From contig JBBIIG010000005.1 of NCBI GenBank assembly GCA_037446635.1, positions 32,001 through 96,000 of the forward strand: a stretch of DNA of 64,000 nt, given 5' to 3'. The notes under the pieces were generated by a model. That model was not told the DNA's origin and did no database searches. It was given only the letters and a program-made list of their open reading frames with translations. Both the position numbers and the translations under genes were made by a program. Positions within the stretch are counted from its first letter, which is position 1. Every line of letters starts with the position of its first letter. The stretch comes from a bacterium (GTDB taxonomy: Bacteria; Zhuqueibacterota; Zhuqueibacteria; Oceanimicrobiales; Oceanimicrobiaceae). Positions 1 to 64,000 of the stretch are shown one piece after another.

Positions 1-1053
1 CGCATCCCGAAGGTGCCCTTTATCAACAAAATTGCCATCGGGCCGTCGAAGAGCAAGGTGGTGTTGGATGTTTACGTTTATCGAAAAGCACTGCGCATGT
101 TGGCCTCCGGCAAATATGATTTGCTCCACTCCCATGAAGAAGCCGGATTTTTCGCCACGCGACTTTCCCGAAAATTCAACACCCTGCATCTTTACGACAT
201 GCACTCGAGTCTGCCGCAGCAATTGTCGAATTTCAAATTCAGCAAATCAAAAATATTGATTGGCGTGTTTGAAAATTTAGAAGCGCGCACCATCAACGGC
301 GCCGACGCGGTGATTACGATTTGCCCGGAGTTGTATGCTTACGTCAAAGAGCGCTTCCCGCAAAAATTCAACCTGCTGATCGAAAACGTCGCCGACAACA
401 GTTTGGTTTTCGATTCTCACCTCGATGCGCAAGCGCTCCGTGAGCAACTGAAGACTAACGGCGAAGCCGTGGTTTTGTACGCTGGCACCTTCGAGCCGTA
501 TCAGGGTATTGATTTACTTATTCAGTCCAGTGTCAAAGTTATTGCGCATAACAAACATGTGCGTTTCGTTTTGGTGGGAGGAAAGCCGGAGCAAGTGAAT
601 CAATACAAAAAGATGGTCAATGAATTGAAGCTCGATGATCATTTCCTTTTCACCGGCTCGGTTCAGCCGCAGGAAGTGCCGGCATACATCGCTGCCTGCG
701 ATGTGCTGGTTTCGCCGCGCGTCTCGGGCAACAATACGCCGTTGAAAATCTATTCGTATTTGCGATCGGGCAAACCCATTGTCGCCACCAATCATATCAC
801 CCATACACAAGTTTTGAATGAAAATGTAGCGGTTCTCACCGATTGCGATCCGGCATCGTTCAGCGATGGCGTGCTGGCGGTGTTGAACGACGCCAATTAT
901 CGCACGCGCCTCGCCAGCAACGCGCAGCGGCTCGCTGAAGAAAAATACAGCTATGAAGCTTATTTGAGAAAAACCAAAACGGTGTATGAATTTTTGGAAA
1001 AGCAACTTTCTACTCGGAGGGCAACCAACTCATGTGCGGCATCTGCGGCTTGA
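1..1053 (+). CDS. Glycosyltransferase family 4, 5'-truncated by the window edge
   Basis: GT-B motifs (YAGTFEPYQGIDLL, DVLVSPR..TPLKIYSYLRSGKPIVAT); frame open from base 1. Confidence 0.9.
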   Translation, partial: RIPKVPFINKIAIGPSKSKVVLDVYVYRKALRMLASGKYDLLHSHEEAGFFATRLSRKFNTLHLYDMHSSLPQQLSNFKFSKSKILIGVFENLEARTINGADAVITICPELYAYVKERFPQKFNLLIENVADNSLVFDSHLDAQALREQLKTNGEAVVLYAGTFEPYQGIDLLIQSSVKVIAHNKHVRFVLVGGKPEQVNQYKKMVNELKLDDHFLFTGSVQPQEVPAYIAACDVLVSPRVSGNNTPLKIYSYLRSGKPIVATNHITHTQVLNENVAVLTDCDPASFSDGVLAVLNDANYRTRLASNAQRLAEEKYSYEAYLRKTKTVYEFLEKQLSTRRATNSCAASAA

Positions 1054-2969
1054 CTTATTTTGATCGCGAACGCATCGTTTCCGAATCTGCTATCAAACGC
1101 ATGTGCGATGCCATGACGCACCGCGGCCCGGATGACGAGGGGGTGCTCGCCAAACGCAACACCGGCATTGGCATGCGCCGACTCAGTATCATCGATCTCG
1201 CCACCGGCCACCAGCCGCTCTCCAATGAAGACGGCACGGTGTGGATCGTCTTCAACGGCGAAATTTACAATTACCTCGACGTGCGCGAGGAACTGATGAA
1301 ACGCGGCCACAAGTTTCGCACCAAGAGCGATACTGAAACCATCATCCACGCTTACGAAGAATACGGCGTCGATTGTCCGAAGAAGCTGAATGGCATGTTC
1401 GCGTTCGCAATTTGGGATCAGAAAAAGCAAACACTGTTCATCGCTCGCGACCGCCTCGGCATTAAGCCGATGTACTACTACTACGATGACGAAAAGCTGG
1501 TCTTTGCCTCCGAACTCAAAGCGCTTCTCGAAGTGAAGGAGGTGCCGCGACAAGTTGAGCTGCAGGCGCTCGATATGTTCCTGACATTCGAGTACATTCC
1601 CGCGCCCTACACGATTTTCCAAAACATCGCCAAGCTATCACCCGGGCATTGGCTGAAACTTGAAAATGGCAAAATCACCATCCGCCGCTATTGGGACGTG
1701 AAGTTCGACGAGCGCGAATATAAAGAAAAAGAAATCTGCGAGCAGCTCGTGGCGCTGCTGCAGGACGCGGTGAAAATTCGCTTGATGAGCGAAGTGCCGC
1801 TGGGTGCATTTTTGAGTGGTGGCATTGATTCGAGCACCGTCGTGGCGTTGATGAGCCGCGAGATGAATCGCCCCGTCAAAACGTTTTCCATCGGATTCAA
1901 AGAATCGAGCTACAACGAAATCAACTACGCCCGCATCGTCGCCAATCATTTCAAAACCGAGCATCAGGAATTTATCATCGAACCCAATGCGTTGGAGTTG
2001 GCGGAGAAGTTGATCTGGCATCTCGACGAGCCGTTCGGTGACTTTTCGATCTTTCCAACTTATCTGGTTTCAAAAATGGCGCGGCAGTATGTCACGGTCG
2101 CGCTCTCTGGCGATGGTGGCGACGAGCTGTTCGCCGGCTACGATACTTACATCGCCAACAAAGTCGCACGTGCCTATCGCCGGTTGCCGAGTTTTTTGCG
2201 CAAGGGCATGTTGGAACCGTGGATTGCCAAGCTGCCGCCGACTGAACAGAAAAAGGGGCTCGTCAATCGCGCGAAGCGATTTGTCGAAGGCACGCTCTTG
2301 CCGGAAAATTTAGAGCACACGCGCTGGATGATCTTTTTGCAGGAGATGGAGAAATCGCGGCTGTATGCGCCGGAAGTCCAATCCGAAATTCGTTACAGCG
2401 ACAGCTTCGAGTTCATCCGCAAATATTTCAATCAAACCCGCACCACGGATGAGCTCAATCGCCAAATGTACGTGGACATCAAAACTTATTTGGTGGACGA
2501 CATTTTGGTGAAGGTCGATCGCATGACCATGGCCGCGTCGCTTGAGGGCCGCGTGCCGTTTTTGGATTACCGCTTTGTAGAGCTGGTCGCCACCATTCCC
2601 AGCCGATTGAAATTGAAAGGCACGAACACCAAAGACATTTTGAAAAAAGCGATGAAAGACATTTTGCCGCCGCAGATTTTGAAGCGCGGCAAACAAGGCT
2701 TCAGCATTCCCATTAAAAATTGGCTGAAAGAAGATCTCAAAGGCCTGATGCTCGATGTGCTGAGTCCGCACAAAATCAAACAGCAGGGATTCTTCAATGC
2801 AGATTATGTGCAGCGGCTTACGCAAGAGCATTTGTCCGGCAAAGAAAACCACAGCCACCGCCTGTGGGCGATGATGGTGTTTGGCATCTGGCACGATATC
2901 TATTTGGGAAATCAAAACGGATCAGTTGAAAAGAGTTTCAAAACTTCCGGCGAGTTCGCAGCGGTTTGA
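1032..2969 (+). CDS. asnB: Asparagine synthase (glutamine-hydrolysing) family amidotransferase
   Basis: N-terminal MCGICG, HRGPDD, RRLSIIDL, FNGEIYN, LSGGIDSS, SGDGGDELFAGY; RBS GGAGG upstream. Confidence 0.95.
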   Translation: MCGICGLTYFDRERIVSESAIKRMCDAMTHRGPDDEGVLAKRNTGIGMRRLSIIDLATGHQPLSNEDGTVWIVFNGEIYNYLDVREELMKRGHKFRTKSDTETIIHAYEEYGVDCPKKLNGMFAFAIWDQKKQTLFIARDRLGIKPMYYYYDDEKLVFASELKALLEVKEVPRQVELQALDMFLTFEYIPAPYTIFQNIAKLSPGHWLKLENGKITIRRYWDVKFDEREYKEKEICEQLVALLQDAVKIRLMSEVPLGAFLSGGIDSSTVVALMSREMNRPVKTFSIGFKESSYNEINYARIVANHFKTEHQEFIIEPNALELAEKLIWHLDEPFGDFSIFPTYLVSKMARQYVTVALSGDGGDELFAGYDTYIANKVARAYRRLPSFLRKGMLEPWIAKLPPTEQKKGLVNRAKRFVEGTLLPENLEHTRWMIFLQEMEKSRLYAPEVQSEIRYSDSFEFIRKYFNQTRTTDELNRQMYVDIKTYLVDDILVKVDRMTMAASLEGRVPFLDYRFVELVATIPSRLKLKGTNTKDILKKAMKDILPPQILKRGKQGFSIPIKNWLKEDLKGLMLDVLSPHKIKQQGFFNADYVQRLTQEHLSGKENHSHRLWAMMVFGIWHDIYLGNQNGSVEKSFKTSGEFAAV

Positions 2970-2975
2970 AGAAAT

Positions 2976-3124
2976 AAGTTCCCTCCTTTGGAAAAGGAGG
3001 GACAGGGAGGATTGGTTTTTGTAGGATGGTCGTACTAATGAATCCCCCTTCCGCGAAGCCTGCCTGCGCAGGCAGGCGGATCCGCTTTGGCGGAAAATCC
3101 CCCTCTTTCAAAGGGGGACTTTTA
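2976..3124. repeat. Composite CCCCT/AGGGG hairpin element with two nested mini-palindromes
   Basis: TCCCTCCTTT-GG-AAAAGGAGGGA left arm; right arm AATCCCCCT[TCCGCGAAG[CCTGCCTGCGCAGGCAGG]CGGATCCGCTTTGGCGGA]AAATCCCCCTCTTTCAAAGGGGGACTTT. Confidence 0.85.
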
Positions 3125-3192
3125 GTCCCGAATGGTGACGTTTGCATTTTTCAATTTTCACTTTGCATTATGACTACACAATTTGAGGAGAA

Positions 3193-4002
3193 ATGGAATT
3201 GACTGAGGCTGAAGAAATTGTAGAATCAAAGCCAGAATTGAACGACCCGCTGCTTGAAAAAATCCGCCGCTACTGGAACTCCCACATCCATGATCTCGAA
3301 TTAGCAAAGCACCCTGTTGGCAGCAAGGGATTTTTCGAGGATCTCAATGAGTACCGTTTCGACAAATTGCGCTACCTGCCCAAGGTCGTCGATTTCAATG
3401 GCTACAAAGGAAAGAAGCTGCTGGAAGTCGGATGTGGCGTCGGCATCGATGCGGTGCGATTCGCCCGCGGCGGCGCAATCGTTACCGGAGTGGATTTGTC
3501 TGAAACGGCCATCGAACTGGCGAAGAAGAATTTTTCGCACAATGAATTAGCTGGCGACTTCCGCGTGGGCAATGGCGAGGCGCTGGAATTCGCCGACAAT
3601 TCTTTTGATGTGGTTTACGCCCACGGCGTTATTCAATACACCGCCAACGCGCAGAAATTAGTGGACGAACTGCGCCGCGTCGTCAAGCCCGGCGGCGAGG
3701 TGATCATGATGGTGTACAACCGTCATTCGTGGCTCAACTTTCTTTCGGTGACGATGGGGGTCGGTCTCGAACATCAGGATGCGCCGGTGTTGAAGAAATA
3801 CACCATCGCGGAATTTCGAGAGTTGCTTGCTAATTTCTCACAAGTCAAAATTATCCCGGAGCGGTTTCCGGTAAAATCGCGTCTGCAAAAGGGCGCGAAA
3901 GCCGCGTTCTTTAACTACTTTTTTGTGCCTGCTTTCAATTTGATTCCGAGATTTTTGACGCGTAATAGCGGCTGGCACATCATGGCTTTTGCGTATAAGT
4001 AA
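3193..4002 (+). CDS. Class I SAM-dependent methyltransferase
   Basis: LLEVGCGVG motif I, GVDLS, FADNSFDVVY, VKPGG. Confidence 0.92.
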   Translation: MELTEAEEIVESKPELNDPLLEKIRRYWNSHIHDLELAKHPVGSKGFFEDLNEYRFDKLRYLPKVVDFNGYKGKKLLEVGCGVGIDAVRFARGGAIVTGVDLSETAIELAKKNFSHNELAGDFRVGNGEALEFADNSFDVVYAHGVIQYTANAQKLVDELRRVVKPGGEVIMMVYNRHSWLNFLSVTMGVGLEHQDAPVLKKYTIAEFRELLANFSQVKIIPERFPVKSRLQKGAKAAFFNYFFVPAFNLIPRFLTRNSGWHIMAFAYK

Positions 4003-4017
4003 GTCATCAATATTGAT

Positions 4018-4110
4018 AAACCGCAGCGAACGCAGAGTGAAATCCTTTTGGAAAAAATGTGATCTCCAGAATTTGGTTTTCTCTGCGCTCTCCGCGTCCT
4101 CTGCGGTTAA
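4018..4110. repeat. AACCGC...GCGGTT inverted-repeat element with ~9-nt periodic arms
   Basis: AACCGCAGCGAACGCAGAG ... CTCTGCGCTCTCCGCGTCCTCTGCGGTT. Confidence 0.8.
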
Positions 4111-4132
4111 ATTTTCTGGACAAACGATCTAA

Positions 4133-5806
4133 ATGAAACGAGACCTGACGGAGTTAGCAAAGGGGGAGTTCGATGTAATTGTCATTGGCGGAGGAATATA
4201 CGGAGTGTGTACAGCGTGGGACGCCGCGCTGCGCGGGCTCACCGTCGCGCTGATCGAGAAAAGTGATTTCGGCAGCGCGACTTCTTCCAACAGTTTAAAA
4301 ATTATTCACGGCGGATTGCGCTATCTGCAGCATGCGGATTTCAAGCGCATGCGCGAGTCGATTGTCGAGCGCAGTCACCTCATGCGCATCGCGCCGCACC
4401 TCGTGCATCCACTGCCCTGTGTCATGCCCACCTACGGCCATGCCCTCAAAAGCAAGGAAGTGATGGCCGTCGCACTGCTCATCAATGATATTATCGGCTT
4501 CGACCGCAACCGCATCGCCCGTTCGCAGCACATTCCCAACGGTCGCGTCATTTCCAAAAAAGAAATTCTCGATATTGTGCCCGGTCTCGATGAAAAAGGA
4601 CTCACCGGCGGCGCGCTGTGGTACGATGGTCAAGTCTCCAATTCCGAGCGGATGCTGTTATCGATTTTGCATTCGGCGGTGGCGGCCGGAGCCGTGGTTG
4701 CCAATTATGTTGAGTTGACGGGACTTCAAAGAAATGGCGATCGTGTTACGGGCGTTAAAGTGCGTGACACGATGAGCGGCGATGAATTGGTCATTCACTC
4801 GAAGCTTGTCATCAACAACAGCGGACCATGGGTGAATTCGATTTTGCAGAATCTGAACGGCCGCCATGTCCAGTTCAAAATCGGATTGTCGGCGGCGATG
4901 AATTTGGTGGTGAAGAGAAAAATTTTTCCGGAATATGCGGTTGGTCTTTGGAGCAAAAAGCAGTTCAAAGACGACGATGCCGTGCTGAGCAAAGGTGGGC
5001 GATTGTTTTTCATCACCCCGTGGAAAGATTATTCGCTGGTCGGCACCACGCACGTTCATTACGAAGGCATCCCCGGCGATTTCAAAATTCGCGAAAGCGA
5101 CATCATCAATTTTATGAATGAAGTGAACGACGCTTATCCGCCGGCCAATCTCAAACGCGAAGAGGTGTCATTTTTCTACGGCGGGCTGCTGCCGTCTGAT
5201 GGTGTCAATCCCCAAACCGGCGATATCAAGTTGCTAAAGAGCTATCGCATCGTCGATCACAAAATCGAAAACGATCTCGATGGGATGATCTCCATTTACG
5301 GTGTCAAATACACCACCGCCCGCGACGTGGCGGAAAAAACAGTGGATTATGTTTTTAAGAAACTCGGAAAGACCGCGCCCGTCTGCCAAACTTCCTCGCG
5401 GCCGGTTTATGGTGGCAATGTCGAAAACTACGAGGAATTTTTGCTTAACGAAAAACGCAAGTCATCAAAGTTAAGTATGGATGTGATCGAATATTTGATC
5501 AGTAATCACGGATCGGCGTATGGCAAAATCGTGCGCTATGCAGAAGAGAATCCTGAATTGGCGGAGCGAGTTCATTCTTCTTTCAAAACGATCAGGGCTG
5601 AAGTCATCTACGCGGTGCGCGATGAGATGGCGCTGAAGTTGGCGGACGTCGTCCGTCGCCGCACCGAATTGGGCAGCGCCGAATGTCCTCCGGATGCCGC
5701 GCTGAAAACCTGCGCGCAATTGATGGCCGCGGAGTTGGGATGGGATGCGAAGAGAATTGAAAAAGAAATTGAAGAGGCGAAAGCGATTTATGTCCCGGCG
5801 CAGTAG
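4133..5806 (+). CDS. FAD-dependent glycerol-3-phosphate dehydrogenase/oxidase family protein
   Basis: IGGGIYG FAD motif, DFGSATSSNSLKIIHGGLRYL, KYTTAR, C-terminal AEVIYAVRDEMA..DVVRRRTELG. Confidence 0.9.
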   Translation: MKRDLTELAKGEFDVIVIGGGIYGVCTAWDAALRGLTVALIEKSDFGSATSSNSLKIIHGGLRYLQHADFKRMRESIVERSHLMRIAPHLVHPLPCVMPTYGHALKSKEVMAVALLINDIIGFDRNRIARSQHIPNGRVISKKEILDIVPGLDEKGLTGGALWYDGQVSNSERMLLSILHSAVAAGAVVANYVELTGLQRNGDRVTGVKVRDTMSGDELVIHSKLVINNSGPWVNSILQNLNGRHVQFKIGLSAAMNLVVKRKIFPEYAVGLWSKKQFKDDDAVLSKGGRLFFITPWKDYSLVGTTHVHYEGIPGDFKIRESDIINFMNEVNDAYPPANLKREEVSFFYGGLLPSDGVNPQTGDIKLLKSYRIVDHKIENDLDGMISIYGVKYTTARDVAEKTVDYVFKKLGKTAPVCQTSSRPVYGGNVENYEEFLLNEKRKSSKLSMDVIEYLISNHGSAYGKIVRYAEENPELAERVHSSFKTIRAEVIYAVRDEMALKLADVVRRRTELGSAECPPDAALKTCAQLMAAELGWDAKRIEKEIEEAKAIYVPAQ

Positions 5807-5816
5807 TAAGAATTTT

Positions 5817-5917
5817 GTCATTTCGAACGCCGCCGTATTTTGGTGGCGTGAGAAATCTGACGACGCAGACACGTTCAAAGAAAAGCTGACCGCTGAAAAG
5901 CTGATAGCTGACAGCTT
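5817..5917. repeat. Half GTCAT-type palindromic element followed by AGCTGA heptamer repeats
   Basis: GTCATTTCGAACGCCGCCGTATTTTGGTGGCGTGAGAAATCTG; AAGCTGACCGCTGAAAAGCTGATAGCTGACAGCT. Confidence 0.75.
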
Positions 5918-5950
5918 GAACCCAATGAATTAGACAAGACATTCGTTCAC

Positions 5951-6961
5951 ATGAAATCATCGAAACCAAACGCATTAAAACCTCGCGCCTTCGTCACCGG
6001 CGGCAGCGGCTTCACTGGCGGGCACCTCTGTCGAATGCTAGTTGAACAGGGTTACACCGTCACCGCGCTGGCTCGCGCATCTAGCAAAGTCGATCATCTG
6101 AAAGCATTGGGGATACAAATCGCCACTGGCGACCTTTCGACTTCGTTTTCTCTAAACGGCGTGCTGGAAAACATCGACGTGGTTTTTCATGTCGGCGCGG
6201 CGTATCGGCAGGAGGGGGTGCCCAAAGAATATTTTTGGAAAGTGAACGTCGATGGCACGCGCACGTTGTTGGAGCAGGCGCGCGATGCCGGCGTGAAGCG
6301 ATTCGTTCATTGCAGCACGGTGGGCGTGCAGGGCGAGATCAAAAATCCACCGGCGAAAGAGACCGATCCCTACAATCCCGGCGATCACTATCAAGAATCG
6401 AAAGTGGAAGGAGAGAAGCTGGCGTTGGGATTTTTCGAGCGCTACAAAATGGAAGGCGTGATCGTGCGCCCTGTTGGCATTTATGGTCCGGGCGATACTC
6501 GCTTCTTGAAATTGTTCAAGCATATCAACAACGGCACATTTCGCATGATCGGCACCGGCGAAGTTTTGTATCACCTAACTTTTGTCGAAGATTTAGTGCG
6601 CGGAATTATTTTAGCCGGCGAAAAACCCGAAGCCGTCGGCCACATTTACGCCATCGGCGGAGATGAATATTTGACGCTGAAAGAACTGGTGGCACTGATC
6701 GCCGAAGTGCTGGGCAAGCCGGCGCCGAAGAAACGCGTGCCGCTCGGACCCGTGTATGCCGCCGCAGCGTTGTGCGAAGTCATCTGCCGGCCGCTGGGCA
6801 TCGAGCCGCCGCTCTATCGCCGGCGCTTGGATTTTTTCACCAAAGATCGCGCATTTGATATTTCGAAAGCAAAAAAGGAACTAGGCTACCATCCTCAGGT
6901 GCCACTGCGCGAGGGTTTGGCGAGAACAGCGAAGTGGTATAAAGAGCAAGGATGGATTTGA
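5951..6961 (+). CDS. NAD-dependent epimerase/dehydratase (extended SDR)
   Basis: TGGSGFTG, YQESK (YxxxK), IYGPGD. Confidence 0.92.
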   Translation: MKSSKPNALKPRAFVTGGSGFTGGHLCRMLVEQGYTVTALARASSKVDHLKALGIQIATGDLSTSFSLNGVLENIDVVFHVGAAYRQEGVPKEYFWKVNVDGTRTLLEQARDAGVKRFVHCSTVGVQGEIKNPPAKETDPYNPGDHYQESKVEGEKLALGFFERYKMEGVIVRPVGIYGPGDTRFLKLFKHINNGTFRMIGTGEVLYHLTFVEDLVRGIILAGEKPEAVGHIYAIGGDEYLTLKELVALIAEVLGKPAPKKRVPLGPVYAAAALCEVICRPLGIEPPLYRRRLDFFTKDRAFDISKAKKELGYHPQVPLREGLARTAKWYKEQGWI

Positions 6962-6971
6962 CAAGCAAAAA

Positions 6972-7289
6972 TGCCAGGCACCTTCAAGGTGCCTGGCACT
7001 TCAGTGATACAGGCAGGCGAATCCCGACGCTTTTCCGCGAAGCGGATCGGCTCTGCCGATTGTCGGGTGAGGAATCTGACGAAGAATGGATCGCAGAGAT
7101 TAAATGAGAACTGAGCGATTCGCCAAGTCTATTCTCCGACAGATTCCTCGACTCCGCTGCGCTCCGCTCGGAACGACGCGTTGAATCGAATGTTCGAACA
7201 TCGAACAAGGAACTTTTGAATTTCGAACATGCAAAAAGCTGACAGCTGAACTTAAAAAGTGCCAGGCACCTTCGAGGTGCCTGGCACTT
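6972..7289. repeat. Composite repeat: two GTGCCAGGCACCT hairpins enclosing a nested GTCAT-type element and heptamer repeats
   Basis: TGCCAGGCACCT-TCA-AGGTGCCTGGCA (6972-6998) and AAGTGCCAGGCACCT-TCG-AGGTGCCTGGCACTT (7257-7289); 7010-7085 matches the reverse complement of 9346-9421 at 75/76 nt. Confidence 0.85.
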
Positions 7290-7303
7290 AAAGTGAGTCA
7301 CCA

Positions 7304-9145
7304 ATGAAAAAGCTAATCAAAACCTCGTTCCGCCTCATCATCAGCGCCTCGCTGATAGTCTTTCTCGTGAGCAAAACCAATCTCACGGAAATCTGGCAAT
7401 CTGCGAAGTCCGCGGACGCGCTGCTGATTGCGCTGGCGTTCCTGCTGCACGGCATCGGCTATTTTTCAAGCTCATGGCGCTGGCAAATTCTCCTCCGCGC
7501 GCAGGGCTTCGACGTGCCCGTGATGTACCTCGTGCGCTCGTACGCCGTGGCCATGTTCTTCAACAACCTGCTGCCGTCCACCATCGGCGGCGACGGCTAC
7601 CGCGCGTACGACACCGCCAAGTGCAACATCCCGCCGCTGAAAGCGCTGGCCAGCGTCATCGTCGAGCGCTTCCTCGGCATGTTCGGGCTGATGATTTTCG
7701 CGGTGGTGGCGCTGGCGGTCGCTACCGAGCTCACTACACAAATCGAAAACATCTGGATGTGGTCGCTGCTGACGTTCGGCCTGATGATCGCCGCCGTGTA
7801 CCTGATTTTCTTTCACAGCGGCAAAGTGCCGTGGCTGCGTCGCATTTTGAATCTCCCCGGCCTGGCGATGGTCAACAAGCAGCTTATGAAAATCACCGAG
7901 TCGTTTGCACCGTTCCGCGGCAAAACCCGCGCGCTCACGTGGTCGATGGTTCTGTCGCTGGTGCTGCAATTCAACGTGATTCTGCATTACTACCTGATTT
8001 CCGAAGCCCTCGGCCTGCACATCCCGCTGGTGAAATTTCTGGTGATCATCCCGCTCGCCACGTTCGTGCAGATGGCGCCGGTCTCCATCAACGGCATCGG
8101 CATTCGCGAATCGTTCTACGTTTTCTTTCTCTCAAAAATTTACGGCGCGCCCATTGCCGCCAGTCTGGCGTTCTCGTGGATCGCCTACGGCATGGTGGTG
8201 CTGCTCGGCGTGCTCGGCGGAATCATTTATATGTTTCGCAAAGACGCGGCGCCCGCGTCGATTACTTCAGACTCATTGAAAACCGCTCCCGACGCGTCGG
8301 GACAGGAGGCAACTATGGCTAACAACAATCGGCAAAGCCGATCCGCTCAGGCGGACAAGCATCAAATCATGGACACGCAGAAGGATTTGTTCGACGCGAA
8401 AAAGTCGAAGTCCAAAAAGTATCAGGAAATTTTCATTGGCGAGCCCGGCCTGTGGAAGATGATCAAGTACGAACTCGTCACCACGTTTTTTAGCTGGGTG
8501 CCGGGCGCGTTCGGGATTTTGCTGCGTTCGATTTTTTACCCGATGATTTTGGGAAAGGTGGGGCGCGGCGTGGCGTTCGGCGCCAACGTCGCCATCCGCC
8601 ATCCCGGTAAAATTTGCATCGGCGACAATGTGGTGATTGACGACAACTGCGTGCTCGACGCCAAAGGCCAGAGCAACACCGGCATCACTATTGGCAATGG
8701 CGTGTTCATTGGCCGCGGCACGATTCTGACCTGCCACAACGGCGACATCATTTTGGAAGACAACGTCAACATCGGCTTCAACTGCGTGATTTCCTCGCTC
8801 AGCAAAATCGTCATCAAGAAGAATCATTTGATGGCGGCGTTCTGCTATCTCGTCGGCGGCGATCACGACAGCGACCGCACCGACATTCCCGTGCTGTTTC
8901 AGGGCCGCTCCTCGAAAGGCATTACCATCGAAGAGAATGTTTGGCTTGGCGCCGCGGTGGCCGTGCTCGATGGCACCACCGTTGGCCGCGACAGCATCAT
9001 TGGCGCGCACGCGGTGGTGAACAAAAATGTGCCCGAGTTTGCCATTGCCGCCGGCGTGCCCGCGAAGTTTTTGTGGGATCGGCGGAAGGGGAAGGAACAT
9101 AATGAGATTTTAAAGGGAGAGAATGTTGCGCAGCCGGCTAAGTAG
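7304..9145 (+). CDS. Fused ORF: lysylphosphatidylglycerol-synthase-TM (flippase-like) membrane domain + hexapeptide-repeat acyltransferase; the latter has its own RBS and ATG at 8315
   Basis: SWRWQILL, FFNNLLPSTIGGD.YR, PVSINGIGIRE in the N-half; left-handed beta-helix repeats (IGDNVVIDDN, IEENVWLGA, GVPAK) in the C-half; AGGAGG at 8304-8309. Confidence 0.85.
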   Translation: MKKLIKTSFRLIISASLIVFLVSKTNLTEIWQSAKSADALLIALAFLLHGIGYFSSSWRWQILLRAQGFDVPVMYLVRSYAVAMFFNNLLPSTIGGDGYRAYDTAKCNIPPLKALASVIVERFLGMFGLMIFAVVALAVATELTTQIENIWMWSLLTFGLMIAAVYLIFFHSGKVPWLRRILNLPGLAMVNKQLMKITESFAPFRGKTRALTWSMVLSLVLQFNVILHYYLISEALGLHIPLVKFLVIIPLATFVQMAPVSINGIGIRESFYVFFLSKIYGAPIAASLAFSWIAYGMVVLLGVLGGIIYMFRKDAAPASITSDSLKTAPDASGQEATMANNNRQSRSAQADKHQIMDTQKDLFDAKKSKSKKYQEIFIGEPGLWKMIKYELVTTFFSWVPGAFGILLRSIFYPMILGKVGRGVAFGANVAIRHPGKICIGDNVVIDDNCVLDAKGQSNTGITIGNGVFIGRGTILTCHNGDIILEDNVNIGFNCVISSLSKIVIKKNHLMAAFCYLVGGDHDSDRTDIPVLFQGRSSKGITIEENVWLGAAVAVLDGTTVGRDSIIGAHAVVNKNVPEFAIAAGVPAKFLWDRRKGKEHNEILKGENVAQPAK

Positions 9146-9162
9146 GTGGGCGGTTTTGCCTC

Positions 9163-9440
9163 TGTCATTCCCGCATGCTTTTAGCGGGAATCCATTTGAC
9201 GAGAATGCTGGATGCCCGATTGAAGCATTCGGGCATGACAACGAAAATTATCGAATTGTCATTTCGAAGCTGAGCGCAGCGAAGTGAGAAATCTGACGGA
9301 GAATAGATGTCGCGAATCTGGTCGGAGTTAATTTGAAAGATCGGCTCTTCGCCAGATTCCTCACCCGACAATCGGCAGAGCCGATCCGCTTCGCGGAAAA
9401 GCGTCGGGATTCGCCTGCCTGCCGCAGGTAGGGAATGACA
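9163..9440. repeat. Two tandem GTCAT...ATGAC palindromic elements, the second with nested mini-palindromes
   Basis: TGTCATTCCCGC..GCGGGAATCCA/TGGATGCCCG..CGGGCATGACA (9163-9240); TGTCATTTCG..GAGAAATCTG/CAGATTCCTC..GAATGACA (9257-9440). Confidence 0.85.
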
Positions 9441-9474
9441 AAATTCGAGATTTTATTTGAACTTGGAGCACTAA

Positions 9475-9780
9475 ATGATTTTCGGCATCACACATCACGA
9501 TAAAAATCGACACGTCAACAAAGAAGCATTTTTGAATTTGGCGCCGGCGCGGTTGGCTGGCAAAGCGGTGAACAGTCTCATCCAGCAAAACATCGCGCTG
9601 GGAACATCCGAGATGAACGTCCCTACTATTGATGATGGCGTGGGACTCGCCATCGATGAGATAGATAAAGATCCTACACTGTTTGCAACGGTGTATTTGG
9701 ATTGTTCGAATGAAAACACAGTCAGAGACTGTGTGTTGGATCTGAATTGGATACGATTTTATTTGAACTTGGAGCACTGA
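9475..9780 (+). pseudogene. Truncated duplicate of the first 59 codons of the downstream asparagine-synthase-like gene
   Basis: 9449-9650 is a ~90% identical direct repeat of 9755-9956, including the RBS region. Confidence 0.9.
9714..9742. repeat. AACACAGTC-AGA-GACTGTGT hairpin element (second copy at 38794-38820)
   Basis: Reverse complement matches 38794-38820 apart from a 2-nt indel. Confidence 0.75.
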
Positions 9781-11721
9781 ATGATTTTCGGCATCACCCA
9801 TCACGATAAAAATCGACACGTCAACAAAGAAGCATTTTTGAATCTCGTACCGGCGCGGTTGGCGGGCAAAGCCGTTAGCAGTTTCATTCAGCAAAATATC
9901 GCGCTGGGAGCTTCGGAGATGAACGTCCCCACGATCGATGACGGCGTGGGACTCGCGTTCAGCGCGGATAAGAAAATCGTGGTGGCGGCATCGGGTAATA
10001 TTTTCGCCGCTGCTGAGTTTGCCGGAAGCAAAAATGAACCCGTCGCGCAAACCATTTTGCGGGCGTATCAGTCCGCGGGTGAAAACGGCTTCAAACATCT
10101 TAACGGACAATTTGCTGCCGCCATCTGGGATTCGACGCAAAACAAATTTCTGCTGGTGCGCGATCACCTCGGCTTCGAGCCACTGTTCTACTACTGGGAT
10201 GGCCAGACCCTCATCTTCAATTCGTTTCTCAGAGATTTGATTCGCCACGAGAATGTGCGCCGCGATTTCAATCATCGCGCCATCCGCAATTACCTGTTGT
10301 TCAATTACAATCCCGGCCTCGAGACGTTTATTCAGAATGTGCGAAAGGTGCGGCCGGGGCACGTGCTGGTTTTGGAGAATGGGAAGGTGGAGGAGAGGAG
10401 GTATTGGAGGCTTTCATACAATACCAGCGGCAACACCCCCCCTAGCCCCCCCTCAAGGGGGGGAATGGAAGTGGGTTCGAAGGGGGGAACTCTAGAAGAT
10501 TACAAAGCGGAGCTACTGCGGCTGACGCGCGACGCCATTCGCATCCGCACGCAGGAGACGGCGTCCGACCCCGGCGCGTTCCTCAGCGGCGGCATGGATT
10601 CCAGCTCGGTGGTGGGACTGCTGAGCGGACTCACCGAGCGGCCCATCCACACTTTTTCCTTTCGCTGCGAGGGCAAGTACGTGGACGAGTCCTACTACGC
10701 GCGAGTGATGGCTAACCATTACAAAACTCGCCATAACGAAATTCCGTTCACCGCCGACGAGCTGCTCAACTTTGAAAAAATGGCCGAGTGGATGGATGAG
10801 CCGCTGTGCGACATCGGCGTGGAGCTGGGGTCGTTCATCATGGGGCGCGCGGCGCAGGGCCATGTTCAGTACATCCTCACCGGCGATGGCGGCGACGAGC
10901 TGTACGCCGGCCACCCGGTGTATCTCGCCGATCAAATGGCCGCGGCGTTCGACAAAATTCCGGCGCCGCTGCGCGCGGGCGTGCTTGGCATCGCGGGGCT
11001 ACTGCCGGATTCCGATAAAAAGAAAAGTCTGTTGGTGAAAGCGCGGCGCTTCGCGTATAGCTACGGTTTCCCCGCGGAGCTGCTGAGCAATCGCTGGCGC
11101 ATTTATTACACCGGCGCGGAGCTGGCGCGTCTTTGCACTCCGGAGGTGGTGCAGCAATTCGGCGATCTCGACTCGTACCGCGATATCACCGATTTGTACG
11201 CCGACGCCGACGGCCCCGACCATCTCAGTCGCGCGCTTTATGGCGATTATCAGACGCTGGTGCATTTCCACGTTGACCGCCTGCGGCTGACCCGCGCATG
11301 GGGCATCGAGGCGCGCTTCCCGCTGCACGATTACCGGCTCGTCGAGTTTTCGGCGACCATTCCGTCGGCGCTGAAGATTCGCCCGCCTGCCTCAGGCCTC
11401 TGGCGGGCAGGCAACTCGCAGGTGAAATACATTCAGCACGAAGCGCTGGCCGGCGTGCTGCCCGATGAAATCGTTTTTCGCAAAAATAAAATGGGTCACA
11501 ATGTGCCGATGAAAAACTGGATGCGGGAAACTACCGTGTTCCGCGATTTGATGAACGACGTACTCTCCGAAACTGCGGTGAAGCGGCGCGGCATGTTCAA
11601 CGCGCCGTTCGTGAAACAGATGCTGGATCTCCATCTCCGAAAGAAAAAGGACTACTCCCATCGCCTCTACGCCCTCGTGATTTTGGAACTCTGGCTCAAG
11701 AAAAACATCGATAATCGATGA
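9781..11721 (+). CDS. Asparagine synthase-related protein lacking the N-terminal Cys; carries two in-frame palindrome insertions
   Basis: LNGQFA, RDHLGFEPLFY, LSGGMDSS, TGDGGDELYAG, EARFP; begins MIFGIT. Confidence 0.9.
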   Translation: MIFGITHHDKNRHVNKEAFLNLVPARLAGKAVSSFIQQNIALGASEMNVPTIDDGVGLAFSADKKIVVAASGNIFAAAEFAGSKNEPVAQTILRAYQSAGENGFKHLNGQFAAAIWDSTQNKFLLVRDHLGFEPLFYYWDGQTLIFNSFLRDLIRHENVRRDFNHRAIRNYLLFNYNPGLETFIQNVRKVRPGHVLVLENGKVEERRYWRLSYNTSGNTPPSPPSRGGMEVGSKGGTLEDYKAELLRLTRDAIRIRTQETASDPGAFLSGGMDSSSVVGLLSGLTERPIHTFSFRCEGKYVDESYYARVMANHYKTRHNEIPFTADELLNFEKMAEWMDEPLCDIGVELGSFIMGRAAQGHVQYILTGDGGDELYAGHPVYLADQMAAAFDKIPAPLRAGVLGIAGLLPDSDKKKSLLVKARRFAYSYGFPAELLSNRWRIYYTGAELARLCTPEVVQQFGDLDSYRDITDLYADADGPDHLSRALYGDYQTLVHFHVDRLRLTRAWGIEARFPLHDYRLVEFSATIPSALKIRPPASGLWRAGNSQVKYIQHEALAGVLPDEIVFRKNKMGHNVPMKNWMRETTVFRDLMNDVLSETAVKRRGMFNAPFVKQMLDLHLRKKKDYSHRLYALVILELWLKKNIDNR

Positions 11722-11815
11722 TCGATAATTGATGATTGAAAAGCGAAACGAGGAAATTGATACCGGACGTCGATGTTCTTTTTAATCGTCGATCAACGAT
11801 TATCGATCATCGATC
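11708..11815. repeat. Inverted arms of ATCGATA/G heptamer repeats
   Basis: TCGATAATCGATGATCGATAATTGATGATTG ... TCGATCAACGATTATCGATCATCGATC. Confidence 0.75.
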
Positions 11816-11847
11816 TTCACATTTCTACCCAAAGAGAGAGGAACTAA

Positions 11848-12663
11848 ATGTTAAGCAAGAGCAAGCTTGCAGTACTGGGTGCCGGCAAAATGGGCGAGAC
11901 GCTGATCAGCAGTTTGCTGGAGGCGAAAGTGGTGAAGAAAGAAAATATGATCGCCACGGCGAAACACCAAAATCGTGCGAAGGACGTTGCTGCGAAATAT
12001 GGTATTCGGACGACCCTGGATAATCGCGAGGCGGTGGAGTTTGCGGATATAGTGCTGCTGTGTGTGAAACCGCAGACGACTCGTGAAGTGTTGGATGAAA
12101 TTAAAGAAGGCATGACGGCGAAGAAGCTGTTGATTTCTATCGCGGCATCGGTGACAACGAAATTCATCGAAGAGCAGTTGGGGAAAGCGACGCCGGTGAT
12201 TCGCACCATGCCCAACACGCCGTGTCTCATTCGCAAAGGGATGACGGCGCTGTGCGCGGGAACGCACGCCACGCCCGAGCATCTCAAACGCGCGGAGAGC
12301 ATTTTTCAGCAGGTGGGTCGCACGATGATTTTGGACGAAAAGCATTTCGATGCCGTCACCGGTTTGAGCGCCAGCGGGCCGGCCTTCATTTACGTGGTCA
12401 TCGAAGCGATGGCCGAGGGCGGCGTGAAAGTCGGCCTGCCGCGCACTATCGCCACCGAGTTAGCGGCGCAAGCGGTGTTGGGCGCAGCGAGCATGGTGCT
12501 GGAAACAAACGAGCATCCCGCGCTGCTGAAAGATGCCGTCACCACGCCGGCCGGCTGCACCATCGACGGACTGATGGAGTTGGAGGAGGGCGGTCTGCGG
12601 GTGACGCTCATCAAAACTGTCGTCAAAACGACCCAACGCGCGGCGGAGTTGATTTCGGGATAG
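11848..12663 (+). CDS. proC: Pyrroline-5-carboxylate reductase
   Basis: LGAGKMG, VKPQ, RTMPNTP, TGLSASGPAF, VTTPAGCT. Confidence 0.95.
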   Translation: MLSKSKLAVLGAGKMGETLISSLLEAKVVKKENMIATAKHQNRAKDVAAKYGIRTTLDNREAVEFADIVLLCVKPQTTREVLDEIKEGMTAKKLLISIAASVTTKFIEEQLGKATPVIRTMPNTPCLIRKGMTALCAGTHATPEHLKRAESIFQQVGRTMILDEKHFDAVTGLSASGPAFIYVVIEAMAEGGVKVGLPRTIATELAAQAVLGAASMVLETNEHPALLKDAVTTPAGCTIDGLMELEEGGLRVTLIKTVVKTTQRAAELISG

Positions 12664-12685
12664 CGAGTGCTGATGTTTAGGATGT

Positions 12686-13049
12686 GGATTAATGGATTGT
12701 TGGATCAATGGATCAATGTAACAAAGATGTCATTCCGAACCTCGATGCTTTTTATCGGGGTGAGGAATCTGGCGGAGAGCGAAACGTGATATTGCGAAGG
12801 TACTTTGAAAAACGGCAACTCATCCCTCGTGTTCGCTGGGGATTTAAGCCCGCGTGCTCGGCCCGCCAAGGAATCTCCAGCAGAATTAATGGCTGTGGAA
12901 TTATATTCCATGCAGTTGAAGGAGATAAAATCTCAGGCTCATTTATTCCGCGTGGGATTACGTGGAAAAAACGGCGCGGAGCGACAAATCCCACGCGAGC
13001 CGGCGGGCCTTTTCATTGATCCATTAATCCATCAATCCAACGATCCATT
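12686..13049. repeat. TGGATCAA/TTGATCCA octamer inverted arms enclosing a half GTCAT element and a decayed gene fragment
   Basis: TGGATTAATGGATTGTTGGATCAATGGATCAATG (12686-12718) vs CATTGATCCATTAATCCATCAATCCAACGATCCA (13014-13049); GTCATTCCGAAC..GAGGAATCTGG at 12729. Confidence 0.8.
12790..13012 (-). pseudogene. Possible decayed Y1 HUH (IS200/RAYT-like) transposase fragment
   Basis: Translation FFHVIPRGINEPEIL..AWNIIPQPLILLEIP loosely resembles HVxxRGxN..AxxxMPNHxHLLLExP; HUH motif not intact. Confidence 0.3.
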
Positions 13050-13083
13050 TACATTAACTCGGATCAGAATAACAAATTAGATT

Positions 13084-13728
13084 ATGCCACTTCCGGTTGG
13101 ACATAGCTTGATGGGCTACGCCCTCTACGATAGCACCCGCAAAGACGACACGCGCTTCTCGTGGCGGCTACTGTTGCTGCTAGTGATTTTAGCGAACTTG
13201 CCGGACATTGATTTTTTGCCCGGACTGCTGGTTGGAAACGCCAATCAGTTTCATCATCACTATTTCAGTCACAGCCTTGGCGCGGCGATCGTGGTGGGCA
13301 TTCTCACAGCGGTTTTTTATACCAAAGGGACGGATCGAAAATTTGCGCCCTACTTCGGCTTGTTTTTCGGCGCCTATTTTTCGCACCTCGTTTTGGATTA
13401 TTTCACCGCGGACACCAGCGAGCCGCTGGGACTGCCCATGTTCTGGCCGCTGACAACTCAATATTTTTATTCGCCAAAAACCATATTTATGGCGGTACAT
13501 AAAATCGGCGCAAGTGGGCAGTTTTTTCAGAGTTTATTTGTGCTGCACAATCTTGGGGTTGTTGCGTGGGAAGCAGTGGTGTTTGTGCCGGTTTTGACGA
13601 TAATTAAGATAGCAAAAATGATGAGAGCAAAGCGCATGGCGAACACCGCAGAGGGCAGAAAGCGTGGCCCAGAGCGGTGCGAAGCCAGTGGGACTGCTTC
13701 GCAAAAAGCGCCTCGCAGTGACAGTTAA
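13084..13728 (+). CDS. Membrane-bound metal-dependent hydrolase (YdjM-like)
   Basis: GHS, ANLPDIDF, HH..SHSL, SHLVLDYFT, PMFWP. Confidence 0.85.
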   Translation: MPLPVGHSLMGYALYDSTRKDDTRFSWRLLLLLVILANLPDIDFLPGLLVGNANQFHHHYFSHSLGAAIVVGILTAVFYTKGTDRKFAPYFGLFFGAYFSHLVLDYFTADTSEPLGLPMFWPLTTQYFYSPKTIFMAVHKIGASGQFFQSLFVLHNLGVVAWEAVVFVPVLTIIKIAKMMRAKRMANTAEGRKRGPERCEASGTASQKAPRSDS

Positions 13729-13802
13729 AGGTTGTCATTGCCTGCCTGTCCGCAGAAGCGGATCCGCCTCGCGGACGCGGGCAGGCGAGTCGAAGCAATC
13801 TC
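13684..13802. repeat. GTCA(C/T)TGCG-type element pair with doubly nested mini-palindromes; inverted relative of 20328-20424
   Basis: GGGACTGCTTCGCAAAAAGCGCCTCGCAGTGAC..GTCATTG[CCTGCCTG[TCCGCAGAAGCGGATCCGCCTCGCGGA]CGCGGGCAGG]CGAGTCGAAGCAATCTC. Confidence 0.85.
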
Positions 13803-13823
13803 ACGTAAGTTTGAAAATTCTGT

Positions 13824-14807
13824 ATGAGAAAAATGAAGCAACCAGAATACTCCGTCGTAGTCCCTGTGATGAACGAAGAGCAGAACGTCGAAATTCTCTT
13901 CAATCGCATCAACGATGTGCTCAGCCAGATGGGGCGGGAGTATGAGATCATTTTCGTCGATGATGGCAGCAGCGACCGCACGTTCGAGATTTTGAAAGCG
14001 ATTCACGCGCGACACCCGCAGCTCAAGGTGGTGAAGTTCCGCCGCAACTTCGGGCAATCGGCGGCGATGGCCGCGGGCTTCGAACAGGCAAAGGGGCGCA
14101 TTGTGATTTCGATGGACGGCGATCTGCAAAACGATCCTGCGGACATCCCGGCGATGATCAAAAAAATGGATGAGGGCTACGACATCGTCGCGGGCTGGCG
14201 GCGGAATCGGCAGGATAAAATGCTGGTGCGCAAAGTGCCGTCGAAAATTGCCAATCGGCTCATTCGCTATTTTACCGGCGTGCAGTTGCACGACACCGGC
14301 TGCTCGCTGAAAGCGTACCGCTCGGAGGTCATCAAAAAAATTCGGCTGTACGGTGAGCTGCACCGGTTCATCCCGGCGTTGGCGCGAGTGGAGGGCGCGC
14401 GCATTTCGGAAATCGTGGTGGCGCATCACGCCCGCCAATTCGGCCGCTCGAAATACAACTTGACCCGCACCTTCAAAGTGATCATGGATCTCACCACGTT
14501 GAATCTGTTCATCAAATATCTCCACAAGCCGCTGCACTTTTTCGGCGGACTGGCGTTCTGGTTCAACGTGGTCGGGCTGATTTCACTATTCCTGTGTGGC
14601 TATCTGTTTTTCACAAACCGATATGATCTGGCTGGATTGAATGTGTTGATTTCAGTGTCGTTTCTGTGGCTGGCCTCGGGCTGGCAATCGATTTTTTACG
14701 GCCTGATCGCCAACATGGTGGTGAAGACGGGGGATAATCATGATGGCAAGTTGGTTGAAATTTATAACCATAAAGACACAAAGAACACAAAGTTTGAAAA
14801 GCATTAA
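13824..14807 (+). CDS. Glycosyltransferase family 2 (ArnC/DPM-synthase-like polyprenol-phosphate glycosyltransferase)
   Basis: VVPVMNE, FVDDGSSD, RNFGQSAA, MDGDLQNDP, two C-terminal TM helices. Confidence 0.92.
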   Translation: MRKMKQPEYSVVVPVMNEEQNVEILFNRINDVLSQMGREYEIIFVDDGSSDRTFEILKAIHARHPQLKVVKFRRNFGQSAAMAAGFEQAKGRIVISMDGDLQNDPADIPAMIKKMDEGYDIVAGWRRNRQDKMLVRKVPSKIANRLIRYFTGVQLHDTGCSLKAYRSEVIKKIRLYGELHRFIPALARVEGARISEIVVAHHARQFGRSKYNLTRTFKVIMDLTTLNLFIKYLHKPLHFFGGLAFWFNVVGLISLFLCGYLFFTNRYDLAGLNVLISVSFLWLASGWQSIFYGLIANMVVKTGDNHDGKLVEIYNHKDTKNTKFEKH

Positions 14808-14988
14808 CCACGAAGAACACGAAGGTCACGAAGTTGGAAAAAATATTTTTATCTCAAATTCTAAAAAACTGTTCTTCCACTTTCATGGAGGTTTTTTTCT
14901 TGTGGATTTTCTTCGTGTTCTTCGTGACCTTCGTGGTTCAAAAATTTTAATGGGTTTATTTCTTTGTGACCTTTGTGCCTTTGTGGTG
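14766..14988. repeat. Two concentric inverted-repeat elements with 9-nt periodic arms
   Basis: Outer AACCATAAAGACACAAAGAACACAAAG / CTTTGTGACCTTTGTGCCTTTGTGGT; inner AACCACGAAGAACACGAAGGTCACGAAG / CTTCGTGTTCTTCGTGACCTTCGTGGTT. Confidence 0.85.
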
Positions 14989-15006
14989 AATTAAAATTGA
15001 GGATAT

Positions 15007-16041
15007 ATGAAAGAGCAAGTTCTCAGCAGGACTAAACCCTTGGACGGAAAGGCAAACAAGAAAGTCGCGCCAGCTAAAACACTCGCTTCGATCATCGTGG
15101 CGGTGCGGGATTTTGAAGATGACATTCAGAGCGTCTACGCTGGCTTGACAGAGACGTTTACTAAACCTCCGACCTTTACTAAACCTTCGAGGTTTAGTAA
15201 AGGTGAGGGCAGCTACGAGTTCATTTTCGTCGATGATGGCAGCCTCGATGGCACGTGGAATCAATTGAAGAAAATCGCCAATGGCAACGCGGGCGTGAAG
15301 CTCGTGCGGATGCGCACCTCGTTTGGCGAGGCCGCCGCTTTCGATGCGGGACTGAAGCAGGCGGCGGGCGAGAAGATTGTGTTCTTCACCACGCGCGTGC
15401 GCATCAATCCCGCGCAGCTCTCCAAATTGCTGGCGCGCCTCGACGACGGCTGCGATCTGGTGATGGGGTGGCGCCATCCCCGCCGTGACTCGAAACTCAA
15501 CCAGTTTATCTCGAAGGGCTTCAACGCCATCATCCGCTGGATTTCGAAACTGCATTTGCAAGATGTGAACAGCGGCGTGTTTGCGGCGCGGCGCGAGGTT
15601 TTGGAGGACGTCCCCATTTACGGCAACATGAACATCTTCCTGCCGATACTGGCGTCGCGCAAAGGCTACCGCGTCGGCGACGAGCCCATCGAGCAGTTGG
15701 CGGGAAAATTCCGCCAGTCGAAATATGTGTCGGAGTACGTGCAGCGCGTGCTCGATATCGTCACGGTGATTTTTCTCACCAAGTACTCGAAGAAGCCGCT
15801 GCATTTTTTAGGATTTTTGGGATTCATTTTCACCATCGTTGGGCTGGCGATGAACGTGTATTTGTTCATTTATCGCGTGCTGCAGTTCGGCCCGATTGCG
15901 GGACGGCCGCTGCTGCTGTTGGGCGCGCTGCTGCTGGTGATCGGCATTCAGATGATCTCCATCGGCTTGATTGGCGAGATGATCATTTTCACCCACGCGC
16001 GGGAGATTAAGGAGTACACGATTGAGGAGATTTTGGAGTGA
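15007..16041 (+). CDS. Glycosyltransferase family 2 (ArnC-like) with degenerate DxD motif and an in-frame hairpin insertion
   Basis: FVDDGSLD, collinear with 13824-14807; FFTTRVRINP replaces MDGDLQNDP. Confidence 0.85.
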   Translation: MKEQVLSRTKPLDGKANKKVAPAKTLASIIVAVRDFEDDIQSVYAGLTETFTKPPTFTKPSRFSKGEGSYEFIFVDDGSLDGTWNQLKKIANGNAGVKLVRMRTSFGEAAAFDAGLKQAAGEKIVFFTTRVRINPAQLSKLLARLDDGCDLVMGWRHPRRDSKLNQFISKGFNAIIRWISKLHLQDVNSGVFAARREVLEDVPIYGNMNIFLPILASRKGYRVGDEPIEQLAGKFRQSKYVSEYVQRVLDIVTVIFLTKYSKKPLHFLGFLGFIFTIVGLAMNVYLFIYRVLQFGPIAGRPLLLLGALLLVIGIQMISIGLIGEMIIFTHAREIKEYTIEEILE

Positions 16042-16050
16042 TTGGTTGGC

Positions 16051-16089
16051 ACACGGATGACGCGGATTGGACGGATAGGGACGGATTTT
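16051..16089. repeat. Left arm (CACGGATGAC type) of an inverted repeat whose right arm is at 19275-19302
   Basis: ACACGGATGACGCGGATTGGACGGAT matches the reverse complement of 19276-19301 at 22/26 nt. Confidence 0.8.
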
Positions 16090-16140
16090 AAAACTCGGGA
16101 ACGAGAGAGAATTTGTGATTTTGTAGGAGTTCCTTCTAAA

Positions 16141-16246
16141 CTGTCATTTCGAGCTGAGCGCAGCGAAGCGAGAAATCTGACATAGCACAAATCTGTGTAC
16201 CGCCAGATTTCTCATCCCGTAAAAAGCACGGGATTCGAAATGACAG
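16141..16246. repeat. GTCAT...ATGAC palindromic element
   Basis: CTGTCATTTCGAGC..GAGAAATCTG / CAGATTTCTC..TCGAAATGACAG. Confidence 0.85.
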
Positions 16247-16327
16247 GGGGAGAGAGGTTGATTGGCGAGATGATCGTTTTCGTCTAATGTAGTAGATCAA
16301 AAAATAGGCTATTGGAGATTTTGGACC

Positions 16328-16930
16328 ATGAAAATTGGTGAGCATCTTTATTTTTCTCCGAATTATAAATTCACAGAACTGAGATGGGATGACAAAAGCA
16401 ATCTGATACCCGCCTTTCAAGATAGAGTAACAGGATTTTATTTGGATCCAGTAGATCAACTTAATAATACTATTAGTTCTTTTGCTGCGGGAGTTTTGTG
16501 TGTAACAACAATTGATTTTTTAGCTGCTATTACTACGGGAATTCAGAAAACGGGAGTAAGAATTGAGAACTGGCTCAAATCGAATATCTCTACTTTCGAT
16601 AAAATTGATCCTAACAACAAATCGCAAACTCTCGCTCGAAGGTTTTATAATGAATTTCGAAATGGGTTAGTTCATGAAGGCCGTATCAAAGAAGGTGGTC
16701 AGTTCTCATATGATTTTGAAGAACTTGTCCAAGTTGAGGAATCAGTAATGGTTGTAAATCCCATGCTGCTTGCCACTGCCATCCGCGAAGCTTTTAAAAA
16801 GTATATAGAAAAGGTGAAAACGGACGAATTTGCTTTTCAATCTTTCAAAGCCTCCATAATTCAATTCTTCAGAGTGGATATTGAAATTGTTAAACCTAAA
16901 AACACTATGGTTCAGAATAGGCAGCAATGA
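16328..16930 (+). CDS. Hypothetical protein with HEPN-like Rx4H motif
   Basis: AT-rich 200-aa ORF; YNEFRNGLVHEG. Confidence 0.7.
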   Translation: MKIGEHLYFSPNYKFTELRWDDKSNLIPAFQDRVTGFYLDPVDQLNNTISSFAAGVLCVTTIDFLAAITTGIQKTGVRIENWLKSNISTFDKIDPNNKSQTLARRFYNEFRNGLVHEGRIKEGGQFSYDFEELVQVEESVMVVNPMLLATAIREAFKKYIEKVKTDEFAFQSFKASIIQFFRVDIEIVKPKNTMVQNRQQ

Positions 16931-16931
16931 T

Positions 16932-17852
16932 ATGAAAAACACAATTCCGAATTTAGTATTTTTTGGTGGGAGTATTTTGTTTGTTATTTTCATTAGGACA
17001 GTGGATTTGAGCTTTGGAGGCTTATTTTTTTCCATTACACTCTTCTTAATTGCAATTGTAGTATTTTTCATGAAATATTTGAAAAGGGAAGAAGAGAAAT
17101 TTGATGCTCGAGTTAATAATCTTCTAAGTAAGATTACAGAATTCAATGCTACTCAGAAATATTTGAATTTGGCTTCAGAGTCAGGGATAGCAGTTGATGA
17201 AGCTTCAAACAAACTTTGTTTCTTCGAAAAAAAGAATGAGAGTTTGCAACCTTATATTTATAGTTACAACCAACTCGTCGAATGCGAGCTTGTCGAGGAC
17301 GGGGATACCGTAACTAAGACCTCTCGTGCCAGTCAACTTGGTGGAGCATTGGTTGGCGGGTTAATAGCTGGTGGTGTTGGTACTATCGTTGGTGGCCTTT
17401 CTGGTAAGCGGAAAAGTCTTCAAAAGGTAAGGCGGGTCGATTTAAAAATCATAGTAAATGACACAAGAAAACCAGTGCACATACTTAACTTTTTTGATTA
17501 TGAAACAGAAAAAGGTAGCATACAATACCAAAATGTAATGGCGAAGGCAAATCATTGGTATGGTTTAATAAGCGTATATATAAAACGAGCGGAGCAAGAA
17601 TCCAAATTGATAGAAAAAGTGAGTTCCTTCCGCTGCTCAAACTGTGGCGAGCAGATCGAGCGCGGTTGGCAACATTGTATCAAGTGCGGCGCGTCCGTGA
17701 GTTTATCACGCGATTCTACCGAGACTATTTCCAAAAATCCTTCATATTCTGTGGCTGATGAATTAGCAAAGCTTGTTGAGCTACGAAAAAATGGAACTCT
17801 CACACATGAGGAGTTCATTGCTCTAAAACAAAAGCTACTTTCACAGGGATAG
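16932..17852 (+). CDS. Membrane protein with zinc ribbon and C-terminal SHOCT domain
   Basis: Two N-terminal TM helices, Gly-rich GGALVGG segment, CSNC..CIKC, VADELAKLVELRKNGTLTHEEFIALKQKLL. Confidence 0.8.
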   Translation: MKNTIPNLVFFGGSILFVIFIRTVDLSFGGLFFSITLFLIAIVVFFMKYLKREEEKFDARVNNLLSKITEFNATQKYLNLASESGIAVDEASNKLCFFEKKNESLQPYIYSYNQLVECELVEDGDTVTKTSRASQLGGALVGGLIAGGVGTIVGGLSGKRKSLQKVRRVDLKIIVNDTRKPVHILNFFDYETEKGSIQYQNVMAKANHWYGLISVYIKRAEQESKLIEKVSSFRCSNCGEQIERGWQHCIKCGASVSLSRDSTETISKNPSYSVADELAKLVELRKNGTLTHEEFIALKQKLLSQG

Positions 17853-17888
17853 ATCTTCAGGGCATTAAGAAGAGAAATACAGGAGTAC

Positions 17889-18530
17889 ATGATGAGAACC
17901 GAGGATATTCTTGAGTGCAATCAGAAATCAATTTTAATAGTGGAAAAAAGGAGTTTAAAGGAAATTGTAGTGGCTGCACCTCACCATGCTCCGTTGGGTA
18001 CTTCTGAACTGCCATGTGATAGCCATCGTGTTGCTGACGAAAATGTTGGGTTTTTAGCATTGTATATTGCAAAGCTAATAAACTGCAATAGTATTATTGC
18101 CTGCAATTATTTTATAGATCCTAATAAGCTGGAAAATAGTGACTATTTTCAACGAATAAAAAGTTGGCATCCCAAAATTCTTGTCGAGATTCATGGGCAT
18201 GGAGGGAAAAAAGCGAAGTATGATATCGAAATATCCTCGGGAAGCCTTGACAGAAATAGATTTTCAACTTCATTGGCTGAAAAGTTGAAGGCAAACGTAT
18301 CGAATCTAATTCCACTTCAAAAGTTTGTCATATCGGGAGATTTTAGTGAAATTTATTTTAAGGCGGAAAGAAGTAAAACAATTACTTCAAATGATTGGAT
18401 TGCCTTTCACATTGAGCTACCAATGTCCTTACGTTCGGAAAAAAGTCTTTATCTTCCATTCTGTGAAAAATTATCCGAGGTAGTCAAGGAAATGCTCTTA
18501 GATTATGAGAAGGAAGGGAAACAGCCATAG
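17889..18530 (+). CDS. Hypothetical protein, probable Zn amidohydrolase fold (N-formylglutamate amidohydrolase/M14-like)
   Basis: AAPH, EIHG and HIEL motifs; RBS AGGAG. Confidence 0.6.
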   Translation: MMRTEDILECNQKSILIVEKRSLKEIVVAAPHHAPLGTSELPCDSHRVADENVGFLALYIAKLINCNSIIACNYFIDPNKLENSDYFQRIKSWHPKILVEIHGHGGKKAKYDIEISSGSLDRNRFSTSLAEKLKANVSNLIPLQKFVISGDFSEIYFKAERSKTITSNDWIAFHIELPMSLRSEKSLYLPFCEKLSEVVKEMLLDYEKEGKQP

Positions 18531-18539
18531 AAGATTGGT

Positions 18540-19208
18540 ATGAAACAGAAGGTGCTTTCAACAGTTATGCATGAATGGTTGCGAGTTAACAAATACTCTG
18601 AGGCCATATCATCAATTGAAATGATGGCCGAACAATCAGAACGTCTAAGTTCCGATCCTTATCGATGGAAATGGTTTATCATTTCACTACATAATACGCT
18701 TCAATGCTTTATGGTCCTAGCTTTACACAAATTGAATCCCCTGCCTATTTTGAAAAAGAAGGACGTAGAGAAATGGCTTAGGGCATATCACGAGCAGTCA
18801 GACAAGATGAATCATTATGAGTTGGATTCTTTTAGAAACTTATATAAAAAAATAAAGAATCAGGACAATAGTGGTTACAATTTGAAGGTTCGATTCTATC
18901 AACCAATCGACACTGAAGATTGGAGCGTAGAAAGACTTAATGAATATCGAAACATCTTTACCCATTTCATTCCTTGTGGTATGTCCTTGAGCATTGCAAA
19001 CTTGATCAGAGTAGGTTCCGACTCTCTTGGCATTATCAAACATCTTGGTTGGGATACGGACAGAATCAAACTTGCAAGAGGCGATTCTCAAAGAGCACGG
19101 GACGCAATAAATAAAGCGATCTTCAACATCAACAAACTAATTGATCAGTATCAACTCAAAGTGATCAAACAAGAACTAATCGAGGACGAATCGTTTACCG
19201 TGAGATAG
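18540..19208 (+). CDS. Hypothetical protein with HEPN-like Rx4H motif
   Basis: AT-rich helical-looking ORF; LNEYRNIFTHF. Confidence 0.65.
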   Translation: MKQKVLSTVMHEWLRVNKYSEAISSIEMMAEQSERLSSDPYRWKWFIISLHNTLQCFMVLALHKLNPLPILKKKDVEKWLRAYHEQSDKMNHYELDSFRNLYKKIKNQDNSGYNLKVRFYQPIDTEDWSVERLNEYRNIFTHFIPCGMSLSIANLIRVGSDSLGIIKHLGWDTDRIKLARGDSQRARDAINKAIFNINKLIDQYQLKVIKQELIEDESFTVR

Positions 19209-19274
19209 TATCACAAAATGTGACACCACATCGCAATCATAAAAAATTGACGAGGCAAAAAAATATTCGGTGTC

Positions 19275-19302
19275 AATCCGTTAAACCCGTGTCATCCGTG
19301 TT
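19275..19302. repeat. Right arm of the inverted repeat bracketing the AT-rich cassette
   Basis: AATCCGTTAAACCCGTGTCATCCGTGTT. Confidence 0.8.
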
Positions 19303-19325
19303 CTATTATTTAGAGAAAAAATAAA

Positions 19326-20321
19326 GTGAAGCTCATCATCCAAATACCCTGTTTGAACGAAGAAAAAACCCTGCCGCAGACCATCGGCGATCTGCCCAAG
19401 TCCATTGCGGGCGTCGATGAGATCGAGGTGCTGATCATCGACGATGGCAGCAGCGACCGCACGGTGGACGTGGCGCGACAGTTGGGTGTAAACCATATCG
19501 TCCGCCACACCAACAACAAAGGACTGGCCGAGGCCTTCATGAACGGCATCGATGCCTGTTTGAAACTGGGCGCCGACATCATCGTCAACACCGACGCCGA
19601 CAACCAGTACAGCGGGGGGAGCATCCCCGACCTCGTGCGCCCGATCCTCGACTCCAAAGCCGACATGGTGATCGGCGACCGCCAGATCAACGGCATCCCG
19701 CATTTTTCCTTTCTCAAAAAGCGGCTGCAGAATTTGGGCAGCTGGGTGGTGCGCCACGTTTCGGACACCAACATCCCCGACACCACCAGCGGCTTCCGCG
19801 CCTTCAGTCGCGAGGCGGCGCTGCGCATGAACGTGGTTTCGAAATTCACGTACACCCTCGAGACCATCATCCAGGCGGGCAAAAACAACATCGCCATCAC
19901 CCACGTGCCCGTCAGCACCAACGCCAAGACGCGCGACTCGCGGCTGTTCCGCAGCATCCCCAATTACGTGAAGCGCTCGCTCGCCACCATTTTGCGCATC
20001 TACACCATGTACGAGCCGCTGAAAATGTTTTCGATTATCGGCTCGCTGGTGTTCAGCGGCGGCCTGCTGCTCTCGCTGCGATTTCTTTATTTTTATTTCA
20101 CGGAGGGCGGCGCCGGCCACATCCAGTCGTTGATTTTTGCCGCGGTGCTGATGCTAATCGGATTTCAGACGGTGATGATTGGTCTGGTGGCGGATTTGAT
20201 TCGCGGCAATCGCCGGTTGATTGAGGATACACAGTATCGGGTGCGGAAGTTGGAGATTGGGAGGTTTTATAAAGAGAAGAAATCAGATGATAAAGACAAG
20301 AAATCAGAGAAAACTTTGTAG
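19326..20321 (+). CDS. Glycosyltransferase family 2
   Basis: IQIPCLNEE, IDDGSSD, NTDADNQY, DTTSGFRAFSR. Confidence 0.92.
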   Translation: MKLIIQIPCLNEEKTLPQTIGDLPKSIAGVDEIEVLIIDDGSSDRTVDVARQLGVNHIVRHTNNKGLAEAFMNGIDACLKLGADIIVNTDADNQYSGGSIPDLVRPILDSKADMVIGDRQINGIPHFSFLKKRLQNLGSWVVRHVSDTNIPDTTSGFRAFSREAALRMNVVSKFTYTLETIIQAGKNNIAITHVPVSTNAKTRDSRLFRSIPNYVKRSLATILRIYTMYEPLKMFSIIGSLVFSGGLLLSLRFLYFYFTEGGAGHIQSLIFAAVLMLIGFQTVMIGLVADLIRGNRRLIEDTQYRVRKLEIGRFYKEKKSDDKDKKSEKTL

Positions 20322-20327
20322 TTCCAT

Positions 20328-20710
20328 GAGATTGCTTCGACTCGCTGAACAGCGCGAGTCTCGCAATGACAGCGCTCGACCTGTCACTGCGAGGCGCTTT
20401 TTGCCGAAGCAGTCCCATGATTGGAGCACCTTCGGAACTCACCCCCTAAATCCCCCTCTCTTAAAAGACAAGAGAGGGGGACTTGAACGGGTCTCGATCT
20501 CTAAGCCCCCTTCTCTTAGCAAGAGAAGGGGGTTGGGGGATGAGTTCGGAAAGCGAGCATGAGTGAATAATCAGATGACAATGACAAGAAAGCACAAAAT
20601 TAGAACTCAGAGCAATGTCATTTCGAACCCCGACGCTTTTTGTCGGGGTGAGAAATCTGGCACTGCACGAATCGTTGCAGACCAGATTTCTCGCTGCGCT
20701 CGAAATGACA
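20328..20710. repeat. Stack of three palindromic elements: GTCA-TGCG pair 20328-20424, CCCCT/AGGGG element 20435-20548, GTCAT element 20616-20710
   Basis: Arms read directly; 20612-20712 is near-identical to 25853-25959. Confidence 0.85.
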
Positions 20711-20738
20711 CGTTCATTGTTCCGTGCGAGGTCGAACT

Positions 20739-21821
20739 ATGAGTTCGCCGAATGTAGGCAAGGCTCCAAGAATCTGCTACGTCGCGGGCCGCGAGGCGAG
20801 CTACTCCCGCACGCGCACGATGATTTACGCCATGCAGCAGGCGGGCTATGAGGTGGTGACCTGTCTGCCGCCGAACAAATCGTTCAAAAATTATCCGCGG
20901 GTGATCTGGGAGTTTCTGAAAAGGAAGCGCGGCTGCGATCTGGTGGTGGTGGGATTTTACGGACAACTGCTGCTGCCGCTGGTGTGGCTCTTCACCCGTA
21001 AACCGATTTTGTTTGATGTTTACATTTCCACCTTCGGCACGATGATTCACGATCGCGGCAAAGGGAGCGAAAAGGGATGGAAGGCGAAACTGTTCTGGCT
21101 CTCCGATCACATCTCGATGAAATTGGCGAAGCGCATCATCATCGAGAGTCGCCATCATATTCGGGTCTATTCGCAGATGTTCAAGATTCCCGAAAGCAAA
21201 TTCCGCCACATTTTTCTCGCCACCGATCCCGCGGTGATGCGGCCAAAAGCAGCGACTGGGGAATCGAACGGAAAATTTTTAGTGCACTTTCACGGCGAGT
21301 ACGCACCGTTTCACGGGGTGCAGTACATTTTGCAGGCCGCGGATCTGTTGCGGGATTCGGATGTCGAATTTCAAATCATCGGCAAGGGCATTACCTACGA
21401 ACGCGATATGCTGCTCGTGAAAAAACTGAATCTCACAAACTGCCGTTTCATCGATTGGGTGCCGTACGACCAGCTTGCAGATTACATGTCGCGGGCGGAC
21501 TGCTGCCTCGGATTCTTCGGCGAGAATCCCCGCGCGACGCGGGTGTTCACCAACAAAGTGGTGGAAACGCTGGCCGTGGGGCGGCCGCTCATCACCTGCA
21601 AAAACGAACCCGTGCAGGAGCTGCTCAAAGACGGCGAGAGCGCGTTGCTGGTGGAACGCGCCAATCCGCAGGCCATCGCCGATGCCATCCGCAAGCTGCG
21701 CGAAGATGCGGCGCTGCGAAAGCAACTCGCGCAAAACGGTCACGAGCGCTTTTTGCAAAATTGCACGTTGGAAGTGTTCTCACAAAAATTGAAAAACGTT
21801 ATTGAGGAGATGTTGAATTGA
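20739..21821 (+). CDS. Glycosyltransferase family 4
   Basis: FHGEYAPFHGV, ADCCLGFFG, NKVVETLAVGRP. Confidence 0.9.
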   Translation: MSSPNVGKAPRICYVAGREASYSRTRTMIYAMQQAGYEVVTCLPPNKSFKNYPRVIWEFLKRKRGCDLVVVGFYGQLLLPLVWLFTRKPILFDVYISTFGTMIHDRGKGSEKGWKAKLFWLSDHISMKLAKRIIIESRHHIRVYSQMFKIPESKFRHIFLATDPAVMRPKAATGESNGKFLVHFHGEYAPFHGVQYILQAADLLRDSDVEFQIIGKGITYERDMLLVKKLNLTNCRFIDWVPYDQLADYMSRADCCLGFFGENPRATRVFTNKVVETLAVGRPLITCKNEPVQELLKDGESALLVERANPQAIADAIRKLREDAALRKQLAQNGHERFLQNCTLEVFSQKLKNVIEEMLN

Positions 21822-22819
21822 GCTTTGACTATTCCATATTGAAAGACAAGCGAGTTTTGATCACGGGTGGATTGGGTTTCATCGGCAGCAACCTCGCGCA
21901 CCGCTGCGTGGAGTTGGGCGCGCGGGTGACCATCATGGATGCCTGCATCGAGCCGTACGGTTGGAATCCATTTAATATCGAAGAGATAAAAGACCGGGTG
22001 CAGTTCATCAAAGGCGATGTGCGCAACCGTGCGCTGCTGGTGGAGCTGACGGCGGAGAAGGACATCGTCTTTCACATGGCGGCGCAGGTGGGGCGCGAGA
22101 TTTCGGTGGAGTCGCCCGAGCTGGACGTGGACATCAACTGTCAGGGCACCATCAATTTGCTGGAGGCGGTGCGCCGCAATGGCAGTCGTGCCAAAGTGGT
22201 GTTTGCGGGATCGCGCGGACAAATTGGCGAGCCTGTGTATATGCCCGTGGACGAGCAGCATCCGCAAAATCCGACGGATGTGTATGGCATCAACAAGATG
22301 GCGGCGGAGCAGTACCTGTTTTTGTACAGCAAAATTTACGGCTTCCCCGTGGTCTCGCTGCGGCTGAATAATGTTTATGGCCCGCGCTGTCAGATGCACG
22401 CGGGATTTTACGGCATCCTCAACTGGTTCATGGCCAACGCGATGACGGGCAAGCCCATCACGGTTTACGGCGAAGGCCGCCAGACCCGCGATTACGTTTA
22501 CATCACCGACGTGGTGGACGCGTTCATCCGCGTGGCGATTTCGGAGAAGGCAAATGGGCAAATGTATTTTGTCGGCTCGGGTGTGGAGACAGTGTTCATC
22601 GACATGGTGAAGGAGATCGTGCGTGCCGTGGGCAAAGGCGAAATCACGCACATTCCCTTTCCCAAAACCCGCGAGGCCATCGACATCAAGCGCTTCGTGG
22701 TGACGTACCAGAAAATTCAGGATGCGGTGGGCTGGAGTCCGCAGGTGGATTTGGCGACGGGGGTGAAGAGGACGTTTGAATTCTATGAGAAGAACTTGTC
22801 GAAGTATTTAAATAGGTGA
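21818..22819 (+). CDS. NAD-dependent epimerase/dehydratase
   Basis: TGGLGFIGS, YGINK, NVYGP, RDYVYITD. Confidence 0.92.
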   Translation: MSFDYSILKDKRVLITGGLGFIGSNLAHRCVELGARVTIMDACIEPYGWNPFNIEEIKDRVQFIKGDVRNRALLVELTAEKDIVFHMAAQVGREISVESPELDVDINCQGTINLLEAVRRNGSRAKVVFAGSRGQIGEPVYMPVDEQHPQNPTDVYGINKMAAEQYLFLYSKIYGFPVVSLRLNNVYGPRCQMHAGFYGILNWFMANAMTGKPITVYGEGRQTRDYVYITDVVDAFIRVAISEKANGQMYFVGSGVETVFIDMVKEIVRAVGKGEITHIPFPKTREAIDIKRFVVTYQKIQDAVGWSPQVDLATGVKRTFEFYEKNLSKYLNR

Positions 22820-23018
22820 AAAGTGAAACGGCAGAGGGCAAACGGCAGACGTGAAAGCAATCAGTCGGCCCCAAGGTGTCATTCCGAACCGACGCTTTTT
22901 GTCGGTGAGGAATCTGGCGGCTCACAGATCGTTCTTGCAGTACTGAGTTAGGGGCGTAATCGTAAAGTCTATTCTCCGTCAGATTTCTCGACTCCGCTAC
23001 GCTCCGCTCGAAATGACA
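22816..23018. repeat. Heptamer repeats plus GTCAT...ATGAC palindromic element (22877-23018)
   Basis: ACGGCAGAGGGCAAACGGCAGACG; TGTCATTCCGAACCGACGC..GAGGAATCTG / CAGATTTCTCG..CGAAATGACA. Confidence 0.8.
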
Positions 23019-23032
23019 AATATCGGGTAACC

Positions 23033-23923
23033 ATGCTAAGTAAATCGAACGAAATCTTTCTATCCATCGTCATCCCCTCGTACAACTCGAAGCACTGGAT
23101 CGCCCACTGTCTCGACTCGCTCAAAGATCAAGTGCAGCGGGAGGACGTGGAGGTGATCGTGGTGGACAGCTCCGAGGACGATCTGACGCCGTTCATTCGT
23201 GAGCGCTATCCGTTTGTGCAGACGCACCATCTGCCGCAGCGGGCGTATCCCGGCACCGCGCGCACCTACGGCATTCGCCAGAGTCGTGGACAAGTGATTG
23301 CGTTCATCGATACGGACTGCAAAGCCAGCGAGGACTGGGTGGAGCGCATCATCGCCGAGCAGAAGAATGGCAAGAGTGTGGTGGGCGGACCCGTGGCCAA
23401 CGGCACGCCGAAAAGCTTGGTGGGCACGGCCGAGTACATTTTAGAATTCAGCGAGATGGTGCCCGCCATGCCCGAGGGTCCCGTGCGATTTATTCCCACC
23501 TGCAATATTTCCTTCAAGCGCAGCGTGTTCGATCAGATTGGCAAAATCGAAGATACCATCAAAGGCAGCGACGCACTCTTTTGCCGAAAAATCACTTTGC
23601 TCGGCGAGCCGATCTATTTTCAGCGGCCGATCACGGTGTGGCACTCCAATCGCACGAAGCTGAAAAAGTATTTGCAGAATCAGTACGACATCGGCGTGGG
23701 TGCGGCGCAGGTGCGGAAAAAGGAATCGCAGGTTGGCGCGGTGCTGGTGAAATATCCGGTTTTGATTCCGCTGATTCCGTTTGCCCGCACGCTGCTCATT
23801 GGCAAACGGTTTTTCAAATACGACAAGAAATTGTTCCTGCAGTTTGTGGGATTGTATCCGCTGATATTTTTGGGGATGGTGGCGTATACGAAGGGGTTCT
23901 GGGATGGGCGATTTAAACACTGA
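23033..23923 (+). CDS. Glycosyltransferase family 2
   Basis: SIVIPSYN, VVDSS, AFIDTDC. Confidence 0.9.
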   Translation: MLSKSNEIFLSIVIPSYNSKHWIAHCLDSLKDQVQREDVEVIVVDSSEDDLTPFIRERYPFVQTHHLPQRAYPGTARTYGIRQSRGQVIAFIDTDCKASEDWVERIIAEQKNGKSVVGGPVANGTPKSLVGTAEYILEFSEMVPAMPEGPVRFIPTCNISFKRSVFDQIGKIEDTIKGSDALFCRKITLLGEPIYFQRPITVWHSNRTKLKKYLQNQYDIGVGAAQVRKKESQVGAVLVKYPVLIPLIPFARTLLIGKRFFKYDKKLFLQFVGLYPLIFLGMVAYTKGFWDGRFKH

Positions 23924-23955
23924 AATTACCGAAACACACTGAATGAAGATTTTCT

Positions 23956-25992
23956 GTGCTAAGAAATAAAACCATTTTAACTGTACTTATTTTGGTTATC
24001 CTCGCCGCCGCCTACCTCCGCCTTGCCAACCTCGGCGTCCCCAGCTTCTGGGTGGACGAGCTGGATTTCGTCGATGCGGCGAAATCGATGCTGCGAGTCG
24101 GTGAGCCGCTGCTGGATTCGGGCTATCCCTATCCGCGCGCGCCGCTGCAAACGTACGCGCTGATGGCGTCGTTTAAATTATTCGGCGTGTCGGAGTTTTC
24201 CAGTCGGCTGCCGTCGGCGATTTTTGGGATTCTCTCCATTCCGCTGATTTTCATCATCGGCCGCGGATGGTTCAACGAGCGGGTAGGATTGCTGTCCGCG
24301 CTATTTTTGGCGGTGTCGCCATTTGCCATCGGCTGGTCGCGGGCGTGTCGGATGTATGCGTTGTTTCAACTTTTGTTTTTGGCGGGAGCGTATTTTTTTT
24401 ATCGCGGATTTGAGAATCCCCCTGTTTCCCCCTTTAAAAAAGGGGGAGCAGAAAAATTCCCCCCTGATAAGGGGGGATTAAGGGGGGTGTTCCAGCGCTG
24501 GCAACTGAATCTGCCCTACTTACTTTTAGGTGGATTCTTTCTGCTCCTCAGCTACTCCACGCACCAAAACGCCGGACTTTTTTTGCTAACATTCATCGCC
24601 TATCTTTTATTGATGGCGATCGCGGCCGTTTTTCAACAAGGTTTCTTCGAAGCGTTGAAAAGCAAATACGTCATTCTGATGACAACTATTTTGGGCACAC
24701 TGGTTTTGGCGTACCTCGTTCTCCCGCCAATGCGCGAGTTCGTGATTTACGCTGCCGAGTATCAACCCAAATGGGCGGAGGTGGCATCGGCGCAGAATCC
24801 CTGGCGCATTTTTGAATTTTTCTTTGGCGCGGAGAGATTGCCGTTCAATCTGCTATTCATTGGCGGCGCAATTCTAATTTTGGTAAACTGGAATCGCGTG
24901 GGCGTGTTCACGTTGTTGACTTTCTTCGTCCCTGTGATTCTTTTCAGTTTTGTTTTCCAATATCGCAAAAATGATTATGTGTTTCACGTGTATCCGTTGT
25001 TTTACTTGGTCGGCGCCGTGGCGCTGGATTTTGTGATTGTGAAATTGTCCGAAGTGAAGTTCTTTGACGCTGTGTTTAACAGATTCGCAGTATCCGGGAA
25101 GACACCCCCCTTTATCCCCCCTCAAGGGGGGAATGGAATGGGCGTCCCCCCTCGAGCGGGGAATAAAATCGACGCGTCCCCTCAAAAGAGTGATCAAAAA
25201 AGTGTCCCTCCGCAGGAGGGGGAAAATTTCCCCCCTTACCAAGGGGGGATTAAGGGGGGTCTTAGCCGACTCCCGAAAGAAGCTATTATCGTAGTTGCCT
25301 GCCTGCTTTGGCTGCCGCTGACCTTCAACTTCCGCTTCGCGCAGAAAATCCCGCGGCTGCCGGATGGCAACTTCAACGGCGCCATTTATCACAATGAGTG
25401 GAAAGAAGCGGCGGCATTTTTGAAAGGAAAAGTCTCCGACGAAGATGTGCTGATGTCCACACTGCCGCTGACCGTCAAACATTATCTCGGGCGGGCGGAA
25501 TACAATCTCAATGTCTCGAACGGCGATTTGGCGCGGGAGAAGAACATCGTCGCGGCGGATGGCCGGCTCATCGACTTCTACTCCGGCGCCGATATTATTG
25601 AAGATGTGGCGGAGTTGCAATCGGTGCTCGAGGCGCATCCCTCAGGATGGCTGGTGGTGGATAACTACCGCTTCGAAAATGATGTCTATGTGCCCGCGGC
25701 CATGTGCGAGTTTATGTTGTCGCGCGTAAAAAAAGTGCATGAGACGAAGAACAAAACTGTTTCGGTGTATCGCTGGGAAAAAGCGAGTCAGCCGCCGAGC
25801 GGCGATTCGTCGCTGGATCCGGCCGGTGGCGAAGTTGCTTGCCCTAAAATAGGCAATGTCATTTCGAACCCCGACGCTTTTGCTTTTTGTCGGGGTGAGA
25901 AATCTGGAAATGCACAGGTCGTGCTCAGCCAGATTTCTCGCTGCGCTCGAAATGACACGGCCTCGTTAATGATAAAGGAGACACTCAATTGA
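23956..25992 (+). CDS. Glycosyltransferase family 39-like (ArnT/PMT-type) membrane protein with two in-frame hairpin insertions and a repeat-encoded tail
   Basis: SFWVDE, SEFSSRLPS, WSRACRMY, multiple TM segments. Confidence 0.85.
   Translation: MLRNKTILTVLILVILAAAYLRLANLGVPSFWVDELDFVDAAKSMLRVGEPLLDSGYPYPRAPLQTYALMASFKLFGVSEFSSRLPSAIFGILSIPLIFIIGRGWFNERVGLLSALFLAVSPFAIGWSRACRMYALFQLLFLAGAYFFYRGFENPPVSPFKKGGAEKFPPDKGGLRGVFQRWQLNLPYLLLGGFFLLLSYSTHQNAGLFLLTFIAYLLLMAIAAVFQQGFFEALKSKYVILMTTILGTLVLAYLVLPPMREFVIYAAEYQPKWAEVASAQNPWRIFEFFFGAERLPFNLLFIGGAILILVNWNRVGVFTLLTFFVPVILFSFVFQYRKNDYVFHVYPLFYLVGAVALDFVIVKLSEVKFFDAVFNRFAVSGKTPPFIPPQGGNGMGVPPRAGNKIDASPQKSDQKSVPPQEGENFPPYQGGIKGGLSRLPKEAIIVVACLLWLPLTFNFRFAQKIPRLPDGNFNGAIYHNEWKEAAAFLKGKVSDEDVLMSTLPLTVKHYLGRAEYNLNVSNGDLAREKNIVAADGRLIDFYSGADIIEDVAELQSVLEAHPSGWLVVDNYRFENDVYVPAAMCEFMLSRVKKVHETKNKTVSVYRWEKASQPPSGDSSLDPAGGEVACPKIGNVISNPDAFAFCRGEKSGNAQVVLSQISRCARNDTASLMIKETLN
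25857..25957. repeat. GTCAT...ATGAC element lying inside the 3' end of the GT39 ORF
   Basis: Near-identical to intergenic 20616-20710. Confidence 0.85.
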
Positions 25993-28148
25993 AAGCACTG
26001 GTAACCGGCGCGGCCGGATTTTTGGGACGCCACATTGTTGAAGTTTTACAGAAGCACAAGTATGAAATCGTGACCGTGGTGCGTCCCACGAGCGATGTGA
26101 GTTTTCTCAGAGAAAGAAACGTGCGCATGATTGACGGCGATCTGCGCGATCCCAAAGTTCTCGCAAAAGCCGCCAAAGGTGTGGATGTGATCGTGCACGC
26201 CGCGGCGGCGCTGCGCGGCAGGTGGGAGGATTTCAACGAAATCAACGTCGAGGCGACGCGCCATTTGCTGGAGATAGCACTTCAAGAAAAGGTACAGCGA
26301 TTCGTTTTCATCAGCTCGATCATCGTTTACGATCACACCTCGGCGAAGGCGGGACACACCTTTCGCGAGGACATGCCCTACGAGGAGAAGCAGCAGACGT
26401 TTTACTGCAAAACAAAAATCGCGGGGGAGAAGCTGGTACAGCAGTATCACGAAAAAGGTTTGGCGACGACCATCATTCGCCCCGGCGCGCTCTATGGCAA
26501 GCACGGTCCGATGTTCATGTCGCGACTCGGCATGCCCCTCGGCAGCAATCGTTATCTGATTGTTGGCAACGGAAAATTGCCGTTGCCACTTTCGCACGTG
26601 GAAACGGTGGCCGAAGCGGTCTGGCTGGCGATTTCAAAAAAGGAAGCAATCGGTCAAATTTACAACGCCGTCGAAAGCGATACCCTCACGCAGCGTGAAT
26701 TTTTCGCGCAAGTTCGCCAGCATGTGAAACCGAAATTTTCCACCATTCGTGTACCGCTGCCGGTGATGAACTTCATGGCGATTTGTCTCGACAAATTATT
26801 GGGACTGGCGAAAATGAAATCGCCACTGAGTTTGTCGCAGATCCGACTTTGGGCCACGCCGTTTTTTTATTCAAATGAAAAAATCAGAACAGAGCTCAAC
26901 TGGCAGCCGGCAGATGTTCCCGCCACCGTGCGCGATATGCTTATTTGGAATAAGCAGAAAACACAGCCGAAGCGGAATCCGCCGGGCAACAAAATTAACG
27001 TTGCGATCAATTCCGACAAACAAGTTCGCGTCGGTGTAATTGGATGCGGCGTGATCTCCGGTCCGCATCTCGCTGCGCTGAGTCGCATCAAAAACGCTGT
27101 GGTCGCAGCCGTGAGCGATCCCGTTGAAACCGCGCGCGAAACAATGGCGAAAAAGTACAGCGTCATGAAATCGTATTCCAATTACAAAGAGATGCTGGAA
27201 AACGAAAAGCTGGACGCAGTGCACGTGTGCACGCCATCGCAGAGTCATGCCGAGATCAGCATCGCGGCGATGAATTGCGGCTGCCACGTGTTTGTGGAAA
27301 AACCGTTCGCGCTGACTGCCGCTGAAGCCAAGCGCATGTTGGCCTCTGCGAAAAAGAACAACGTGCTGCTCTGCGTCGATCACAATCACCTCTTCGACGA
27401 AGTGATGGTGAAAGCGCGCGCGATCATCGCCAGCGGCGCACTTGGTCGCGTCTCGTACGTGGAAAGCTGGTACGGCACCTCGTACAGTTCTGACGCCGGC
27501 AGCCGCTACCTGACGTGGGAGGGCCGCAACAACTGGGCGTACAACATGCCCGGCTCGCTTTATCAAAATTTCATCTCCCATCCCATCGCGCTCTTGTTGG
27601 ATGTGATGGGCGACGCGCGCGTGCACGGCGTGCAGGGGAAATTCAATCGCATCGTTCCCCACATGAAAACCGACGAGCTGCGGGTGATGCTCGAAAACGA
27701 AACCATGCTCGGCCTGCTCAGCATGTCGATGGCGGTTTCGCCGCGCTATTTGTTCGTGAATGTTTATGGCACCGCCGCCACGCTGAAGATCGATTTCCTC
27801 AACAAGTACGTTTTTCTCGACAAGCCCGCCGCGAAGCTGCCGCGCGTGGTGAGCCGCAGTCTCAGCGCCATGAAACAGGCGCGCATCATTTTTAGCTCGG
27901 GAATGAAAAACACGGTGCTCGGTTTGCTCGGAAAATACAACATGTATCAGGGCAATGAGACGCTCATTCGGCTATTTTACAAAAGCATCCTCGATGGCGA
28001 TCCGCTGCCCATCGCGCCGGAGGAAGGAGTACGCTCGATGGAAGTGATGGATGAGATTTGGACGAAGCTCGCCACCAGCAATGGCGCGTCTTCGTTAGCC
28101 AAAGTGCCGGTGAAGGGCAAGAAAACTTCGATGACCAAAGAGGATTAA
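25989..28148 (+). CDS. Bifunctional NAD-dependent epimerase (SDR) / Gfo-Idh-MocA oxidoreductase
   Basis: TGAAGFLG and YCKTK in the N-half; GVIGCG, HVFVEKP and DHNHLF in the C-half; TTG start after AAGGAG. Confidence 0.88.
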   Translation: MKALVTGAAGFLGRHIVEVLQKHKYEIVTVVRPTSDVSFLRERNVRMIDGDLRDPKVLAKAAKGVDVIVHAAAALRGRWEDFNEINVEATRHLLEIALQEKVQRFVFISSIIVYDHTSAKAGHTFREDMPYEEKQQTFYCKTKIAGEKLVQQYHEKGLATTIIRPGALYGKHGPMFMSRLGMPLGSNRYLIVGNGKLPLPLSHVETVAEAVWLAISKKEAIGQIYNAVESDTLTQREFFAQVRQHVKPKFSTIRVPLPVMNFMAICLDKLLGLAKMKSPLSLSQIRLWATPFFYSNEKIRTELNWQPADVPATVRDMLIWNKQKTQPKRNPPGNKINVAINSDKQVRVGVIGCGVISGPHLAALSRIKNAVVAAVSDPVETARETMAKKYSVMKSYSNYKEMLENEKLDAVHVCTPSQSHAEISIAAMNCGCHVFVEKPFALTAAEAKRMLASAKKNNVLLCVDHNHLFDEVMVKARAIIASGALGRVSYVESWYGTSYSSDAGSRYLTWEGRNNWAYNMPGSLYQNFISHPIALLLDVMGDARVHGVQGKFNRIVPHMKTDELRVMLENETMLGLLSMSMAVSPRYLFVNVYGTAATLKIDFLNKYVFLDKPAAKLPRVVSRSLSAMKQARIIFSSGMKNTVLGLLGKYNMYQGNETLIRLFYKSILDGDPLPIAPEEGVRSMEVMDEIWTKLATSNGASSLAKVPVKGKKTSMTKED

Positions 28149-28212
28149 TGGATCAATGGATTATTGGATCATTGTTTTTCATTAATCCATTGATCCAACA
28201 ATCCATTAATCC
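28143..28212. repeat. TGGATCAA/TTGATCCA octamer inverted arms
   Basis: GATTAATGGATCAATGGATTATTGGATCA / TTAATCCATTGATCCAACAATCCATTAATCC. Confidence 0.8.
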
Positions 28213-28280
28213 TCGTTCCAAAAGCAGGATCATAATGAAAAGAACTCTCGTTCGAATTACTCCGTCGGTTGGGTGAAGAC

Positions 28281-29729
28281 ATGCTCGGACAAGCAACCAT
28301 TCTATTATTGATAAGCCAAGTGGTGTTCCTGATCTCCGGCTACGTCATCAACGTTGGCCTCGCGCGGATGCTCGGACCCGAGGGCTTCGGCACGTTCGGC
28401 GTGGTGATGTCGTTTCTGTTTGTGGCGCACCTGTTCGTCATCACCGGCATCCCGATTGCGTTGCAAAAATTCGTCGCCGAAAACATGGATGCCGCACGCC
28501 TGCTCGTGCGCAAAACTCTACCGGTGCATTTGCTCAACTCGCTGGGATTCTTCATTTTGTTCTGGTGCATCGCGCCGCTGATTGCCTCGTGGTTCGACGA
28601 TCCGAGTTTGCAATTCTATCTGAGAATCGCGGCGTTCGACATCATCTTCTACGGGCTGTACAAATATTATCAGAGCCTGCAAAACGGACTGCACCAATTT
28701 GGCCGGCAGACACTCGGCGCCATCGCGTACGCGATCGCCAAACCGCTGTCGATTTTCGCGCTAGTGCTTTCGGGATTCTCCGTCACCGGCGCGGTGCTCG
28801 GCAACACGCTCGGCGCGCTGGGCGGATGGCTCGGCGGACTGCTGCTGGTGAAGATGCCCGAGATCAAAGCGAAGTTGGAAGAAATTCAATTCTTCCGTTT
28901 CGCGTTCATCAACGTGTTTTATTACGTCGGGCTGCAGCTGCTGTTCTCGGTGGACATCTGGTTTGTGAAATATCATTTGAGCGATGTCGAAGTGGGGCAG
29001 TACGTGTCGGCGTCCAGCATGGCGAAGATCCCGTACTTTTTGTCGCTGGCGATTTCCTCGGCGCTGATGCCGGTGATTTCGCGCGCCACCAAAACCGGCG
29101 ATGAGAAACGGGTGCGCGACGTCACCGCCATCACGCTGCGCTACTGGCTGATGCTGCTGTTCGCGATGATCGTGGTGATTGGCGCTACCGCCGTGCCGCT
29201 GATGACGCTCTTTTTTGGCGAGCAGTACACCGCCGCGGGCCCGATACTCGCGGTGCTGTTTGCGGGCATCGCGCTCATCACTTTTTTTGCGGTGATGAAC
29301 ACGATTTTGATCATGCGCGAGCAATTGAAATCGTGCTTGATCGGCACCGGCTCATTGATTATTTTGCACGTCGCTGCCAACGCGATTTTGGTGCCGAGGT
29401 ACGCGGGATTGGGCGCTGCGCTAGCCACGCTAATCGTCGGCGTCGTGGGCATTGTGGTGGTGGGAACGCTGCTGCTGCGCAATGTGCGAGTGGTGATGCC
29501 GCCGCTCTCCGCCGCACGCACGGTTCTCTCCGGTGCAGCGGTACTGGCGCTGGCGTACTACTTCCCGATTTTGGATCACTACTTAATCGCCAAATGCGCG
29601 TTTTTGCTGATGCTGTTTGTCGGGGTGTTGTTTGGGATTCGTGAGTTGAGCTTTTCGGATATTGTACGCTTTCGATCAATTCTTATTCCGATCAATCCCT
29701 CTCCTTCTTCGCTTTCGAAGGGTTTATGA
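28281..29729 (+). CDS. Oligosaccharide flippase (Wzx/MOP family)
   Basis: LARMLGPEGFG, VGQY, LVPRYAGLGAALAT, many TM segments; start codon uncertain. Confidence 0.9.
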   Translation: MLGQATILLLISQVVFLISGYVINVGLARMLGPEGFGTFGVVMSFLFVAHLFVITGIPIALQKFVAENMDAARLLVRKTLPVHLLNSLGFFILFWCIAPLIASWFDDPSLQFYLRIAAFDIIFYGLYKYYQSLQNGLHQFGRQTLGAIAYAIAKPLSIFALVLSGFSVTGAVLGNTLGALGGWLGGLLLVKMPEIKAKLEEIQFFRFAFINVFYYVGLQLLFSVDIWFVKYHLSDVEVGQYVSASSMAKIPYFLSLAISSALMPVISRATKTGDEKRVRDVTAITLRYWLMLLFAMIVVIGATAVPLMTLFFGEQYTAAGPILAVLFAGIALITFFAVMNTILIMREQLKSCLIGTGSLIILHVAANAILVPRYAGLGAALATLIVGVVGIVVVGTLLLRNVRVVMPPLSAARTVLSGAAVLALAYYFPILDHYLIAKCAFLLMLFVGVLFGIRELSFSDIVRFRSILIPINPSPSSLSKGL

Positions 29730-29773
29730 TAAGAGCGAAAATGCAATAAGCTTTTTGTGATTTGGAGTAGTTA

Positions 29774-30328
29774 ATGGACTGGAGTGACTTGATTAAACAA
29801 AACTTTGTTACTGTTATAGCAGTTCTCGGTACCCTGTTAGCTGGATTGGGAAGTGGCTTCTTAGCCTCACTTATTTCAAAAAAGTTTGAGTTAAGAAAAG
29901 CTCGGTTCGAATGGCAAAAAGAATATCAAACTCAAAACCTTGTTCAACCCATTATATCATATATTGACGAGACATTTGCATTAATGGAAAATATTTATTG
30001 GACTGTAATGGAAATCAAATGGCAGGTTAGTGAACACAAAGCGGAAGACATCGCAGATGAGATATTGGTCAAAGAGCTTGATAAAAACAGAAACAGATTG
30101 ATTTCATTTAGAGAAAAGAAGAGACTAATCAAAGTACGTGTCAGGTGTTTCTATGATGATGAACTTAACCATGCCTTTGATGAGTTTATGAAAAAGTATG
30201 GTGAGTTTGCAAATCTTAACTTTTTGAATAATACATCTATCATGTTCAATAAAATACAGGAGGCAGTACCATTTGCAACGACAATATTCTCTAGATTGAA
30301 TTATGGACTAGAGAAACTACTTAATTGA
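29774..30328 (+). CDS. Hypothetical protein with N-terminal TM helix (AT-rich)
   Basis: 184-aa ORF, RBS GGAG, low GC. Confidence 0.7.
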   Translation: MDWSDLIKQNFVTVIAVLGTLLAGLGSGFLASLISKKFELRKARFEWQKEYQTQNLVQPIISYIDETFALMENIYWTVMEIKWQVSEHKAEDIADEILVKELDKNRNRLISFREKKRLIKVRVRCFYDDELNHAFDEFMKKYGEFANLNFLNNTSIMFNKIQEAVPFATTIFSRLNYGLEKLLN

Positions 30329-30346
30329 ATTGTGGCGTCCGAAACA

Positions 30347-30637
30347 CTAAATACGCGATCGCCAGTTTTTAGGATCTCGATGAAGATGCATAACAGCAGT
30401 GATGAGAATGGAGTCAGGTCGGATTTGATAAATCACCCCGTATGGAAAACGCTTGAAGATGCAGCGCCGGGCGCGTTTGGAAAGTGGCGGCCACGCTTTA
30501 GGAAATTGGACGATGCGTTCCAGAGTACGTTTGACCTCTACTTCAAACTCATCGCCGAGGCCTTCGCGTTGGTCGTTATAATAATCAATCGCTTCCTGCA
30601 ATTCGATTTCAGCGACGGTGAGAAACTCGATCTTCAC
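30347..30637 (-). CDS. Type II toxin, RelE/ParE family
   Basis: AEIELQEAIDYY, RFPYGVIY, AVMHLHRDP..W. Confidence 0.92.
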   Translation of the reverse strand: MKIEFLTVAEIELQEAIDYYNDQREGLGDEFEVEVKRTLERIVQFPKAWPPLSKRARRCIFKRFPYGVIYQIRPDSILITAVMHLHRDPKNWRSRI

Positions 30638-30642
30638 CGAGA

Positions 30643-30867
30643 CTACTTCCTTCGATTCTTATCGAATACTCGGTGGGCAGGAATCGCTGCTATTTCTCCG
30701 CGCTCGTATGCATCGATGCGATCTTCGACTTCCTCCGCCCACATCTCATCGATTGATTTCGATTGTGGGAATTCGAAGCTCGACAGCAGGCGGTCAATTA
30801 ATTCCGCGCGTTCGTCGGGCGGCAAGGTTAAAGCTTGGGAGAAAATTTGTTCAGCTTGTTCAGACAT
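30643..30867 (-). CDS. Addiction module antitoxin (TIGR02574-type)
   Basis: LPPDERAELIDRLLSS, WAEEVEDRIDAYERG; upstream of the RelE toxin. Confidence 0.9.
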   Translation of the reverse strand: MSEQAEQIFSQALTLPPDERAELIDRLLSSFEFPQSKSIDEMWAEEVEDRIDAYERGEIAAIPAHRVFDKNRRK

Positions 30868-30899
30868 GACGACTGACCTTTCGTTAAAAATGCGTTGAA

Positions 30900-30928
30900 A
30901 TAATACAATTGTACGTTTGAAAAATCAA
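30900..30928 (-). promoter_or_regulatory. Sigma70-like promoter of the TA operon
   Basis: Minus strand TTGATT-17 nt-TATTAT. Confidence 0.6.
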
Positions 30929-30946
30929 GACATTTATTCTGACAAA

Positions 30947-31024
30947 TTAACCGCAAAGTTCGCTAAGATGCCGCAAAGAAAACCATGGCGATCTTTGCGC
31001 AACTGTTGCGTTCTTTGCGGTTAA
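30947..31024. repeat. AACCGC...GCGGTT inverted-repeat element
   Basis: TTAACCGCAAAG...CTTTGCGGTTAA. Confidence 0.85.
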
Positions 31025-31055
31025 AGAGATAATCTAAAATGAGATTTTGAAAACT

Positions 31056-31127
31056 ATGAAACTTGCAATCATGGGCATCCGGGGCATCCCGGCAAACTAC
31101 GGTGGATTTGAAACTTTCGCGAATTGA
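31056..31127 (+). pseudogene. Stub 1: first 22 codons of the GT4 gene at 34552
   Basis: MKLAIMGIRGIPANYGGFETFA then N-stop; 64/66 nt identical. Confidence 0.95.
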
Positions 31128-31181
31128 GCTTTATTGAATAATTTCTTATTTTCATCAACTAAAAGTGGATCAGGATTTCTC

Positions 31182-31856
31182 ATGAAGCCGCAACTTTCGA
31201 TTCAGCATCTGATTGACGAAGCAAAAATCTTTTGCGAAATGGAATCGAAATACGAAAACAAAGAGTTGTTCGGGATTACGGATGGGAAGGCCGTCGGGAC
31301 TTTCATCGAGCACAAATTTCAGAATCATCTTGCAGCGAAGTATGAATACCAAAAGGGTTCTTCCGCAAACGGAATCGATTTCCCATCGCGATCATTAAAC
31401 ACGGATGTGAAAGTTACATCGGTGAAGCAGCCGCAGTCGTCCTGTCCTTTCAGAAATGCGCGGCAAAAAATTTATGGGTTAGGGTACAATCTTTTGATAT
31501 TCGTTTACGAAAAGAATGATGATCCTCGTAGAGCCACCGCAACGCTTGATTTCCTAAACTGCTCTTTCATTCATCAACATCGCACGGGCGATTTCCAAAT
31601 CACCAAAGCTTTGCGACAAATGTTGGATAACGAGGCCAACGCTGATGACATCATCGCCTATTTGAGTGATAGAAACTTACCTACCGACGAAATAGCTCTC
31701 AACGCGCTCGCCGAAGAAATCTTGACAAATCCACCTGAACAGGGATATTTGACCATATCCAACGCATTGCAGTGGAGATTGCAATACGGACGAATCGTGA
31801 AACTTGCTGAGTCAGTGGATGGAATTGTGAAAATCATAAACAAGCCAATCTCGTGA
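31182..31856 (+). CDS. Putative type II restriction endonuclease
   Basis: TDGKAVGTFIEH, GIDFP..TDVK (PD-D/ExK-like), QPQSSCPF; coupled to the MTase by a TGATG overlap. Confidence 0.8.
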   Translation: MKPQLSIQHLIDEAKIFCEMESKYENKELFGITDGKAVGTFIEHKFQNHLAAKYEYQKGSSANGIDFPSRSLNTDVKVTSVKQPQSSCPFRNARQKIYGLGYNLLIFVYEKNDDPRRATATLDFLNCSFIHQHRTGDFQITKALRQMLDNEANADDIIAYLSDRNLPTDEIALNALAEEILTNPPEQGYLTISNALQWRLQYGRIVKLAESVDGIVKIINKPIS

Positions 31857-33616
31857 TGAACAAATTGGAATATCAGTTTCACCAAAAACGCATCGAGTAT
31901 CTCAAACAGCGCTTTTCCGAAGTAACGGATTTTAGGGAAGCCAATGAGATCATCTCCGCGATTTCCGGGTTGATGGATTTCTTTCCAGAACAAGCTGATT
32001 ATCTGTCTTTTCTGGAATTACTCAAGAGGCAACGGCTTGTTGTCCGCGATGAAGAGCGGCGCGAGTACGGTGATTTTCAAACGCCTGACCACCTGACTGA
32101 CGAAGTTTGCACATTCATAAAAGGAGACATTCAACCGAGGGTTTTGATCGAACCCACTTTCGGAAAAGGTTCATTTATCCTGTCCGCGTTAAAAAATCTG
32201 CCATCTTTGAAAAAAATATTTGGAGTCGAGATTCACGAGCAGTACGTGTGGCATTCCAAGTTTAGAATCCTTGAATATTTTATTGATCATCCCGACTCCA
32301 ACCGGCCTGAAATTTTTCTGTTTAATGCCGATGTGTTCGATTTTGACTGGAAGGAAATTCGTAATTCTTGCGAAGAACCCTTGTTGATTTTTGGAAATCC
32401 GCCGTGGGTGACAAATGCAGAATTGAGCTCGCTGGGGTCAAGCAATATTCCTCGGAAATCAAACTTCAAACGACATAAAGGCCTCGATGCCATCACGGGA
32501 AAAGGCAACTTTGATATCGGCGAATTTGTAGTGCTCACCATGCTCAATGAATTTAGCAGCATGTCCGGAAGTATCGTTATGCTTTTGAAAAATTCAGTTA
32601 TAAAAAACCTGGTCTATGATTTGAGAAAAACAAACTATAAGATTTCTAATTTGAGATCATTTAGTTTTGATGCAAAAGAACATTTCGGTGCCTCCGTTGA
32701 AGCTTCGCTTTTCACCTGCGATTTCAATCAGACCCGATCCAACTTGGCATGTTCCGTTTATAGTTTGTCTAAACCAGCAGTCGTACAAAACTCGTTTGGG
32801 TGGGTGAAAGACAAGTTTGTCTCGAATATTGAGTTTTATCAAGCCAGCTCAAAGTATGATGGAGTATGTCCTTTTGAATGGCGTCAGGGCGTCAAACATG
32901 ACAATAGCAAGATTTTCGAGTTGGAAAAAGTTGGCGGTAAAACGTACAACGGGTTTGACGAGGAAGTCTGTGTTGAAGAAGAAAGAATCTTCGGGATTGT
33001 CAAAAGTTCGGACATAAAAGGTCAAATCATAAGCAGGCCAAGAAAGTACGTTATCATAACTCAAACTTATCTTGGGGAAGACACGTCAAGGTTGTCTGAA
33101 AAATTTCCGATGCTTTTCAACTACTTGAATTCTAAGCGAGAATTTCTGGAAAATAGAAAATCGTCGATTTACGCTGGCAAACCGGAATTTTCGATTTTTG
33201 GAATCGGAGAATATTCTTTCAAGCCGTTTAAGGTAGCCATTTCTGGATTATATAAAACCCCATCCTTTACTTTGATATTGCCCGAAAACAATAAACCTTT
33301 GATGCTCGATGATACTTGTTATTTTTTGAGCTTTGACCAGCTTTCCGATGCGGTGTTCACGTGGTTGCTGCTGAAGGATAGACGAACCCTCGATCTTTTG
33401 AAGTGCATCATTTTCGAGGATGCCAAACGTCCCTACACGAAAGAGATTTTGATGCGGATCGCTCTTGATGAAATCGCCTCCGATGCTGGCTATGATATGA
33501 TTGCAACTCAGCTTGAGGAATTGCAAAAGCAATTTGAGATTGGATTGGACTATGAGGTTTGGGAGAAGTTTCTGGATAAAATGAAGCGCCATCAGGAGCA
33601 GCTTGCTTTGTTTTAA
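31856..33616 (+). CDS. SAM-dependent amino (N6/N4) DNA methyltransferase
   Basis: GDFQTP, EPTFGKGSF (motif I), GNPPW (motif IV). Confidence 0.9.
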   Translation: MNKLEYQFHQKRIEYLKQRFSEVTDFREANEIISAISGLMDFFPEQADYLSFLELLKRQRLVVRDEERREYGDFQTPDHLTDEVCTFIKGDIQPRVLIEPTFGKGSFILSALKNLPSLKKIFGVEIHEQYVWHSKFRILEYFIDHPDSNRPEIFLFNADVFDFDWKEIRNSCEEPLLIFGNPPWVTNAELSSLGSSNIPRKSNFKRHKGLDAITGKGNFDIGEFVVLTMLNEFSSMSGSIVMLLKNSVIKNLVYDLRKTNYKISNLRSFSFDAKEHFGASVEASLFTCDFNQTRSNLACSVYSLSKPAVVQNSFGWVKDKFVSNIEFYQASSKYDGVCPFEWRQGVKHDNSKIFELEKVGGKTYNGFDEEVCVEEERIFGIVKSSDIKGQIISRPRKYVIITQTYLGEDTSRLSEKFPMLFNYLNSKREFLENRKSSIYAGKPEFSIFGIGEYSFKPFKVAISGLYKTPSFTLILPENNKPLMLDDTCYFLSFDQLSDAVFTWLLLKDRRTLDLLKCIIFEDAKRPYTKEILMRIALDEIASDAGYDMIATQLEELQKQFEIGLDYEVWEKFLDKMKRHQEQLALF

Positions 33617-33660
33617 AAAATTGCAAGTCTAAATTTGGGAAAAGAAAATTCTCAGTGACT

Positions 33661-33764
33661 TGTCATTCCGAACGCCGACGCCCTTTGTCGGCGGAGGAAT
33701 CTGGCGGCGCACAGATCGTGCTCAACCAGATTTCTCGCTTCGCTACGCTCAGCTCGAAATGACA
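33661..33764. repeat. GTCAT...ATGAC palindromic element
   Basis: TGTCATTCCGAACGCCGACG..GAGGAATCTGG / CCAGATTTCTCG..CGAAATGACA. Confidence 0.85.
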
Positions 33765-33820
33765 CTTCAAAGAGATTGGCTATTAATGAAGAATATTTTT
33801 TGAGGACTTGTTCGGAAAAG

Positions 33821-33934
33821 ATGAAACTTGCAATCATGGGCATTCGGGGTATCCCGGCCAACTACGGTGGATTTGAAACCTTCGCGGAGCAGCTCGTGTC
33901 ACGGCTGGTTTCGGCAAAGTCACAAAAAAAGTAA
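33821..33934 (+). pseudogene. Stub 2: first 30 codons of the GT4 gene at 34552
   Basis: MKLAIMGIRGIPANYGGFETFAEQLVSRLV then unrelated SAKSQKK-stop. Confidence 0.95.
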
Positions 33935-33954
33935 ACTGAAAATGAGGTGATAAA

Positions 33955-34185
33955 ATGCACGAACGTATTTCAATCGACCCAAAAGTCTGCCACGGCGAAG
34001 CCTGCATAAAAGGTACGCGCATTCCCGTGCACCAAATCGTTCGTATGTTGGCCAATGGCGACACAATCGAGGGGCTGCTGAAAGCCTATCCCTCAATTGA
34101 GCGCGAAGATATTCTCGCGTGTTTGGAGTATGCAGCAACTCTTGCAGAAGAACAAGTCGCGCCTATTGAATCGTTGGCAGAGTGA
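33955..34185 (+). CDS. DUF433 family putative antitoxin
   Basis: RISIDPKVCHGEACIKGTRIPV, YPSIEREDILACLEYA. Confidence 0.92.
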   Translation: MHERISIDPKVCHGEACIKGTRIPVHQIVRMLANGDTIEGLLKAYPSIEREDILACLEYAATLAEEQVAPIESLAE

Positions 34186-34535
34186 ACATGAAAATTTTTG
34201 TTGACGAAAACATACCGTCAATAACCGTCGCCGCCCTTCGCCACATGAAACACGATGTGACGGATATTCGCGGAACGCCGGACGAAGGCATGTCCGATGA
34301 GGACTTGTGGAAAAAGGTTCAGAAAGAAGGACGGCTACTCATTACGACAGACAAAGGCTTTTCGCATCATCGCAAAGAATCCCATCATGGAATTTTGATT
34401 GTTCGTTTGAGGAAACCGAACGAGATCAAAATTCATCAACGGGTGATGCGAGCGATGAACCAATTTAAAGAAAAAGAATGGTGCGGGTTGTTAGTTGTGA
34501 TGCGCGATTCGCTGCAAAGTACTTGGAAGAAGTGA
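34182..34535 (+). CDS. DUF5615 family PIN-like putative toxin
   Basis: IFVDENIP, SDEDL, LITTDKGF, HGILIVRL. Confidence 0.9.
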   Translation: MNMKIFVDENIPSITVAALRHMKHDVTDIRGTPDEGMSDEDLWKKVQKEGRLLITTDKGFSHHRKESHHGILIVRLRKPNEIKIHQRVMRAMNQFKEKEWCGLLVVMRDSLQSTWKK

Positions 34536-34551
34536 GGAATTAAATCCAACT

Positions 34552-35646
34552 ATGAAACTTGCAATCATGGGCATCCGGGGCATTCCGGCAAACTACGGTG
34601 GATTCGAAACTTTCGCGGAGCAGCTTGCGCCGCGGCTGGTGGAGCGCGGGCACGAGGTGACGGTGTACGGCCGCTCCAACACCATCCAATACGACGGCGA
34701 ATTTTACAAAGGCGTGCGTCTGGTGATTTTGCCGACCATCGCGCATAAGTATTTGGACACCGTCGCGCACACCTTCCTCTGCGTGCTGCACGCGCTTAAA
34801 GAACGCTACGACGCCATCCTCATCTGCAACAGCGCCAACGCCTATTGCGCCTTCATCCCGCGACTGGTGGGCACGCCCGTGGCCATCAACGTTGATGGCC
34901 TCGAGTGGAAGCGCGCCAAGTGGAACAAGTTAGGTCGCTGGTTCTATCTCATCTCTGAGCGGCTGGCCACCTTCACCGCCAACGAGATCGTCACCGATGC
35001 CCGCGAGATCGAAAAGTACTATCTCGAAAAATTCAACAAGCGCTCGACCTTCATTCCCTACGGCACACCCATCGGCAAAGTGGAAACGAAGGACGCGCTC
35101 GACAAATTTGGCCTACAGCCGAATGGCTACGTGCTGTACGTGAGCCGGTTGGAGCCGGAGAACAACGCCCATCTCGTGGTGAAGGCGTTCGAGCAGGTGA
35201 AGACCAATTTGAAGTGCGTCATCGTCGGCGACGCGCCCTACAACGGCGAGTACATTCAGAATTTGAAAAAGACCAGAGATCCGCGCATCATTTTTACGGG
35301 TTACGTGTTTGGACAGGGCTACCGCGAGCTGCAGTCCAACGCCTATTTTTATGTGCAAGCCACAGAAGTGGGCGGCACCCATCCCGCGCTTTTGGAGGGC
35401 ATGGGACACGGCAACTGTGTGTTGGCCAACGATGTCCCCGAGCACCGCGAAGTTTTGGGCGACGCCGGCGTCTATTTCAATAGCAAAAAAAATGGCGAAC
35501 TGGCAGAGAGGATGCAGCATCTGCTGGATCGTCCCCACGAAGTGGCGAAGTACGGTGAGAAAGCCGTGGCGCGCATCCGCGAGTTTTACACGTGGGAGAA
35601 GGTGACGGAGGCGTACGAGTCGTTATTCTCTAAACTGAGTCGGTAG
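34552..35646 (+). CDS. Glycosyltransferase family 4 (DUF1972-type N-terminus)
   Basis: GIRGIPANYGGFETF, NVDGLEWKRAKW, RLEPENN, EVGGTHPALLE. Confidence 0.95.
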   Translation: MKLAIMGIRGIPANYGGFETFAEQLAPRLVERGHEVTVYGRSNTIQYDGEFYKGVRLVILPTIAHKYLDTVAHTFLCVLHALKERYDAILICNSANAYCAFIPRLVGTPVAINVDGLEWKRAKWNKLGRWFYLISERLATFTANEIVTDAREIEKYYLEKFNKRSTFIPYGTPIGKVETKDALDKFGLQPNGYVLYVSRLEPENNAHLVVKAFEQVKTNLKCVIVGDAPYNGEYIQNLKKTRDPRIIFTGYVFGQGYRELQSNAYFYVQATEVGGTHPALLEGMGHGNCVLANDVPEHREVLGDAGVYFNSKKNGELAERMQHLLDRPHEVAKYGEKAVARIREFYTWEKVTEAYESLFSKLSR

Positions 35647-35670
35647 GCGATTGCGGCGATTTTCACAACG

Positions 35671-35887
35671 TGGAGTAATGGAGCTTGGAGTGGTGGAGTA
35701 ATGGATTGATGGATCAATGGATCAATGAAATGAAAATGCAAAGGGCAGATTTCAAAATTCAAAATTTGGTTTCACGTCTCACGTCTCACAGTTCACGTTC
35801 CAAAACTCCATCACTCCATCGCCCCGTCGCTATGCGCCATGCACATTCATCCATTGATCCAGTAATCCATTAATCCATTAATCCAAC
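35671..35887. repeat. Concentric stack of octamer/heptamer inverted arms
   Basis: TGGAGTAATGG..TGGATTGATGGATCAATGG ... TCACGTCTCACGTCTCAC ... ACTCCATCACTCCA ... TCCATTGATCCAGTAATCCATTAATCCA. Confidence 0.8.
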
Positions 35888-35903
35888 CAGAAAGAGGGAG
35901 GCC

Positions 35904-37337
35904 ATGCAGAGAACCATTCTAATTTTGCTTACACTTTTCATCCCGCTAAGTTTTGGCTTGTTGACCGCGCAGCCGGCGACAAATCAGCAAAGCCTTGTGT
36001 TGATTCTCGATGCTTCCGGTTCGATGTGGGAGCAAATTCAGGGCCGGCATAAAATTACCATCGCGCGGCAGGTGTTGAAAGATTTGGTTGCGGGACTGCC
36101 GGACGATTCGGAAATTGGGCTGGTCACGTACGGCCATCGCAGCAAAAGCGATTGCGCCGATATCGAGACGCTAGCGCCGCTCGCCAAAATCAACAAAGCC
36201 GATCTCATCTCCAAAGTGGAGGCGATCAACCCCCTTGGCAAAACTCCCATCACCGATGCCATCAAGCAAGCGTTTGAGCTGGTAAAAAGCCGGGCTGATG
36301 AAACCACCATCGTGTTGCTCAGCGACGGCCTCGAAACCTGCGGCGGCGATCCGTGTCAAACCGTGACCGCGGCGAAGAAAGCTGGCGCGAATTTTATCAT
36401 GCACGTCATCGGGTTTGATGTCGGCAAAGTTGACGCCTCGCAGCTCGAGTGCACTGCGCAGGCTGGCGGCGGACTCTACCTCAGGGCCAGCAACGCCGAT
36501 GAGTTGTCCGCTGCATTGAATCAAACGGTCGAAGCGCCAGCGATTCCGAACAGCCGCATCTCGGTGAAAGCCGTTGCCGACGGCCAGCTCACCGATGTTT
36601 CCGTGCACGTTTACAAAGCCGGCACCAAAGAAGAAGTCGCCGGGGGGCGCACTTACAAATCCCCCGACACCAACCCGCGGCTGTTGCCAGTGGCGGCCGG
36701 GGCGTACGACATCGAAGCGATCGCCATTGGCTTTCGCGGCAACGTGTCGCGCACATTCAAAGGCGTGCAGGTTGGCGAAAATGCGACCGTCGAAAAGGTG
36801 GTGGATTTCAGCACCGGCGAGCTTTCGATTCTGGTGACGCGCAATGGCCAGCTTTCCGACGCCACCGTTGGCGTTTACGTTGCCGGTACGAATGAAAATG
36901 TTGCCAGCGGCCGGACCTATAGATCTGCCAACTCCAATCCCAAAGTGATAAAAATCACTCCGGGCGAATATGACGTTACGCTCGGCTCGGTTGAAATCGA
37001 GGGCAAGCCGGAGCGGAAAATCACCGGCGTTGTGGTCGAACCGGGAACGCGCGTCGAGCACAAAATTGAATTCGACAGCGGCACGTTGCGAGTTGGCGCG
37101 GTGCAGGGCAGCACATTAGTAGATGCCACGGTCACAGTTTACGACAAAGCGAAACGCCAGCAAATCGCGGCGGGCCGAACTTACACCAATGCCAACTCCA
37201 ACCCGAAGACTTTTGAAATGCCCACCGGCGAATTTGTAGTGGTGGTGAAGCCGGTAAAGCCGGCGGGCAAATCGGCGCGGGAGATCAGCGTTGTTGTTCG
37301 CAAGGGAGAAACGGTGGAGCAGAAGGTGGAGTTTTAG
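35904..37337 (+). CDS. Secreted VWA-domain protein with three tandem beta-rich repeats
   Basis: Signal peptide, LDASGSM MIDAS, SDGLETCGGDPC; three GRTY..NP repeats. Confidence 0.9.
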   Translation: MQRTILILLTLFIPLSFGLLTAQPATNQQSLVLILDASGSMWEQIQGRHKITIARQVLKDLVAGLPDDSEIGLVTYGHRSKSDCADIETLAPLAKINKADLISKVEAINPLGKTPITDAIKQAFELVKSRADETTIVLLSDGLETCGGDPCQTVTAAKKAGANFIMHVIGFDVGKVDASQLECTAQAGGGLYLRASNADELSAALNQTVEAPAIPNSRISVKAVADGQLTDVSVHVYKAGTKEEVAGGRTYKSPDTNPRLLPVAAGAYDIEAIAIGFRGNVSRTFKGVQVGENATVEKVVDFSTGELSILVTRNGQLSDATVGVYVAGTNENVASGRTYRSANSNPKVIKITPGEYDVTLGSVEIEGKPERKITGVVVEPGTRVEHKIEFDSGTLRVGAVQGSTLVDATVTVYDKAKRQQIAAGRTYTNANSNPKTFEMPTGEFVVVVKPVKPAGKSAREISVVVRKGETVEQKVEF

Positions 37338-37654
37338 TGCAGACCGCACGGCGCATAGTGCACAGCGCATAGTGCATAGCGCAGAGTGTAAAAGCGCAAT
37401 CCAGAAATTCAATGATACTTTGATTACGTTTAATCAGCTCTAGCGAATTGTCATTCCGAATCCCGACGCTTTTCCGCAAAGCGGATCGGCTCCGCCGATT
37501 GCCGGGTGAGGAATCTGGCGGCGCACGGAAACGTCATTACACACAATCCGTTTTGAGCGAATCGCTGAATTCATTCTGCGTCGGATTTCTCGACTCCGCG
37601 GCGCTAGCAAATGACAATTATTTCGATCTGCGTTAATCTGCGTCATCTGCGTCT
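37337..37654. repeat. GCGCATA heptamers, nested GTCAT element (37449-37616) and ATCTGCGT arm
   Basis: GCGCATAGTGCACAGCGCATAGTGCATAGCGCA; GTCATTCCGAATCCCGACGCTTT[TCCGCAAAGCGGATCGGCTCCGCCGA]TTGCCGGG; ATCTGCGTTAATCTGCGTCATCTGCGT. Confidence 0.8.
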
Positions 37655-37665
37655 GAAGGAGGGAA

Positions 37666-38742
37666 ATGTTAGCCAAACTAATTTTAGAAGACGGCTCCGT
37701 ATTTCACGGTGAGGCGTTCGGCAGTCCGACCTCCGTTGCCGGCGAAGTGATTTTCAACACCGGCATGGTAGGGTATCCGGAGTCGTTCACCGACCCGTCG
37801 TACGCGGGGCAGATCCTGATTTTGACCTATCCTTTGATCGGCAACTACGGCGTGCCGTGCCCCCTGCCTGCGCAGGCAGGCGAAAATAATCTTGACATTC
37901 TGAAAACCGACTTCGAGTCCGAGCGCATTCACATTGCGGGACTGGTGGTGTCGGAATACTCGCGCGATTTCAGCCACTGGAGCGGCCACTCCAACCTCGA
38001 CGCGTGGCTGAAGGCCAATCACATTCCCGCCATCAGCGGCCTCGACACCCGTTTGCTCACGCAGAAACTGCGCGAGCGCGGCAGCATGTTGGGCAAGATT
38101 GTGGTGCACGAAAAGGATTTGCCGTTTTACGACCCCAATCTCGAAAACTTGGTGGCGCGCGTGGCGCAGAAAAAGTCGGCGGAATACGGCACAGGCAAGA
38201 AACGTGTGCTGCTCATCGACTGCGGCTGCAAGTACAACATCGTGCGCTCGCTGCTGCGGCGCAATGTCGCGGTGCGCACGGTGCCGTGGGACTGGGACAT
38301 CTCCAAAGAGCAGTACGACGGCATCGTCATCTCCAACGGGCCGGGCGATCCGAAAACGGTGGCGGCCACGGTGCGCAGGGTTCGCGAGGCGTATCAGCAG
38401 GACAAGCCGATGTTCGGAATTTGTCTCGGCAGTCAGATCATGGCGCTGGCGGCCGGCGCGGATACCTACAAACTCAAGTACGGACATCACAGTCAGAATC
38501 AGCCGTGCGTGCTGGTGGGCAGCAAACGCTGTTTCATCACCTCGCAAAATCACGGTTACGCCGTAGACGAACGCTCGCTGCCGCCGGACTGGGAGCCGTG
38601 GTTTTTCAACGCTAATGACGGGAGCAACGAGGGCATTCGCCACCGCACGAAGCCGTTCCGCGCGGTGCAGTTTCATCCGGAGGCCTCGCCGGGTCCGCTG
38701 GATACGGGGTTTCTGTTTGATGAATTTGTAGAAAAGCTTTAA
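37666..38742 (+). CDS. carA: Carbamoyl-phosphate synthase small subunit
   Basis: GEVIFNTGMVGYPESFTDPSY, SNGPGDP, GICLG, SQNHGY, QFHPE. Confidence 0.96.
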   Translation: MLAKLILEDGSVFHGEAFGSPTSVAGEVIFNTGMVGYPESFTDPSYAGQILILTYPLIGNYGVPCPLPAQAGENNLDILKTDFESERIHIAGLVVSEYSRDFSHWSGHSNLDAWLKANHIPAISGLDTRLLTQKLRERGSMLGKIVVHEKDLPFYDPNLENLVARVAQKKSAEYGTGKKRVLLIDCGCKYNIVRSLLRRNVAVRTVPWDWDISKEQYDGIVISNGPGDPKTVAATVRRVREAYQQDKPMFGICLGSQIMALAAGADTYKLKYGHHSQNQPCVLVGSKRCFITSQNHGYAVDERSLPPDWEPWFFNANDGSNEGIRHRTKPFRAVQFHPEASPGPLDTGFLFDEFVEKL

Positions 38743-38862
38743 TCACGAATGACACAGATGGGCACGAATTTTTTGGTGAATCTTGCATGAATGGATCCAA
38801 CACAGTCTCTGACTGTGTTTAAAATTTCCTGTGGAAGGCTTGAACCACGAATGTCTCGAATT
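38741..38862. repeat. CACGAAT-type arms and AACACAGTC hairpin (38794-38820)
   Basis: AATCACGAATGACACAGATGGGCACGAATT; GATCCAACACAGTCTCTGACTGTGTTT; AACCACGAATGTCTCGAATT. Confidence 0.65.
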
Positions 38863-38928
38863 TTTTTAGAAGTGAGCTTGCAACTGACAAGATATTTGCT
38901 ACCTTGAGTACGCTTTAGCAAAGGAGGG

Positions 38929-40134
38929 TTAAGCCGCGGCTAATTCATATTCAAATTTTTCCGTCAACCGACTTCTGAATTTGTAAAAGCATTCCGCCTG
39001 ATTTTTGATAAGCTTCTCCAATACGCCTTCCGCCTCCGCCGATTCCTTCAACAAGGTCATCAGCCGTCCAGTATAAAGCGATTCCAACCCCTTGATCAGC
39101 TCGTCCTTGCTTTCGATTTTTTCATAATGATAGAAAATTTCATAAAGAATTTGCATCCACATTTGCGAATCGATGGCAACGCTTTGGCGATCATACATCT
39201 CGCAAAGTGCGGGCATGAGCTCTGGGCTGAGCGCCGTTTTTAGAAACGGGCGACTGCGGTGAAATTCTCTCAGCGCCGCCTCCGCCCGGCCGTTGACATG
39301 AAGCGCGCTGGCGAAGTTTCTGGAGGGCGATTCGCCAAAGATTTTAAACTCATTGACATCCACCGGCGACAACCAACGTGCTTTATGAGCGAGCAGCTCA
39401 TCAAACAGAACGCTCACGACTTGTTTGAAGAGGTTAAAATGTTCAGCAGAATACTTTTTGTGTTTCGGCCCCAGCGCCGTCTGGCAGCATTCGAAATTTC
39501 CTAACAAAGCGTGCAGCGTCATAAAAATATCCACGCCGTCTTGTTGGGCGGCTGCGCTCCAGTTCAGGGAAAGATAATATTGCGCCAGCTCCGACGAGAT
39601 CGCCATCTCGCCGCCGATGGGGTAGCGAATGCGCTTGCCCAATAGGCCATAAATGAACGGGTAACAAATATGACTGCCCAGGTTTTCATCGCCATCGATG
39701 CGGGAGTAAAGCGGAGCGACGAAATCGTAGCCGTAAAGAATGGGCGCGGCGAGGTCGCGGATCCATTCCGGCGTGACGCTTGCATGATTTGGATCGATAA
39801 CCACCGCAGCGCGCGCATTCAGCCGAACCATTTCCTGCAACAAAAAATAAATCGCTTGCCCGCGGCCGGCGAGCGCGGGTTTGGAAATAGTTATGACGGG
39901 AACGCCATCGGCTGTTTGTAGATTGGGTCGTCCATTTTGAGAGGGGGATTCGATTTTTACAATCGCGGCTATGAAATCCGGGAAGTGGTCCCGCAATCCT
40001 TTGCTAATCTGACTGATGATCTCGGGCAATATCTTCGCCTCGCGTTGGGGCGGAATTCCGACAATGAGATCGGCGTTTATTAAACCTGCTGGATTAAATC
40101 GGTACATCCAGGCCTCCTCGAGGTGCGTGTTCAT
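38929..40134 (-). CDS. Glucosylglycerate/mannosylglycerate-synthase-like GT-A protein with degenerate motifs
   Basis: ADLIVGIP, SVTPEWIRDL..P, YDFVAPLY.R, IRYPIGGE, GVDIFMT, LGPK. Confidence 0.7.
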   Translation of the reverse strand: MNTHLEEAWMYRFNPAGLINADLIVGIPPQREAKILPEIISQISKGLRDHFPDFIAAIVKIESPSQNGRPNLQTADGVPVITISKPALAGRGQAIYFLLQEMVRLNARAAVVIDPNHASVTPEWIRDLAAPILYGYDFVAPLYSRIDGDENLGSHICYPFIYGLLGKRIRYPIGGEMAISSELAQYYLSLNWSAAAQQDGVDIFMTLHALLGNFECCQTALGPKHKKYSAEHFNLFKQVVSVLFDELLAHKARWLSPVDVNEFKIFGESPSRNFASALHVNGRAEAALREFHRSRPFLKTALSPELMPALCEMYDRQSVAIDSQMWMQILYEIFYHYEKIESKDELIKGLESLYTGRLMTLLKESAEAEGVLEKLIKNQAECFYKFRSRLTEKFEYELAAA

Positions 40135-40399
40135 ACGTAGCGATTTTTGACAATCCCGATATTAACAATTCCTGTGCCAGCCAGTCTTTTCATCAACCCG
40201 AATCCGGCGCGAAATAAGTAGTTGTTTTCAAAGCAATTTTTTTTCCAACGAGTTTGTTGATTTTTGTTGAAGGCGCTCAACTGCGTTTTCCCGCGAACAG
40301 GTGTTTCACAGCGAGGCAAGGGAATCGACACCGGAAATTTTTCTTGGAATTCTCACGGTAATTGGATATTTTGAATAGCATTTTACTCGAGGTAATTTC

Positions 40400-40741
40400 A
40401 TGTCGAAAGAAGTAGTTATATTCATTACCGCCGGTTCGCAGGCAGAAGCTGAAAAAATTGCACGCCGCCTGGTGGAAGAAAAATTCGCGGCCTGTGTGAA
40501 TATCATCCCCGGCGCTGTTTCAGTGTTTCGCTGGGAGGGGAAAGTGAATCAGGAAAATGAAGTTTTGCTTATTGTCAAGTCGGTGGCGGAGTTGTTGGAA
40601 AAGGTGGTTGATCGGGTGAAGCAGCTCCACAGTTATCAGGTTCCGGAGGTTATCGCGCTGCCCATCATTGGCGGCGCGCCGGATTATCTAAAATGGCTGC
40701 GGGAAGAATCCAGCGTTGGCCGCGCTGGCAATCAGGAATAA
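40400..40741 (+). CDS. cutA: Divalent-cation tolerance protein CutA
   Basis: LVEEKFAACVNI, WEGKV, HSYQVPEVIALP, YLKW. Confidence 0.95.
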   Translation: MSKEVVIFITAGSQAEAEKIARRLVEEKFAACVNIIPGAVSVFRWEGKVNQENEVLLIVKSVAELLEKVVDRVKQLHSYQVPEVIALPIIGGAPDYLKWLREESSVGRAGNQE

Positions 40742-40813
40742 CCCGAGAGGCGTACTGTATATTTTTGGAATGAAAAGACGACGAAACTGGTCAAACGTTG
40801 GAGAAGTAGTTTT

Positions 40814-41566
40814 TTGGAACTGATCATCCTTGGCAGCGGGGTTGCGGTCATTCAGGCGCGGCGGGGGCCCTCCGGTTATATTTTGAGAAACCAAGACGAG
40901 TTATATCTACTCGACGGCGGCAGCGGCGCCTTGCGCCAAGCTGCTGAGGTTGGAATTTCTTATCGGGAGATCGACAAAATTTTTTACACGCATTTGCACC
41001 CCGATCACACCATTGATTTGGTGCCGTTTTTATTTGCCACCAAGCACACCCCTGGTTTTATTCGGACTGCGCCGCTGGAAATTTACGGGCCACTGGGATT
41101 TACGGAATTTTACCAGCGCTTCACGGAGTTGTTCAGCCGCCGCATGTTGGAAGCGGAATACCAAATCACCGTAATTGAATTGGGCGCGCGGCACGTGCCG
41201 TTTCCCAATTGGCAGTTGCGGAGCGAGCGGATGCTGCACAGCCACAATGCCATCGGTTATCGATTCGAATCCGGCGGAAAAATTTTTGTCTATTCTGGCG
41301 ACACCGACTACTGCGATGGCATTATCCAACTCGCAAACCATGCCGACGTTTTGCTATTGGAATGTTCGTTCCCGGATCGCCTGAAAGTGAAAGGCCATTT
41401 GACGCCGAGCGAAAGCGGGAAGATCGCTGCGGCCGCCGGCGTTAAAAAATTAATTCTGACGCATTTTTATCCGCCCTGCGATGAGGAAGATATGATATCT
41501 CCTTGCCGCAAATTTTTTGATGGCGAGATCGTGTTGGCTGAAGATTTGATGAAAATAAAAATTTAG
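40814..41566 (+). CDS. Metallo-beta-lactamase fold hydrolase, RNase Z/BN-like
   Basis: ILGSG, THLHPDH, YSGDT, HLTP, LTHFYP. Confidence 0.88.
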   Translation: MELIILGSGVAVIQARRGPSGYILRNQDELYLLDGGSGALRQAAEVGISYREIDKIFYTHLHPDHTIDLVPFLFATKHTPGFIRTAPLEIYGPLGFTEFYQRFTELFSRRMLEAEYQITVIELGARHVPFPNWQLRSERMLHSHNAIGYRFESGGKIFVYSGDTDYCDGIIQLANHADVLLLECSFPDRLKVKGHLTPSESGKIAAAAGVKKLILTHFYPPCDEEDMISPCRKFFDGEIVLAEDLMKIKI

Positions 41567-41567
41567 C

Positions 41568-42473
41568 GTGGCGATGCTTTTAAAAATGAAAAATACCGCC
41601 TACAGAAATTCCGTTGTGGTTTCATTTGTCCTGCATCTGCTGTTGCTGGCAATTTGGGCCAGCGCCATTGATTTGAAATTTTTGGCGAGGGAAGCGCCGC
41701 CAGCGAAACCGCCGGAACCGCCGCTGGTGTTCGATTTGCAAGAACAAAAGCGCCCGCGTGAAGTAATCGAAACGCCGGAAGACGCCAAAGTGGATGAGCT
41801 GCAAAGGGACGCCGAGCTGGCGTCGGATAAAAACGCCCTCGCGCGCAACCACGAAAACCATTCCCAACTGCCGATCGGCGATCCCTTTTCACGGGGCGAG
41901 GTTGAGTTTCGCGAGCTGCCGCAAAATCCAGTTCCGCCCGGAGAACCGGGCGCGCCGGCGCGCGAACAAAAAGAGCGTGAGCAGGAAAACCGCCATTCCG
42001 AAACCGAGCCCTTTGCCAGCCAGCAGTTTGAGAAATTCACCCGCGAGTATCTTACTCAGCCAAAGACGACCGCCAACCCCGGCGCCCAGGCCAGCCCGCC
42101 GCGCCCGCGGTACGACAACTCCGATACCCAGGCCTTGGAAAAAGGCGCGATTTCTTTTAACACCTACGAGTGGAATTTTGCGCCCTATATGCTGGCGCTG
42201 AAGAAGAGGGTGGAGGGGAATATTTTTCCGCCGCCGGCGTTCACTTACATGGGCATCATCAGCGGGGAGACGCTGCTGAGATTTAAAATTTATCCCAACG
42301 GCGAGCTGCGCGATTTAACCCTGTTAACGTACGAGGGCCATGAAACGTTGATGCAAACCAGCCTGCGCGCCATCGAAATCTCGGCGCCGTTTCCGCCGCT
42401 GCCGGCAGATTTTCCGGAAGCCTATTTAGAGGTTACGGCCAAGTTCCATTATAGCGTTTTAAATCGCCATTAA
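41568..42473 (+). CDS. TonB/TolA-like energy transducer
   Basis: N-terminal TM S..LH, Pro-rich linker, C-terminal APFPPLP domain; precedes exbB/exbD. Confidence 0.8.
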   Translation: MAMLLKMKNTAYRNSVVVSFVLHLLLLAIWASAIDLKFLAREAPPAKPPEPPLVFDLQEQKRPREVIETPEDAKVDELQRDAELASDKNALARNHENHSQLPIGDPFSRGEVEFRELPQNPVPPGEPGAPAREQKEREQENRHSETEPFASQQFEKFTREYLTQPKTTANPGAQASPPRPRYDNSDTQALEKGAISFNTYEWNFAPYMLALKKRVEGNIFPPPAFTYMGIISGETLLRFKIYPNGELRDLTLLTYEGHETLMQTSLRAIEISAPFPPLPADFPEAYLEVTAKFHYSVLNRH

Positions 42474-42487
42474 AGGAAAGGATAGAC

Positions 42488-43129
42488 ATGCAAGAAGTTT
42501 GGCAATTTTTAGTAAAAGGCGGCATCACCATGATCCCGCTGGGGCTGTGCTCGATTTTGGGGCTGGCGGTGGTTATCGAAAAATCGTTTTCTCTGCGGCG
42601 CAAAAAGGTGATTGTGCCGGAGATCGTCAATGTTTTGGAAAATATTCGCGGCCCGCAGGACGTTGGCCTGGCGTTATCCATTTGTGAAAAACACGAAGGC
42701 CCGTTTGCGAATATTATCCGCGCGGGACTTGAAAACCGCAATCTCCCAAAGGATGAGATCAAAGAAGCGTTGGTGGATCAAGGCCGCCAGGAAGTGCGCA
42801 CATTGGAGCGCGGTCTGGTGATGTTGGAGACCATCGCCGGCATTGGGCCGTTGCTGGGGTTGTTCGGCACGGTGCTGGGAATTTTCAAAGTGTTCAATGT
42901 CATCAGCGCGTTGGGCGTGGGCCAAGCGCAGGCGTTCTCCGCCGGACTTTCAGAGGCGATCATCACCACCATCGTGGGTTTAGCCATCGGCATTCCCGCG
43001 GTGGTGTTTTTCAACTATTTCACCAACAAGGCCGAGAATCTTATTTTGGAAATTGAAAAGTATTCATCGGCGCTGGTGAAGAAAGTGGCTGCGTTCAAAG
43101 CCAATTACGAGGCAGCCGATGCAATTTAA
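42488..43129 (+). CDS. exbB: MotA/TolQ/ExbB proton channel protein
   Basis: PLLGLFGTVLG, GLSEAIITT..GLAIGIPA. Confidence 0.9.
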   Translation: MQEVWQFLVKGGITMIPLGLCSILGLAVVIEKSFSLRRKKVIVPEIVNVLENIRGPQDVGLALSICEKHEGPFANIIRAGLENRNLPKDEIKEALVDQGRQEVRTLERGLVMLETIAGIGPLLGLFGTVLGIFKVFNVISALGVGQAQAFSAGLSEAIITTIVGLAIGIPAVVFFNYFTNKAENLILEIEKYSSALVKKVAAFKANYEAADAI

Positions 43130-43526
43130 GACGACTCAAAAGCGCAAGGTTCTGCTCAACATCACCTCGATGATCGACGTGCTGTTTTTGCTGCTGATTT
43201 TTTTTATGGTTTCCACGACGTTTTTGGAGCAACCCGGCATAAAATTAGAACTGCCGCACGCCAAGAGCGCGGTGGTCTCGGAACAGAAGGACTACACCTT
43301 GTTCGTTGCAAAAGACGGCAAGATGTTTCTCAATGAGAACGAAGTGGTGATGGAAAATTTAGGCGAAAGGCTCAAAGCCGCGCTGCCCAATATGAAGGAA
43401 GCCTCACTGATTTTGAAAGCGGATCAGGACGTGGCGCACGGCATCGTGGTGCGGGTGATGGATATCGCCAAACAGAGCGGCGTGAAAAAGTTGATTATCG
43501 GCACCAAGCTGGAGGAATCGCCATGA
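43119..43526 (+). CDS. exbD: Biopolymer transporter ExbD/TolR
   Basis: NITSMIDVLFLLLIFFMV, LKADQ..HG.VVRVMD. Confidence 0.92.
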   Translation: MQFKTTQKRKVLLNITSMIDVLFLLLIFFMVSTTFLEQPGIKLELPHAKSAVVSEQKDYTLFVAKDGKMFLNENEVVMENLGERLKAALPNMKEASLILKADQDVAHGIVVRVMDIAKQSGVKKLIIGTKLEESP

Positions 43527-43534
43527 AATTTTAT

Positions 43535-43563
43535 TTGACAATCTTTGATAAATCGAGTATTTT
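43535..43563 (+). promoter_or_regulatory. Sigma70-like promoter
   Basis: TTGACA-17 nt-TATTTT. Confidence 0.55.
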
Positions 43564-43592
43564 GGGCTGTAGTTAATCACTGGAAAAGATTC

Positions 43593-43937
43593 ATGGCAAA
43601 CATCACAGTAGATGAATCCCGTCTCGAAGAGCTCATCGAAAAGGCGGTCGAAAAGCATCTCAAGTTGAAATTTGAGGATATGGAAGAGGTGCGTCGATCT
43701 CCAGCTGCCGCAATTGTCCGCTTAGAAACACGTCTGGATGACATTGAAAAGGTTATGGCAACTAAGGCAGATATAGGTAATTTAAGGTCTGAACTTAATG
43801 ACCGTATTGGCAATGTCGAGAAGACGCTTGTTGAACGCATCAGCCGCTTAGAGTCGAGCAATAAATTCATTATAGCCATGCCTCTGTCTATCTTTGGCGC
43901 GGTGGTGGCGACTCTTGTAAAACTCTTTTTTCTGTAG
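43593..43937 (+). CDS. Coiled-coil protein with C-terminal TM anchor (DUF1640/CCDC90-like)
   Basis: MATKADI..LRSEL motif, hydrophobic C-terminus. Confidence 0.7.
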   Translation: MANITVDESRLEELIEKAVEKHLKLKFEDMEEVRRSPAAAIVRLETRLDDIEKVMATKADIGNLRSELNDRIGNVEKTLVERISRLESSNKFIIAMPLSIFGAVVATLVKLFFL

Positions 43938-43965
43938 ATCTTCATAATCTGGCGAAATTAATTTC

Positions 43966-43994
43966 TTGTATTTTGATCTTTTTGTTTGTATAAT
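43966..43994 (+). promoter_or_regulatory. Sigma70-like promoter of rpmB
   Basis: TTGTAT-17 nt-TATAAT. Confidence 0.65.
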
Positions 43995-44051
43995 GGCGTC
44001 GCCAATTTTTGAAAATAACCATTAAAGAGAAGAATAGAAGGGAGCTTGTAA

Positions 44052-44243
44052 ATGGCGAAGCGATGTGATATTTGCGGCAAAGGCCCGATGTGGGGTCACC
44101 GCGTCAGCCACGCGCACAATCTCAGCAAGCGTCGCTGGCTGCCAAATCTGAAGCAAATCCGCGCCAAAATTGACGGGCAAGTCCGCAGAATTAAAGTTTG
44201 CACCCAATGCCTCAAATCGGGAAAGGTGGTCAAGGCGATTTAG
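44052..44243 (+). CDS. rpmB: 50S ribosomal protein L28 (Cys-containing form)
   Basis: CDICGK, VSHAH, RRWLPNL, VCTQCLKSG. Confidence 0.97.
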   Translation: MAKRCDICGKGPMWGHRVSHAHNLSKRRWLPNLKQIRAKIDGQVRRIKVCTQCLKSGKVVKAI

Positions 44244-44261
44244 AGTGCGTAGAATGGCAAG

Positions 44262-44293
44262 CAAAAAAGCCCCAGATAACTGGGGCTTTTTTG
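44262..44293. terminator. Bidirectional rho-independent terminator between rpmB and ftsZ
   Basis: AAAAAAGCCCCAG-ATAA-CTGGGGCTTTTTT. Confidence 0.9.
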
Positions 44294-44319
44294 TTGTTAG
44301 GCGGAGTTCTTTTCGCCTT

Positions 44320-45483
44320 TTAGTCCACCCGTCTTCTCAAATAAGCTGGCACTTCCAGATCTTCATTTTTTATTGTTTCGATTTTTTCTGGTTTAACTTC
44401 TTTGGCGGCGCCATTTCCGCTCAAGCGTTTAAAAGTCGGCACCTCCAGGTCGGACATGTATAAATCCGCGGTCTCGAGGTAGCGCTTGCGGTTGCCGTTG
44501 AGGGCGCTGAATTTGCCGTTGCGGTTGAAGCCGGTGGCGATCACCGTCACCTGCAGCTCTTTTTCCATGTGAGGATCGATGACCGCGCCAAAAATAATAT
44601 TGGCTTCGCCGCCGGCCGCCTCGGAGATAACCGAGGTGGCGTCGTTCACTTCGTGCAGCGTCATGTTGTCGCCGCCGGTGACATTCACCAGCACCCCTAG
44701 CGCGCCTTCGATGGACACATCCTCCAGCAGGGGGCTGGAGATGGCCTGGTGCGCTGCTTCCGTGGCGCGGTTTTCGCCGGAGGCCATTCCCGAGCCCATG
44801 AGCGCGTCACCCATCTCCGACATCACGGTGCGCACGTCCGCAAAATCTAAATTGATCAACCCCGGAATGCCGATGAGATCGGAGATGCCTTTGGTGGCCT
44901 GCAGCAAAACGTCGTCGGCAATTTTGAAGGCAGCGTTGAGCGGCGTATCTTTTGGAACCACCGAGAGCAGCCGTTGATTGGGAATAATGATCAACGTGTC
45001 CACGCGATCTTTCAATTCCAGGATGCCTTCTTCCGCGCGCTTGATTCGTTTTTGTCCTTCGAATAAAAACGGCTTGGTCACAATGCCCACCGTCAACGCG
45101 CCGATGTCTTTGGCGATCTCCGCGACAATCGGCGCGGCGCCGGTGCCGGTGCCGCCGCCCATGCCGGCGGTGACGAAAATCATATCGGCATCGGAGAGCG
45201 CCTCCCACACCGCCTCGCGATCTTCCTCAATGGCTTTGCGGCCAATTTCCGGATTGGCGCCAGCGCCTAACCCTTTGGTGAGCGACCGCCCGATTTGAAT
45301 GCGGTTAGCGGCCTTGCAAACTTCCAGCGCCTGCAAGTCGGTGTTCACCGCCAAAAACTCTACGCCGCTGAGCTTCGCCGCGATCATGCGGTTGATGGCG
45401 TTGCAGCCCGCGCCGCCCACACCCACCACTTTCATTTTTGCGGTTGGGATGTAGTTTTCGTCAAAAGCAAATCTGAGGTTCAT
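44320..45483 (-). CDS. ftsZ: Cell division protein FtsZ
   Basis: [17 protein letters not shown]-terminal LEVPAYLRR. Confidence 0.98.
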
Positions 45484-45504
45484 GGTTGTGCTCCTGAATT
45501 TGTT

Positions 45505-46764
45505 TTACATGATCACGTTATGGTGATTATAGCGGTGAATCCCGCTGAACCAACGCCGCATACGCCCTATCACCCAGTGGAACATGCCCTGTTCGTCGTT
45601 GCCAAAAAGATCGCCCACATCGTATTTGTGATTGATGCCGTAATGTACCAGGCCGACGCCGGTGGCGTGAATGGGGCTTTTCACGAGATCGGTCAGGCCA
45701 TTGAAGCCATCGGGCACCCCTAACCGCACCGGCATATCAAAAATTTCTTCGGCTAATTCCACGGTGCCTTTCAAAAGCGAGCCGCCGCCGGTCAACACCA
45801 ATCCGGAAGTCATCAAATGAATGTAATTTGATTTTTTGATTTCGCGGTGCGCCAGGCTGAGAATTTCCTCCATGCGCGGCTGGATGATGTCCACCAGATA
45901 CGCCTTTGAAACTCGGCGCGGCGAACGCCCGCTGATATCCGGCACCTCGATGTTCTCTTCGCGATCGTTCGGGGTGTGAATCGCCCAACCGTGTTGGATT
46001 TTAATCTGCTCGGCCTGATCCACCGGCGTGCGCAGCCCGATGGCGATATCATTGGTGACATTGCGGCCGCCGAGGCCAATTACTGCGGTGTGGCGAATGC
46101 AGCCCTCAAAAAACATCGCGATGTCGGTGGTGCCGCCGCCGAGATCCATCACGATCACACCCAGCTCCTTTTCATCATCTGAAAGCACCGCGTAGCTGGA
46201 GGCCAGCGGCTCCAGCACCAGGTCCATCACGTTGATGTTGGCGCGGCCGATGCTGCGGTAAATGTTTTGCGCCGACGTGATGGCCCCGGTGACGATGTGC
46301 ACCTCCGCCTCCAGCCGCACGCCGGACATGCCCACCGGGTCTTTGATGCCGTGTTGATCATCGACGGTGAATTCCTGCGGCAGGATGTGCAAAATTTCCC
46401 GGTCGATGGGCAGCGCCACCGCCTTGGCAGCGTCGATCACGCGCCGCACGTCGCCCTGCGAAATTTCATTGGTCTGGCCGGCCACTGCCACCACGCCGCG
46501 GCCGTTGATGCTGCGAATGTGATCGCCGGCGATGCCGGCAAACACCTCGTTCACTTGCACGCCCGCCATGCGTTCGGCGTTTTCCACCGCGGTCTGAATC
46601 GAGCGCACGGTTTTGTCGAGATTGACCACCACCCCGCGCCGCAGCCCGTCCGAGGGCGACGTGCCCACGCCGATGATGGTCGGCGGCAGCCCGTCGTTGA
46701 CTTCGGCAATGATGGCGCCAATCTTGGTGGTTCCAATATCAAGTCCGGTTATGTATTCTGGCAT
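45505..46764 (-). CDS. ftsA: Cell division protein FtsA
   Basis: GLDIGTTK, DLGGGTTD, VLTGGG. Confidence 0.97.
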   Translation of the reverse strand: MPEYITGLDIGTTKIGAIIAEVNDGLPPTIIGVGTSPSDGLRRGVVVNLDKTVRSIQTAVENAERMAGVQVNEVFAGIAGDHIRSINGRGVVAVAGQTNEISQGDVRRVIDAAKAVALPIDREILHILPQEFTVDDQHGIKDPVGMSGVRLEAEVHIVTGAITSAQNIYRSIGRANINVMDLVLEPLASSYAVLSDDEKELGVIVMDLGGGTTDIAMFFEGCIRHTAVIGLGGRNVTNDIAIGLRTPVDQAEQIKIQHGWAIHTPNDREENIEVPDISGRSPRRVSKAYLVDIIQPRMEEILSLAHREIKKSNYIHLMTSGLVLTGGGSLLKGTVELAEEIFDMPVRLGVPDGFNGLTDLVKSPIHATGVGLVHYGINHKYDVGDLFGNDEQGMFHWVIGRMRRWFSGIHRYNHHNVIM

Positions 46765-46797
46765 GTGCTTTCCTCCTCGGGAGGTTTGACTTCAAAA

Positions 46798-47574
46798 TTA
46801 CGACTTCCCAGTTGCTTTGACGACCACTTGTTGATTGAATCGCAAATCGCAATATTCGATATTGTCAATTTCGACGCGTGTTTCCAGGTAACTCCAAGTC
46901 TTCAAAAAGTTTTCGAGCCGATCCTCAAAGTCCTCGTTACCCACGACTATCTTTGTGTTGGTTGGCGATAAATAAAAATAGACTCCCTGATTTTGCGAGT
47001 ACGAGATTTTTGAAATGCGATCGTACAAGCTTGTGTGCCGGCTTTTCATAAAACCCAGAAAAACTAAAATGTTTTTTAGTTTCGGATTGGCATCGAGCGC
47101 GCCGGAATACTCCAGGTCGAAAATCCGCGGCAGGGTGGCGAAGGTTTTTGCTCTTAATTTAGTCAGCCGTTTCCCTTCGCCATCGATGGCCACACCGTCC
47201 AGCACGCCCAGCGGCTGCCGCTCAAAAATTGCGATGACGATGGAACCCGGCAAGCGGCGGCTCACCGTCGCGGCTTTGACGAGTTGATGCTGCTCGATTC
47301 GCGACTCCACCGCGCGGAGGTCGATATCAAACAGATGTTTTTCCGATTCAATTTTCGCCAGTTGCAAGATTTCCTTTGAGCCGACAAAATGATTGCCCAG
47401 GACTAAAATATTTTCGAGCACAAAGATCGGTTGACTTTTCGCCCAGTCCAGGCCAAACAAAAGCATGAGCACGCCGCTGGTCAGCCCGAAGAAAATGAAG
47501 CCAGCGCGGCGAAGCGAAAACGTTCTGGCGCCGCTGTCGGCAAAAGCCGCATTGTATTTTGAGTAGGTGAACAT
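46798..47574 (-). CDS. ftsQ: Cell division protein FtsQ/DivIB
   Basis: TM, POTRA-like region, YCDLRF; position upstream of ftsA. Confidence 0.88.
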   Translation of the reverse strand: MFTYSKYNAAFADSGARTFSLRRAGFIFFGLTSGVLMLLFGLDWAKSQPIFVLENILVLGNHFVGSKEILQLAKIESEKHLFDIDLRAVESRIEQHQLVKAATVSRRLPGSIVIAIFERQPLGVLDGVAIDGEGKRLTKLRAKTFATLPRIFDLEYSGALDANPKLKNILVFLGFMKSRHTSLYDRISKISYSQNQGVYFYLSPTNTKIVVGNEDFEDRLENFLKTWSYLETRVEIDNIEYCDLRFNQQVVVKATGKS

Positions 47575-47583
47575 GCGAATTCT

Positions 47584-48684
47584 CTATTGAATGATTTCGA
47601 AAATGTTATCCACGATGGTTTGCGCGGCCTCCGGCCGTCCCAATCGCCGCGCCGCCGCTGCCATGCGGGCGCGTTTTTCGCTGTTGCGGATCAACTCGCT
47701 GACGTTTTCCACCAGCGTTTCTGCCGTAAAATCGCGCTCAAAAATCACGACCGCGGCGCCCTCGGCTGCCATTGTTTTGGCATTGAAATCCTGATGTCCT
47801 GCCGCAGCGTAGGGGTAGGGCACTAAAATCGCCGGGATTCCGCAGATAGCGATCTCCGCCAGCGTCGTGGCGCCGGCGCGGCAAAGCGCGATGTCTGCGA
47901 GGGCGTAGGCCGCGGCCATGTCGTCGATGTACGGCAGAATGGTGGCTCGCCCGCCGCCTTTGCATTTTTCAACGATTGCGTCATATTGGTTCGGCCCGGT
48001 CGCCCAGAGAATTTGCAGATCATTGAACTGCAACAATTGTTGGAAACTGCTCAGCACGCGCTGGTTGATGGCGCGCGCGCCCTGGCTGCCTCCGAAAACC
48101 AGCAGCGTCATTTTGTTTTCGTCGAGGTTGAATTTTTTGGCCGCCTGGCCGCGCGCGATTTTGTTGAATTCGCCGCGCACGGGGTTGCCGCTCACCAGCG
48201 TGTTCGGATTTTTGAAATAGGGGAGGGAAGCTTCGTAGGTCACGTGCACCTGCTTCACCCATTTCCCCAAAAAACGATTCACGAGTCCGGGGCAACTGTT
48301 CTGTTCCTGAATCACTGTGGGCACGCCCAGGATCAGCGCGGCCATCAACGCCGGCGCACTGACGTAGCCGCCGGTGCCAATGACCACCTGCGGCCGAAAC
48401 GAGATCATCGCCGCCGCGCATTGAAAGAGGCTGGTCAGCAACCGCAGCGGGAAAAGCAAATTTCCCGGCGACAGCCGCCGCTGCCATCCCCGCATCCAGA
48501 TTTTTTTCAAACGATAATTCATTTTTGGCAGTACTTTATTTTCGATGCCGTACGACGTGCCGATGAACATAATCTCGGCCGGCCCGCGTCGCTGAAATTC
48601 CTGCGCCAGCGCGATGCCCGGGTAAAGATGGCCGCCGGTGCCGCCGCCGGCGATGATCACCTTAACGCCTTGCGGTTCGGCCAT
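47584..48684 (-). CDS. murG: Lipid II GlcNAc transferase MurG
   Basis: GGGTGGHLYP, GGYVS, EQN, GNPVR, GGSQGA. Confidence 0.97.
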   Translation of the reverse strand: MAEPQGVKVIIAGGGTGGHLYPGIALAQEFQRRGPAEIMFIGTSYGIENKVLPKMNYRLKKIWMRGWQRRLSPGNLLFPLRLLTSLFQCAAAMISFRPQVVIGTGGYVSAPALMAALILGVPTVIQEQNSCPGLVNRFLGKWVKQVHVTYEASLPYFKNPNTLVSGNPVRGEFNKIARGQAAKKFNLDENKMTLLVFGGSQGARAINQRVLSSFQQLLQFNDLQILWATGPNQYDAIVEKCKGGGRATILPYIDDMAAAYALADIALCRAGATTLAEIAICGIPAILVPYPYAAAGHQDFNAKTMAAEGAAVVIFERDFTAETLVENVSELIRNSEKRARMAAAARRLGRPEAAQTIVDNIFEIIQ

Positions 48685-49837
48685 AGTTTCTAAACACTTT
48701 CCGAGGGCGGTTAAACGTTCGCAGCGGCGCGAGCCGGCTGCCGCGCCGGTTCTGCAGATCGATATTCAACAATAAGCCAATGGCAAACATGTTCACAAAC
48801 AACGCGGAGCCGCCGTAGCTCAAAAACGGCATCGGAATGCCGGTGGTGGGCAGCAGGTTGACCACCACGCCGGCGTTGATGAACGCATAAACCGCAATGT
48901 TGATGACGATGCCGCTCGCCAGCAATTTTCCAGACAGATCATTGGTTTTCATGGCGATTTTAAACCCCCGCCAGATGAGCAGCGTGAACAACACCATGAC
49001 GCCAATCGTACCCCACATGCCCAATTCTTCGCCGACGATGGCGTAAATGAAATCCGTAAACGGGTCGGGCAGAAAATGGAATTTTTGCCGGCTGTCGCCG
49101 AGACCGAGACCCCAAACTCCGCCGTTGCCCAGCGCGATCAGCGACTGCTTGGTTTGCCAGCTGATGTGTTCGCCGTTGAGCGCGGCAAAATAATTCACGA
49201 TGCGCTCGCGCTGGTAATCTTCTTTCATGATGTAAATTCCCAACACCGGGATGACCGCCGCGCCGGTCATCAACAGGTAGCGCACGGGCGCGCCCGCCAA
49301 AAAAATCAGCGCCGTGGCAACGAAAACCGTGAGCAGAGTGCTGCCGACGTCCGGTTGAAAGAAAATCGGCAGCGCCACCACGCCGGCAATGGCGAGATTT
49401 TTAAACAGCTTGTTTCTGCGATCTCTAAGATCGGCGGCCGGCTGGGCCAGCCGTCCGCTTAAAAACAAGATCAAAGACAAACGCGCAAAATCCGCCGGCT
49501 GAAGTTGAATCGGGCCGAAACTAAGCCAGCGCTTGCTGCCGCGAATGGCTTCCACGCCCGGGCCGGCCAATAAATAAATCAACGCGCAGAAACTAAGAAA
49601 CAGCAAGATCGGCGAAAGCTTCAGCCAGATTTTATAATCGATCTTCGCGCCCATCAAAAGCACCGCCAATCCCACTAAAACTTTTAAAAGATGATTTCGA
49701 AAATAGTACTGGCTGTTTTCAAAGCGTTCCTGCGCTTTGAATGAGCTGGCGCTGTAAACCATCACGGCGCCTAACACCGACAGGATGACCACGATTAAAA
49801 TAATCGTGGCGTCAAATTTTGATTCTAAACGCAGCAT
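48662..49837 (-). CDS. ftsW: Peptidoglycan polymerase FtsW
   Basis: MVYSAS, KRWL, TDFIYAIVGEELG, PFLSYGGS. Confidence 0.95.
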   Translation of the reverse strand: MLRLESKFDATIILIVVILSVLGAVMVYSASSFKAQERFENSQYYFRNHLLKVLVGLAVLLMGAKIDYKIWLKLSPILLFLSFCALIYLLAGPGVEAIRGSKRWLSFGPIQLQPADFARLSLILFLSGRLAQPAADLRDRRNKLFKNLAIAGVVALPIFFQPDVGSTLLTVFVATALIFLAGAPVRYLLMTGAAVIPVLGIYIMKEDYQRERIVNYFAALNGEHISWQTKQSLIALGNGGVWGLGLGDSRQKFHFLPDPFTDFIYAIVGEELGMWGTIGVMVLFTLLIWRGFKIAMKTNDLSGKLLASGIVINIAVYAFINAGVVVNLLPTTGIPMPFLSYGGSALFVNMFAIGLLLNIDLQNRRGSRLAPLRTFNRPRKVFRNYGRTARR

Positions 49838-49842
49838 CGGTT

Positions 49843-50928
<1,086 letters not shown>

Positions 50929-51051
50929 TCGCGCCTTCTATGTTGTGAGTGGATTGATGGATTATTGGATTAAGGCTTTACTCCGCGTTTGTCAACACTG
51001 GGACTTTTTCGTCATAGAACCGCTCGAATTCAAAAGTTGTGGAAATACAGG

Positions 51052-52431
51052 CTAACCGAGCGCCTCCACAACTTCTTCCATTTTCATGCCGCGCGAGCCT
51101 TTCACCAGCAGCGCATCTCCGTCGGAAAGAGATTTTTTCAGTTCGGCAATCAGAGTCTGTTTGTCAGAAAAATGCTGCGCGAAAATTTTGCTTTTCGATT
51201 TTTTTGCGGCGGAAACCGCCTCTGCCGCCAACGACCCGTAAGCTAAAAAAAGATCGATTCCAAAGCTGCTCAACGCGACGCCGATTTTGGCGTGCTCCGC
51301 CGCCGCGGCCTCGCCTAATTCCAGCATGTCGCCGAGCACGAAAATTTTTTTGCCGGTGACTTTCAGGTCCTTCAAAATCGCCAGCGCCGCCAGCGTCGAA
51401 TCCGGATTGGCGTTGTAACTGTCATTGAGAATGAGAACATTGTTGCGCCGGATGATTTCGAGACGCTTGCCGGGCACCGCGACGTTTTCCAGCGCCGCCT
51501 TAATTTTTTTCAGGCTGATTCCAAACTCCAAACCCACGGCCGCCGCCGCCAGCGCGTTCAGCAAGTTGTGATTTCCCAAAAGATTCAAAGTGAAAATTTC
51601 GTTTTCAACCTGCATTCTGGGAAAGCCAAATTCATCCGGCTCGAGGCGGCGACCGCGCACCTTGGCTGCATCCGCGAAGCCGAAGGTGATTTTGTTTTGC
51701 AATTTTGCGGCATGTTTTGCAATCAGCGGATCGTCTAAATTTACAAACGCGACGCCGTCCGCTGGCAGCGAATTGAGCAGCTCCATTTTCATCCGCGCCA
51801 CGCCCTCGAGGTCTCCCAAAAACTCCAGGTGGCCGCGGCCGATGTTGGTGATGAGCCCGAGCTGCGGCGCGGCGATCTCGCACAAGCGCGCAATTTCTCC
51901 AAAATGATTGCCGCCCATTTCTACCACCGCGGCTTGATGTTCTTTTTGAAGATGAAACAGCGTCAACGGCACGCCGATGTGATTGTTCAAATTGCCGGTG
52001 GTTTTGCACACGCTGCCCATTTGCGCGAGCACCGCGGCGATCATCTCTTTAGTGGTGGTTTTGCCGTTGGTGCCGGTGAGACCCAGTACCGGCAGCGAAA
52101 ATTTCAGACGATAAAAATGGCTCGCTTCCTGCAAAGCCCGCAACGTATCTTCCACAACAAAAACAGCGCGGTTTTCAAGCCGACTTTTATTTTTCTCCCA
52201 CCACGATTTTTCCACCACCGCCGCCAGCGCGCCCTTTTGAAAAACCTCGGTTACAAAATCATGGCCGTCATGGTTTTCGCCGCGCAGCGCAAAATAGACT
52301 TCCTCTTTTTTAAGAAGGCGCGAATCGGTCGAAACGCCGGCGAGCGCGTGCGACAGGGTTTTTTCATCGCCAAAATAAGCGAAGCGGTGGGTTCCGACTT
52401 CTAAAAATTCATGAAGAGTTAAATCGATCAT
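51052..52431 (-). CDS. murF: UDP-MurNAc-tripeptide--D-Ala-D-Ala ligase
   Basis: TGTNGKTTTKE, NNHIGVP, DSYNANP, LGDMLELG, VKGSRGM. Confidence 0.96.
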   Translation of the reverse strand: MIDLTLHEFLEVGTHRFAYFGDEKTLSHALAGVSTDSRLLKKEEVYFALRGENHDGHDFVTEVFQKGALAAVVEKSWWEKNKSRLENRAVFVVEDTLRALQEASHFYRLKFSLPVLGLTGTNGKTTTKEMIAAVLAQMGSVCKTTGNLNNHIGVPLTLFHLQKEHQAAVVEMGGNHFGEIARLCEIAAPQLGLITNIGRGHLEFLGDLEGVARMKMELLNSLPADGVAFVNLDDPLIAKHAAKLQNKITFGFADAAKVRGRRLEPDEFGFPRMQVENEIFTLNLLGNHNLLNALAAAAVGLEFGISLKKIKAALENVAVPGKRLEIIRRNNVLILNDSYNANPDSTLAALAILKDLKVTGKKIFVLGDMLELGEAAAAEHAKIGVALSSFGIDLFLAYGSLAAEAVSAAKKSKSKIFAQHFSDKQTLIAELKKSLSDGDALLVKGSRGMKMEEVVEALG

Positions 52432-52446
52432 ATTTGCTCGCGAAAG

Positions 52447-54219
52447 CTAACTGTCATGTTCGACGGCCGGCCGAGTTTCCAGTTTATCGTACAAGTGCAA
52501 AATGCGTTCGAGGATGCTGCGGAACACCGGCGCTGCCACGTGCCCGCCGGAATGCACCGGCTTGGGTTCATCGAGGGCGACGTAAATCAGAATTTTTGCG
52601 CCGCGCGCCGGATAGAATCCCACAAACGACGCGAAGAAATCGGAATCCGAGTACGAGCCGGCGCGCGGTTTTTGCGCGGTGCCGGTTTTGCCGGCGATGC
52701 TGCGTCCTTTGATTTGCGCCTGCTGCCCCGTGCCTTTTTCTACTACCTGCTCCAAAATCGCGATCATTTTTTGAGACGTGGAATCGTCGAGAACCGTGCG
52801 GATGACTTGCCGGCGAGAACGGCTGACGGTTTTATTTTCTTTGGTGCGAATTTCTTTCAAAATGATTGGCTTCAGCAAATCGCCGCCGTTGGCGATGGCG
52901 GCGTAGGCCATGGCAATTTGCAGCGGCGTGGCCGCGACTTCGTGGCCGTACGAAATCGCCGCTACCGAAAACGCGGACCAATTGGTAGGGTTTTTCAACA
53001 TGCCCGAGACTTCGCCCGGCAGCTCAACGCCGGTTTTGTTGCCGAAGCCGAAACTGCGCGACGCCACGAACAGCCGATCTTTTCCCAGCTCGCGGGCAAT
53101 TTTCGCCGCGCCAATGTTGCTCGATTTCACAAAAACATTTTTGAACGATTGCCAGCCCATTTTTTCGGGGTCGTTGATTTCGTGGCCGTAGAGCCGGTAT
53201 TTGCCGTTTTCACAAAAAATGATATCGTCTAACTTTTTTTTGCCGTTGGCCAGCGCCGCCGCCATGGTGACGATTTTGAAGGTCGAGCCGGGCTCGTACA
53301 AATCGGTGATGGGGCGAATGCGCCAGGCGTCGGCGTCGTAGCGCGTGGCGTGGTTGGCGTCGAAGCTGGGCGCCGACGCCATCGCCAGAATTTCGCCGGT
53401 ATTGGGATCGAGAATCACCACGTTGCCGCCGGCCGCGTTGAATTTCCCGATGCCTTTGGCCAGTTCTTCCTCGGCGATGATTTGTAAATTATGATCCACG
53501 GTTAAAATGAGATCGTGGCCGCTCTTGCCCTCGAGGGTGCGGCTGGCGATGGGCATCACGGTTTTACCGCTGGCGTCGCGCTGCAAGATGCTCAGCCCAT
53601 CCACTCCGCAGAGATAATGATCGTACGCAAATTCCAGCCCGCTCAGGCCGTGGCCATCCACGTCCACGAAGCCGATCACCGGCGCCAATTTTTCATTGAG
53701 CGGGTACACGCGCTGGCTCAGTTCCGTGACTTTGACGCCCGGGAGATTCAGCATTTGAAGTTCGAGGGCGGTTTTTTCGTCCACTTTGCGCTCCAGCATC
53801 ACGAAGCCTTTGCTGCGGCGAATTTTGTCGGCAATCTCTTTCTGGCCGAGACTCAAAAACTTCGCCAATTTGCGGCTGGTGATTTCGAGATTTTTTACAA
53901 AATGCTTATCGACGCCCACGTCGTAGCTGATTTTGTTCAGGGCAAGTGGAGTCAGATTGCGATCGTAAATCAAGCCGCGGTTGGCGCGCAGAACATATTT
54001 TTGCATGTACTGCTGGCGGCCCAATTCAACGTAACTTCGACTGTTGAACACTTGAAACTGCACCAGACGCAAAATCAGCACAGCGGCGATCAGCAGCAGG
54101 GCGGCGCGCGCCAGTTGGAATCGCCATGATTTCACGGCTGGGTTGAGCAGACCCGGCCGCAAAGTTGTTTCGCGGCGGCGGAACGCCCTACTGCTCTGGA
54201 ATTTCGATGACGTTTTCAT
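52447..54219 (-). CDS. ftsI: Class B penicillin-binding protein FtsI (start uncertain; no PASTA domain seen)
   Basis: RGLIYDRN, EPGSTFK (SxxK), SSN, KTGT. Confidence 0.93.
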   Translation of the reverse strand: MKTSSKFQSSRAFRRRETTLRPGLLNPAVKSWRFQLARAALLLIAAVLILRLVQFQVFNSRSYVELGRQQYMQKYVLRANRGLIYDRNLTPLALNKISYDVGVDKHFVKNLEITSRKLAKFLSLGQKEIADKIRRSKGFVMLERKVDEKTALELQMLNLPGVKVTELSQRVYPLNEKLAPVIGFVDVDGHGLSGLEFAYDHYLCGVDGLSILQRDASGKTVMPIASRTLEGKSGHDLILTVDHNLQIIAEEELAKGIGKFNAAGGNVVILDPNTGEILAMASAPSFDANHATRYDADAWRIRPITDLYEPGSTFKIVTMAAALANGKKKLDDIIFCENGKYRLYGHEINDPEKMGWQSFKNVFVKSSNIGAAKIARELGKDRLFVASRSFGFGNKTGVELPGEVSGMLKNPTNWSAFSVAAISYGHEVAATPLQIAMAYAAIANGGDLLKPIILKEIRTKENKTVSRSRRQVIRTVLDDSTSQKMIAILEQVVEKGTGQQAQIKGRSIAGKTGTAQKPRAGSYSDSDFFASFVGFYPARGAKILIYVALDEPKPVHSGGHVAAPVFRSILERILHLYDKLETRPAVEHDS

Positions 54220-54514
54220 TGGTCGCGAACACCAATCCCAATTCTTCCTGGGCAATTTTCTGGATGCGGCCGATATTGGCCAGCCGAATGCGTTCGGCTT
54301 CCAGTTTGTTGATTTCAATTTCATAGCGGCGATTCAAATCTTCCAGCCGCTGAATCTCCGCCAATTGCAGGTTGATCTGCACCTTCATCCAAACATAACC
54401 CACCATCAGCGCGAAGGCGCAGAGTATCCACCAAACGAGTCGATGGCTGGTTCTGGATTTTTTAGGGGAAGCGGCGCGCCGTTCCGAGAAAAGTTTTTTT
54501 TGTGAGCGAATCAT
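54188..54514 (-). CDS. ftsL: Cell division protein FtsL
   Basis: TM plus leucine zipper, RIQKIAQEELGL; between rsmH and ftsI. Confidence 0.88.
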   Translation of the reverse strand: MIRSQKKLFSERRAASPKKSRTSHRLVWWILCAFALMVGYVWMKVQINLQLAEIQRLEDLNRRYEIEINKLEAERIRLANIGRIQKIAQEELGLVFATNENVIEIPEQ

Positions 54515-54536
54515 CCACGTCCTCCCGCGACGAAGG

Positions 54537-55457
54537 TCACAGAATTTCCGCCGCGCGCAACCGTGCGCTGCGGCTTCGGGGATTTCGTTGAACCTCCGGC
54601 TGAGCCGGTCGAATCGGGCGCTTGGTGATGATTTTTAACCGCCCGGGGCGGCCGCAGACGCACTGCGGCAGCTCTGGCGGACAAATGCAGCGGCTCGTTT
54701 CATTTTTAAAAAATTCTTTCACGATGCGATCTTCCAGCGAATGATAACTGATGACCACCAGCCGGCCGCCGGCCGCGATGAGCTCGCGGCTTTCGCTCAA
54801 CGCGCCGCGCAGATTTTCCAACTCAGCGTTGACCGCGATGCGCAGCGCCTGAAAGATGCGCGCCAGCGATTTGACGCGCTGTTCGTATCGCAAAACCGCG
54901 CTGACCGTTTCCGCTAATTCCGACGTTGTCAGAATCGGCGAACGCATCCGGCGTTTGACGATAGCGGCGGCAACCGCGCGGTGGCGCCGTTCTTCGCCGA
55001 ACTTTTTAAACAACTCGCTCAGCTCGCGCTCCGAATAAGTGTTGATGATGTTATATGCCGAAAGAGCTTGTTCGCGGCTCATGCGCATATCGAGTTGGCC
55101 ATCGGCGCTGAAACTAAAACCCCGTTCCGCGGTGTCGATTTGATGGGACGAGACGCCTAAATCGAGCAACAGGCCGTCAATTTTTTTTATTTGTAAATTT
55201 TGCAAAGCCTGGCCAAGATTTTTAAAGTTCGCTTCTTTTAAAGTAACTCGCTTTCCGAACCGCTCCAGCCGCGCGGCGGCGTGATTTAGCGCGTCGCGAT
55301 CCAAATCCAGTCCGATCAGCCGCCCGTGTTGATCGAGGCGATCGAGAATGGCTTCGGCGTGCCCGCCTCCACCCAACGTGCCATCCACATAAACGCCCGC
55401 TGGATTATGAACCAAAAGTTCGACCGCTTCTTTTAACAGCACCGGTTCATGAAACAC
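54537..55457 (-). CDS. rsmH: 16S rRNA m4C1402 methyltransferase
   Basis: HEPVLL, DGTLGGGGH, DLGVSS, FQALRIAVN, NPRSRSARLR. Confidence 0.97.
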   Translation of the reverse strand: MFHEPVLLKEAVELLVHNPAGVYVDGTLGGGGHAEAILDRLDQHGRLIGLDLDRDALNHAAARLERFGKRVTLKEANFKNLGQALQNLQIKKIDGLLLDLGVSSHQIDTAERGFSFSADGQLDMRMSREQALSAYNIINTYSERELSELFKKFGEERRHRAVAAAIVKRRMRSPILTTSELAETVSAVLRYEQRVKSLARIFQALRIAVNAELENLRGALSESRELIAAGGRLVVISYHSLEDRIVKEFFKNETSRCICPPELPQCVCGRPGRLKIITKRPIRPAQPEVQRNPRSRSARLRAAEIL

Positions 55458-55471
55458 GGCCTCGTCTCGGG

Positions 55472-55924
55472 TTAAATTTTGAACAGCTTTAATTCTTCTT
55501 TAACGGACTTTTGATCCTGCGACTGGGAAAATTTCTCGTAGGTTTCCGGATTCCAGAGCTCGATTTTGTTGGTGCAGCCGATGACTTTAACTTTGTGATC
55601 GATGCCCGCGTACTGGCAGTAGTTGGCGGGGATCATGATACGGCCCTGGTTATCCAGGCCGGCATCGATGCTTTTCGAGCCGAACTTGCGGCGCAGCTCG
55701 TTGGCGTTGTCATCGAACTGCGGCAGCTCATTTAATTTTTTGCCGACGGTTTCGCTGTATGTGCAATAGGGGTAAAGGGTCAATCGGGTATCTTCAATCG
55801 CACAAATGATGAAAGTATTTTCTTTCAAATTCGACATGACTTTGCGGTACTTGGCCGGGATGCTCAAACGATTTTTTTCGTCGAGGGCGTAATCGTATTC
55901 GCCCAAAAAGTCTTTTAGTTCCAT
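55472..55924 (-). CDS. mraZ: Transcriptional regulator MraZ
   Basis: LDEKNRLSIP, LDNQGRIMIP, IELW; first gene of the dcw cluster. Confidence 0.93.
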   Translation of the reverse strand: MELKDFLGEYDYALDEKNRLSIPAKYRKVMSNLKENTFIICAIEDTRLTLYPYCTYSETVGKKLNELPQFDDNANELRRKFGSKSIDAGLDNQGRIMIPANYCQYAGIDHKVKVIGCTNKIELWNPETYEKFSQSQDQKSVKEELKLFKI

Positions 55925-55944
55925 AAGAGAGGTTTGGGAATATT

Positions 55945-56001
55945 CCCCATTTTCTCCCATTTTTCACCACCGAAAATATAAAAAAAAGCCGCTAATGTCA
56001 A
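55945..56001 (-). promoter_or_regulatory. dcw promoter with three MraZ-box-like repeats
   Basis: Minus strand TTGACA-17 nt-TATTTT followed by GTGGTG-N4-ATGGGA-N4-ATGGGG (10-nt period). Confidence 0.8.
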
Positions 56002-56108
56002 GAAAAATTTTGCTCTTAATAGAATTTTTTTTGGTAGTGAATGTTGGACGATTTTGTGAAAAATTAGAGAGAGATCGAAAAGGGCGGTGTGACTTAAAGT
56101 CGGAGGCT

Positions 56109-56801
56109 TTATTTTTGACCCGAAAACCACCCGGCGGTGGTTTGTGCCAACTCTGCAATCACGTCATCATCCGCGCGGCCGCTGCTTTTGAGAACGTGAA
56201 AGCCGTGGTCGGCGCCTTCAAAAATGTGCAGCGTGGCTTGCTTGCCAAGCCCCTCACAAACGGGGCGCAGCAAGTCGAGTTGGGCCAACTGGTCGCGGTC
56301 GCCCTGCAGAAACAGCAGCGGTAGGTTGACGTTGGCAAGATGCGCGGCGCGTTCGGCGCTAGGCTGCCCCGGCGCGTGCAGGGGAAAACCAAAGAACACC
56401 AGCCCCTTTACGTTGAGCAGCGGCTCGTTGGCGGCGGCCATCGAGGTCATGCGGCCGCCAAGCGATTTCCCGCCGGCGAACAACGGCAAATTGCCCGCGT
56501 AATCTTGTGCGCAGGTCACCGCCGCGCGCACGGTTTTCAAAAGAATAGGCTGCGGGTCGGGCGTCTTCTTCCCCTTTTCAATGTATGGAAATTGATAGCG
56601 CAGGGTGGCGATTTCGTTCGCCGCTAATTCCTGGGCTAACTTTTCCATAAAACGATGTCTCATGCCGGCGCCCGCGCCGTGGCCTAAAACCAAAAACCAT
56701 TTCGGGTTTGGCGGACGCAACATGAGGGCGCTCACCTCGCCAGCGCTTTGGCTGGCTGTGAAGCGCAATTCGTGAGTTGCCAGCGGAATTTCGGTTTTCA
56801 T
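56109..56801 (-). CDS. Alpha/beta hydrolase family protein
   Basis: HGAGAGM, GGKSLGGR, GFPLH, QGDRD, GADH. Confidence 0.9.
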   Translation of the reverse strand: MKTEIPLATHELRFTASQSAGEVSALMLRPPNPKWFLVLGHGAGAGMRHRFMEKLAQELAANEIATLRYQFPYIEKGKKTPDPQPILLKTVRAAVTCAQDYAGNLPLFAGGKSLGGRMTSMAAANEPLLNVKGLVFFGFPLHAPGQPSAERAAHLANVNLPLLFLQGDRDQLAQLDLLRPVCEGLGKQATLHIFEGADHGFHVLKSSGRADDDVIAELAQTTAGWFSGQK

Positions 56802-56803
56802 AT

Positions 56804-57508
56804 TTAGGCCTTTTGCGCCAGCGCGATAAAGTCCGCCGCCAGGCGCGGACCGGCGCCCTCGTCTTCGTGTTTAAAAAAGATGAATGCCTCCTGCCATTTT
56901 TGATCGCGGATGCGTTTCGCCCAGTTGGCGAGATCGGCCTGGTTGTAATTTTGACGCCGCAGCCGAAGGTATCCCCAATTCGTGGTGGCGGCGAACGGCG
57001 TCTCCGGTTCTTCGTCGGTTTCGGAGACGCAGAGGGCGCAGCCGAATTTTTTTAGCAGATCGTACACGTCGTCCGCGAACCAGCTTTGGTGGCGAAACTC
57101 AAAGGCGGCACGAGAGTCCGCGGACAGCAACTTCAAAAACTCTTCGAGCCGCGTCAGGTCTTTGCGCAAATAGGGTGGGAGTTGAAAGAGGATCACGCCT
57201 AGTTTCTCTTCCATCGCCTGCGCCGTTTTGAGCAGATAAGCAGTTTCCTCTCCGGCCTCTTTGAGGCGTTTTTGATGGGTGATCTTTTGCGAAGCTTTGA
57301 TGGCGAAGCGAAAGTCGGGCGGCGTCTGGTCGGCCCAATTTTCCAGCACGCTGGTTTTGGGCATGCGATAAAAGGTGTTGTTGATTTCCACGGCCGGCAG
57401 CCGGCTGGCGTAAAATGCCAGCATGTCTTTATCGGGCAGATCTTCGGGATAGAAGACGCCCTTCCATTCTTTATAGCTGTAGCCGCTGGTTCCGACCCAC
57501 AGTTTCAT
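56804..57508 (-). CDS. DUF72 family protein
   Basis: VGTSGYSY.EW, VEINNTFY, FQLPP, EFRH.SW, YLRL. Confidence 0.93.
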   Translation of the reverse strand: MKLWVGTSGYSYKEWKGVFYPEDLPDKDMLAFYASRLPAVEINNTFYRMPKTSVLENWADQTPPDFRFAIKASQKITHQKRLKEAGEETAYLLKTAQAMEEKLGVILFQLPPYLRKDLTRLEEFLKLLSADSRAAFEFRHQSWFADDVYDLLKKFGCALCVSETDEEPETPFAATTNWGYLRLRRQNYNQADLANWAKRIRDQKWQEAFIFFKHEDEGAGPRLAADFIALAQKA

Positions 57509-57611
57509 CGCGCCTCTCCTTTTTTGTTTGTTTGAGCCGTCCGCAATTTAAATCAAATTGAAGTGGATTTCAATTTTAATTTTCGGCGATTCGATTTTGA
57601 ATGCTATTTTT

Positions 57612-57700
57612 AACCGCAAAGAACGCCAAGCTGGCGCAAAGGCCGCTAAAAAAATTTTTTTCTCCTGCGCTCTTGCATTTTCTTAGCGAACGTTGCGGTT
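57612..57700. repeat. AACCGC...GCGGTT inverted-repeat element
   Basis: AACCGCAAAGAACGCCAAG ... CTTAGCGAACGTTGCGGTT; same family as 30947-31024. Confidence 0.75.
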
Positions 57701-57734
57701 GAGTTTGGTTGCCCGCCCGTTCAGACAGGTCTGC

Positions 57735-59150
57735 TCAAAATGAACTGGCGGAATCGCTAAGCTGCAAACATTCGGAACAGCGCAGCGGCCGGCAGTAGAG
57801 CTTGTGCAAATGAATCGCGCCCTGCTGCGTCAGCGCCGAAGGCTTGGCGCCTCCACGTTCGCGGCTATTCTTGAACAGTTGCTGCTTCATGACTCGGGTG
57901 ATGACATTTTCGGACAATTTTGGAAAACGCGCGTAAATCTCTTGCAGAGTGTTTCGCAGGCCGCCGGCGCTCGCTTCAAAACTATAGAGGAAAAGCGCTG
58001 GCAGCACAATGTTGACGACGATGTCCCGCGCCCGCTCTTTTCCAATCAGGGCTTCAGTGGCCTCCGCGGTGCCTTCTTCAAAACGGTAGTGTTCTTTCCA
58101 ATATCCGTCGGCCTTGATGGTCAAAACCTTTTCCAACTCGGCGATGATGCGAGTGTAAGCCCGGGCGTGGCCCTCGAAAATTTTTAGAAAGCCCTCGAGA
58201 AATCCCTGCCGATAAAATCTAAACAGCAGTTGCACCATGCCCGCCAGACGGCGAGTTGGAAAATTTTGCGGCCGCAGCCGGAAGAACTGCCAGGCGTGCG
58301 ATTTCATGGCTTTGATTTCCAGGCGATGGGAGATTTGCCCCCACAGCCGCTCCAACGGCGCCACGTAAGTCAACGTTGGCGTGTCTAAAATCTCGCCGCC
58401 AGGTTGAGTTTGCGAAGGCAAAAGTCCGGCGGCGCCGAACAACAGCGCGGCGCATTTTTGCAGGGCCATCTCTTCCTCCACCCACTGCATTTCCGCGCGC
58501 ACCATTTCGTACGGCGCCAACTCTGCTAATTTTTCAAAAGGGCGCCGGTTTTTCGAGTATCCCAGCGCCGACATCATTTTTTTATAAAGAAGCTGATCCC
58601 ACGACGCCCCGCGCAAATCTTCGCGGAATTGTTCCGCCCGCGTCAACAAGCGCTCGCGGCCGGCCGCAGCCAGCGTTGCTAGAATTTTGTCGCCAGCGGT
58701 GTGGCTGAGTGGGCAGTTCTCTATGATCGTTATCTCGGGTTCAGGCTCTGATTCGTCTGATTTGCTTTTCCAAAGTGCGGATTTCTGTTCACCGGGATCG
58801 ATGTACAATTGGTAGATCGAAGCGCCGTCTTCCCGTTGAACGGCGCTCGCGCCTTTCGGCTTTTGAGAAATCAAATGCAGGATGACATTGTTATAGCGCG
58901 GATCCGTGTGGTGCCCGTGCTCGTACCAGCCCATTTCAGTGAGATGAACTTCGACGTCGCCTTTGAGAAGCCGGCCGGCGATTTTAACGACGGCGTCTTT
59001 GAAATCCGGTCCGGCGTCGAGGTTTTCGACGCCGGCAAAAATCACTTCGAGGCTTTCACCGTTCGTGGTCTGCAAATCCTGTTTGAACAGCTTGCGGCTT
59101 TTCCACAGCTTTTGCAAGAGCACTTCCTGATCGTGGATTTTGAGTTCCAT
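57735..59150 (-). CDS. DUF2851 family protein
   Basis: GPDFKDA, GDVEVH, WYEHGHHTDPRYNNVILH, WQFFRLRPQNFPTRRLA. Confidence 0.9.
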   Translation of the reverse strand: MELKIHDQEVLLQKLWKSRKLFKQDLQTTNGESLEVIFAGVENLDAGPDFKDAVVKIAGRLLKGDVEVHLTEMGWYEHGHHTDPRYNNVILHLISQKPKGASAVQREDGASIYQLYIDPGEQKSALWKSKSDESEPEPEITIIENCPLSHTAGDKILATLAAAGRERLLTRAEQFREDLRGASWDQLLYKKMMSALGYSKNRRPFEKLAELAPYEMVRAEMQWVEEEMALQKCAALLFGAAGLLPSQTQPGGEILDTPTLTYVAPLERLWGQISHRLEIKAMKSHAWQFFRLRPQNFPTRRLAGMVQLLFRFYRQGFLEGFLKIFEGHARAYTRIIAELEKVLTIKADGYWKEHYRFEEGTAEATEALIGKERARDIVVNIVLPALFLYSFEASAGGLRNTLQEIYARFPKLSENVITRVMKQQLFKNSRERGGAKPSALTQQGAIHLHKLYCRPLRCSECLQLSDSASSF

Positions 59151-59182
59151 TTCTTCTTCCCGAAATTAACAATTGAATCAGC

Positions 59183-60694
59183 TTACTTCGGCGGCCGCAG
59201 CCGCAGCCGTTTGATTTTGTACCGCATCACCCGTTCGGAAATATTGAGCGCGGCCGCCGCGGCGCTCTGGTTCCAGCCGTGATGGCGCAGCACTTTGATG
59301 AGAATCTCGCGCTCGTAGTCGGCGAGCAGATGGTTCAAGTCGCCGGCAAGCGGGACCTCGAACGCTTCGCGCTGGGTTTCGGGAAACGAAATTTCGTAGG
59401 GGAGATGTTCGGGGAGAAGCTGCGCGTCGCCGTCGTCCGCTAAAATCACCGCGCGCTCCATCATGTTTTCCAATTCACGGACGTTGCCGGGCCAGGAGTA
59501 GCGTTCGAGAATTTCAATGGTTTTTGGCGCGATTGTATTGAGCGACTTTTTGTGCTGGCTGGCGAAGCGTTTTAGAAAATGCGCGGCCAGCGCCGGAATA
59601 TCTTCCACCCGCTCGCGCAGAGAAGGCAGCCGCACCGGCACAACATTCAAGCGATAAAACAGATCCGAGCGGAATTCGCCCGCCGCTACTTTCGTTTTCA
59701 AATCCTGCGCCGCCGCGACGATGATGCGCACGTCAACTTTGCGCGGCTGGTTGGAGCCAAGTGGGCGCACTTCTTCTTCCTGAAGAACCCGCAGCAACTT
59801 GGCCTGCGTGTCCAGGCTCATGTTGGCGATTTCATCGAGGAAAAGCGTGCCGCCGTTCGCTTCTTCAAACAAGCCGGGGCGATCGCGGTCAGCGCCGGTG
59901 AACGCGCCGCGCACGTAACCGAACAGCTCGCTTTCGAGGAGATTGGCCGGCAGGGCACCGCAGTCCACCGCCACAAACGGACGGCTCTTTCGCGGCCCGG
60001 AATAATGAATGAATTTCGCAATTACCTCTTTGCCGCTGCCGCTTTCGCCCTGAATCATCACCCGGCCGTCGGTGCGGATGACCCGTTCGAGAATCGCAAA
60101 CACTTCTTTCATCGCGGGGCTGCCGCCGATGATGCCGTGGCTGTCGAAGCGCGCTGCGACTTGCTGGCGCAGGCGCTCGTTCTCGCTGAAAAGCTGCTCG
60201 CGCAGTTGCGCCTCTTCGATGAATTCGGAAATTTCGGCGGCGAGGGCGCAGACGAGCTGCTGGTCTTCAACGGCGAAGCGTTTTTGTGAGCGCGCCAAAA
60301 TCACCACGCCGATGATGGCATCGCCGATTGTCAGCGGTGCGCCCAGCGCTGACGAAATTTCAGTGAAGCGATCTTTGAAATTGAACAGCGCCGCCACGTC
60401 GTGGCTAAGGAGCGGCTGCTTGTTGGTCACCACCCAGCCGGTGACAAGATCGTCGAGCGGGGTTTTCAGCAATCCTTCGGTGGATTTTCCTCGACGAATC
60501 AACGTCCGCCGCGAGCGCTCGGAAGTTGGGCGCAGCAGTTGAATGCAGCCCTCGTCGGCCGCGGCCAAATCCAGAAACTCGCGCATCAATTCTTCGATGG
60601 CTTCCTCCACCCGCTGCGCTTTGCTGAGGCGATGGGCAATGCGATTGGCGGCTTGCAGGACGAGGATTTGTTGGTTGGGTTCGGTTGTTTTCAT
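59183..60694 (-). CDS. Sigma-54-dependent transcriptional regulator (GAF-AAA+-Fis HTH)
   Basis: GESGSGKE, GAFTGA, LFLDEI, WPGNVRELEN, C-terminal HTH. Confidence 0.95.
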   Translation of the reverse strand: MKTTEPNQQILVLQAANRIAHRLSKAQRVEEAIEELMREFLDLAAADEGCIQLLRPTSERSRRTLIRRGKSTEGLLKTPLDDLVTGWVVTNKQPLLSHDVAALFNFKDRFTEISSALGAPLTIGDAIIGVVILARSQKRFAVEDQQLVCALAAEISEFIEEAQLREQLFSENERLRQQVAARFDSHGIIGGSPAMKEVFAILERVIRTDGRVMIQGESGSGKEVIAKFIHYSGPRKSRPFVAVDCGALPANLLESELFGYVRGAFTGADRDRPGLFEEANGGTLFLDEIANMSLDTQAKLLRVLQEEEVRPLGSNQPRKVDVRIIVAAAQDLKTKVAAGEFRSDLFYRLNVVPVRLPSLRERVEDIPALAAHFLKRFASQHKKSLNTIAPKTIEILERYSWPGNVRELENMMERAVILADDGDAQLLPEHLPYEISFPETQREAFEVPLAGDLNHLLADYEREILIKVLRHHGWNQSAAAAALNISERVMRYKIKRLRLRPPK

Positions 60695-60746
60695 CGCCCG
60701 AAACTACTGTAATTTTTTTGATCTACAACTTTAATTTCTAAGCCAG

Positions 60747-60902
60747 CTTGTGTTTCGACAGACGGATAAACGGCCATCCTCGCAAGTGAAAGTCTTGCTT
60801 TCCCAACTTAACAAAATAGAAAATGAATTAGCCTCTGGAAGTGTGGTAGTATTCGAGGATAACCGGATTCGCATTAGAAATCTGCCAATTTTAAAATCCT
60901 GA
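60747..60902 (+). pseudogene. C-terminal remnant of a DUF5615 PIN-like toxin gene
   Basis: [55 protein letters not shown]; no start; not in the ORF track. Confidence 0.65.
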
Positions 60903-63900
60903 AGTGGTCATTGCACTCTTGTTTATAGCCTCGCTTGCCTTTCTCGCAATCAACCCAAAACCCTGCGCCTCGGCTTCTTTTCTCAAAAAATTCAACGTGG
61001 AACGGCCGGTTTCGGCGATGCCGTGCTTCAACTCGGTCAACCCAATCGCGAGCTGCGCTTCGATTTTCACGGTGAACAATCCGGTGCGCGCGGCTTCATC
61101 TGCGATTTGCAGCAGGCTCTTTTTCGCCTCCGCGAAACGCCCATTTTCCGCCACCACGCGCGCCGCCGCAATGTTGACCCACAAGCGATCACGGAGATAC
61201 TGGCTGTTGGCAATCAGCTCGGCGGCGCGGCCGGCCGCTTGCTGAGCCTCGCGCAGCTTGCCGGTTTCCAACAACGCCAGCGCCAGCAACGCCGTGGAGC
61301 GCGCTTCCTGGGTGTCGATCATCTTGCCCCGATATTCTTTTTGCAATTGGCGGATTTTTGCGGCGGCTTCATCGGCGCGATTTTCCGCCATCAAAATTTC
61401 CGCCAACGTGAGGTGCGCTTCAAAAGCCGACTCCGCGGCCGCTTCCTCGCGCAACGCCAGCGCGCTGTCCAATTTCGCGCGGGCGCCGGCGAGGTCGCCC
61501 TCCGCCAGCAGCAGCTCGCCGAGGTGATGCAAGCCGTCGGACGTGAGCAGCTTCTGGTTCATCTCACGGGAAATTTTCAGCGAAGCGGAGATGGTTTGCT
61601 TGGCGGCGGCCAAATCGCCGGAGTCAAAGTAAACGTGTTCTAAATTGCTGAGCGCCAGCGCCTGGTTATACTTGTTGCCAAACTCGGCGCCGATGGCCGC
61701 GCTTTCCTCGTACATTTTTTTCGCGCCGGGCAAATCGCCCTGCAAGCGCAGCACGTTGCCGAGATTGTTCAGCGGGCTTGCCAGCCGCGAGCGGTTGCCC
61801 AGCTTGCGGCGCATAGCCAGCGATTCTTCGTAAAGTTCTTTGGCGCGTTTGAGGTTGCCCTCATTTTTTTCCACAATCGCGATGTTGTTGAGCAGCACGG
61901 CCACGTTGAGCTCATTGCCGGTGGCGCGTTTGATCGCCAGCGCTTCGTCGTAAATTTGGCGGGCGGTTTGCAATTCTCCGCGCGTCTTGTGAACGATGCC
62001 GATCAAATTGAGCGCATCGGCAACGAGACTGCGATTGCCGGTGAGCGTGAACAGGCGTTTGGCCTCGTCGTAAGCGGCAAGCGCTTTGTCCAATTCGCCC
62101 AAATTATACAGCGCCCAACCCTCGTCGTACCATGATTTGCCCACCAACACCAGCGCGCCCTGCGTCGTCGCTTTGATGCGCGCCTGCTTGCACGCGGCCT
62201 GCTGGCGCTTGAAATCGGAGATGGCTTCCGCGGCCGCGGACTCCGCAAGATCGATGCGGGCGTCGGCGGAGGCTGGCGGCGGCAAACGGCGCAAGCGCTC
62301 GAGAATCTCGAACGCCTCGTTGGCTTTACCGGCGTCGGTTTTTATTTTTGCTAATTGCAAACCGTATTCGATGTTGTCCGGATACGTTTGCAGCAACGTC
62401 TGGTAAAGCTCGATCGCTTTGTCCCACTCGCGCTTGGCCGTTCGATAGCGCGCTTCCACGGCCAGCCGATCTTCCGATGAAAGATTTTTCGAAAGCGTGA
62501 AAGCTTTCTCCGCCGCGTTGAGCGCCTCCTGCTCATACCCTAATTGCCTCCAGGTTTCGGAAAGGGCGAAATGAGTGAGGGGATAGTTGGGGTCGCTGGC
62601 CGCGGCCTGCTGCAACAAATCGCGCGCCGCCACGGCATCGTGGACGCGCAGCTTATCGAGCCCTTGCGCATAAAGCTTGACCGACTCGACGTCTTTTGGA
62701 CGAGCGGCCACCACGGCAATTTGTTCTTTTTCCGGCAGCGCGGAAATTCCCAACTTCTCCCGGATGCGATTGCCGGCGCGAGCGATGAGATCGAACAACT
62801 GGCTTTCGGCGCCGGTCTCAGCAATCGCGGCGATGGTCTCGCCGGCCACTGCGTCCTGCATGCGGATGTCGAGGCGAATCTGGCTGTTAGCGCGGCTGCC
62901 GAGCGCTAAATACGAGCCAAACACAATCAAATCCGAACCGAGGTTGCTGCGAATTTGCTGAAGCGTCTCTTTGGCGAAACTCTCGCTCTCGGCCAGCGCC
63001 AGCTCGCTTTTCATGCGGCTCACCACCTCGCCGGGAATCGTGCGCAATTCTTCGCCGGCGCCCAATTCGGTGGCCAGCATTTCCGCAAGCGCGGTGGAGA
63101 GCCACGCCATCTCCTCACGCCCGGAAAGATTTTTGAACCCAAGAAGGGCCACGGATCTGCGCGCGTGAATGGTGGTGTCGAAAGCGGCAGTGGCCGCGTC
63201 GCCGGCGATTTTTTGTTTTTGGTCTGAAACTCGAATCAAAATCGTTGCCAGCGCCGCGCTCACCACCGCCATGAAGACGAACAGCGCCGGCCAAAGCCAG
63301 CTTTTTGTTCGCGCCGCGCTCACCGTTCGCCGGGGTTTCTTTTTGGCGCCGGCTGTGGCCGACGAAGCGGGCAGAATTTCATTCACATTGTGTAAATCCG
63401 CCAGCATGTCGCTGATATGCTGGTAGCGCTGGCCGGCGTCTTTCATCAGCGCGGTGAAAACGATGTCCTGCAGTTGCGCCGGCGCATCTTTGCGAAATTT
63501 TGTAATGGGCTCCGGCTCTTGGGTGAGAATCGAATAAATGGCAACTTGATCGAAATCCTGTTTGAAAGGTAACTGCCCGGTGAGCATTTCATAGAGCACA
63601 ACGCCCAGCGACCAGATGTCGCTGCGGGGATCGACTTCGTCGCCGCGGATTTGTTCCGGCGACATATACGCCAGCGTGCCGACGGTGGCGCCGGACTGGG
63701 TGAGCCGGCTGCCGCCGCGAATTTTCGCCAGCCCGAAGTCCATGATTTTGGCGACGCCATTTTCGGTGATCATGACGTTAGCGCTTTTGATATCGCGATG
63801 GATGATGCCTTTTTCGTGCGCGGCTTTCAAGCCTTCGGCAATTTGGAGGGCCATTTTGATGATGTCAGCGATCGGTAGAGGCGGATCGCGATACGCCCCT

Positions 63901-64000
63901 ACGATGCTGCGCAACTCCTTCCCCTCGATAAACTCCATCACGATAAAAATTTCGCCCTCCTTTTCCTCGATGGCGTAAATGTGCGCGATGTTGGGATGGT
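60891..64000 (-). CDS. Hanks-type Ser/Thr protein kinase with TM segment and TPR repeats, 5'-truncated by the window edge
   Basis: [29 protein letters not shown]; many TPRs; frame open to 64000. Confidence 0.95.

What the first reader, a model, noticed from the sequence alone, without database searches (positions are those of the whole stretch)
2976..37654. Hierarchy of nested mini-palindrome families occupying almost every junction of the polysaccharide operon
Seen: at least seven families. These are GTCAT..ATGAC (13 sites), CCCCT/AGGGG hairpins, AACC(G/A)C and CACGGAT 9-mer arms, TGGATCAA octamer arms, heptamer arms, GTGCCAGGCAC hairpins, and tiny CCTGCC..GGCAGG and TCCGC..GCGGA units. They nest like Russian dolls. 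At 3041-3124 CCTGCC sits in TCCGC, which sits in CCCCT. At 13734-13802 the order is reversed (TCCGC in CCTGCC in GTCAT). At 9257-9440 both sit in a GTCAT element. Removing an inner unit restores the host consensus, e.g. GTCATTC|CGAATCCC as at 37450. They are nearly absent from 39-57 kb (only ~50950). Established: REP/BIME and Rickettsia palindromic elements are analogous. Inference: several non-autonomous elements mobilised in trans that target hairpin DNA.
Basis: partly seen in the sequence, partly recalled or inferred. Interest (0 to 1): 0.8.

Follow-up and report, generated by a model that had tools for sequence, protein, structure and literature searches.

The report
Nested repeats, each with own enzyme
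The gaps between genes of this bacterial sugar-synthesis operon are filled by about eight families of small hairpin repeats that sit inside one another, and most families match the repeats that bracket one particular kind of tiny enzyme gene elsewhere in the genome, so they are likely gene-less copies of several independent selfish DNA elements, most of whose gene partners I did not find described in print.

Summary
The families are real, genome-wide and nested as described, in a KSB1-lineage bacterium. Relatives keep the same operon with tight junctions or different repeats, so the elements are not fixed RNAs or terminators. No enzyme gene lies in the window, but elsewhere in the genome 19 small genes sit in repeats. 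Across the class the pairing is specific (either/both flanks): DUF559 with C-run hairpins 18/12 of 22, GxxExxY with 9-mer arms 17/8 of 29, four-helix bundle with heptamer arms 22/13 of 26, Ssn-type GIY-YIG with CGTC-type repeats 13/9 of 15; cross-pairings are near zero. An 18/19-bp palindrome and a 27-bp twin hairpin insert precisely, without clear target duplication, into other elements, tRNA remnants and, in frame, genes. Known: Ssn/CGTC, RAYT/TIRYT, BoxC-type repeats, in-frame palindromes. Not found in my searches: the DUF559, GxxExxY, four-helix and Slx1-like pairings. This scan noted these pairings before on other DNA, and the octamer one in this genome. Movement itself and hairpin targeting are inferred, not shown; the 18-bp unit has no partner gene yet.

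The parts
2980..3012 (.). F2 C-run/G-run unit with three-box (triplex-type) layout
   Evidence: sequence; layout compared by eye with PMC4666352 passage
3043..3119 (.). Triple nest: F7 (3059-3076) in F8 (3050-3094) in F2
   Evidence: z -3.9
4019..4108 (.). F3 9-mer inverted arms, gene-less
   Evidence: junction 4-66 bp in 9 of 10 relatives
5817..5918 (.). F1 left arm (5817-5862) followed by an F5 heptamer arm
6972..7290 (.). Two F6 hairpins (6972-7000, 7258-7290) around a damaged F1 copy (7003-7178) that holds F8 (7034-7059) and an F7 remnant, plus a heptamer tract
   Evidence: 93-94% match to arms of the Y1 gene on C29
8329..8355 (.). F8 twin hairpin (27 bp) in frame in the linker of the fused LPG-synthase/hexapeptide ORF 7304-9145
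9164..9239 (.). F1 dimer of the dRS3/NTS type; fits the published SRM pattern by eye
   Evidence: z -5.6; at least 20 look-alikes in same-genus G001
9258..9439 (-). F1 copy holding F8 (9372-9397) and a 19-bp F7 (9414-9432)
10426..10490 (+). F2 unit in frame in asparagine-synthase gene 2 (+17 aa)
   Evidence: absent from the 11 orthologs that cover the site
11383..11412 (+). F7-related palindrome in frame in asparagine-synthase gene 2 (+9 to 10 aa)
   Evidence: absent from 12 of 12 orthologs
11707..11820 (.). F5 heptamer inverted arms, gene-less
   Evidence: 94% match to an arm of the four-helix gene on C22
12685..13050 (.). F4 octamer arms enclosing a degenerate F1 copy (from 12729)
   Evidence: junction -1 to 7 bp in 5 of 7 family relatives
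13734..13802 (.). Triple nest in reverse order: F8 (13749-13775) in F7 in a half F1
14766..14990 (.). F3 9-mer arms, two nested pairs
15157..15200 (+). Eighth palindrome family, in frame in a GT2 gene (+12 aa)
   Evidence: absent from 17 of 17 orthologs; similar palindromes flank some Y1 genes in relatives
16048..19307 (.). F3 arms (16048-16090, 19260-19307) enclosing an F1 copy (16143-16244) and four AT-rich cargo ORFs (16328-19208)
   Evidence: junction -4 to 162 bp in 17 relatives
20328..20709 (.). F1 tail-to-tail pair (20328-20415), F2 pair (20440-20540), F1 dimer (20617-20709)
   Evidence: (z -9.0); genes overlap here in 10 of 12 relatives; no element in G001
22878..23017 (.). F1 dimer
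24427..24490 (+). F2 units in frame in the ArnT/PMT-like gene
   Evidence: variable region; insert edges uncertain
25103..25266 (+). F2 array in frame in the same gene (about +49 aa)
   Evidence: 5 orthologs cover the site
25858..25956 (.). F1 dimer, read through by the ArnT/PMT-like ORF
28140..28214 (.). F4 octamer inverted arms, gene-less
   Evidence: (z -6.4)
30947..31024 (.). F3 9-mer arms, gene-less
33662..33763 (.). F1 dimer
35672..35885 (.). F4 octamer arms enclosing heptamer tracts
37345..37655 (.). Heptamer arm, F1 copy (37450-37615) holding F8 (37473-37498), and an F3 arm
37863..37880 (+). F7 18-bp palindrome in frame in carA (+6 aa), just outside the finding
   Evidence: (2 of 2 orthologs 6 aa shorter)

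Best explanation
The window holds gene-less copies of about eight repeat families; six of them match the repeats that bracket one class of small gene elsewhere in this genome and its relatives, and each family is likely a separate selfish element whose own enzyme, acting from afar, would recognise and cut the folded single-stranded repeat so that new copies arise. Shown: family-specific gene-in-repeat cassettes (F1 with Ssn-type GIY-YIG, F2 with DUF559, F3 with GxxExxY, F4/F5 with four-helix bundle, F6 with a Y1 HUH enzyme); patchy presence among relatives; precise insertion of F7 and F8; survival in genes only in frame. Weaker: F8 with an Slx1-like GIY-YIG at tRNA genes. Inferred: cutting on single-stranded DNA (from Ssn and Y1 biochemistry); since GIY-YIG and PD-(D/E)XK enzymes cut but do not rejoin, host repair or recombination would complete the insertion, possibly during DNA uptake. 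Inferred: loops of existing hairpins are accessible and harmless landing sites, which yields the nesting; composites are then copied as a unit. The four-helix protein has no known catalytic role and would need a helper.
For: 19 small genes of five classes in the genome lie in or beside repeats, none in the window. Their arms match window copies at 88-97% for F1, F4, F5, F6 and match 9-69 other loci for most genes. Class-wide either/both-flank counts: DUF559-F2 18/12 of 22; GxxExxY-F3 17/8 of 29; four-helix-period 7 22/13 of 26; Ssn-F1 13/9 of 15; Y1-F6 3/3 of 13; 600 control genes 17/0, 30/0, 56/3, 111/6, 10/0; off-diagonal cells at most 3/1 among the class sets. Twin hairpin upstream of Slx1-like genes in 9 of 59 metagenome loci vs 0 of 91 distal flanks. 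Syntenic operon in relatives has tight junctions, or other repeat families at them; same-genus G001 has the families at many other loci but not at two covered junctions. Window-only in-frame inserts. Removing exactly one unit gives a junction with 2 or more copies elsewhere for 16 of 59 F7 and 18 of 55 F8, against at most 4 for seven other deletion lengths. SsnA cuts single-stranded DNA beside its hairpin, and its authors liken the layout to IS200/REP (PMC11893778 passages).
Against: No movement was observed; near-identical strains (about 98%) keep the nest at 2981-3396 unchanged. No partner gene was found for F7. The F8 link is weak: 1 of 9 class loci, and the broad pattern was written after seeing those flanks (the narrower window-derived pattern gave 8 of 68 vs 0 of 32). 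The F3 motif was set after a plainer period-9 measure gave only 9/2 of 29. Arms of the DUF559, GxxExxY and Slx1-like genes of this genome gave no family-specific blast hit in the window, so the window's F2, F3 and F8 sub-types are matched at family level only. 10 of 13 relatives of the C29 Y1 enzyme carry other repeats than F6. Loci are the best 30 hits of related genomes, not independent, and include 1-2 genes of this genome. The in-frame excess is partly built in, since an out-of-frame copy breaks the ORF by which it would be classed. Four-helix proteins have no nuclease assignment.
Confidence: 0.65

Rival explanations
1. The repeats are spread by one shared machinery (Y1/RAYT enzymes, recombination or replication slippage), and the small genes are passengers that once landed in a repeat and were inherited with it.
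For: Six Y1-type genes are present. Four-helix proteins are not known nucleases. F3 arms at 16048-19307 enclose unrelated cargo, and several ordinary genes are bracketed by repeats on both sides. Period-7/8/9 arms look like slippage products.
Against: Pairing is one family to one gene class over many genera, with near-zero cross-pairing; each Y1 gene has its own repeat; SsnA acts directly on its repeat (PMC11893778).
Confidence: 0.2
2. The systems are domesticated: the host keeps enzyme and repeats to limit or steer uptake of foreign DNA, or to process and stabilise long operon transcripts, and the copies are kept by selection.
For: SsnA lowers integration of repeat-bearing DNA in Neisseria, where repeats cluster at surface genes (PMC11893778). 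The operon holds cargo islands next to duplicated gene starts. Not exclusive with a selfish origin.
Against: The same operon works without them in most relatives; copies decay and are interrupted by other families; copies also land inside genes and tRNA remnants.
Confidence: 0.12
3. They are conserved structural RNAs or terminators of the operon.
For: Strong predicted folds; most copies lie right after a stop codon.
Against: No Rfam match in the window; not orthologous across relatives; found on both strands, inside genes and at hundreds of loci.
Confidence: 0.03

Closest known systems
Ssn nucleases with NTS/SRM repeats (Chenal et al. 2025, PMC11893778; seen: first of 11 parts and two sets of passages)
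   Same: A 95-aa single-domain GIY-YIG gene (C4:20447-20734) between F1 repeats; one window copy (9164) fits the SRM pattern by eye; Tyr/Tyr/Glu positions match SsnA spacing within one residue.
   Different: Most F1 copies here are longer multi-hairpin dimers that do not fit the SRM string; the passages seen cover one enzyme family only and no nesting.
GTAG/CGTC REPs, RAYT and TIRYT (Di Nocera et al. 2013, PMC3733652; seen: parts 1-2 of 8 and passages)
   Same: F1 is the CGTC-tagged type; Y1 genes with an HUH motif sit in their own palindromes; the paper notes a few REP families inserted in other palindromes and several families per genome.
   Different: It found no dedicated enzyme for CGTC repeats and, in the parts seen, names no DUF559, GxxExxY or four-helix partner; F6 has no GTAG tag.
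BoxC / PIT / TM-ECO intrastrand-triplex repeats (Holder et al. 2015, PMC4666352; seen: passages)
   Same: F2 units have the three-box layout; F8 lands in the short loop between boxes.
   Different: Window copies do not fit the exact E. coli pattern (by eye); the paper found no mobility gene near the motif, whereas here DUF559 genes sit between such units.
Rickettsia palindromic elements (as summarised in PMC10969869; seen: passages)
   Same: Palindromes inserted in frame in housekeeping genes.
   Different: RPEs are about 150 bp; F7 and F8 are 18 and 27 bp, and at least four families do it here.
Classical MITEs of DDE transposases
   Same: Small, gene-less, inverted ends, moved in trans.
   Different: No target duplication is needed to restore the host site; partners are not DDE enzymes.

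Membership tests
Ssn/SRM | single-domain GIY-YIG of about 95 aa | tested here: met
   PF01541 above cut-off for 95-aa and 105-aa proteins; conserved Tyr, Tyr, Arg, His, Glu
Ssn/SRM | assignment to CDD cd10448 | not testable with these tools
   no CDD library; no NCBIfam hit
Ssn/SRM | gene flanked by SRM-type repeats on both sides | tested here: met
   F1 on both sides of both genes; 13/9 of 15 homologs with my F1 motif; the published string was not run on these loci
Ssn/SRM | window copies fit the published SRM string | tested here: inconclusive
   by eye: met at 9164, not met at 13734 and 33662, which share only the end tag and tail
Ssn/SRM | site-specific single-strand cleavage | not testable with these tools
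   needs protein assay
REP/RAYT (TIRYT) | Y1 enzyme with HUH motif and catalytic Tyr | tested here: met
   C29:28020-28598, PF01797 54.3 bits over cut-off 23; motifs read
REP/RAYT (TIRYT) | NCBIfam REP-associated tyrosine transposase cut-off | tested here: not met
   68.6 bits, cut-off 80
REP/RAYT (TIRYT) | GTAG end tag on the repeat | tested here: not met
   F6 lacks it; GTAG repeats flank three other Y1 genes and have 0 hits in window 1-38 kb
BoxC/PIT/TM triplex repeats | three-box C-rich/G-rich layout with short loops | tested here: met
   by eye at 2980-3012, 20440-20482 and 3043-3119 after removing the inserts
BoxC/PIT/TM triplex repeats | exact TM-ECO pattern | tested here: not met
   by eye on window copies only
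BoxC/PIT/TM triplex repeats | triplex formation | not testable with these tools
   needs CD or NMR
Classical MITE | target-site duplication | tested here: not met
   F8: exact-unit removal restores hosts, longer deletions do not; F7: same, though 34 of 59 flanks read G|C, which could be a 2-bp duplication round a 16-bp core. Larger families not tested
Rickettsia palindromic elements | in-frame insertion in genes | tested here: met
Rickettsia palindromic elements | about 150 bp, RPE sequence families | tested here: not met
   18-51 bp units; sequence homology to RPEs not tested
Structural RNA / terminator | Rfam match or fixed orthologous position | tested here: not met

The most novel reading that the evidence does not exclude
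REP/RAYT and NTS/Ssn are two members of a much wider class of minimal mobile elements: one small gene between folded single-strand repeats, with at least five unrelated protein families (two GIY-YIG clades, Vsr-like DUF559, GxxExxY, Y1 HUH, and a non-catalytic four-helix bundle) each driving its own repeat without target duplication. In this lineage they coexist as a community in which 18- and 27-bp units parasitise the loops of the larger ones. DUF559 and GxxExxY would then be new structure-guided single-strand nucleases, and DUF559 the missing partner of BoxC-type repeats.
Probability: 0.35. Interest if true: 0.85.

Novelty: new variant of a known kind. Interest (0 to 1): 0.63.

Why it matters
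It names a candidate enzyme and a cognate substrate for several long-orphan bacterial repeats and for three large uncharacterised protein families (DUF559, GxxExxY, four-helix bundle; the last two occur in 108 and 106 of 121 genomes searched). One genome supplies a full enzyme-by-repeat matrix with built-in negative controls, so the question of how small palindromic repeats spread becomes a direct bench test. New site-specific single-strand nucleases would also be useful tools. The 18- and 27-bp in-frame units explain odd short peptide inserts in proteins of this lineage.

Tried and rejected
Operon-specific role: rejected, the families are genome-wide. Structural RNA: no Rfam hit. Fusion of the LPG-synthase and hexapeptide genes by F8: rejected, the ORFs read through in 5 of 9 relatives too. 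Partner gene for F7: none among short genes of this genome. A period-9 autocorrelation measure for F3 was weak (9/2 of 29). The published SRM string hit 8 of 600 control genes and 1 of the non-Ssn class loci. No solved structure for the GxxExxY or Ssn-type protein; the four-helix protein matches 2GSC and 2RLD, both uncharacterised. No RNA holder listed. Contigs of related organisms: records at roughly 90-94% identity are 24-30 bases shorter over 7304-8613, 7982-8886 and 10584-11702, which fits loss of F8 at 8329 and of the 11383 insert, but the gap places were not listed and a closer look did not complete, so this is not counted as evidence. Enrichment of F7/F8 in host repeats against random intergenic sites, and folding of reconstructed empty sites, were not computed; by eye about 34 of the 42 intergenic F7 hits lie in another family, without a null. 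Literature: GxxExxY gave 2 listed papers, neither on repeats by title and abstract start; four-helix plus repeats gave 0 twice; DUF559 plus repeats listed 25 of 7472, two holding DUF559, neither on this by title; family accessions gave 6 listed papers; Ssn follow-ups 5; nested REP/MITE 3. These were seen as listings only; subscription papers and all supplements were not seen and may hold such pairings. Dropped before the cross-table: of 30 loci each, DUF559 lost 3 fusion ORFs, 4 with short flanks and 1 not recovered; GxxExxY lost 1; four-helix lost 4; of 80 Slx1-like loci 68 had long enough flanks, 59 after removing duplicates.
Full report
Setting. The window is contig C5:32001-96000 of a 4.64-Mb genome, 52.5% GC. 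FtsZ relatives with a title are mostly KSB1/Zhuqueibacterota. Positions 1-38.7 kb are one co-directional cluster of asparagine-synthase-like, epimerase, glycosyltransferase, flippase and carA genes; 44-56 kb is the cell-division cluster.

Observation. An alignment of seven window F1 copies shows F7 and F8 as clean 19- and 26-nt gaps. Most family patterns far exceed an order-4 Markov control; the shortest F1 and F3 motifs do not on their own. A motif-free count finds dispersed repeats in 18 of 28 gene gaps at 2.9-37.7 kb, 7 of 22 at 38-64 kb and 1274 of 2975 same-strand gaps genome-wide; other regions reach 20 of 25. The operon is a rich sample of a genome-wide state, and the poor stretch is mostly a cluster of overlapping genes.

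Not fixed. The operon is syntenic in relatives of the family and class. Their junctions are mostly -30 to about 90 bp where the window has 95-420 bp of repeats; longer spacers in relatives hold other families. Same-genus G001 has the same families at dozens of other loci but no element at the two junctions it covers. Inserts in asnB2 (+17, +9/10 aa), a GT2 (+12 aa), the ArnT-like gene (about +49 aa) and carA (+6 aa) are missing from the orthologs that cover them. Against recent activity: strains about 98% identical keep the first nest intact.

Partner genes. None lies in the window. In the genome, two short Ssn-type GIY-YIG genes lie in F1-type repeats, one DUF559 gene between inverted F2 units, four GxxExxY genes between 9-mer arms, five four-helix-bundle genes between heptamer or octamer arms (one with weak arms), and six Y1 genes each in a palindrome family, one of them F6; one Slx1-like GIY-YIG gene lies between tRNA-Ser and a tRNA remnant with F8 in its anticodon loop. 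A broken DUF559 fragment has no such arms. Arms match window copies at 88-97% for F1, F4, F5, F6; the DUF559, GxxExxY and Slx1-like arms give no family-specific window hit. In the class, either/both-flank counts are DUF559-F2 18/12 of 22, GxxExxY-F3 17/8 of 29, four-helix-period 7 22/13 of 26, Ssn-F1 13/9 of 15, C29-type Y1-F6 3/3 of 13, with off-diagonal cells at most 3/1 and 600 control genes at 17/0, 30/0, 56/3, 111/6 and 10/0. The F3 motif was fixed after a weaker first measure. Twin hairpins precede Slx1-like genes in 9 of 59 metagenome loci and 0 of 91 distal flanks, with a pattern widened after seeing them; tRNA arms flank 7 of 9 class loci. F7 has no partner yet.

The smallest units. 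The genome has 59 intact F7 (42 of 18 bp, 17 of 19 bp) and 55 F8 (40 of 27 bp). In genes, 18 of 18 F7 and 13 of 14 F8 keep the frame, against 24 of 41 and 28 of 41 between genes; this is partly built in. Removing exactly one unit restores a junction present twice or more elsewhere for 16 of 59 and 18 of 55; seven other deletion lengths give at most 4. Read by eye, the 22 restorable F8 sites are loops: the F2 inter-box or hairpin loop, the F1 hairpin loop, the centre of F7-type palindromes, and a tRNA anticodon loop. F7 prefers a G|C step (34 of 59) more than a loop. The same F7-in-F8 composite occurs in two F2 sub-types and the same F8-in-F1 composite three times in the window, so composites are copied whole or hit repeatedly. 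No null for nesting was computed.

Mechanism. Most likely each family is the gene-less form of a one-gene cassette whose product acts on its folded repeat in single-stranded DNA. This is shown for SsnA in Neisseria (PMC11893778) and established for Y1 HUH enzymes (recalled; also cited there); for DUF559, GxxExxY and Slx1-like proteins it is inference from the pairing. Hydrolytic nucleases do not rejoin DNA, so host repair or recombination would finish the job. The four-helix protein fits least; its long arm stems recall rRNA intervening sequences (recalled), and the genome has one reverse-transcriptase ORF that I did not follow. Rivals are shared machinery with passenger genes (0.2), domestication (0.12) and structural RNA (0.03).

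Known and new. F1 is the CGTC/dRS3/SRM type (PMC3733652; PMC11893778). Y1 genes in their own palindromes are RAYT/TIRYT-like. F2 has the layout of BoxC/PIT repeats, for which no mobility gene was found (PMC4666352; lead from earlier scan notes). In-frame palindromes are known from Rickettsia (PMC10969869). I saw only parts or passages of these four papers and no supplements. Searches showed no paper on the DUF559, GxxExxY, four-helix or Slx1-like pairings or on such a multi-family nest; the library lacks most subscription papers. Earlier notes of this scan report the single pairings on other DNA, and the octamer pairing in this genome; they are leads, not support.

Verdict. Interest 0.63.

Noticed in passing
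window 31056-31144, 33821-33909, 34552-34640; also 9449-9650 vs 9755-9956 and about 16260: Gene starts (GT4 twice, asnB2 once) and one gene end (GT2) are duplicated as diverged stubs (74-90% identity) around inserted cargo, as if islands entered by recombination with DNA from relatives.
   Followed up: no
window 29774-34535: AT-rich cargo absent from the relatives' junction: ParE toxin with likely antitoxin, an unassigned gene pair (31134-33616) that looks like a restriction-modification pair, and a DUF433/DUF5615 pair.
   Followed up: partly
window 16328-19208: Four AT-rich ORFs with no Pfam family except one SHOCT domain, enclosed by F3 arms.
   Followed up: partly
window 2970-3192: Ten of 14 relatives, and same-genus G001, have about 1.05 kb or more of coding DNA (radical-SAM-like motif by eye) between these two genes; the window has the repeat nest instead.
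   Followed up: partly
L111 (G000:C94:1-460), L118, L218-L224: Slx1-like GIY-YIG genes sit at tRNA genes with a partial duplicate tRNA, often interrupted by a small hairpin.
   Followed up: partly
G000 genome-wide: Further palindrome families not in the window's first 38 kb, including GTAG-type REPs and several 16-17-bp palindromes with 20-80 hits.
   Followed up: partly
G000:C27:3932-4531: One reverse-transcriptase domain in a 985-aa frame.
   Followed up: no
window 44040-44240: A short unlisted ORF that reads like ribosomal protein L28, followed by a terminator-like hairpin (name recalled).
   Followed up: no
L125, L128, L133, L137, L140: DUF559 domains fused into long ORFs; F2 hairpins are translated next to the domain in some of them.
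   Followed up: no

Follow-up and report, generated by a model that had tools for sequence, protein, structure and literature searches.

The start of an asnB-like gene is directly duplicated in the stretch of 64,000 nucleotides analyzed here (the window), and on balance the tandem is probably the scar of DNA captured without an integrase, through one homologous crossover and one non-homologous joint. The two copies (Table 1) are 202 nt long and align without gaps at 90.1% identity (20 mismatches), in agreement with the roughly 90% given in an earlier note on this DNA. Each spans a 26-nt leader with the ribosome-binding site, codons 1 to 58, and two bases of codon 59. No third full copy is present in the 4.64-Mb genome, which is 97% complete with 0.3% contamination.

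Table 1. Features of the duplicated gene start, its surroundings, and related sites (positions in the window)
Feature	Position	Strand	Remarks
Upstream gene, LPG_synthase_TM membrane domain fused to hexapeptide acyltransferase	7304..9145	+	Its 3' end bounds the variable junction on the left
Two stacked types of palindromic repeat, both multi-copy	9162..9440		Right end of the second is the putative ancestral context of the start
Copy 1	9449..9650	+	Probable stranded resident start: leader with ribosome-binding site, codons 1-59
101-aa ORF	9475..9780	+	Comprises 59 codons of the start, then the spacer; ends directly ahead of the working ATG
Non-homologous joint	9651..9669	+	Putative remnant of the older shared joint: equivalent of codons 51-54 plus a few bases
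Inverted doublet of GATC-tagged REP-like hairpins (REPIN-like)	9670..9742		Sole cargo; fold z = -4.5
Copy 2	9755..9956	+	Working leader and start; putative incoming allele
Intact asnB-like gene, 646 aa	9781..11721	+	Asn_synthase and partial GATase_7
Sister site, family-4 glycosyltransferase	31052..34640	+	Starts at 31052-31121 and 33821-33909, working start at 34548-34640
Single GATC hairpin copy	38794..38819	+	Without flanking duplication

Divergence between the copies is concentrated at silent sites. Twelve codons differ silently and four (23, 33, 35, and 44) by replacement, exactly the counts made earlier; by sites this is 15/39 silent against 4/135 replacement (binomial p = 3e-7). Copy 1 differs from copy 2 at 18 of 159 coding bases and from the working alleles of three close relatives at 14 (L021), 17 (L022), and 11 (L023), placing it nearer to a relative's working allele than to its own neighbor. 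Indeed, at the 20 differing positions the copy 1 state occurs in the L021-L023 working alleles at 13 and is private at 7, and V23A recurs in the working allele P0013. Judged by these comparisons, the copies are two different alleles, and the suggestion that both evolved as coding sequence holds. The step from silent bias to import from a related lineage, which the earlier note had also taken, stands only in part: the copies are alleles, but the bias alone is no proof that the duplicating event imported a diverged copy, since a later allele swap of the working copy would give the same bias.

Mismatches are also unevenly spread: the first 89 nt contain 2 and the last 113 nt contain 18 (Fisher p = 0.0015). 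The leaders of the two window copies differ from each other at 1 of 26 bases and from those of relatives at 4 to 7. The near-identical outer 89 nt and the common leader haplotype point to conversion or a later allele swap, and this outer part looks recently shared between the two copies. Its near-identity is not explained by a single capture event.

A single start appears ancestral, because the first 70 residues find one match each in 13 of 20 other family genomes and the acyltransferase gene lies directly upstream of the asnB-like gene in 12 of those 13 loci. One same-genus genome (74% complete) gave no match to this query, and a scan of genome contigs for closer relatives found none. Four close metagenome loci (L021 to L024), with 81 to 88% nucleotide identity over the asnB-like gene, served for comparison; L021, L022, and L024 have one start each and carry other inserts at a greater distance upstream. 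Copy 1 is preceded by 30 nt that resemble the pre-start DNA of L021 (1/2000 shuffles) and L022 (20/2000), whereas the 30 nt before copy 2 show no likeness to either. Similarly, pieces of the upstream stack, which does consist of palindromic elements as had been described, all of them multi-copy, precede the working start in L022 and L024 (0/2000 shuffles as good). Copy 1 is thus likely to be the stranded resident start, since the ancestral upstream context is kept there and is missing at copy 2. The direction of transfer is read from sequence context only, as no donor or same-species empty-site strain was found.

The junction between the acyltransferase and asnB-like genes is, from its contents in these relatives, an insertion hotspot. 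It holds different inserts in all four loci, with genes for Fic/SoFic, HNH, PIN, Gp49-like, DUF2971/PDC-S31, and EcsC-like proteins as well as unknown genes. Further, the acyltransferase 3' end is duplicated in L021, L023, and L024, and in L021 and L024 a palindromic repeat alone lies between its copies, of a REP family different from the GATC one. The asnB-like gene itself belongs to a sugar-synthesis cluster.

The same structure recurs in relatives. A protein search with the 101-aa ORF gave 8 matches among 10 candidates, namely the ORF itself, P0004 (probably a cut-off working gene), and six truncated starts, and a search of shorter proteins added a seventh. All seven (P0002, P0003, P0005, P0006, P0007, P0008, and P0016) leave the gene at about codon 53-54, the joint being read from protein in all except P0005, which is the stranded start of L023 and is followed by a Fic gene. 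The hairpin doublet is read in the window's frame in P0002 and P0003 and in another frame in P0007 and partly in P0006, and P0008 has the same joint free of the doublet. Metagenome contigs extend the series. Contig 24 of run X8 (6,437 nt, another study) aligns to 9475-9636 and, after 66 unaligned letters, to 9732-9986. An X6 contig carries the duplication with a doublet-free junction that matches P0008 and has only one GATC; another, at depth 2.6, has the doublet and then letters matching the 3' end of the L023 Fic gene (27/30 by eye). The joint and loose ends of X4 match L021-L023 and were left out as non-independent, and run X1 holds two 100%-identical pieces (8900-9007 and 9110-9301), neither over the duplication. 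The same joint therefore occurs empty, REP-only, and Fic-bearing. The earlier note had advised looking for strains with genes between the copies, and L023, with stranded start, Fic, and gene in that order, is such a case.

The shared position suggests that the joint likely arose once and then spread. The window departs from it: copy 1 is re-joined to the old joint 24 nt out of register, 8 codons further on, and reads TI-DDGVGLAI-DEIDKDP where P0002 and P0003 pass from TI straight into the doublet in the same register. This re-joining shows about 1 base of microhomology and no deletion. On this comparison, the window combines one old joint with one fresh, imprecise re-joining. Among amino acid changes in the seven stranded copies, 12 of 30 are also present in a working allele, and H8Q is common to three stranded copies and found in no working allele, suggesting that some stranded copies were inherited and not refreshed. 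The stranded copies appear in these patterns as a mixture of refreshing and inheritance. The duplication had been described as a second, independent gene-start replacement; in kind it does match the triple start at 31052/33821/34548, but it is not a one-off, being a structural allele common to relatives.

The 104-nt spacer between the copies is gene-free and contains two hairpins, each opening with GATC, in inverted order. The second matches the copy at 38794-38819, to which the earlier note had pointed, at 27 of 29 bases. A loose hairpin pattern occurs at 23 places in the source genome, many as doublets; a strict pattern occurs 18 times there and 110 times in G002, with matches in 11 of 121 class genomes and none for a reversed-pattern control. 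Like a REPIN, the element is a pair of inverted REP hairpins around a spacer and is both extragenic and multi-copy; by sequence it is REP-like and REPIN-like. At Y1_Tnp loci of five REP-rich genomes the doublet flanks the gene on both sides in 1 of 17, where it belongs to an extended identical repeat and other palindromes lie closer to the gene; the protein of that locus has no tblastn match in the source genome. The hairpin was rejected as a general cause of duplications: when 20 copies were tested for flanking direct repeats, 19 were not bracketed by gene-terminus copies, the exception being the copy at this locus. Nor was REP systematic at stranded joints, 29 of which were inspected by eye. 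Between the window spacer and the DNA behind Fic in L023 there is a weak likeness (33/2000 shuffles as good).

Stranded gene ends are not confined to this locus. The genome was scanned for local direct repeats (30 nt or longer, 75% identity or higher, three copies or fewer), with both-in-gene pairs and multi-copy repeats removed. In 17 pairs the lone copy outside the gene followed a 3' end and in 8 it preceded a start; 1 + 1 pairs had the opposite polarity and 6 were scored internal. This contrast appears only after filtering, a cruder probe scan that included tandem paralogues giving 30/30 outward against 22/16 inward. Curation by hand left 26 pairs at 22 genes, 43 to 524 bp long. Removed were two C8 pairs beside an N run, REP duplicates (C2 twice, C53), the doubtful C38, three int_down pairs, and the two pairs of opposite polarity; C18 and C36 were moved to genes on the minus strand, and C6 was added. 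Over the 26 pairs pS is 0.28 and pN 0.045 (pN/pS 0.16), with frameshifts in 8. Hosts include hemB, lptD, and the genes for malate dehydrogenase, glutamate dehydrogenase, phosphofructokinase, and purine nucleoside phosphorylase. Spacers are mostly 35-50% GC and genes mostly 49-59%, and inserts are mostly below 3.5 kb.

Cargo at 7 hosts matches BrnT, ParE, TumE, or DUF433/DUF5615, and at 3 further hosts DUF4160/DUF2442, DUF2283, or UPF0150, which are presumably toxin-antitoxin-associated. The sister site carries a Type II restriction-modification pair (31134-33616) and a DUF433/DUF5615 pair. In relatives, DUF433 loci are bracketed likewise in 6 of 60 after vetting (9 of 60 automatically, three with spurious host ORFs), the 60 having been hand-picked for long contigs among the matches listed; the control, 3 of 200 random junctions, comes from the source genome only and is unmatched to the relatives' loci.

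These observations suggest a route in which a fragment, likely from a related strain, would have carried that strain's gene start with a short spacer before it. It would have entered by a homologous crossover in the gene and a non-homologous joint, displacing the resident start upstream in truncated form and leaving the gene intact. A first such event, once in an ancestor of the clade, would have cut the resident copy at codon 53-54, and the structure could then have spread as an ordinary insertion allele, since the left homology arm that the stranded start supplies lies in the conserved gene itself. Spreading by recombination would refresh the stranded copy with local alleles. The spacer may later have been occupied by a REP doublet and, in another line, by a Fic gene. 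In the window's line a further capture, with a donor piece whose end lay some 10 nt within the old stranded copy, would have made the join at codon 59. Stranded starts would lie upstream, and stranded ends downstream, because only events that leave a whole gene survive.

As for the geometry, the form we tentatively favor is a donor piece whose two ends were joined and which then entered by a single crossover. Linear integration with one anchor ranks behind it as a fainter prospect. Present data do not separate the circle route from linear one-anchor integration. A circle of 306 bp would be a small substrate for a single crossover. The genome encodes ComEC and DprA, as well as Ku next to a LigD-like ligase, which speaks to gene presence and not to use. 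In E. coli, a one-anchor donor gave a duplication in 56 of 60 recombinants, 109 to 950 bp long in the 14 sequenced, and these were attributed to re-circularization followed by a single crossover (Amarir-Bouhram et al. 2011, PMC3240628).

A local tandem duplication, by slippage or unequal exchange, in which a diverged allele later replaced the body of the working copy by homologous recombination, would account for the near-identical outer 89 nt and for a leader haplotype private to the two window copies. Consistent with such an origin, the inner halves of the 26 pairs diverge slightly more than the outer halves (11.4% versus 8.9%, p = 0.013), and one pair (C6) has a spacer of 1 nt. Local duplication, however, supplies neither the spacer nor the low-GC cargo of the other sites, the copies here do not abut, and copy 2 lacks the ancestral upstream context. 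As the sole origin of the tandem it is unlikely, and local duplication and allele swapping probably act on top of DNA capture, not instead of it. The doublet itself might be a mobile element whose insertion duplicates the adjoining gene end; it is multi-copy, patchily distributed, and inverted, and spacers holding REP alone also lie between the acyltransferase copies of L021 and L024. Those, however, belong to the other family, only this locus' hairpin among the 20 tested sits between gene-terminus copies, and P0008 and the X6 contig have duplication and joint without the doublet, which makes this reading improbable. Slightly less credible still is the remnant of a site-specific integrative element with a replacement start whose integrase and cargo were later lost. 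One fixed joint in seven relatives, Fic at that joint in L023, and the Fic 3' remnant behind the doublet in the low-depth X6 contig would fit it, but ORF scans of the L021-L024 inserts and of 19 other sites turned up no integrase (C34, with 13.7 kb, was inspected by eye only), the joints differ wherever one gene has two stranded copies, and the window's joint is shifted by 24 nt.

Two readings that the earlier note had itself named as ways in which its proposal could fail fare no better. That the upstream ORF is retained as a functional small protein, or as a translational leader coupled to the gene, gains some color from its 101 open codons with a stop directly before the working ATG and from L023, where the stranded ORF overlaps the Fic start. 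A stop before the ATG is, however, also present in single-start relatives, and the 101-aa ORF has no Pfam match. Its homologues part ways after codon 53, with tails that vary in length and in frame; frameshifts precede the joint in P0008 and P0016, P0003 carries an insertion of 10 residues, and stranded copies have changed more than working alleles (30 changes over 7 against 19 over 8). By these comparisons the ORF is not a conserved protein, and a retained function is quite improbable. An assembly chimera of two strains is hardly credible. No public run holds half of the words and, among the matches listed, no piece spans the stretch; yet the tandem lies within a single contig from another study (that of run X8), public ORFs read continuously across stranded start, doublet, and leader, L023 is of the same design, contamination of the genome is 0.3%, and the repeated outward polarity is not expected of chimeras.

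Taken alone, this is a modest scar. In many free-living prokaryotes, small toxin-antitoxin and defense genes number in the dozens and have no integrase or transposase nearby. More speculatively than for capture as such, stranded gene ends may be reusable recombination handles: one rare joint would create a portable, integrase-free cassette site with both arms in one conserved gene, which would spread through a clade by recombination, swap cargo (empty, REP doublet, Fic, toxin-antitoxin, restriction-modification), and build integron-like defense arrays at gene junctions, with Ku/LigD circularizing the fragments. If true, this could be a main route for stand-alone toxin-antitoxin and defense genes in such lineages. 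Within the class of insertion discussed next, the locus is the minimal case, free of genes, and its relatives form a series with one joint in common. It thus shows that such a structure can persist without restriction enzymes as cargo, that the two copies represent alleles and did not arise as new duplications of the target, and that one site is used repeatedly.

Among described classes, insertion with long target duplication comes nearest. Furuta, Abe and Kobayashi 2010 (PMC2853133) define it by an insert between direct repeats longer than 30 bp without another mobile-element gene; a start or stop codon often lies within the repeat, so that the target gene is left whole, and the mechanism is left there as a hypothesis. 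The repeats of 202 bp, the 104-bp insert (below the 20-kb limit) with no gene in it, and the single repeat in relatives (one match each in 13 of 20 family genomes) agree with that description. Restriction and modification genes are absent here and present at the sister site (31134-33616). The repeats in the table rows of PMC2853133 are nearly identical (44/46 to 47/47), whereas those here are about 10% diverged with a silent bias; the cargo of the class is restriction-modification, whereas here it is a REP doublet and elsewhere mostly toxin-antitoxin-type genes; and, unlike in that class as there described, one joint is reused with different contents. Measured against that definition, the locus works like an insertion with long target duplication and is not a member as defined there.

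The anatomy of one homologous and one non-homologous joint is shared with the re-circularized donor and single crossover of PMC3240628, whose cited experiments gave duplications of 109-950 bp, comparable to the 43-524 bp found here, although with a laboratory plasmid in E. coli. HFIR, as summarized in that paper, combines a homologous anchor at one end with an illegitimate joint at the other, an anatomy that would fit the locus if donor and recipient are as proposed here; it usually yields a deletion and 3-10 bp of microhomology, as against the duplication and about 1 shared base at the re-joint here. T6SS effector-immunity arrays (Kirchberger et al. 2017, PMC5361080) likewise gain a new module at a conserved anchor with the old part shifted outward; they and the Rhs/CDI orphan ends cited in that paper grow with no integrase and are afterwards transferred in blocks through homologous recombination. 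Those arrays swap the toxin domains of one family, whereas the anchors here are unrelated housekeeping and polysaccharide genes, which are used at either end and bear no relation to the cargo. The spacer element resembles REPINs, which Bertels and Rainey 2011 (PMC3337134) describe as two inverted REP-like hairpins, multi-copy and extragenic; it differs from them in its GATC tag and in a sole candidate transposase without a relative in the source genome.

Some similarity extends to classical elements. Integrative elements with a replacement gene end include e14 in icd and SXT in prfC. In such elements the replacement end works and a fragment of the original is left stranded, as here; unlike in them, the spacer and the scanned inserts yielded no integrase, joints vary, and inserts are mostly below 3.5 kb. 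The boundaries observed here are copies of gene termini and do not look like the attC sites of an integron. A literature search by title and start of abstract, largely outside subscription journals, returned no gene-terminus duplication with toxin-antitoxin or REP-only cargo, and the related literature that it found concerns mainly restriction-modification. Addition of DNA at gene ends without an integrase is a known and little-studied process, and the locus belongs to a known but mechanistically open kind of insertion, of which it is a gene-free, diverged-allele instance with informative relatives.

Within positions 1-5845, the close metagenome locus L023 carries at least four inserts in an array, and the separators are two copies of the acyltransferase gene 3' end and one copy of the asnB-like start. 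The stop codon of the stranded asnB-like start overlaps the start codon of the Fic gene in this locus. In the window, the corresponding acyltransferase gene (7304-9145) encodes an LPG_synthase_TM domain and a hexapeptide acyltransferase within a single open reading frame. Two public stranded starts, P0002 and P0007, both read through the GATC doublet, the inverted pair of REP-like hairpins found in the spacer, and the longest listed contig is 4332 nt for each, suggesting from these records that a single contig may carry two stranded starts.

Elsewhere in the genome that holds the window (G000), a Na+/H+ antiporter gene has its leader and start repeated in a 175-bp tandem whose copies are 1 nt apart (C6:82674-83023), which is the design of the asnB-like site without an insert. 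One of the three short GIY-YIG open reading frames lies just past a stranded tetR end. Repeats of a gene 3' end at C8:52969-53493 adjoin a run of N; they are probably a scaffolding artefact and were excluded from the counts of gene-end pairs in G000. In G002, a genome of the same class that is rich in the doublet, a Y1 transposase gene (L181, on C129) lies between two identical repeats of >120 bp, each with a GATC doublet inside, possibly a further insertion with a long duplication.

Sister site, repeat arrays and GIY-YIG frames in the window and in G000
Feature	Location	Description
Family-4 glycosyltransferase, three starts, two different joints	window 31052-34640	encloses Type II restriction-modification pair and DUF433/DUF5615 pair
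8-nt-unit arrays	window 12684-12730, 13006-13054, 28140-28212, 35685-35892, 50950-50979	intergenic, facing orientations
Short GIY-YIG ORFs (n=3)	G000 C6:91719, C94:106, C4:20504	open frames of 89-105 aa

Palindromic repeats also seem to enter the asnB-like coding sequence in frame. A palindromic insertion at window 10430-10495 encodes a proline/glycine loop, whose copy number differs between relatives (P0010-P0015). A second repeat-derived in-frame insertion, after residue 77, is variable in P0011, P0012, P0014, and P0015.

The asnB-like protein begins with MIFG (window 9781-10040), without a cysteine at the N-terminus, where class II glutamine amidotransferases typically carry one. Further, Pfam GATase models align only from residue 89 onward. 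The glutaminase domain of the protein may be inactive.

What the first reader, a model, noticed from the sequence alone, without database searches (positions are those of the whole stretch)
30947..35646. Cassette array delimited by three copies of a glycosyltransferase gene's own start (integrase-free accretion site)
Seen: MKLAIMGIRGIPANYGGFETFA.. is encoded three times in direct orientation, at 31056 (22 codons), 33821 (30 codons) and 34552 (intact gene). A restriction-modification pair lies between copies 1 and 2, and a DUF433/DUF5615 TA pair between copies 2 and 3. A palindromic element lies 30-60 bp before each stub. Against the intact gene, stub 1 has 2 changes (both synonymous) and stub 2 has 8 synonymous and 2 non-synonymous codon changes. 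Inference: the stubs are not decayed target-site duplications but former functional gene starts. Each incoming cassette lands in codons ~22-30 and carries a replacement 5' end that rebuilds the gene downstream. This is like tRNA-restoring islands, but it uses a conserved protein motif, and no integrase or attC is present in the window. It may be an undescribed route for stacking defence genes inside a polysaccharide operon.
Basis: partly seen in the sequence, partly recalled or inferred. Interest (0 to 1): 0.9.

Follow-up and report, generated by a model that had tools for sequence, protein, structure and literature searches.

The report
Gene-start stubs between imported defence cassettes
Two dead copies of the first 22-30 codons of a sugar-transferase gene mark where a restriction-modification pair and a toxin-antitoxin pair were spliced in front of that gene, most likely as recombination scars from DNA of related strains; this is a known but poorly understood way for such genes to spread, and here it is stacked and common across the genome.

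Summary
The start of a DUF1972/GT4 glycosyltransferase gene occurs three times in direct order: 31056 (66 nt), 33821 (89 nt) and 34552 (intact gene). A confirmed type II RM pair and a DUF433/DUF5615 pair lie between the copies. The stubs look like former working gene starts:
- 10 of 12 differences from the intact copy are third-codon positions.
- Stub 1 plus 11 upstream bases is 100% identical over 77 nt to the intact gene start of a sister-lineage contig (L055).
- Stub 2 still carries the gene's native upstream region.

No recombinase lies in the window. The stub 1/RM joint shows a 6-nt overlap with a fragment of the flippase 3' region.

The site is not special. Of 125 class genomes, only this one has stubs at this gene. 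Fifteen other gene termini in the same MAG carry the same kind of duplicate around small, mostly toxin-antitoxin, cargo: 8 of 34 TA-family hits are bracketed, against 4 of 400 random positions.

Best reading (0.5): these are scars of homology-anchored import of DNA from related lineages. This matches 'insertion with long target duplication' (Furuta 2010), described for RM genes, so it is a new variant rather than a new kind. Junction-spanning reads could not be checked. This scan has noted similar gene-end stubs on other DNA.

The parts
28269..29729 (+). Polysaccharide flippase (Polysacc_synt). It sits directly beside the GT4 gene in 8 of 20 relatives. Its last ~55 nt have no match in sister contig L055.
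   Evidence: Pfam; synteny; blastn to L055 ends at 29674
29774..30328 (+). 184-aa ORF with no family match; low GC; absent from L055.
30347..30867 (-). ParE toxin (30347-30637) and Unstab_antitox antitoxin (30643-30867).
   Evidence: Pfam. Short contigs of run X1 are 100% identical here only.
30947..31024 (.). Imperfect palindrome (33-nt arms, 76% complementary) that belongs to a dispersed REP-like family.
31045..31121 (+). Stub 1: 11 upstream bases plus GT4 codons 1-22. It is 100% identical over 77 nt to the intact gene start of L055 and has 2 synonymous differences from copy 3.
31116..31132 (+). Joint of stub 1 with the insert. The 17 nt resemble flippase 29638-29654 (2 mismatches, both synonymous in the flippase frame: RELSF). 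TTCGCG is shared by the GT4 end and the flippase fragment, giving a 6-nt overlap.
   Evidence: D11; 0.11 matches expected by chance per window
31134..33616 (+). Type II restriction endonuclease (31134-31856) and adenine methyltransferase (31853-33616).
   Evidence: The same gene pair is adjacent in 9 of 11 distant MAG loci.
33641..33820 (+). U': the native upstream region of the GT4 gene, including a REP-like element. It is homologous to the region directly before the intact gene in L055.
   Evidence: blastn 75% over 299 columns including stub 2; alignment
33821..33909 (+). Stub 2: GT4 codons 1-30. It is 89% identical to copy 3, and 8 of the 10 differences fall on third codon positions.
33955..34535 (+). 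DUF433 (33955-34185) and DUF5615/PIN-like (34182-34535) pair. L055 has the DUF433 homologue (87% nt) but upstream of U, with DUF5615 cut after ~10 codons.
34552..35646 (+). Intact DUF1972/GT4 glycosyltransferase, single copy in 106 of 125 class genomes. Best NCBIfam hit is Cps2T-type rhamnosyltransferase, 189 bits, below the cut-off of 500.

Best explanation
The array is a stack of recombination scars, not the product of a dedicated mobile element. Twice, DNA from a related lineage that had other genes in front of its GT4 gene was recombined in. The right end crossed over homologously inside the conserved GT4 gene. The left end was joined illegitimately a few dozen bases inside the recipient's own GT4 start (homology-facilitated illegitimate recombination, HFIR, or an equivalent one-arm event).

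Proposed order of events:
- Event 1 brought in a flippase-end fragment, the RM pair, the native upstream region U' and the GT4 start. It left the recipient's codons 1-22 as stub 1.
- Event 2 brought in DUF433-DUF5615 and a GT4 start. It left codons 1-30 as stub 2.

Only joints that leave a whole gene survive, so the scars sit at gene termini. The same process has marked at least 15 other gene ends in this genome, mostly around toxin-antitoxin cargo.

Shown: the anatomy, the allelic nature of the copies, the absence of a recombinase in the window, and the recurrence across the genome. Inferred: the donors, the order of events, and the recombination pathway.
For: 1. Selection signature.
- Stub 1 and stub 2 differ from copy 3 at 12 bases, 10 of them third codon positions.
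- Over 17 stub/intact pairs at 13 loci the differences fall 57/39/173 on positions 1/2/3, with 146 synonymous and 80 non-synonymous codons.
- True orthologues (GT4 of G000 against L055) give 13/10/62.
- By my own arithmetic, a duplicate that simply decayed should give roughly 29/27/44%.

2. Stub 1 plus 11 upstream bases is 100% identical over 77 nt to the intact gene start of sister contig L055, whose GT4 is otherwise 92.4% identical.

3. Stub 2 keeps about 180 nt of the native upstream region, which aligns to L055's U-GT4 junction. The insert that follows stub 1 therefore carried a whole chromosomal context, not just a cassette.

4. The stub 1/RM joint carries 17 nt of the flippase RELSF region, with only synonymous mismatches and a 6-nt overlap, TTCGCG. 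The chance expectation is 0.11 matches per window.

5. Stub lengths differ (66 and 89 nt here; 153 and 127 nt at the Lpd-like gene), so there is no fixed crossover point.

6. No recombinase or transposase family turned up among 61 window ORFs. The genome has 3 PF00589, 0 PF00239 and 4 PF01797 matches, none on contig C5.

7. Fifteen further loci duplicate a terminus of ALAD, MDH, TetR, CCG/Fer4, FtsX, LptD, Pyr_redox, DEAD helicase, Eco57I-like, GDH, PNP, a 169-aa ORF, M20, PPDK_N or AcrB. They surround cargo such as BrnT, ParE, DUF433/DUF5615, TumE, DUF2283, DUF2442 and UPF0150.

8. Eight of 34 hits to four TA families are bracketed by low-copy direct repeats, against 4 of 400 random positions. 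Three of those 4 lie in loci already listed.

9. L055 has five extra copies of the carA 3' end around DUF2283, PIN_3 and DUF6883/DUF4926 cargo.

10. ComEC and DprA homologues are present, which permits transformation but does not show it: the same searches ring in 10 and 11 of the 14 control genomes.
Against: - No donor haplotype or intermediate (RM-U'-intact GT4, or P1-intact GT4) was found. The only close relative (L055) has the DUF433 gene on the other side of U, which the simple two-step history does not explain.
- The outer edge of the repeats sits within about 12 nt of the stop codon in 8 of 10 3'-end cases, and 0-11 nt from the ATG here. Random illegitimate joints do not predict this. 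It needs the extra assumption that cargo already abutted the gene in the donors.
- The bias toward TA/RM cargo hints at a cargo-driven process, such as the double-strand breaks that Furuta et al. suggest.
- The 17 pairs were hand-picked from the 66 low-copy repeat pairs, and ORFs were called by a crude script.
- The flippase fragment is only 17 nt long.
- Natural competence of this uncultured lineage is unknown.
- Junction-spanning reads were not available.
Confidence: 0.5

Rival explanations
1. Campbell-type cycle. Each cassette travels as a circle carrying one copy of the gene end, formed by recombination between its flanking repeats. It re-enters a related genome by a single homologous crossover within that gene end, which recreates the duplication. 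This is the 'virus-like life cycle' proposed for RM units.
For: - The end structure is the same as observed.
- The repeats are allelic.
- Furuta et al. propose invasion, amplification through the repeats, and release.
- G012 has a tandem triplet of [Lpd-like 3' stub + cargo gene], 84-88% alike.
- L055's last carA stubs repeat at 257-303 nt with no listed ORF of 50 aa or more that lies wholly between them.
Against: - Stub 2 comes with ~180 nt of native upstream DNA, and the RM insert comes with a flippase fragment. This looks like a linear chromosomal chunk, not a minimal circle.
- The paper states there is no experimental evidence for release.
- No circle junction could be looked for here.
Confidence: 0.15
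2. True long target-site duplication. An unknown insertion process makes staggered breaks 60-440 nt apart at the target and fills them in. The two copies start identical, and the stub then decays.
For: - Near-identical pairs exist: C46 98%, C61 96%, stub 1 97%.
- In the published RM cases both repeats are 43-47 of 46-47 bases identical to the empty target.
Against: - The third-position excess (173 of 269 differences) is far above what decay of one copy predicts.
- Stub 1 equals the sister allele while the working copy differs.
- Stub 2 is as far from L055 as from copy 3 (10 of 89 each, counted by eye), so it is a third allele.
- The insert carries U' and a flippase piece.
Confidence: 0.12
3. 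Site-specific accretion by a recombinase acting in trans. The cassettes would be integrase-less elements flanked by att sites that overlap the gene start, stacked like CIME/ICE arrays or decayed e14/Rac-type elements.
For: - Integrase-borne elements are known to restore gene ends at both 3' (e14 in icd, 163-bp pseudo-icd) and 5' (Rac in ttcA) positions (PMC6379469, passages read).
- Three carA stubs in L055 start at the same query base.
- The Lpd-like 3' end is occupied in two genera.
Against: - No recombinase lies in the window.
- The 97%-complete genome has only 3 tyrosine and no serine recombinases, yet at least 16 different target genes.
- Stub ends differ (66 against 89 nt).
- I saw no shared motif at the five sets of joints aligned or at the GT4 joints.
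Confidence: 0.1
4. Assembly artefact. Co-existing strains with different genes in front of GT4 were threaded in series by the metagenome assembler.
For: - The genome is a 110-contig MAG.
- No read set could be laid over the junctions.
- In relatives, contigs break at such repeats: G001 ends 98 nt after the Lpd-like gene, and G012's copy sits on a 2.75-kb contig.
Against: - Each stub-to-insert joint is a unique sequence that must exist in reads.
- The longest exact run shared by two copies is 32 nt, counted. This is shorter than the final k-mers assemblers commonly use (recalled).
- The copies differ from one another.
- The same anatomy appears at 15 other loci and in an independent assembly, L055.
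Confidence: 0.05

Closest known systems
'Insertion with long target duplication' of restriction-modification genes (Nobusato et al. 2000, seen only in the reference list; Furuta, Abe and Kobayashi 2010, PMC2853133, passages read)
   Same: - An RM pair with no mobility gene, under 20 kb, flanked by direct repeats of more than 30 bp (46-423 bp in the paper).
- The repeats are unique in the genome and often span a translation start or stop, so the target gene stays whole.
- The insert has low GC.
- The mechanism is unknown.
   Different: - Two cassettes are stacked between three copies.
- The second cargo is a toxin-antitoxin pair, and TA cargo dominates at the other loci.
- The copies are diverged alleles with a synonymous bias, not near-identical duplicates.
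- One joint shows a neighbour-gene fragment with a 6-nt overlap.
Prophage e14 in the 3' end of icd, and Rac at the 5' end of ttcA, in E. coli (PMC6379469, passages read)
   Same: The incoming DNA supplies a substitute gene end. The displaced original end is left as a pseudo-copy (163 bp for icd). The ttcA case is at a 5' end and changes the N-terminus.
   Different: Those are integrase-bearing prophages with defined att cores. Here the inserts are 0.65 and 2.7 kb, no recombinase is present, and the stub lengths vary.
Homology-facilitated illegitimate recombination (abstract of PMC3240628 seen in the listing; the Acinetobacter and pneumococcus work is recalled)
   Same: One end of the incoming DNA recombines by homology and the other joins illegitimately at a short overlap. 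This fits the conserved GT4 anchor and the TTCGCG joint.
   Different: HFIR is a laboratory-defined pathway. Duplication of the anchor's own end, stacking of inserts and a bias toward TA/RM cargo are not part of its description, and nothing here shows that transformation occurred.
Tandem accretion of integrase-less elements at an att site (CIME/ICE arrays in streptococci; recalled, no paper read)
   Same: Direct repeats of a gene end delimit successive inserts that lack their own integrase.
   Different: Those repeats are short att sites used by an ICE integrase present in the population. No such enzyme or fixed core was found here.
Integron cassette arrays
   Same: Small promoter-less defence or TA genes stacked in one orientation behind a fixed point.
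   Different: There is no intI in the window. The separators are copies of a protein-coding gene start, not attC hairpins.

Membership tests
Insertion with long target duplication (criteria of Furuta et al. 2010) | The insert holds both R and M gene homologues | tested here: met
   NF052465 at 343 bits (cut-off 290); PADLOC REase_II 297 bits and MTase_II 404 bits. This applies to cassette 1 only; cassette 2 is a TA pair.
Insertion with long target duplication (criteria of Furuta et al. 2010) | Insert under 20 kb, with no other mobile-element gene | tested here: met
   The inserts are 2.7 kb and 0.65 kb. No recombinase or transposase family among 61 window ORFs.
Insertion with long target duplication (criteria of Furuta et al. 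2010) | Direct repeat longer than 30 bp, low copy in the genome | tested here: met
   66 and 89 nt; only 3 copies in the genome.
Insertion with long target duplication (criteria of Furuta et al. 2010) | A related genome has an empty site with one copy of the repeat | tested here: met
   L055 has one copy. 106 of 125 class genomes have exactly one. The flippase abuts GT4 in 8 of 20 relatives. The relatives are other species, not strains.
Insertion with long target duplication (criteria of Furuta et al. 2010) | Repeats nearly identical to each other and to the empty target | tested here: inconclusive
   Stub 1 is 100% identical to L055 and 97% to copy 3. Stub 2 is only 89% identical to both.
Integrase-mediated gene-end-restoring elements (e14/icd, Rac/ttcA, tRNA islands, CIME) | A tyrosine or serine recombinase in the element or available in the genome | tested here: not met
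   None in the window. The 3 PF00589 matches are on C1, C9 and C37, and there are 0 PF00239 matches. Action in trans cannot be excluded.
Integrase-mediated gene-end-restoring elements (e14/icd, Rac/ttcA, tRNA islands, CIME) | The same crossover core at every repeat | tested here: not met
   Homology ends at nt 66 in stub 1 and nt 89 in stub 2. Its upstream limits are -11, about -180 and -4.
Integrase-mediated gene-end-restoring elements (e14/icd, Rac/ttcA, tRNA islands, CIME) | The incoming DNA carries a substitute gene end that keeps the gene whole | tested here: met
   The intact 364-aa gene follows the last insert, and the stubs are allelic.
Integron | intI next to attI and the cassette array | tested here: not met
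   No PF00589 match on contig C5.
Integron | attC sites between cassettes | not tested
   No attC model was run. The separators are GT4 start copies.
Homology-facilitated illegitimate recombination | One homologous joint and one illegitimate joint with a short overlap | tested here: inconclusive
   The TTCGCG overlap and flippase fragment at 31116-31132 fit this. The homologous joint cannot be placed: divergence from L055 is even along the gene. No donor is known.
Type II toxin-antitoxin pair (DUF433 / DUF5615 PIN-like) | Two small overlapping genes with the family domains | tested here: met
   DUF433 at 87.8 bits; DUF5615 at 71 bits plus PIN_10 at 37.6 bits; 4-nt overlap. Toxicity is not testable here.

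The most novel reading that the evidence does not exclude
Toxin-antitoxin and RM cassettes in this lineage may spread without any recombinase by hitch-hiking. Each would travel with a fragment of the conserved gene beside it. That fragment would serve as a portable homology arm and also repair the target gene. Conserved gene termini all over the genome would then become stackable landing pads: three copies here, six at carA in the sister lineage, and three at the Lpd-like gene in two genera. That would be a general, self-propagating route of defence and addiction gene flow in uncultured bacteria, not a set of passive scars.
Probability: 0.25. Interest if true: 0.8.

Novelty: new variant of a known kind. 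Interest (0 to 1): 0.55.

Why it matters
How small defence and addiction modules move without transposases or integrases is an open question. 'Insertion with long target duplication' has been catalogued for RM genes since 2000, with no mechanism.

This locus, and the 15 like it in one genome, add three testable facts:
- The duplicated gene ends are diverged alleles shaped by purifying selection. This points to import from relatives with the conserved gene as the anchor.
- One joint retains a neighbour-gene fragment and a 6-nt overlap.
- The pattern is strongly enriched around toxin-antitoxin cargo.

If this holds in other genomes, gene-terminus stubs would be a cheap genomic marker for dating and tracing recombinase-free gene gain. 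They would also help explain why TA genes so often sit right after housekeeping genes.

Tried and rejected
- Reads. The only public run offered (X1, share 0.07) gave two short contigs 100% identical to the ParE/antitoxin genes and scraps elsewhere. No junction could be tested.
- The rest of the L055 contig could not be fetched, because the record is not held.
- Same-genus genome G001 has the Lpd-like gene at 79% identity, but its contig ends 98 nt after the gene.
- A conserved motif at the cassette's right end: the 28 nt before copy 3 have no meaningful second copy in the genome, and only an 11+8 nt echo in L055 at E 0.13. Dropped. A fuzzy-regex version timed out.
- The palindromes as recombination sites: they are generic dispersed repeats, and I saw none at the Lpd-like or GDH stubs aligned.
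- Recurrence at this gene in relatives: not found in 124 other class genomes or in 20 upstream regions.
- Direct repeats around the same RM module elsewhere: 0 of the 9 distant loci that hold both genes.
- A recombination breakpoint inside GT4, judged by divergence from L055: none visible.
- Literature on TA cassettes with target duplication. Three searches were run: 'toxin-antitoxin' + 'target duplication' + 'direct repeats' + 'intergenic'; 'toxin-antitoxin' + 'flanked by direct repeats' + 'duplication of the'; and the RM search. They gave no paper describing this for TA genes. The library lacks most subscription journals.
Full report
**What is there**

The window is G000:C5:32001-96000 of a 4.64-Mb, 110-contig MAG that is 97% complete. 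Earlier notes of this scan call it KSB1-type; I did not check that.

Bases 1-29729 hold a large polysaccharide gene cluster that ends with a flippase (28269-29729). In relatives the order is epimerase/GFO - flippase - GT4 - carA. The flippase directly abuts GT4 in 8 of 20 loci examined: 7 by tblastn ends, and L045 by its ORF end. In 11 others long ORFs intervene, which I did not run against Pfam. One locus is cut by a contig end.

In G000 a 4.8-kb low-GC zone (35-48% against 52-61%) separates the two genes. In order it holds:
- a 184-aa ORF
- ParE/antitoxin on the minus strand
- a REP-like palindrome
- stub 1
- a type II REase and MTase
- about 180 nt that I call U'
- stub 2
- DUF433 and DUF5615
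- 16 nt
- the intact GT4 gene

.

The three copies are at 31056, 33821 and 34552 and nowhere else in the genome. Stub 1 is 66 nt with 2 synonymous differences from copy 3. Stub 2 is 89 nt with 10 differences, 8 of them at third positions, giving 7 synonymous and 2 non-synonymous codons. Homology starts at the ATG, or at -4 between copies 1 and 3.

**Is this gene a special target? No.**

A back-translated pattern for RGIPANYGGFET finds the gene in 108 of 125 class genomes.
- G000 has three copies.
- G018 has two, which are two full-length genes on different contigs.
- The other 106 have one each.

The tally includes two genomes flagged unpublished (G117 and G121, one copy each). Without them it is 106 of 123, and the conclusion does not depend on them. 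The stubs match G000's own gene at 60-64 of 66 bases, against at most 58 of 66 for any relative.

**The sister lineage**

One metagenome contig, L055, shares 87-93% nucleotide identity across epimerase, flippase, GT4 and carA. It has a single GT4 start, and three observations matter.
- Stub 1 plus the 11 bases before it is 100% identical over 77 nt to L055's intact start, while the GT4 genes are 92.4% identical overall.
- U' plus stub 2 aligns to the region just upstream of, and into, L055's GT4. Stub 2 therefore still sits behind the gene's native upstream region.
- L055 has the DUF433 gene (87% nt identity), but on the other side of U and with DUF5615 cut after about 10 codons. The simple history below does not explain this.

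Counting by eye, stub 2 differs from L055 at 10 of 89 bases and copy 3 differs at 5 of 89. The window therefore holds three alleles.

**A joint with a footprint**

The 17 nt across the stub 1/RM joint (31116-31132) match flippase 29638-29654 with two mismatches. Both mismatches are synonymous in the flippase frame (RELSF). L055's flippase matches 16 of 17. Shuffles give 0.11 such matches per window. TTCGCG is both the end of stub 1 and the start of the flippase-like piece. The insert thus seems to begin with a flippase-end fragment joined to GT4 codon 22 at a 6-nt overlap. The fragment is short, so I treat this as suggestive.

**No machinery**

None of the 61 ORFs scanned in the window matches a recombinase or transposase family. 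The genome has 3 PF00589, 0 PF00239 and 4 PF01797 matches, none on C5. The palindromes before stubs 1 and 2 belong to dispersed repeat families.

**The pattern is genome-wide**

A self-comparison of G000, filtered for local, low-copy direct repeats (66 pairs) and annotated with Pfam (114 ORFs), shows 15 further loci where a gene terminus is duplicated over 73-443 nt at 80-98% identity.
- Twelve are 3' ends: ALAD, malate dehydrogenase, TetR, a CCG/Fer4 protein, FtsX, LptD, a Pyr_redox (Lpd-like) gene, a DEAD helicase, an Eco57I-like gene, glutamate dehydrogenase, PNP_UDP, and a 169-aa ORF.
- Three are 5' ends: M20 peptidase, PPDK_N, AcrB.

The cargo is mostly small ORF pairs. Pfam hits above cut-off include BrnT, ParE, DUF433/DUF5615, TumE, DUF2283, DUF2442 and UPF0150. 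The Lpd-like and helicase genes each have three copies with two different cargos, like the GT4 site.

Of 34 hits to four TA families, 8 are bracketed by such repeats. Of 400 random positions, 4 are, and 3 of those lie in loci already on the list.

Related evidence from other DNA:
- L055 has five extra carA 3' ends around TA-like cargo.
- G000 keeps carA-like stubs on another contig that is syntenic with L055's array end.
- A different genus (G012) has three copies of the Lpd-like 3' end, each followed by a paralogous T9SS cargo gene.

**Alleles, not decayed duplicates**

Over 17 stub/intact pairs at 13 loci, differences fall 57/39/173 on codon positions 1/2/3, with 146 synonymous and 80 non-synonymous codons. 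The orthologue benchmark (GT4 of G000 against L055) is 13/10/62. If the copies began identical and the stub then drifted, I would expect roughly 29/27/44% (my arithmetic). The observed 21/14/64% lies much nearer the orthologue pattern. Most of the divergence therefore arose while both copies were working genes in different lineages.

Caveats: I picked the pairs by eye, the ORF calls are crude, and some pairs (the C28 short stub, C1, C61) look decayed.

**Mechanism**

The evidence fits import of chromosomal chunks from relatives. One crossover falls in the conserved gene, and one illegitimate joint falls just inside the recipient's copy of the same gene end. Selection then keeps only outcomes with a whole gene.

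This is how HFIR is defined (abstract of PMC3240628). The product is what Furuta et al. catalogued as 'insertion with long target duplication', including their remark that the repeats often span start or stop sites (PMC2853133). ComEC and DprA are present, as in most bacteria.

Three things are not explained:
- why the outer edge of the repeats is pinned to the stop or start codon
- why the cargo is so often TA or RM
- the position of the TA pair in L055

A Campbell-type circle, a true staggered-break duplication, or a recombinase acting in trans remain possible. An assembly artefact is unlikely but was not tested with reads.

**Novelty**

[quoted passage not shown] This scan has noted similar stubs on other DNA (e1-823526, e1-2046760, e1-3955346) and in this genome (e1-4716236). 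New here are the stacking at a 5' end, the predominance of TA cargo across one genome, the selection signature in the repeats, and a joint with a neighbour-gene fragment. My three literature searches found no description of this for TA genes.

Noticed in passing
window 9449-9956: The start of an asparagine-synthase-like gene (9781-11718) is duplicated in tandem: 202 nt at 90%, copies at 9449-9650 and 9755-9956. This leaves a 101-aa ORF (9475-9777) with no family match and no cargo between the copies.
   Followed up: partly
window 35628-37498: A VWA-domain gene (35904-37337) with REP-like flanks sits between GT4 and carA. L055 has 173 nt there, and carA follows GT4 closely in many relatives.
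   Followed up: partly
L055:8307-12830: The sister-lineage contig has five extra copies of the last ~130 nt of carA after the intact gene. They separate DUF2283, PIN_3 and DUF6883/DUF4926 cargo. The last three copies start 257-303 nt apart, with only a REP-like element and no ORF of 50 aa or more that lies wholly between them.
   Followed up: partly
G000:C7:19690-20593 (outside the window): carA-3'-like stubs and REP-like elements lie on another contig, far from carA. The DNA just beyond them (C7:22866-23634) is 96% identical to the end of L055, so G000 has a rearrangement or a large insertion at the carA end.
   Followed up: partly
L079 (G012:C34:44000-51335) and L075: Another genus has the Lpd-like gene's last ~165 nt three times. 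Each copy is followed by a paralogous ~450-500-aa T9SS-tailed gene (tandem 1.65-kb units, 84-88% alike), and then by a PIN_2 pair.
   Followed up: partly
window 35685-35886: An inverted repeat built from TGGATTGATGGATCAATG-like units follows GT4. The 257 nt after GT4 (35647-35903), which hold this repeat, give 151 blastn-short hits in the genome, including a tandem array on C98.
   Followed up: no
L055:4900-5200: The non-coding stretch upstream of L055's DUF433 holds three pieces ending in ATTGAAA(C/T) about 115-140 nt apart (seen by eye). They may be degenerate repeat ends of some kind.
   Followed up: no
window 29675-29729: The last ~18 codons of the flippase have no counterpart in L055's flippase, although the rest is 93% identical. 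The variable zone therefore begins inside the flippase's 3' end.
   Followed up: partly
G000:C2:204510-205427 and C35:26175-27218 (outside the window): Two of the local repeat clusters surround weak Y1_Tnp (IS200/RAYT-like) matches. They are probably a different phenomenon from the gene-end stubs.
   Followed up: no

Follow-up and report, generated by a model that had tools for sequence, protein, structure and literature searches.

An 18-nt palindromic micro-element inserted in carA and at other sites of a KSB1 genome, with a small GIY-YIG nuclease as candidate partner

Introduction

It has long been an open question how the smallest palindromic repeats (RPE, SDR and those CGTC REPs that lack a dedicated transposase) spread. 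The small dispersed repeats (SDRs) of cyanobacteria are about 21-27 nt long; they were reportedly described by Elhai et al. in 2008, with SDR5 said to lie in HIP1, and we know of no link between SDRs and a nuclease cassette. According to the accessible part of PMC4390886, they are very small repeat modules whose insertion point within a short target is exactly fixed. Rickettsia palindromic elements (RPEs) are gene-less palindromes that lie in frame in unrelated housekeeping genes, and a mobilising enzyme is not established for them in the available portions of PMC10969869 and PMC3733652. In the Ssn system, binding by the nuclease SsnA is restricted to one strand of its hairpin and is most sensitive to the C just past the palindrome, the consensus of the tail being CYRG, and the accessible text of PMC11893778 reports no mobility of the corresponding NTS repeats. 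Stand-alone Slx1-like GIY-YIG proteins have been predicted to act in repair or restriction; a tRNA-docking cassette or a palindrome is not mentioned in the available part of PMC1564403.

Here, we describe E18, an 18-nt palindrome in a stretch of 64,000 nt of DNA from a KSB1 bacterium (referred to as the window). Like the RPEs, E18 is found in frame in unrelated genes with a recurring peptide. Like the SDRs, from which it differs in sequence and phyla, it is very small and precisely placed at a short target. With REP and REPIN sequences, which are linked to RAYT proteins of the IS200/IS605 chemistry, it shares the short strand-specific hairpin and the lack of a target duplication (PMC8266576 and PMC3116915, each as far as accessible). 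The association of a short hairpin repeat with a GIY-YIG protein of small size and one domain, together with strand specificity and dependence on a C after the palindrome, recalls the Ssn-NTS/SRM pair (PMC11893778, accessible part), and the candidate mover of E18 consists of a minimal GIY-YIG domain like the stand-alone Slx1-like proteins (PMC1564403, available part). E18 works like the RPEs and SDRs, but lacks defining features of the REP-RAYT, SRM, MITE and SDR5 groups.

Results

E18 and its relatives in the window

E18 folds into a 7-bp stem with a 4-nt loop; its position and those of related elements are given in Table 1. The pattern CCTGCC-N0-30-GGCAGG has three matches in the window compared to 0.11 expected, and none of 100 shuffles got to three. 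The five copies listed in a preliminary description of this DNA were right in both coordinates and length (18, 18, 19, 30 and 45 nt), and the sequences at 37863-37880 and 3059-3076 are indeed identical. Two copies had to be reinterpreted in part. The relative at 13741-13785 keeps its coordinates, but it is not a single element: a 27-nt element is nested in the centre of E18. The copy at 3059-3076 is intergenic as described, but sits within a copy of that same 27-nt element; its host site is empty at 49 and filled at 4 places genome-wide. E18 and the 27-nt element (E27) nest each inside the other, in both directions.

E27 represents a second micro-element family, consisting of 26-28-nt double hairpins with at least 75 copies and the same frame filter as described below for E18. 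Its junction preference differs, with mostly T or G before and A or C after the element. Inverted arrays of 8-base GGATTAAT-type repeats are present in the window at 12684-13054, 28140-28217 and 35685-35892, and other arrays of this type elsewhere in the genome also take E-family insertions.

Table 1. Positions of E18, related micro-elements and their host genes within the window
Feature	Position	Strand	Remarks
E18, 18-nt palindromic micro-element	37863..37880	.	in carA at C|CGA, phase 2, about 6 additional residues, reads P-LPAQAG
carA, carbamoyl-phosphate synthase small chain, E18 host gene	37666..38742	+	358-aa ORF
E18, identical copy	3059..3076	.	intergenic, nested at GAAG|CGG within E27
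E27, 27-nt double-hairpin element, split by E18 at 3059	3050..3094	.	
19-nt family member	9414..9432	.	intergenic, in end of GTCATT-type (CGTC/SRM-like) repeat
E30, 30-nt family member	11382..11411	-	in frame in asparagine-synthase-family gene, 10 additional residues
asparagine-synthase-family gene, E30 host	9781..11721	+	
45-nt composite	13741..13785	+	E18 with E27 (13749-13775) nested at central G|CG; host GTCATTG|CGAG repeat
26-nt member of sister double-hairpin (E27) family	37473..37498	.	upstream of carA
27-nt sister element (E27 family)	8329..8355	.	in frame inside gene 7304-9145
further E27-family copies	7034-7059, 9372-9397		

E18 is an inserted element

E18 is a real inserted element, with precise insertion at dozens of sites in the genome. 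In CarA, the span from GNYG to FES comprises 20 residues in the window protein, compared to 13 (25 proteins), 14 (17) or 15 (2) in 44 homologues; the alignment bears out the earlier expectation that E18 encodes extra residues. In a predicted CarA model (mean pLDDT 91.9), the E18-encoded insert lies in a coil of lower confidence, with block pLDDT values of 74 and 67. E30 corresponds to exactly 10 extra residues relative to nine of 11 asparagine-synthase-family homologues, while the two most distant ones show a 9-residue gap.

We compared the 16 exact E18 copies of the congener (G001) with this genome. Five of them correspond to single 18-nt gaps in its orthologues and three to split gaps totalling 18 nt, while two are shared insertions and six are uninformative. 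At the two shared sites, the element is perfectly conserved within flanks that are about 86-88% identical. Fifteen additional congener loci contributed two more clean gaps, resulting in seven clean 18-nt empty sites in all. Furthermore, one repeat site in the genome is empty in 25 instances and filled in 12, by family members of differing length. As had been claimed from the window, no target duplication was found at E18 sites in the orthologue comparison. The junction is ambiguous by one base at C-followed sites, because E18 itself begins with C; at T-followed sites the full 18 nt are retained. In this respect the initial view holds: E18 is a minute insertion unit that prefers certain sites and leaves its target unduplicated.

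Neither carA nor the asparagine-synthase-family gene was found with the queries used in the congener genome, which is 74% complete, and no base-level empty allele of carA was therefore obtained. No related-strain contig among the matches listed bridges the E18, E19, E30 or 45-nt sites. The 26-nt element at 37473 is missing (26 letters) from one related-strain contig with a depth of about 4.5, seen in two runs that are possibly one data set.

Single genes with two or three independent in-frame micro-insertions were also observed (G000:C9:78755-82753; G000:C4:12310-14073; G001:C56; G001:C327). One gene of 1333 aa contains an 18-mer, a 30-mer and a 57-nt composite.

The target is linked to the folding strand

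CG directly follows all five window copies on one strand, from which a CG target rule had been proposed. This rule did not hold genome-wide: CG is found on one strand for 52 of 92 copies (background 17%), with about 40 expected from a rule that demands only C. What remains is a mild preference, with CG following E18 at 33 of 119 metagenome sites among the matches listed. Of these 119 sites, 87 are followed by C and 115 by a pyrimidine.

The folding strand was identified from variants with a T.G wobble. On this strand, C is found at position +1 in 36/40, 13/13 and 12/14 copies of three KSB1 genomes, and a purine at +3 in 67/67; the 40 oriented copies, from G067, come from the fetched part of its 97 copies and many lie in repeated hosts. 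The 46 unique folding-strand contexts have C at +1 in 40, a purine at +3 in 46, G at +2 in 11, G at -1 in 27 and a pyrimidine at -3 in 37 cases, so that the target consensus in KSB1 is YNG|CNR with a strict downstream half. This consensus is linked to the folding strand. E30 is followed by C in 21 of 22 copies. Outside KSB1, C-N-R is found at 46 of the 119 metagenome sites among the matches listed, compared to a background of 22%, and the purine at +3 is weak. The sites in the D-loops of tRNA-Asn and tRNA-Lys do not conform to C-N-R on either strand. No excess of hairpins at genic E18 targets was found relative to 330 matched control sites (p=0.42 and 0.65), and no leading/lagging bias was detected (18:18, with 20 copies of weak skew and one unscored).

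Genic copies are filtered by frame and phase

Genic E18 persists only where its length is a multiple of three, and the xLPAQAG phase predominates. Copies of 18 nt are genic in 34 and intergenic in 30 cases, as opposed to 0 and 26 for copies of 19 nt (Fisher p=3.6e-7), in agreement with the frame-preserving selection suggested earlier. These calls are based on an uncurated hexamer gene model built for this genome (3616 genes, 84% coding); the share of 34/64 genic 18-nt copies is still below the coding share of 84%. In the sister family E27, elements of 27 nt are genic in 19 and intergenic in 36 cases versus 1 and 19 for those of 26 and 28 nt (p=0.016), and the sole genic exception is part of a composite. 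All 22 E30 copies are 30 nt long, nine of them genic.

E18 contains no stop codon in any of the three reading phases. The xLPAQAG reading (phase 2) is used by 20 of 22 un-nested genic 18-mers, compared to an expected fraction of 0.33-0.46 from target availability (p at most 1.1e-5). The filter for nested copies dropped 12 of the 34 genic copies and is over-inclusive; unfiltered, 26 of all 34 genic 18-nt copies are in phase 2. The other two phases, PACAGR and xCLRRQx, encode Cys and Arg. This distribution suggests selection at the peptide level in favour of the xLPAQAG phase: selection probably removes frameshifting copies as well as most copies in the Cys/Arg phases. Taken together, E18 is almost certainly a micro-element that moves, leaves no duplication and is subject to selection on both frame and phase.

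Distribution of the E family

The host KSB1 genome (4.64 Mb) contains 37 exact copies of E18. The congener has 16, G056 a single one, and 58 further relatives none. With a looser E-family pattern, 29 of 167 KSB1 genomes match in a patchy manner and 138 do not; five of the matching genomes contain 97, 70, 50, 29 and 11 copies. In Omnitrophota, the phylum of G167, the family is found in 47 of 121 genomes, mostly in a 20-nt form. The exact 18-mer is also present in viral sets (29 stretches) and metagenomes (at least 120 stretches). Variation within the family is concentrated at the centre of the element. Of 57 intergenic E-family copies, 37 lie within other repeats, 19 of the 57 in repeats of the SRM/CGTC type, and E18 variants fill the loops of GTAG-type REPs in G067. 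No description of the E18 sequence, its peptide or tRNA-docking GIY-YIG cassettes was found in the literature searched, which was mostly freely available main text; the supplements of the Ssn and Di Nocera papers could list related repeats.

In three genomes (G234, G393 and G175), the 20-nt form is dominant and 21-nt loop variants are frequent, with one of five sampled 21-mers in a long ORF. Another genome (G237) has 23 matches to the reversed-pattern control, suggesting a family of mirror-image palindromes. A 19-nt family member was observed inside an Rfam-confirmed RNase P RNA gene (L619:1462-1848).

Y1 genes and longer elements

The lack of a duplication had been taken to fit HUH-type chemistry. 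The junction geometry is compatible with this idea, but no linked HUH gene was found, and the recurring partner elsewhere is a small GIY-YIG nuclease. A cognate RAYT for E18 was rejected: none of the four Y1 genes of this genome is flanked by E18, and their cognate repeats are unrelated. Among 30 Omnitrophota Y1 loci, one has a relaxed E-family match, which is its own IS200-type end hairpin, and no true family member is found near these genes. Two further candidates were rejected as well, namely that E18 represents the joined ends of a longer autonomous element (153 unpaired half-sites in this genome, but by eye no convincing gene bracketed by the arms) and that it is a MITE (same half-site result, and no target duplication).

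The four RAYT-like Y1 genes (G000:C29:28227, C76:11237, C2:204828 and C35:26467) each have their own repeat family. For the gene on C2, an obvious start is missing from the frame examined, so that it could be defective.

E-family copies beside tRNA-docking GIY-YIG genes

E-family copies occur repeatedly in tRNA halves that have been duplicated, within the D- or T-loop and immediately adjacent to genes for SLX1-like nucleases. At one metagenome locus, the exact 18-mer lies in the D-arm of a tRNA-Leu 5' remnant, 15 nt ahead of the GIY-YIG start codon, and again in a second remnant past the intact tRNA. A viral-set contig carries the 20-nt form in the same remnant/GIY-YIG layout. At a second metagenome locus (L255), the 18-mer is found near a GIY-YIG gene within a presumed RNase P gene, which is below the Rfam gathering score. 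A D-loop-type pattern matched in 18 of 301 Omnitrophota genomes: six combine remnant, 20-mer, GIY-YIG gene and intact tRNA, and in four further ones the match is in a tRNA remnant with no GIY-YIG gene detected. The only copy in G457 and both copies in G322 are located at such a cassette. Remnants matching the tRNA of their respective host have the insert at an identical place in the D-loop.

In a search from the protein side, 24 of 30 genes of the tRNA-docking type have a tRNA within 300 nt. A relaxed E-family match within 250 nt was found for seven of the 30 (5/28 outside the training alignment), compared to 1/30 Y1 genes and 1/30 UPF0213-like GIY-YIG genes, and about 155 kb of distant flanking sequence contained no such match; the UPF0213-like genes are the top Pfam GIY-YIG matches and served only as control.

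In the genome's own cassette (G000:C94:20-400; L143/L183), a GIY-YIG gene of 78 aa comes after an intact tRNA-Ser(TGA). Broken tRNA-Ser copies on two contigs (including G000:C90:12462-12545) carry the same 27-nt double hairpin (E27) in the anticodon, and the two closest KSB1 homologues of the cassette (63% and 61% identity) have 27/28-nt elements together with degenerate CCTG-type, E18-like inserts. No cassette bearing E18 itself was found in this assembly, and three cassette-free tRNA/tmRNA remnants of this genome show no E-type insert in the stretch read.

The core residues Tyr, Tyr, Gly, Arg and Glu are conserved in the cassette nucleases, and structure comparison matches them to SLX1 and UPF0213; no NCBIfam family scored above cut-off for these small proteins. 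In a tree based on 87 columns, with many forks unresolved, the E-linked nucleases group with GIY-YIG elements bounded by inverted repeats, apart from six SRM-flanked proteins (100/99 split) whose Ssn-like label is given by their flanks only. They are scattered in this tree (7 changes) and do not form one clade. Two SRM-flanked Ssn-like genes are present in the genome.

In an unbiased sample from 30 Omnitrophota genomes, 0 of 33 E-family copies lie within 300 nt of a cassette-type nuclease, and just two of 120 metagenome loci among the matches listed have a GIY-YIG gene nearby. The viral sets contain no match to the GIY-YIG protein L235 and none to the tRNA-Leu-type pattern. Co-occurrence with the nuclease in KSB1 is weak (5/7 high-copy versus 51/160 other genomes, p=0.04, kin not being independent). 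The tRNA remnants hold many unrelated palindromes. This accumulation, and the location of 37/57 intergenic copies within repeats of other kinds, suggests that the remnants may simply act as sinks.

Discussion

E18 differs from each of the described systems in defined properties. SDR5 occupies a fixed position of HIP1 (GCGATCGC), whereas the contexts of E18 are diverse and share only the loose consensus YNG|CNR. RPE-1 is about 150 bp long (PMC10969869, available part) compared to 18-30 nt for the E family, sizes being compared by description, and the CGTC tag of RPE-4 and RPE-6 is absent from E18 (PMC10969869 and PMC3733652, as far as accessible). Furthermore, in contrast to the RPEs, one reading phase is selected and the target consensus has been measured for E18. 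Unlike REPs and REPINs, E18 has no GTAG/CGTC foot tetranucleotide; its flanks vary, and the empty sites identify the bare palindrome as the unit. It has no flanking Y1 gene and is a single 18-nt hairpin, whereas a REPIN is a doublet. While REPs are mainly extragenic, 34 of 64 18-nt copies lie in called genes, often in frame. E18 also lacks the SRM consensus with its CGTC leader and instead inserts into such repeats. Intragenic NTS amount to 2% (PMC11893778, accessible part) compared to about half of the 18-nt E copies, and the E-linked nucleases, which are located in tRNA remnants, are separate from the SRM-flanked proteins in the tree.

Our favoured reading, which we put forward tentatively, is that E18 is a gene-less hairpin that owes its mobility to a nuclease acting in trans in combination with host ligation. 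This would be a small SLX1-like GIY-YIG protein that stands alone, one of those with genes settled in tRNA genes. The nuclease would bind the folded strand with its 3' C-N-R tail, much as Ssn nucleases bind their hairpin plus the next C; the CYRG tail of SsnA is a close parallel. It would nick the feet of the stem, thereby freeing the hairpin, and would nick the target 5' of C. The freed hairpin would then be sealed into one strand by a host ligase or by repair, and the insertion would become fixed upon replication. To our knowledge, characterised GIY-YIG enzymes only hydrolyse DNA, and the joining step would therefore need a host enzyme. With somewhat more reserve, we suggest that stand-alone SLX1-like GIY-YIG nucleases may make up a class of selfish cassettes not described before, which would use tRNA genes as docking sites and move many different hairpins of 16-30 nt without transposase or recombinase.

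The absence of a target duplication would also follow if an HUH (Y1, RAYT/IS200-like) transposase moved E18 in trans by strand transfer, with the GIY-YIG cassettes as safe landing places. Every junction on the folding strand (left end, right end and target) reads X|C, which would suit a single cut-and-rejoin enzyme acting via a 5'-phosphotyrosine, and TnpA-REP cleaves ssDNA next to hairpins, at C|T or C|A (PMC8266576, accessible part). The four Y1 genes of the genome and the E18 variants in GTAG-type REP loops of G067 point in the same direction. Nevertheless, we regard such a transposase as unlikely: the cognate repeats of all four Y1 genes are unrelated to E18, no true member lies near 30 Omnitrophota Y1 genes, E18 has no GTAG guide, a lagging-strand bias is absent, and excision of REP singlets was unseen in population sequencing according to the available text of PMC3116915. 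It is also rather doubtful that the mover is another enzyme or a mixture of several, be it an Ssn-type GIY-YIG nuclease, capture of hairpin oligonucleotides by repair or a polymerase writing the palindrome into breaks, so that cassettes and REPs would merely be sinks. Most E-family copies are indeed far from cassettes, a third of the intergenic ones (19/57) lie in SRM/CGTC-type repeats in a genome with two SRM-flanked Ssn-like genes, a dimeric enzyme that cuts double-stranded DNA would likewise be consistent with the loosely palindromic YNG|CNR, and element variation is concentrated at the centre. Against this stand the enrichment of matches beside the tRNA-docking clade, the copy at the cassette in single-copy genomes, the constant D-loop position in remnants matching each host's tRNA, and the three cassette-free remnants without an insert in the stretch read.

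That E18 is not mobile at all, i.e. that the copies are selected or repair-generated features (terminator- or REP-like hairpins, a favoured linker peptide) homogenised by gene conversion, is very improbable. The perfect conservation of the two congener-shared sites within diverged flanks and the dominance of a single peptide phase would be compatible with it, but the exactly empty orthologous sites largely refute it. Identical DNA is found in and between genes, across phyla and in viral contigs; the copies nest in one another and in themselves, and 138 of 167 KSB1 genomes have none.

If mobilisation by the nuclease is true, the 18-mer is among the smallest mobile DNA units known, crosses phyla and writes a selected 6-residue peptide into essential proteins. 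For E18, the target rule has been measured, empty and filled alleles are exactly defined, and a candidate enzyme of about 80 residues can be named; the question of spread thereby becomes testable with oligonucleotides and one purified protein. A nuclease that helps to insert a short hairpin without duplication could also serve as a tool. Moreover, the selection of raw insertions at two levels, frame and peptide phase, represents a natural experiment on tolerated short peptides.

Some GIY-YIG genes have terminal inverted repeats of about 15-17 bp (L140 (G001:C522), L186, L192, L195, L197, L201, L205, L462, L470, L473 and L478). They resemble an insertion sequence, have gene-less palindromic derivatives nearby and cluster inside the tRNA-docking group; their hosts, named by eye, are integron-integrase, sulfatase-modifying-like and four-helix-bundle genes. 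Other GIY-YIG genes lie beside remnants of tRNA-Met, tRNA-Asn and tRNA-Pro (L194, L200, L202, L206, L207, L199, L209 and L136), in which different palindromes of 16-18 nt stand in place of about 10 nt of the tRNA instead of being simply inserted. At L203 and L208, remnant and gene form tandem arrays.
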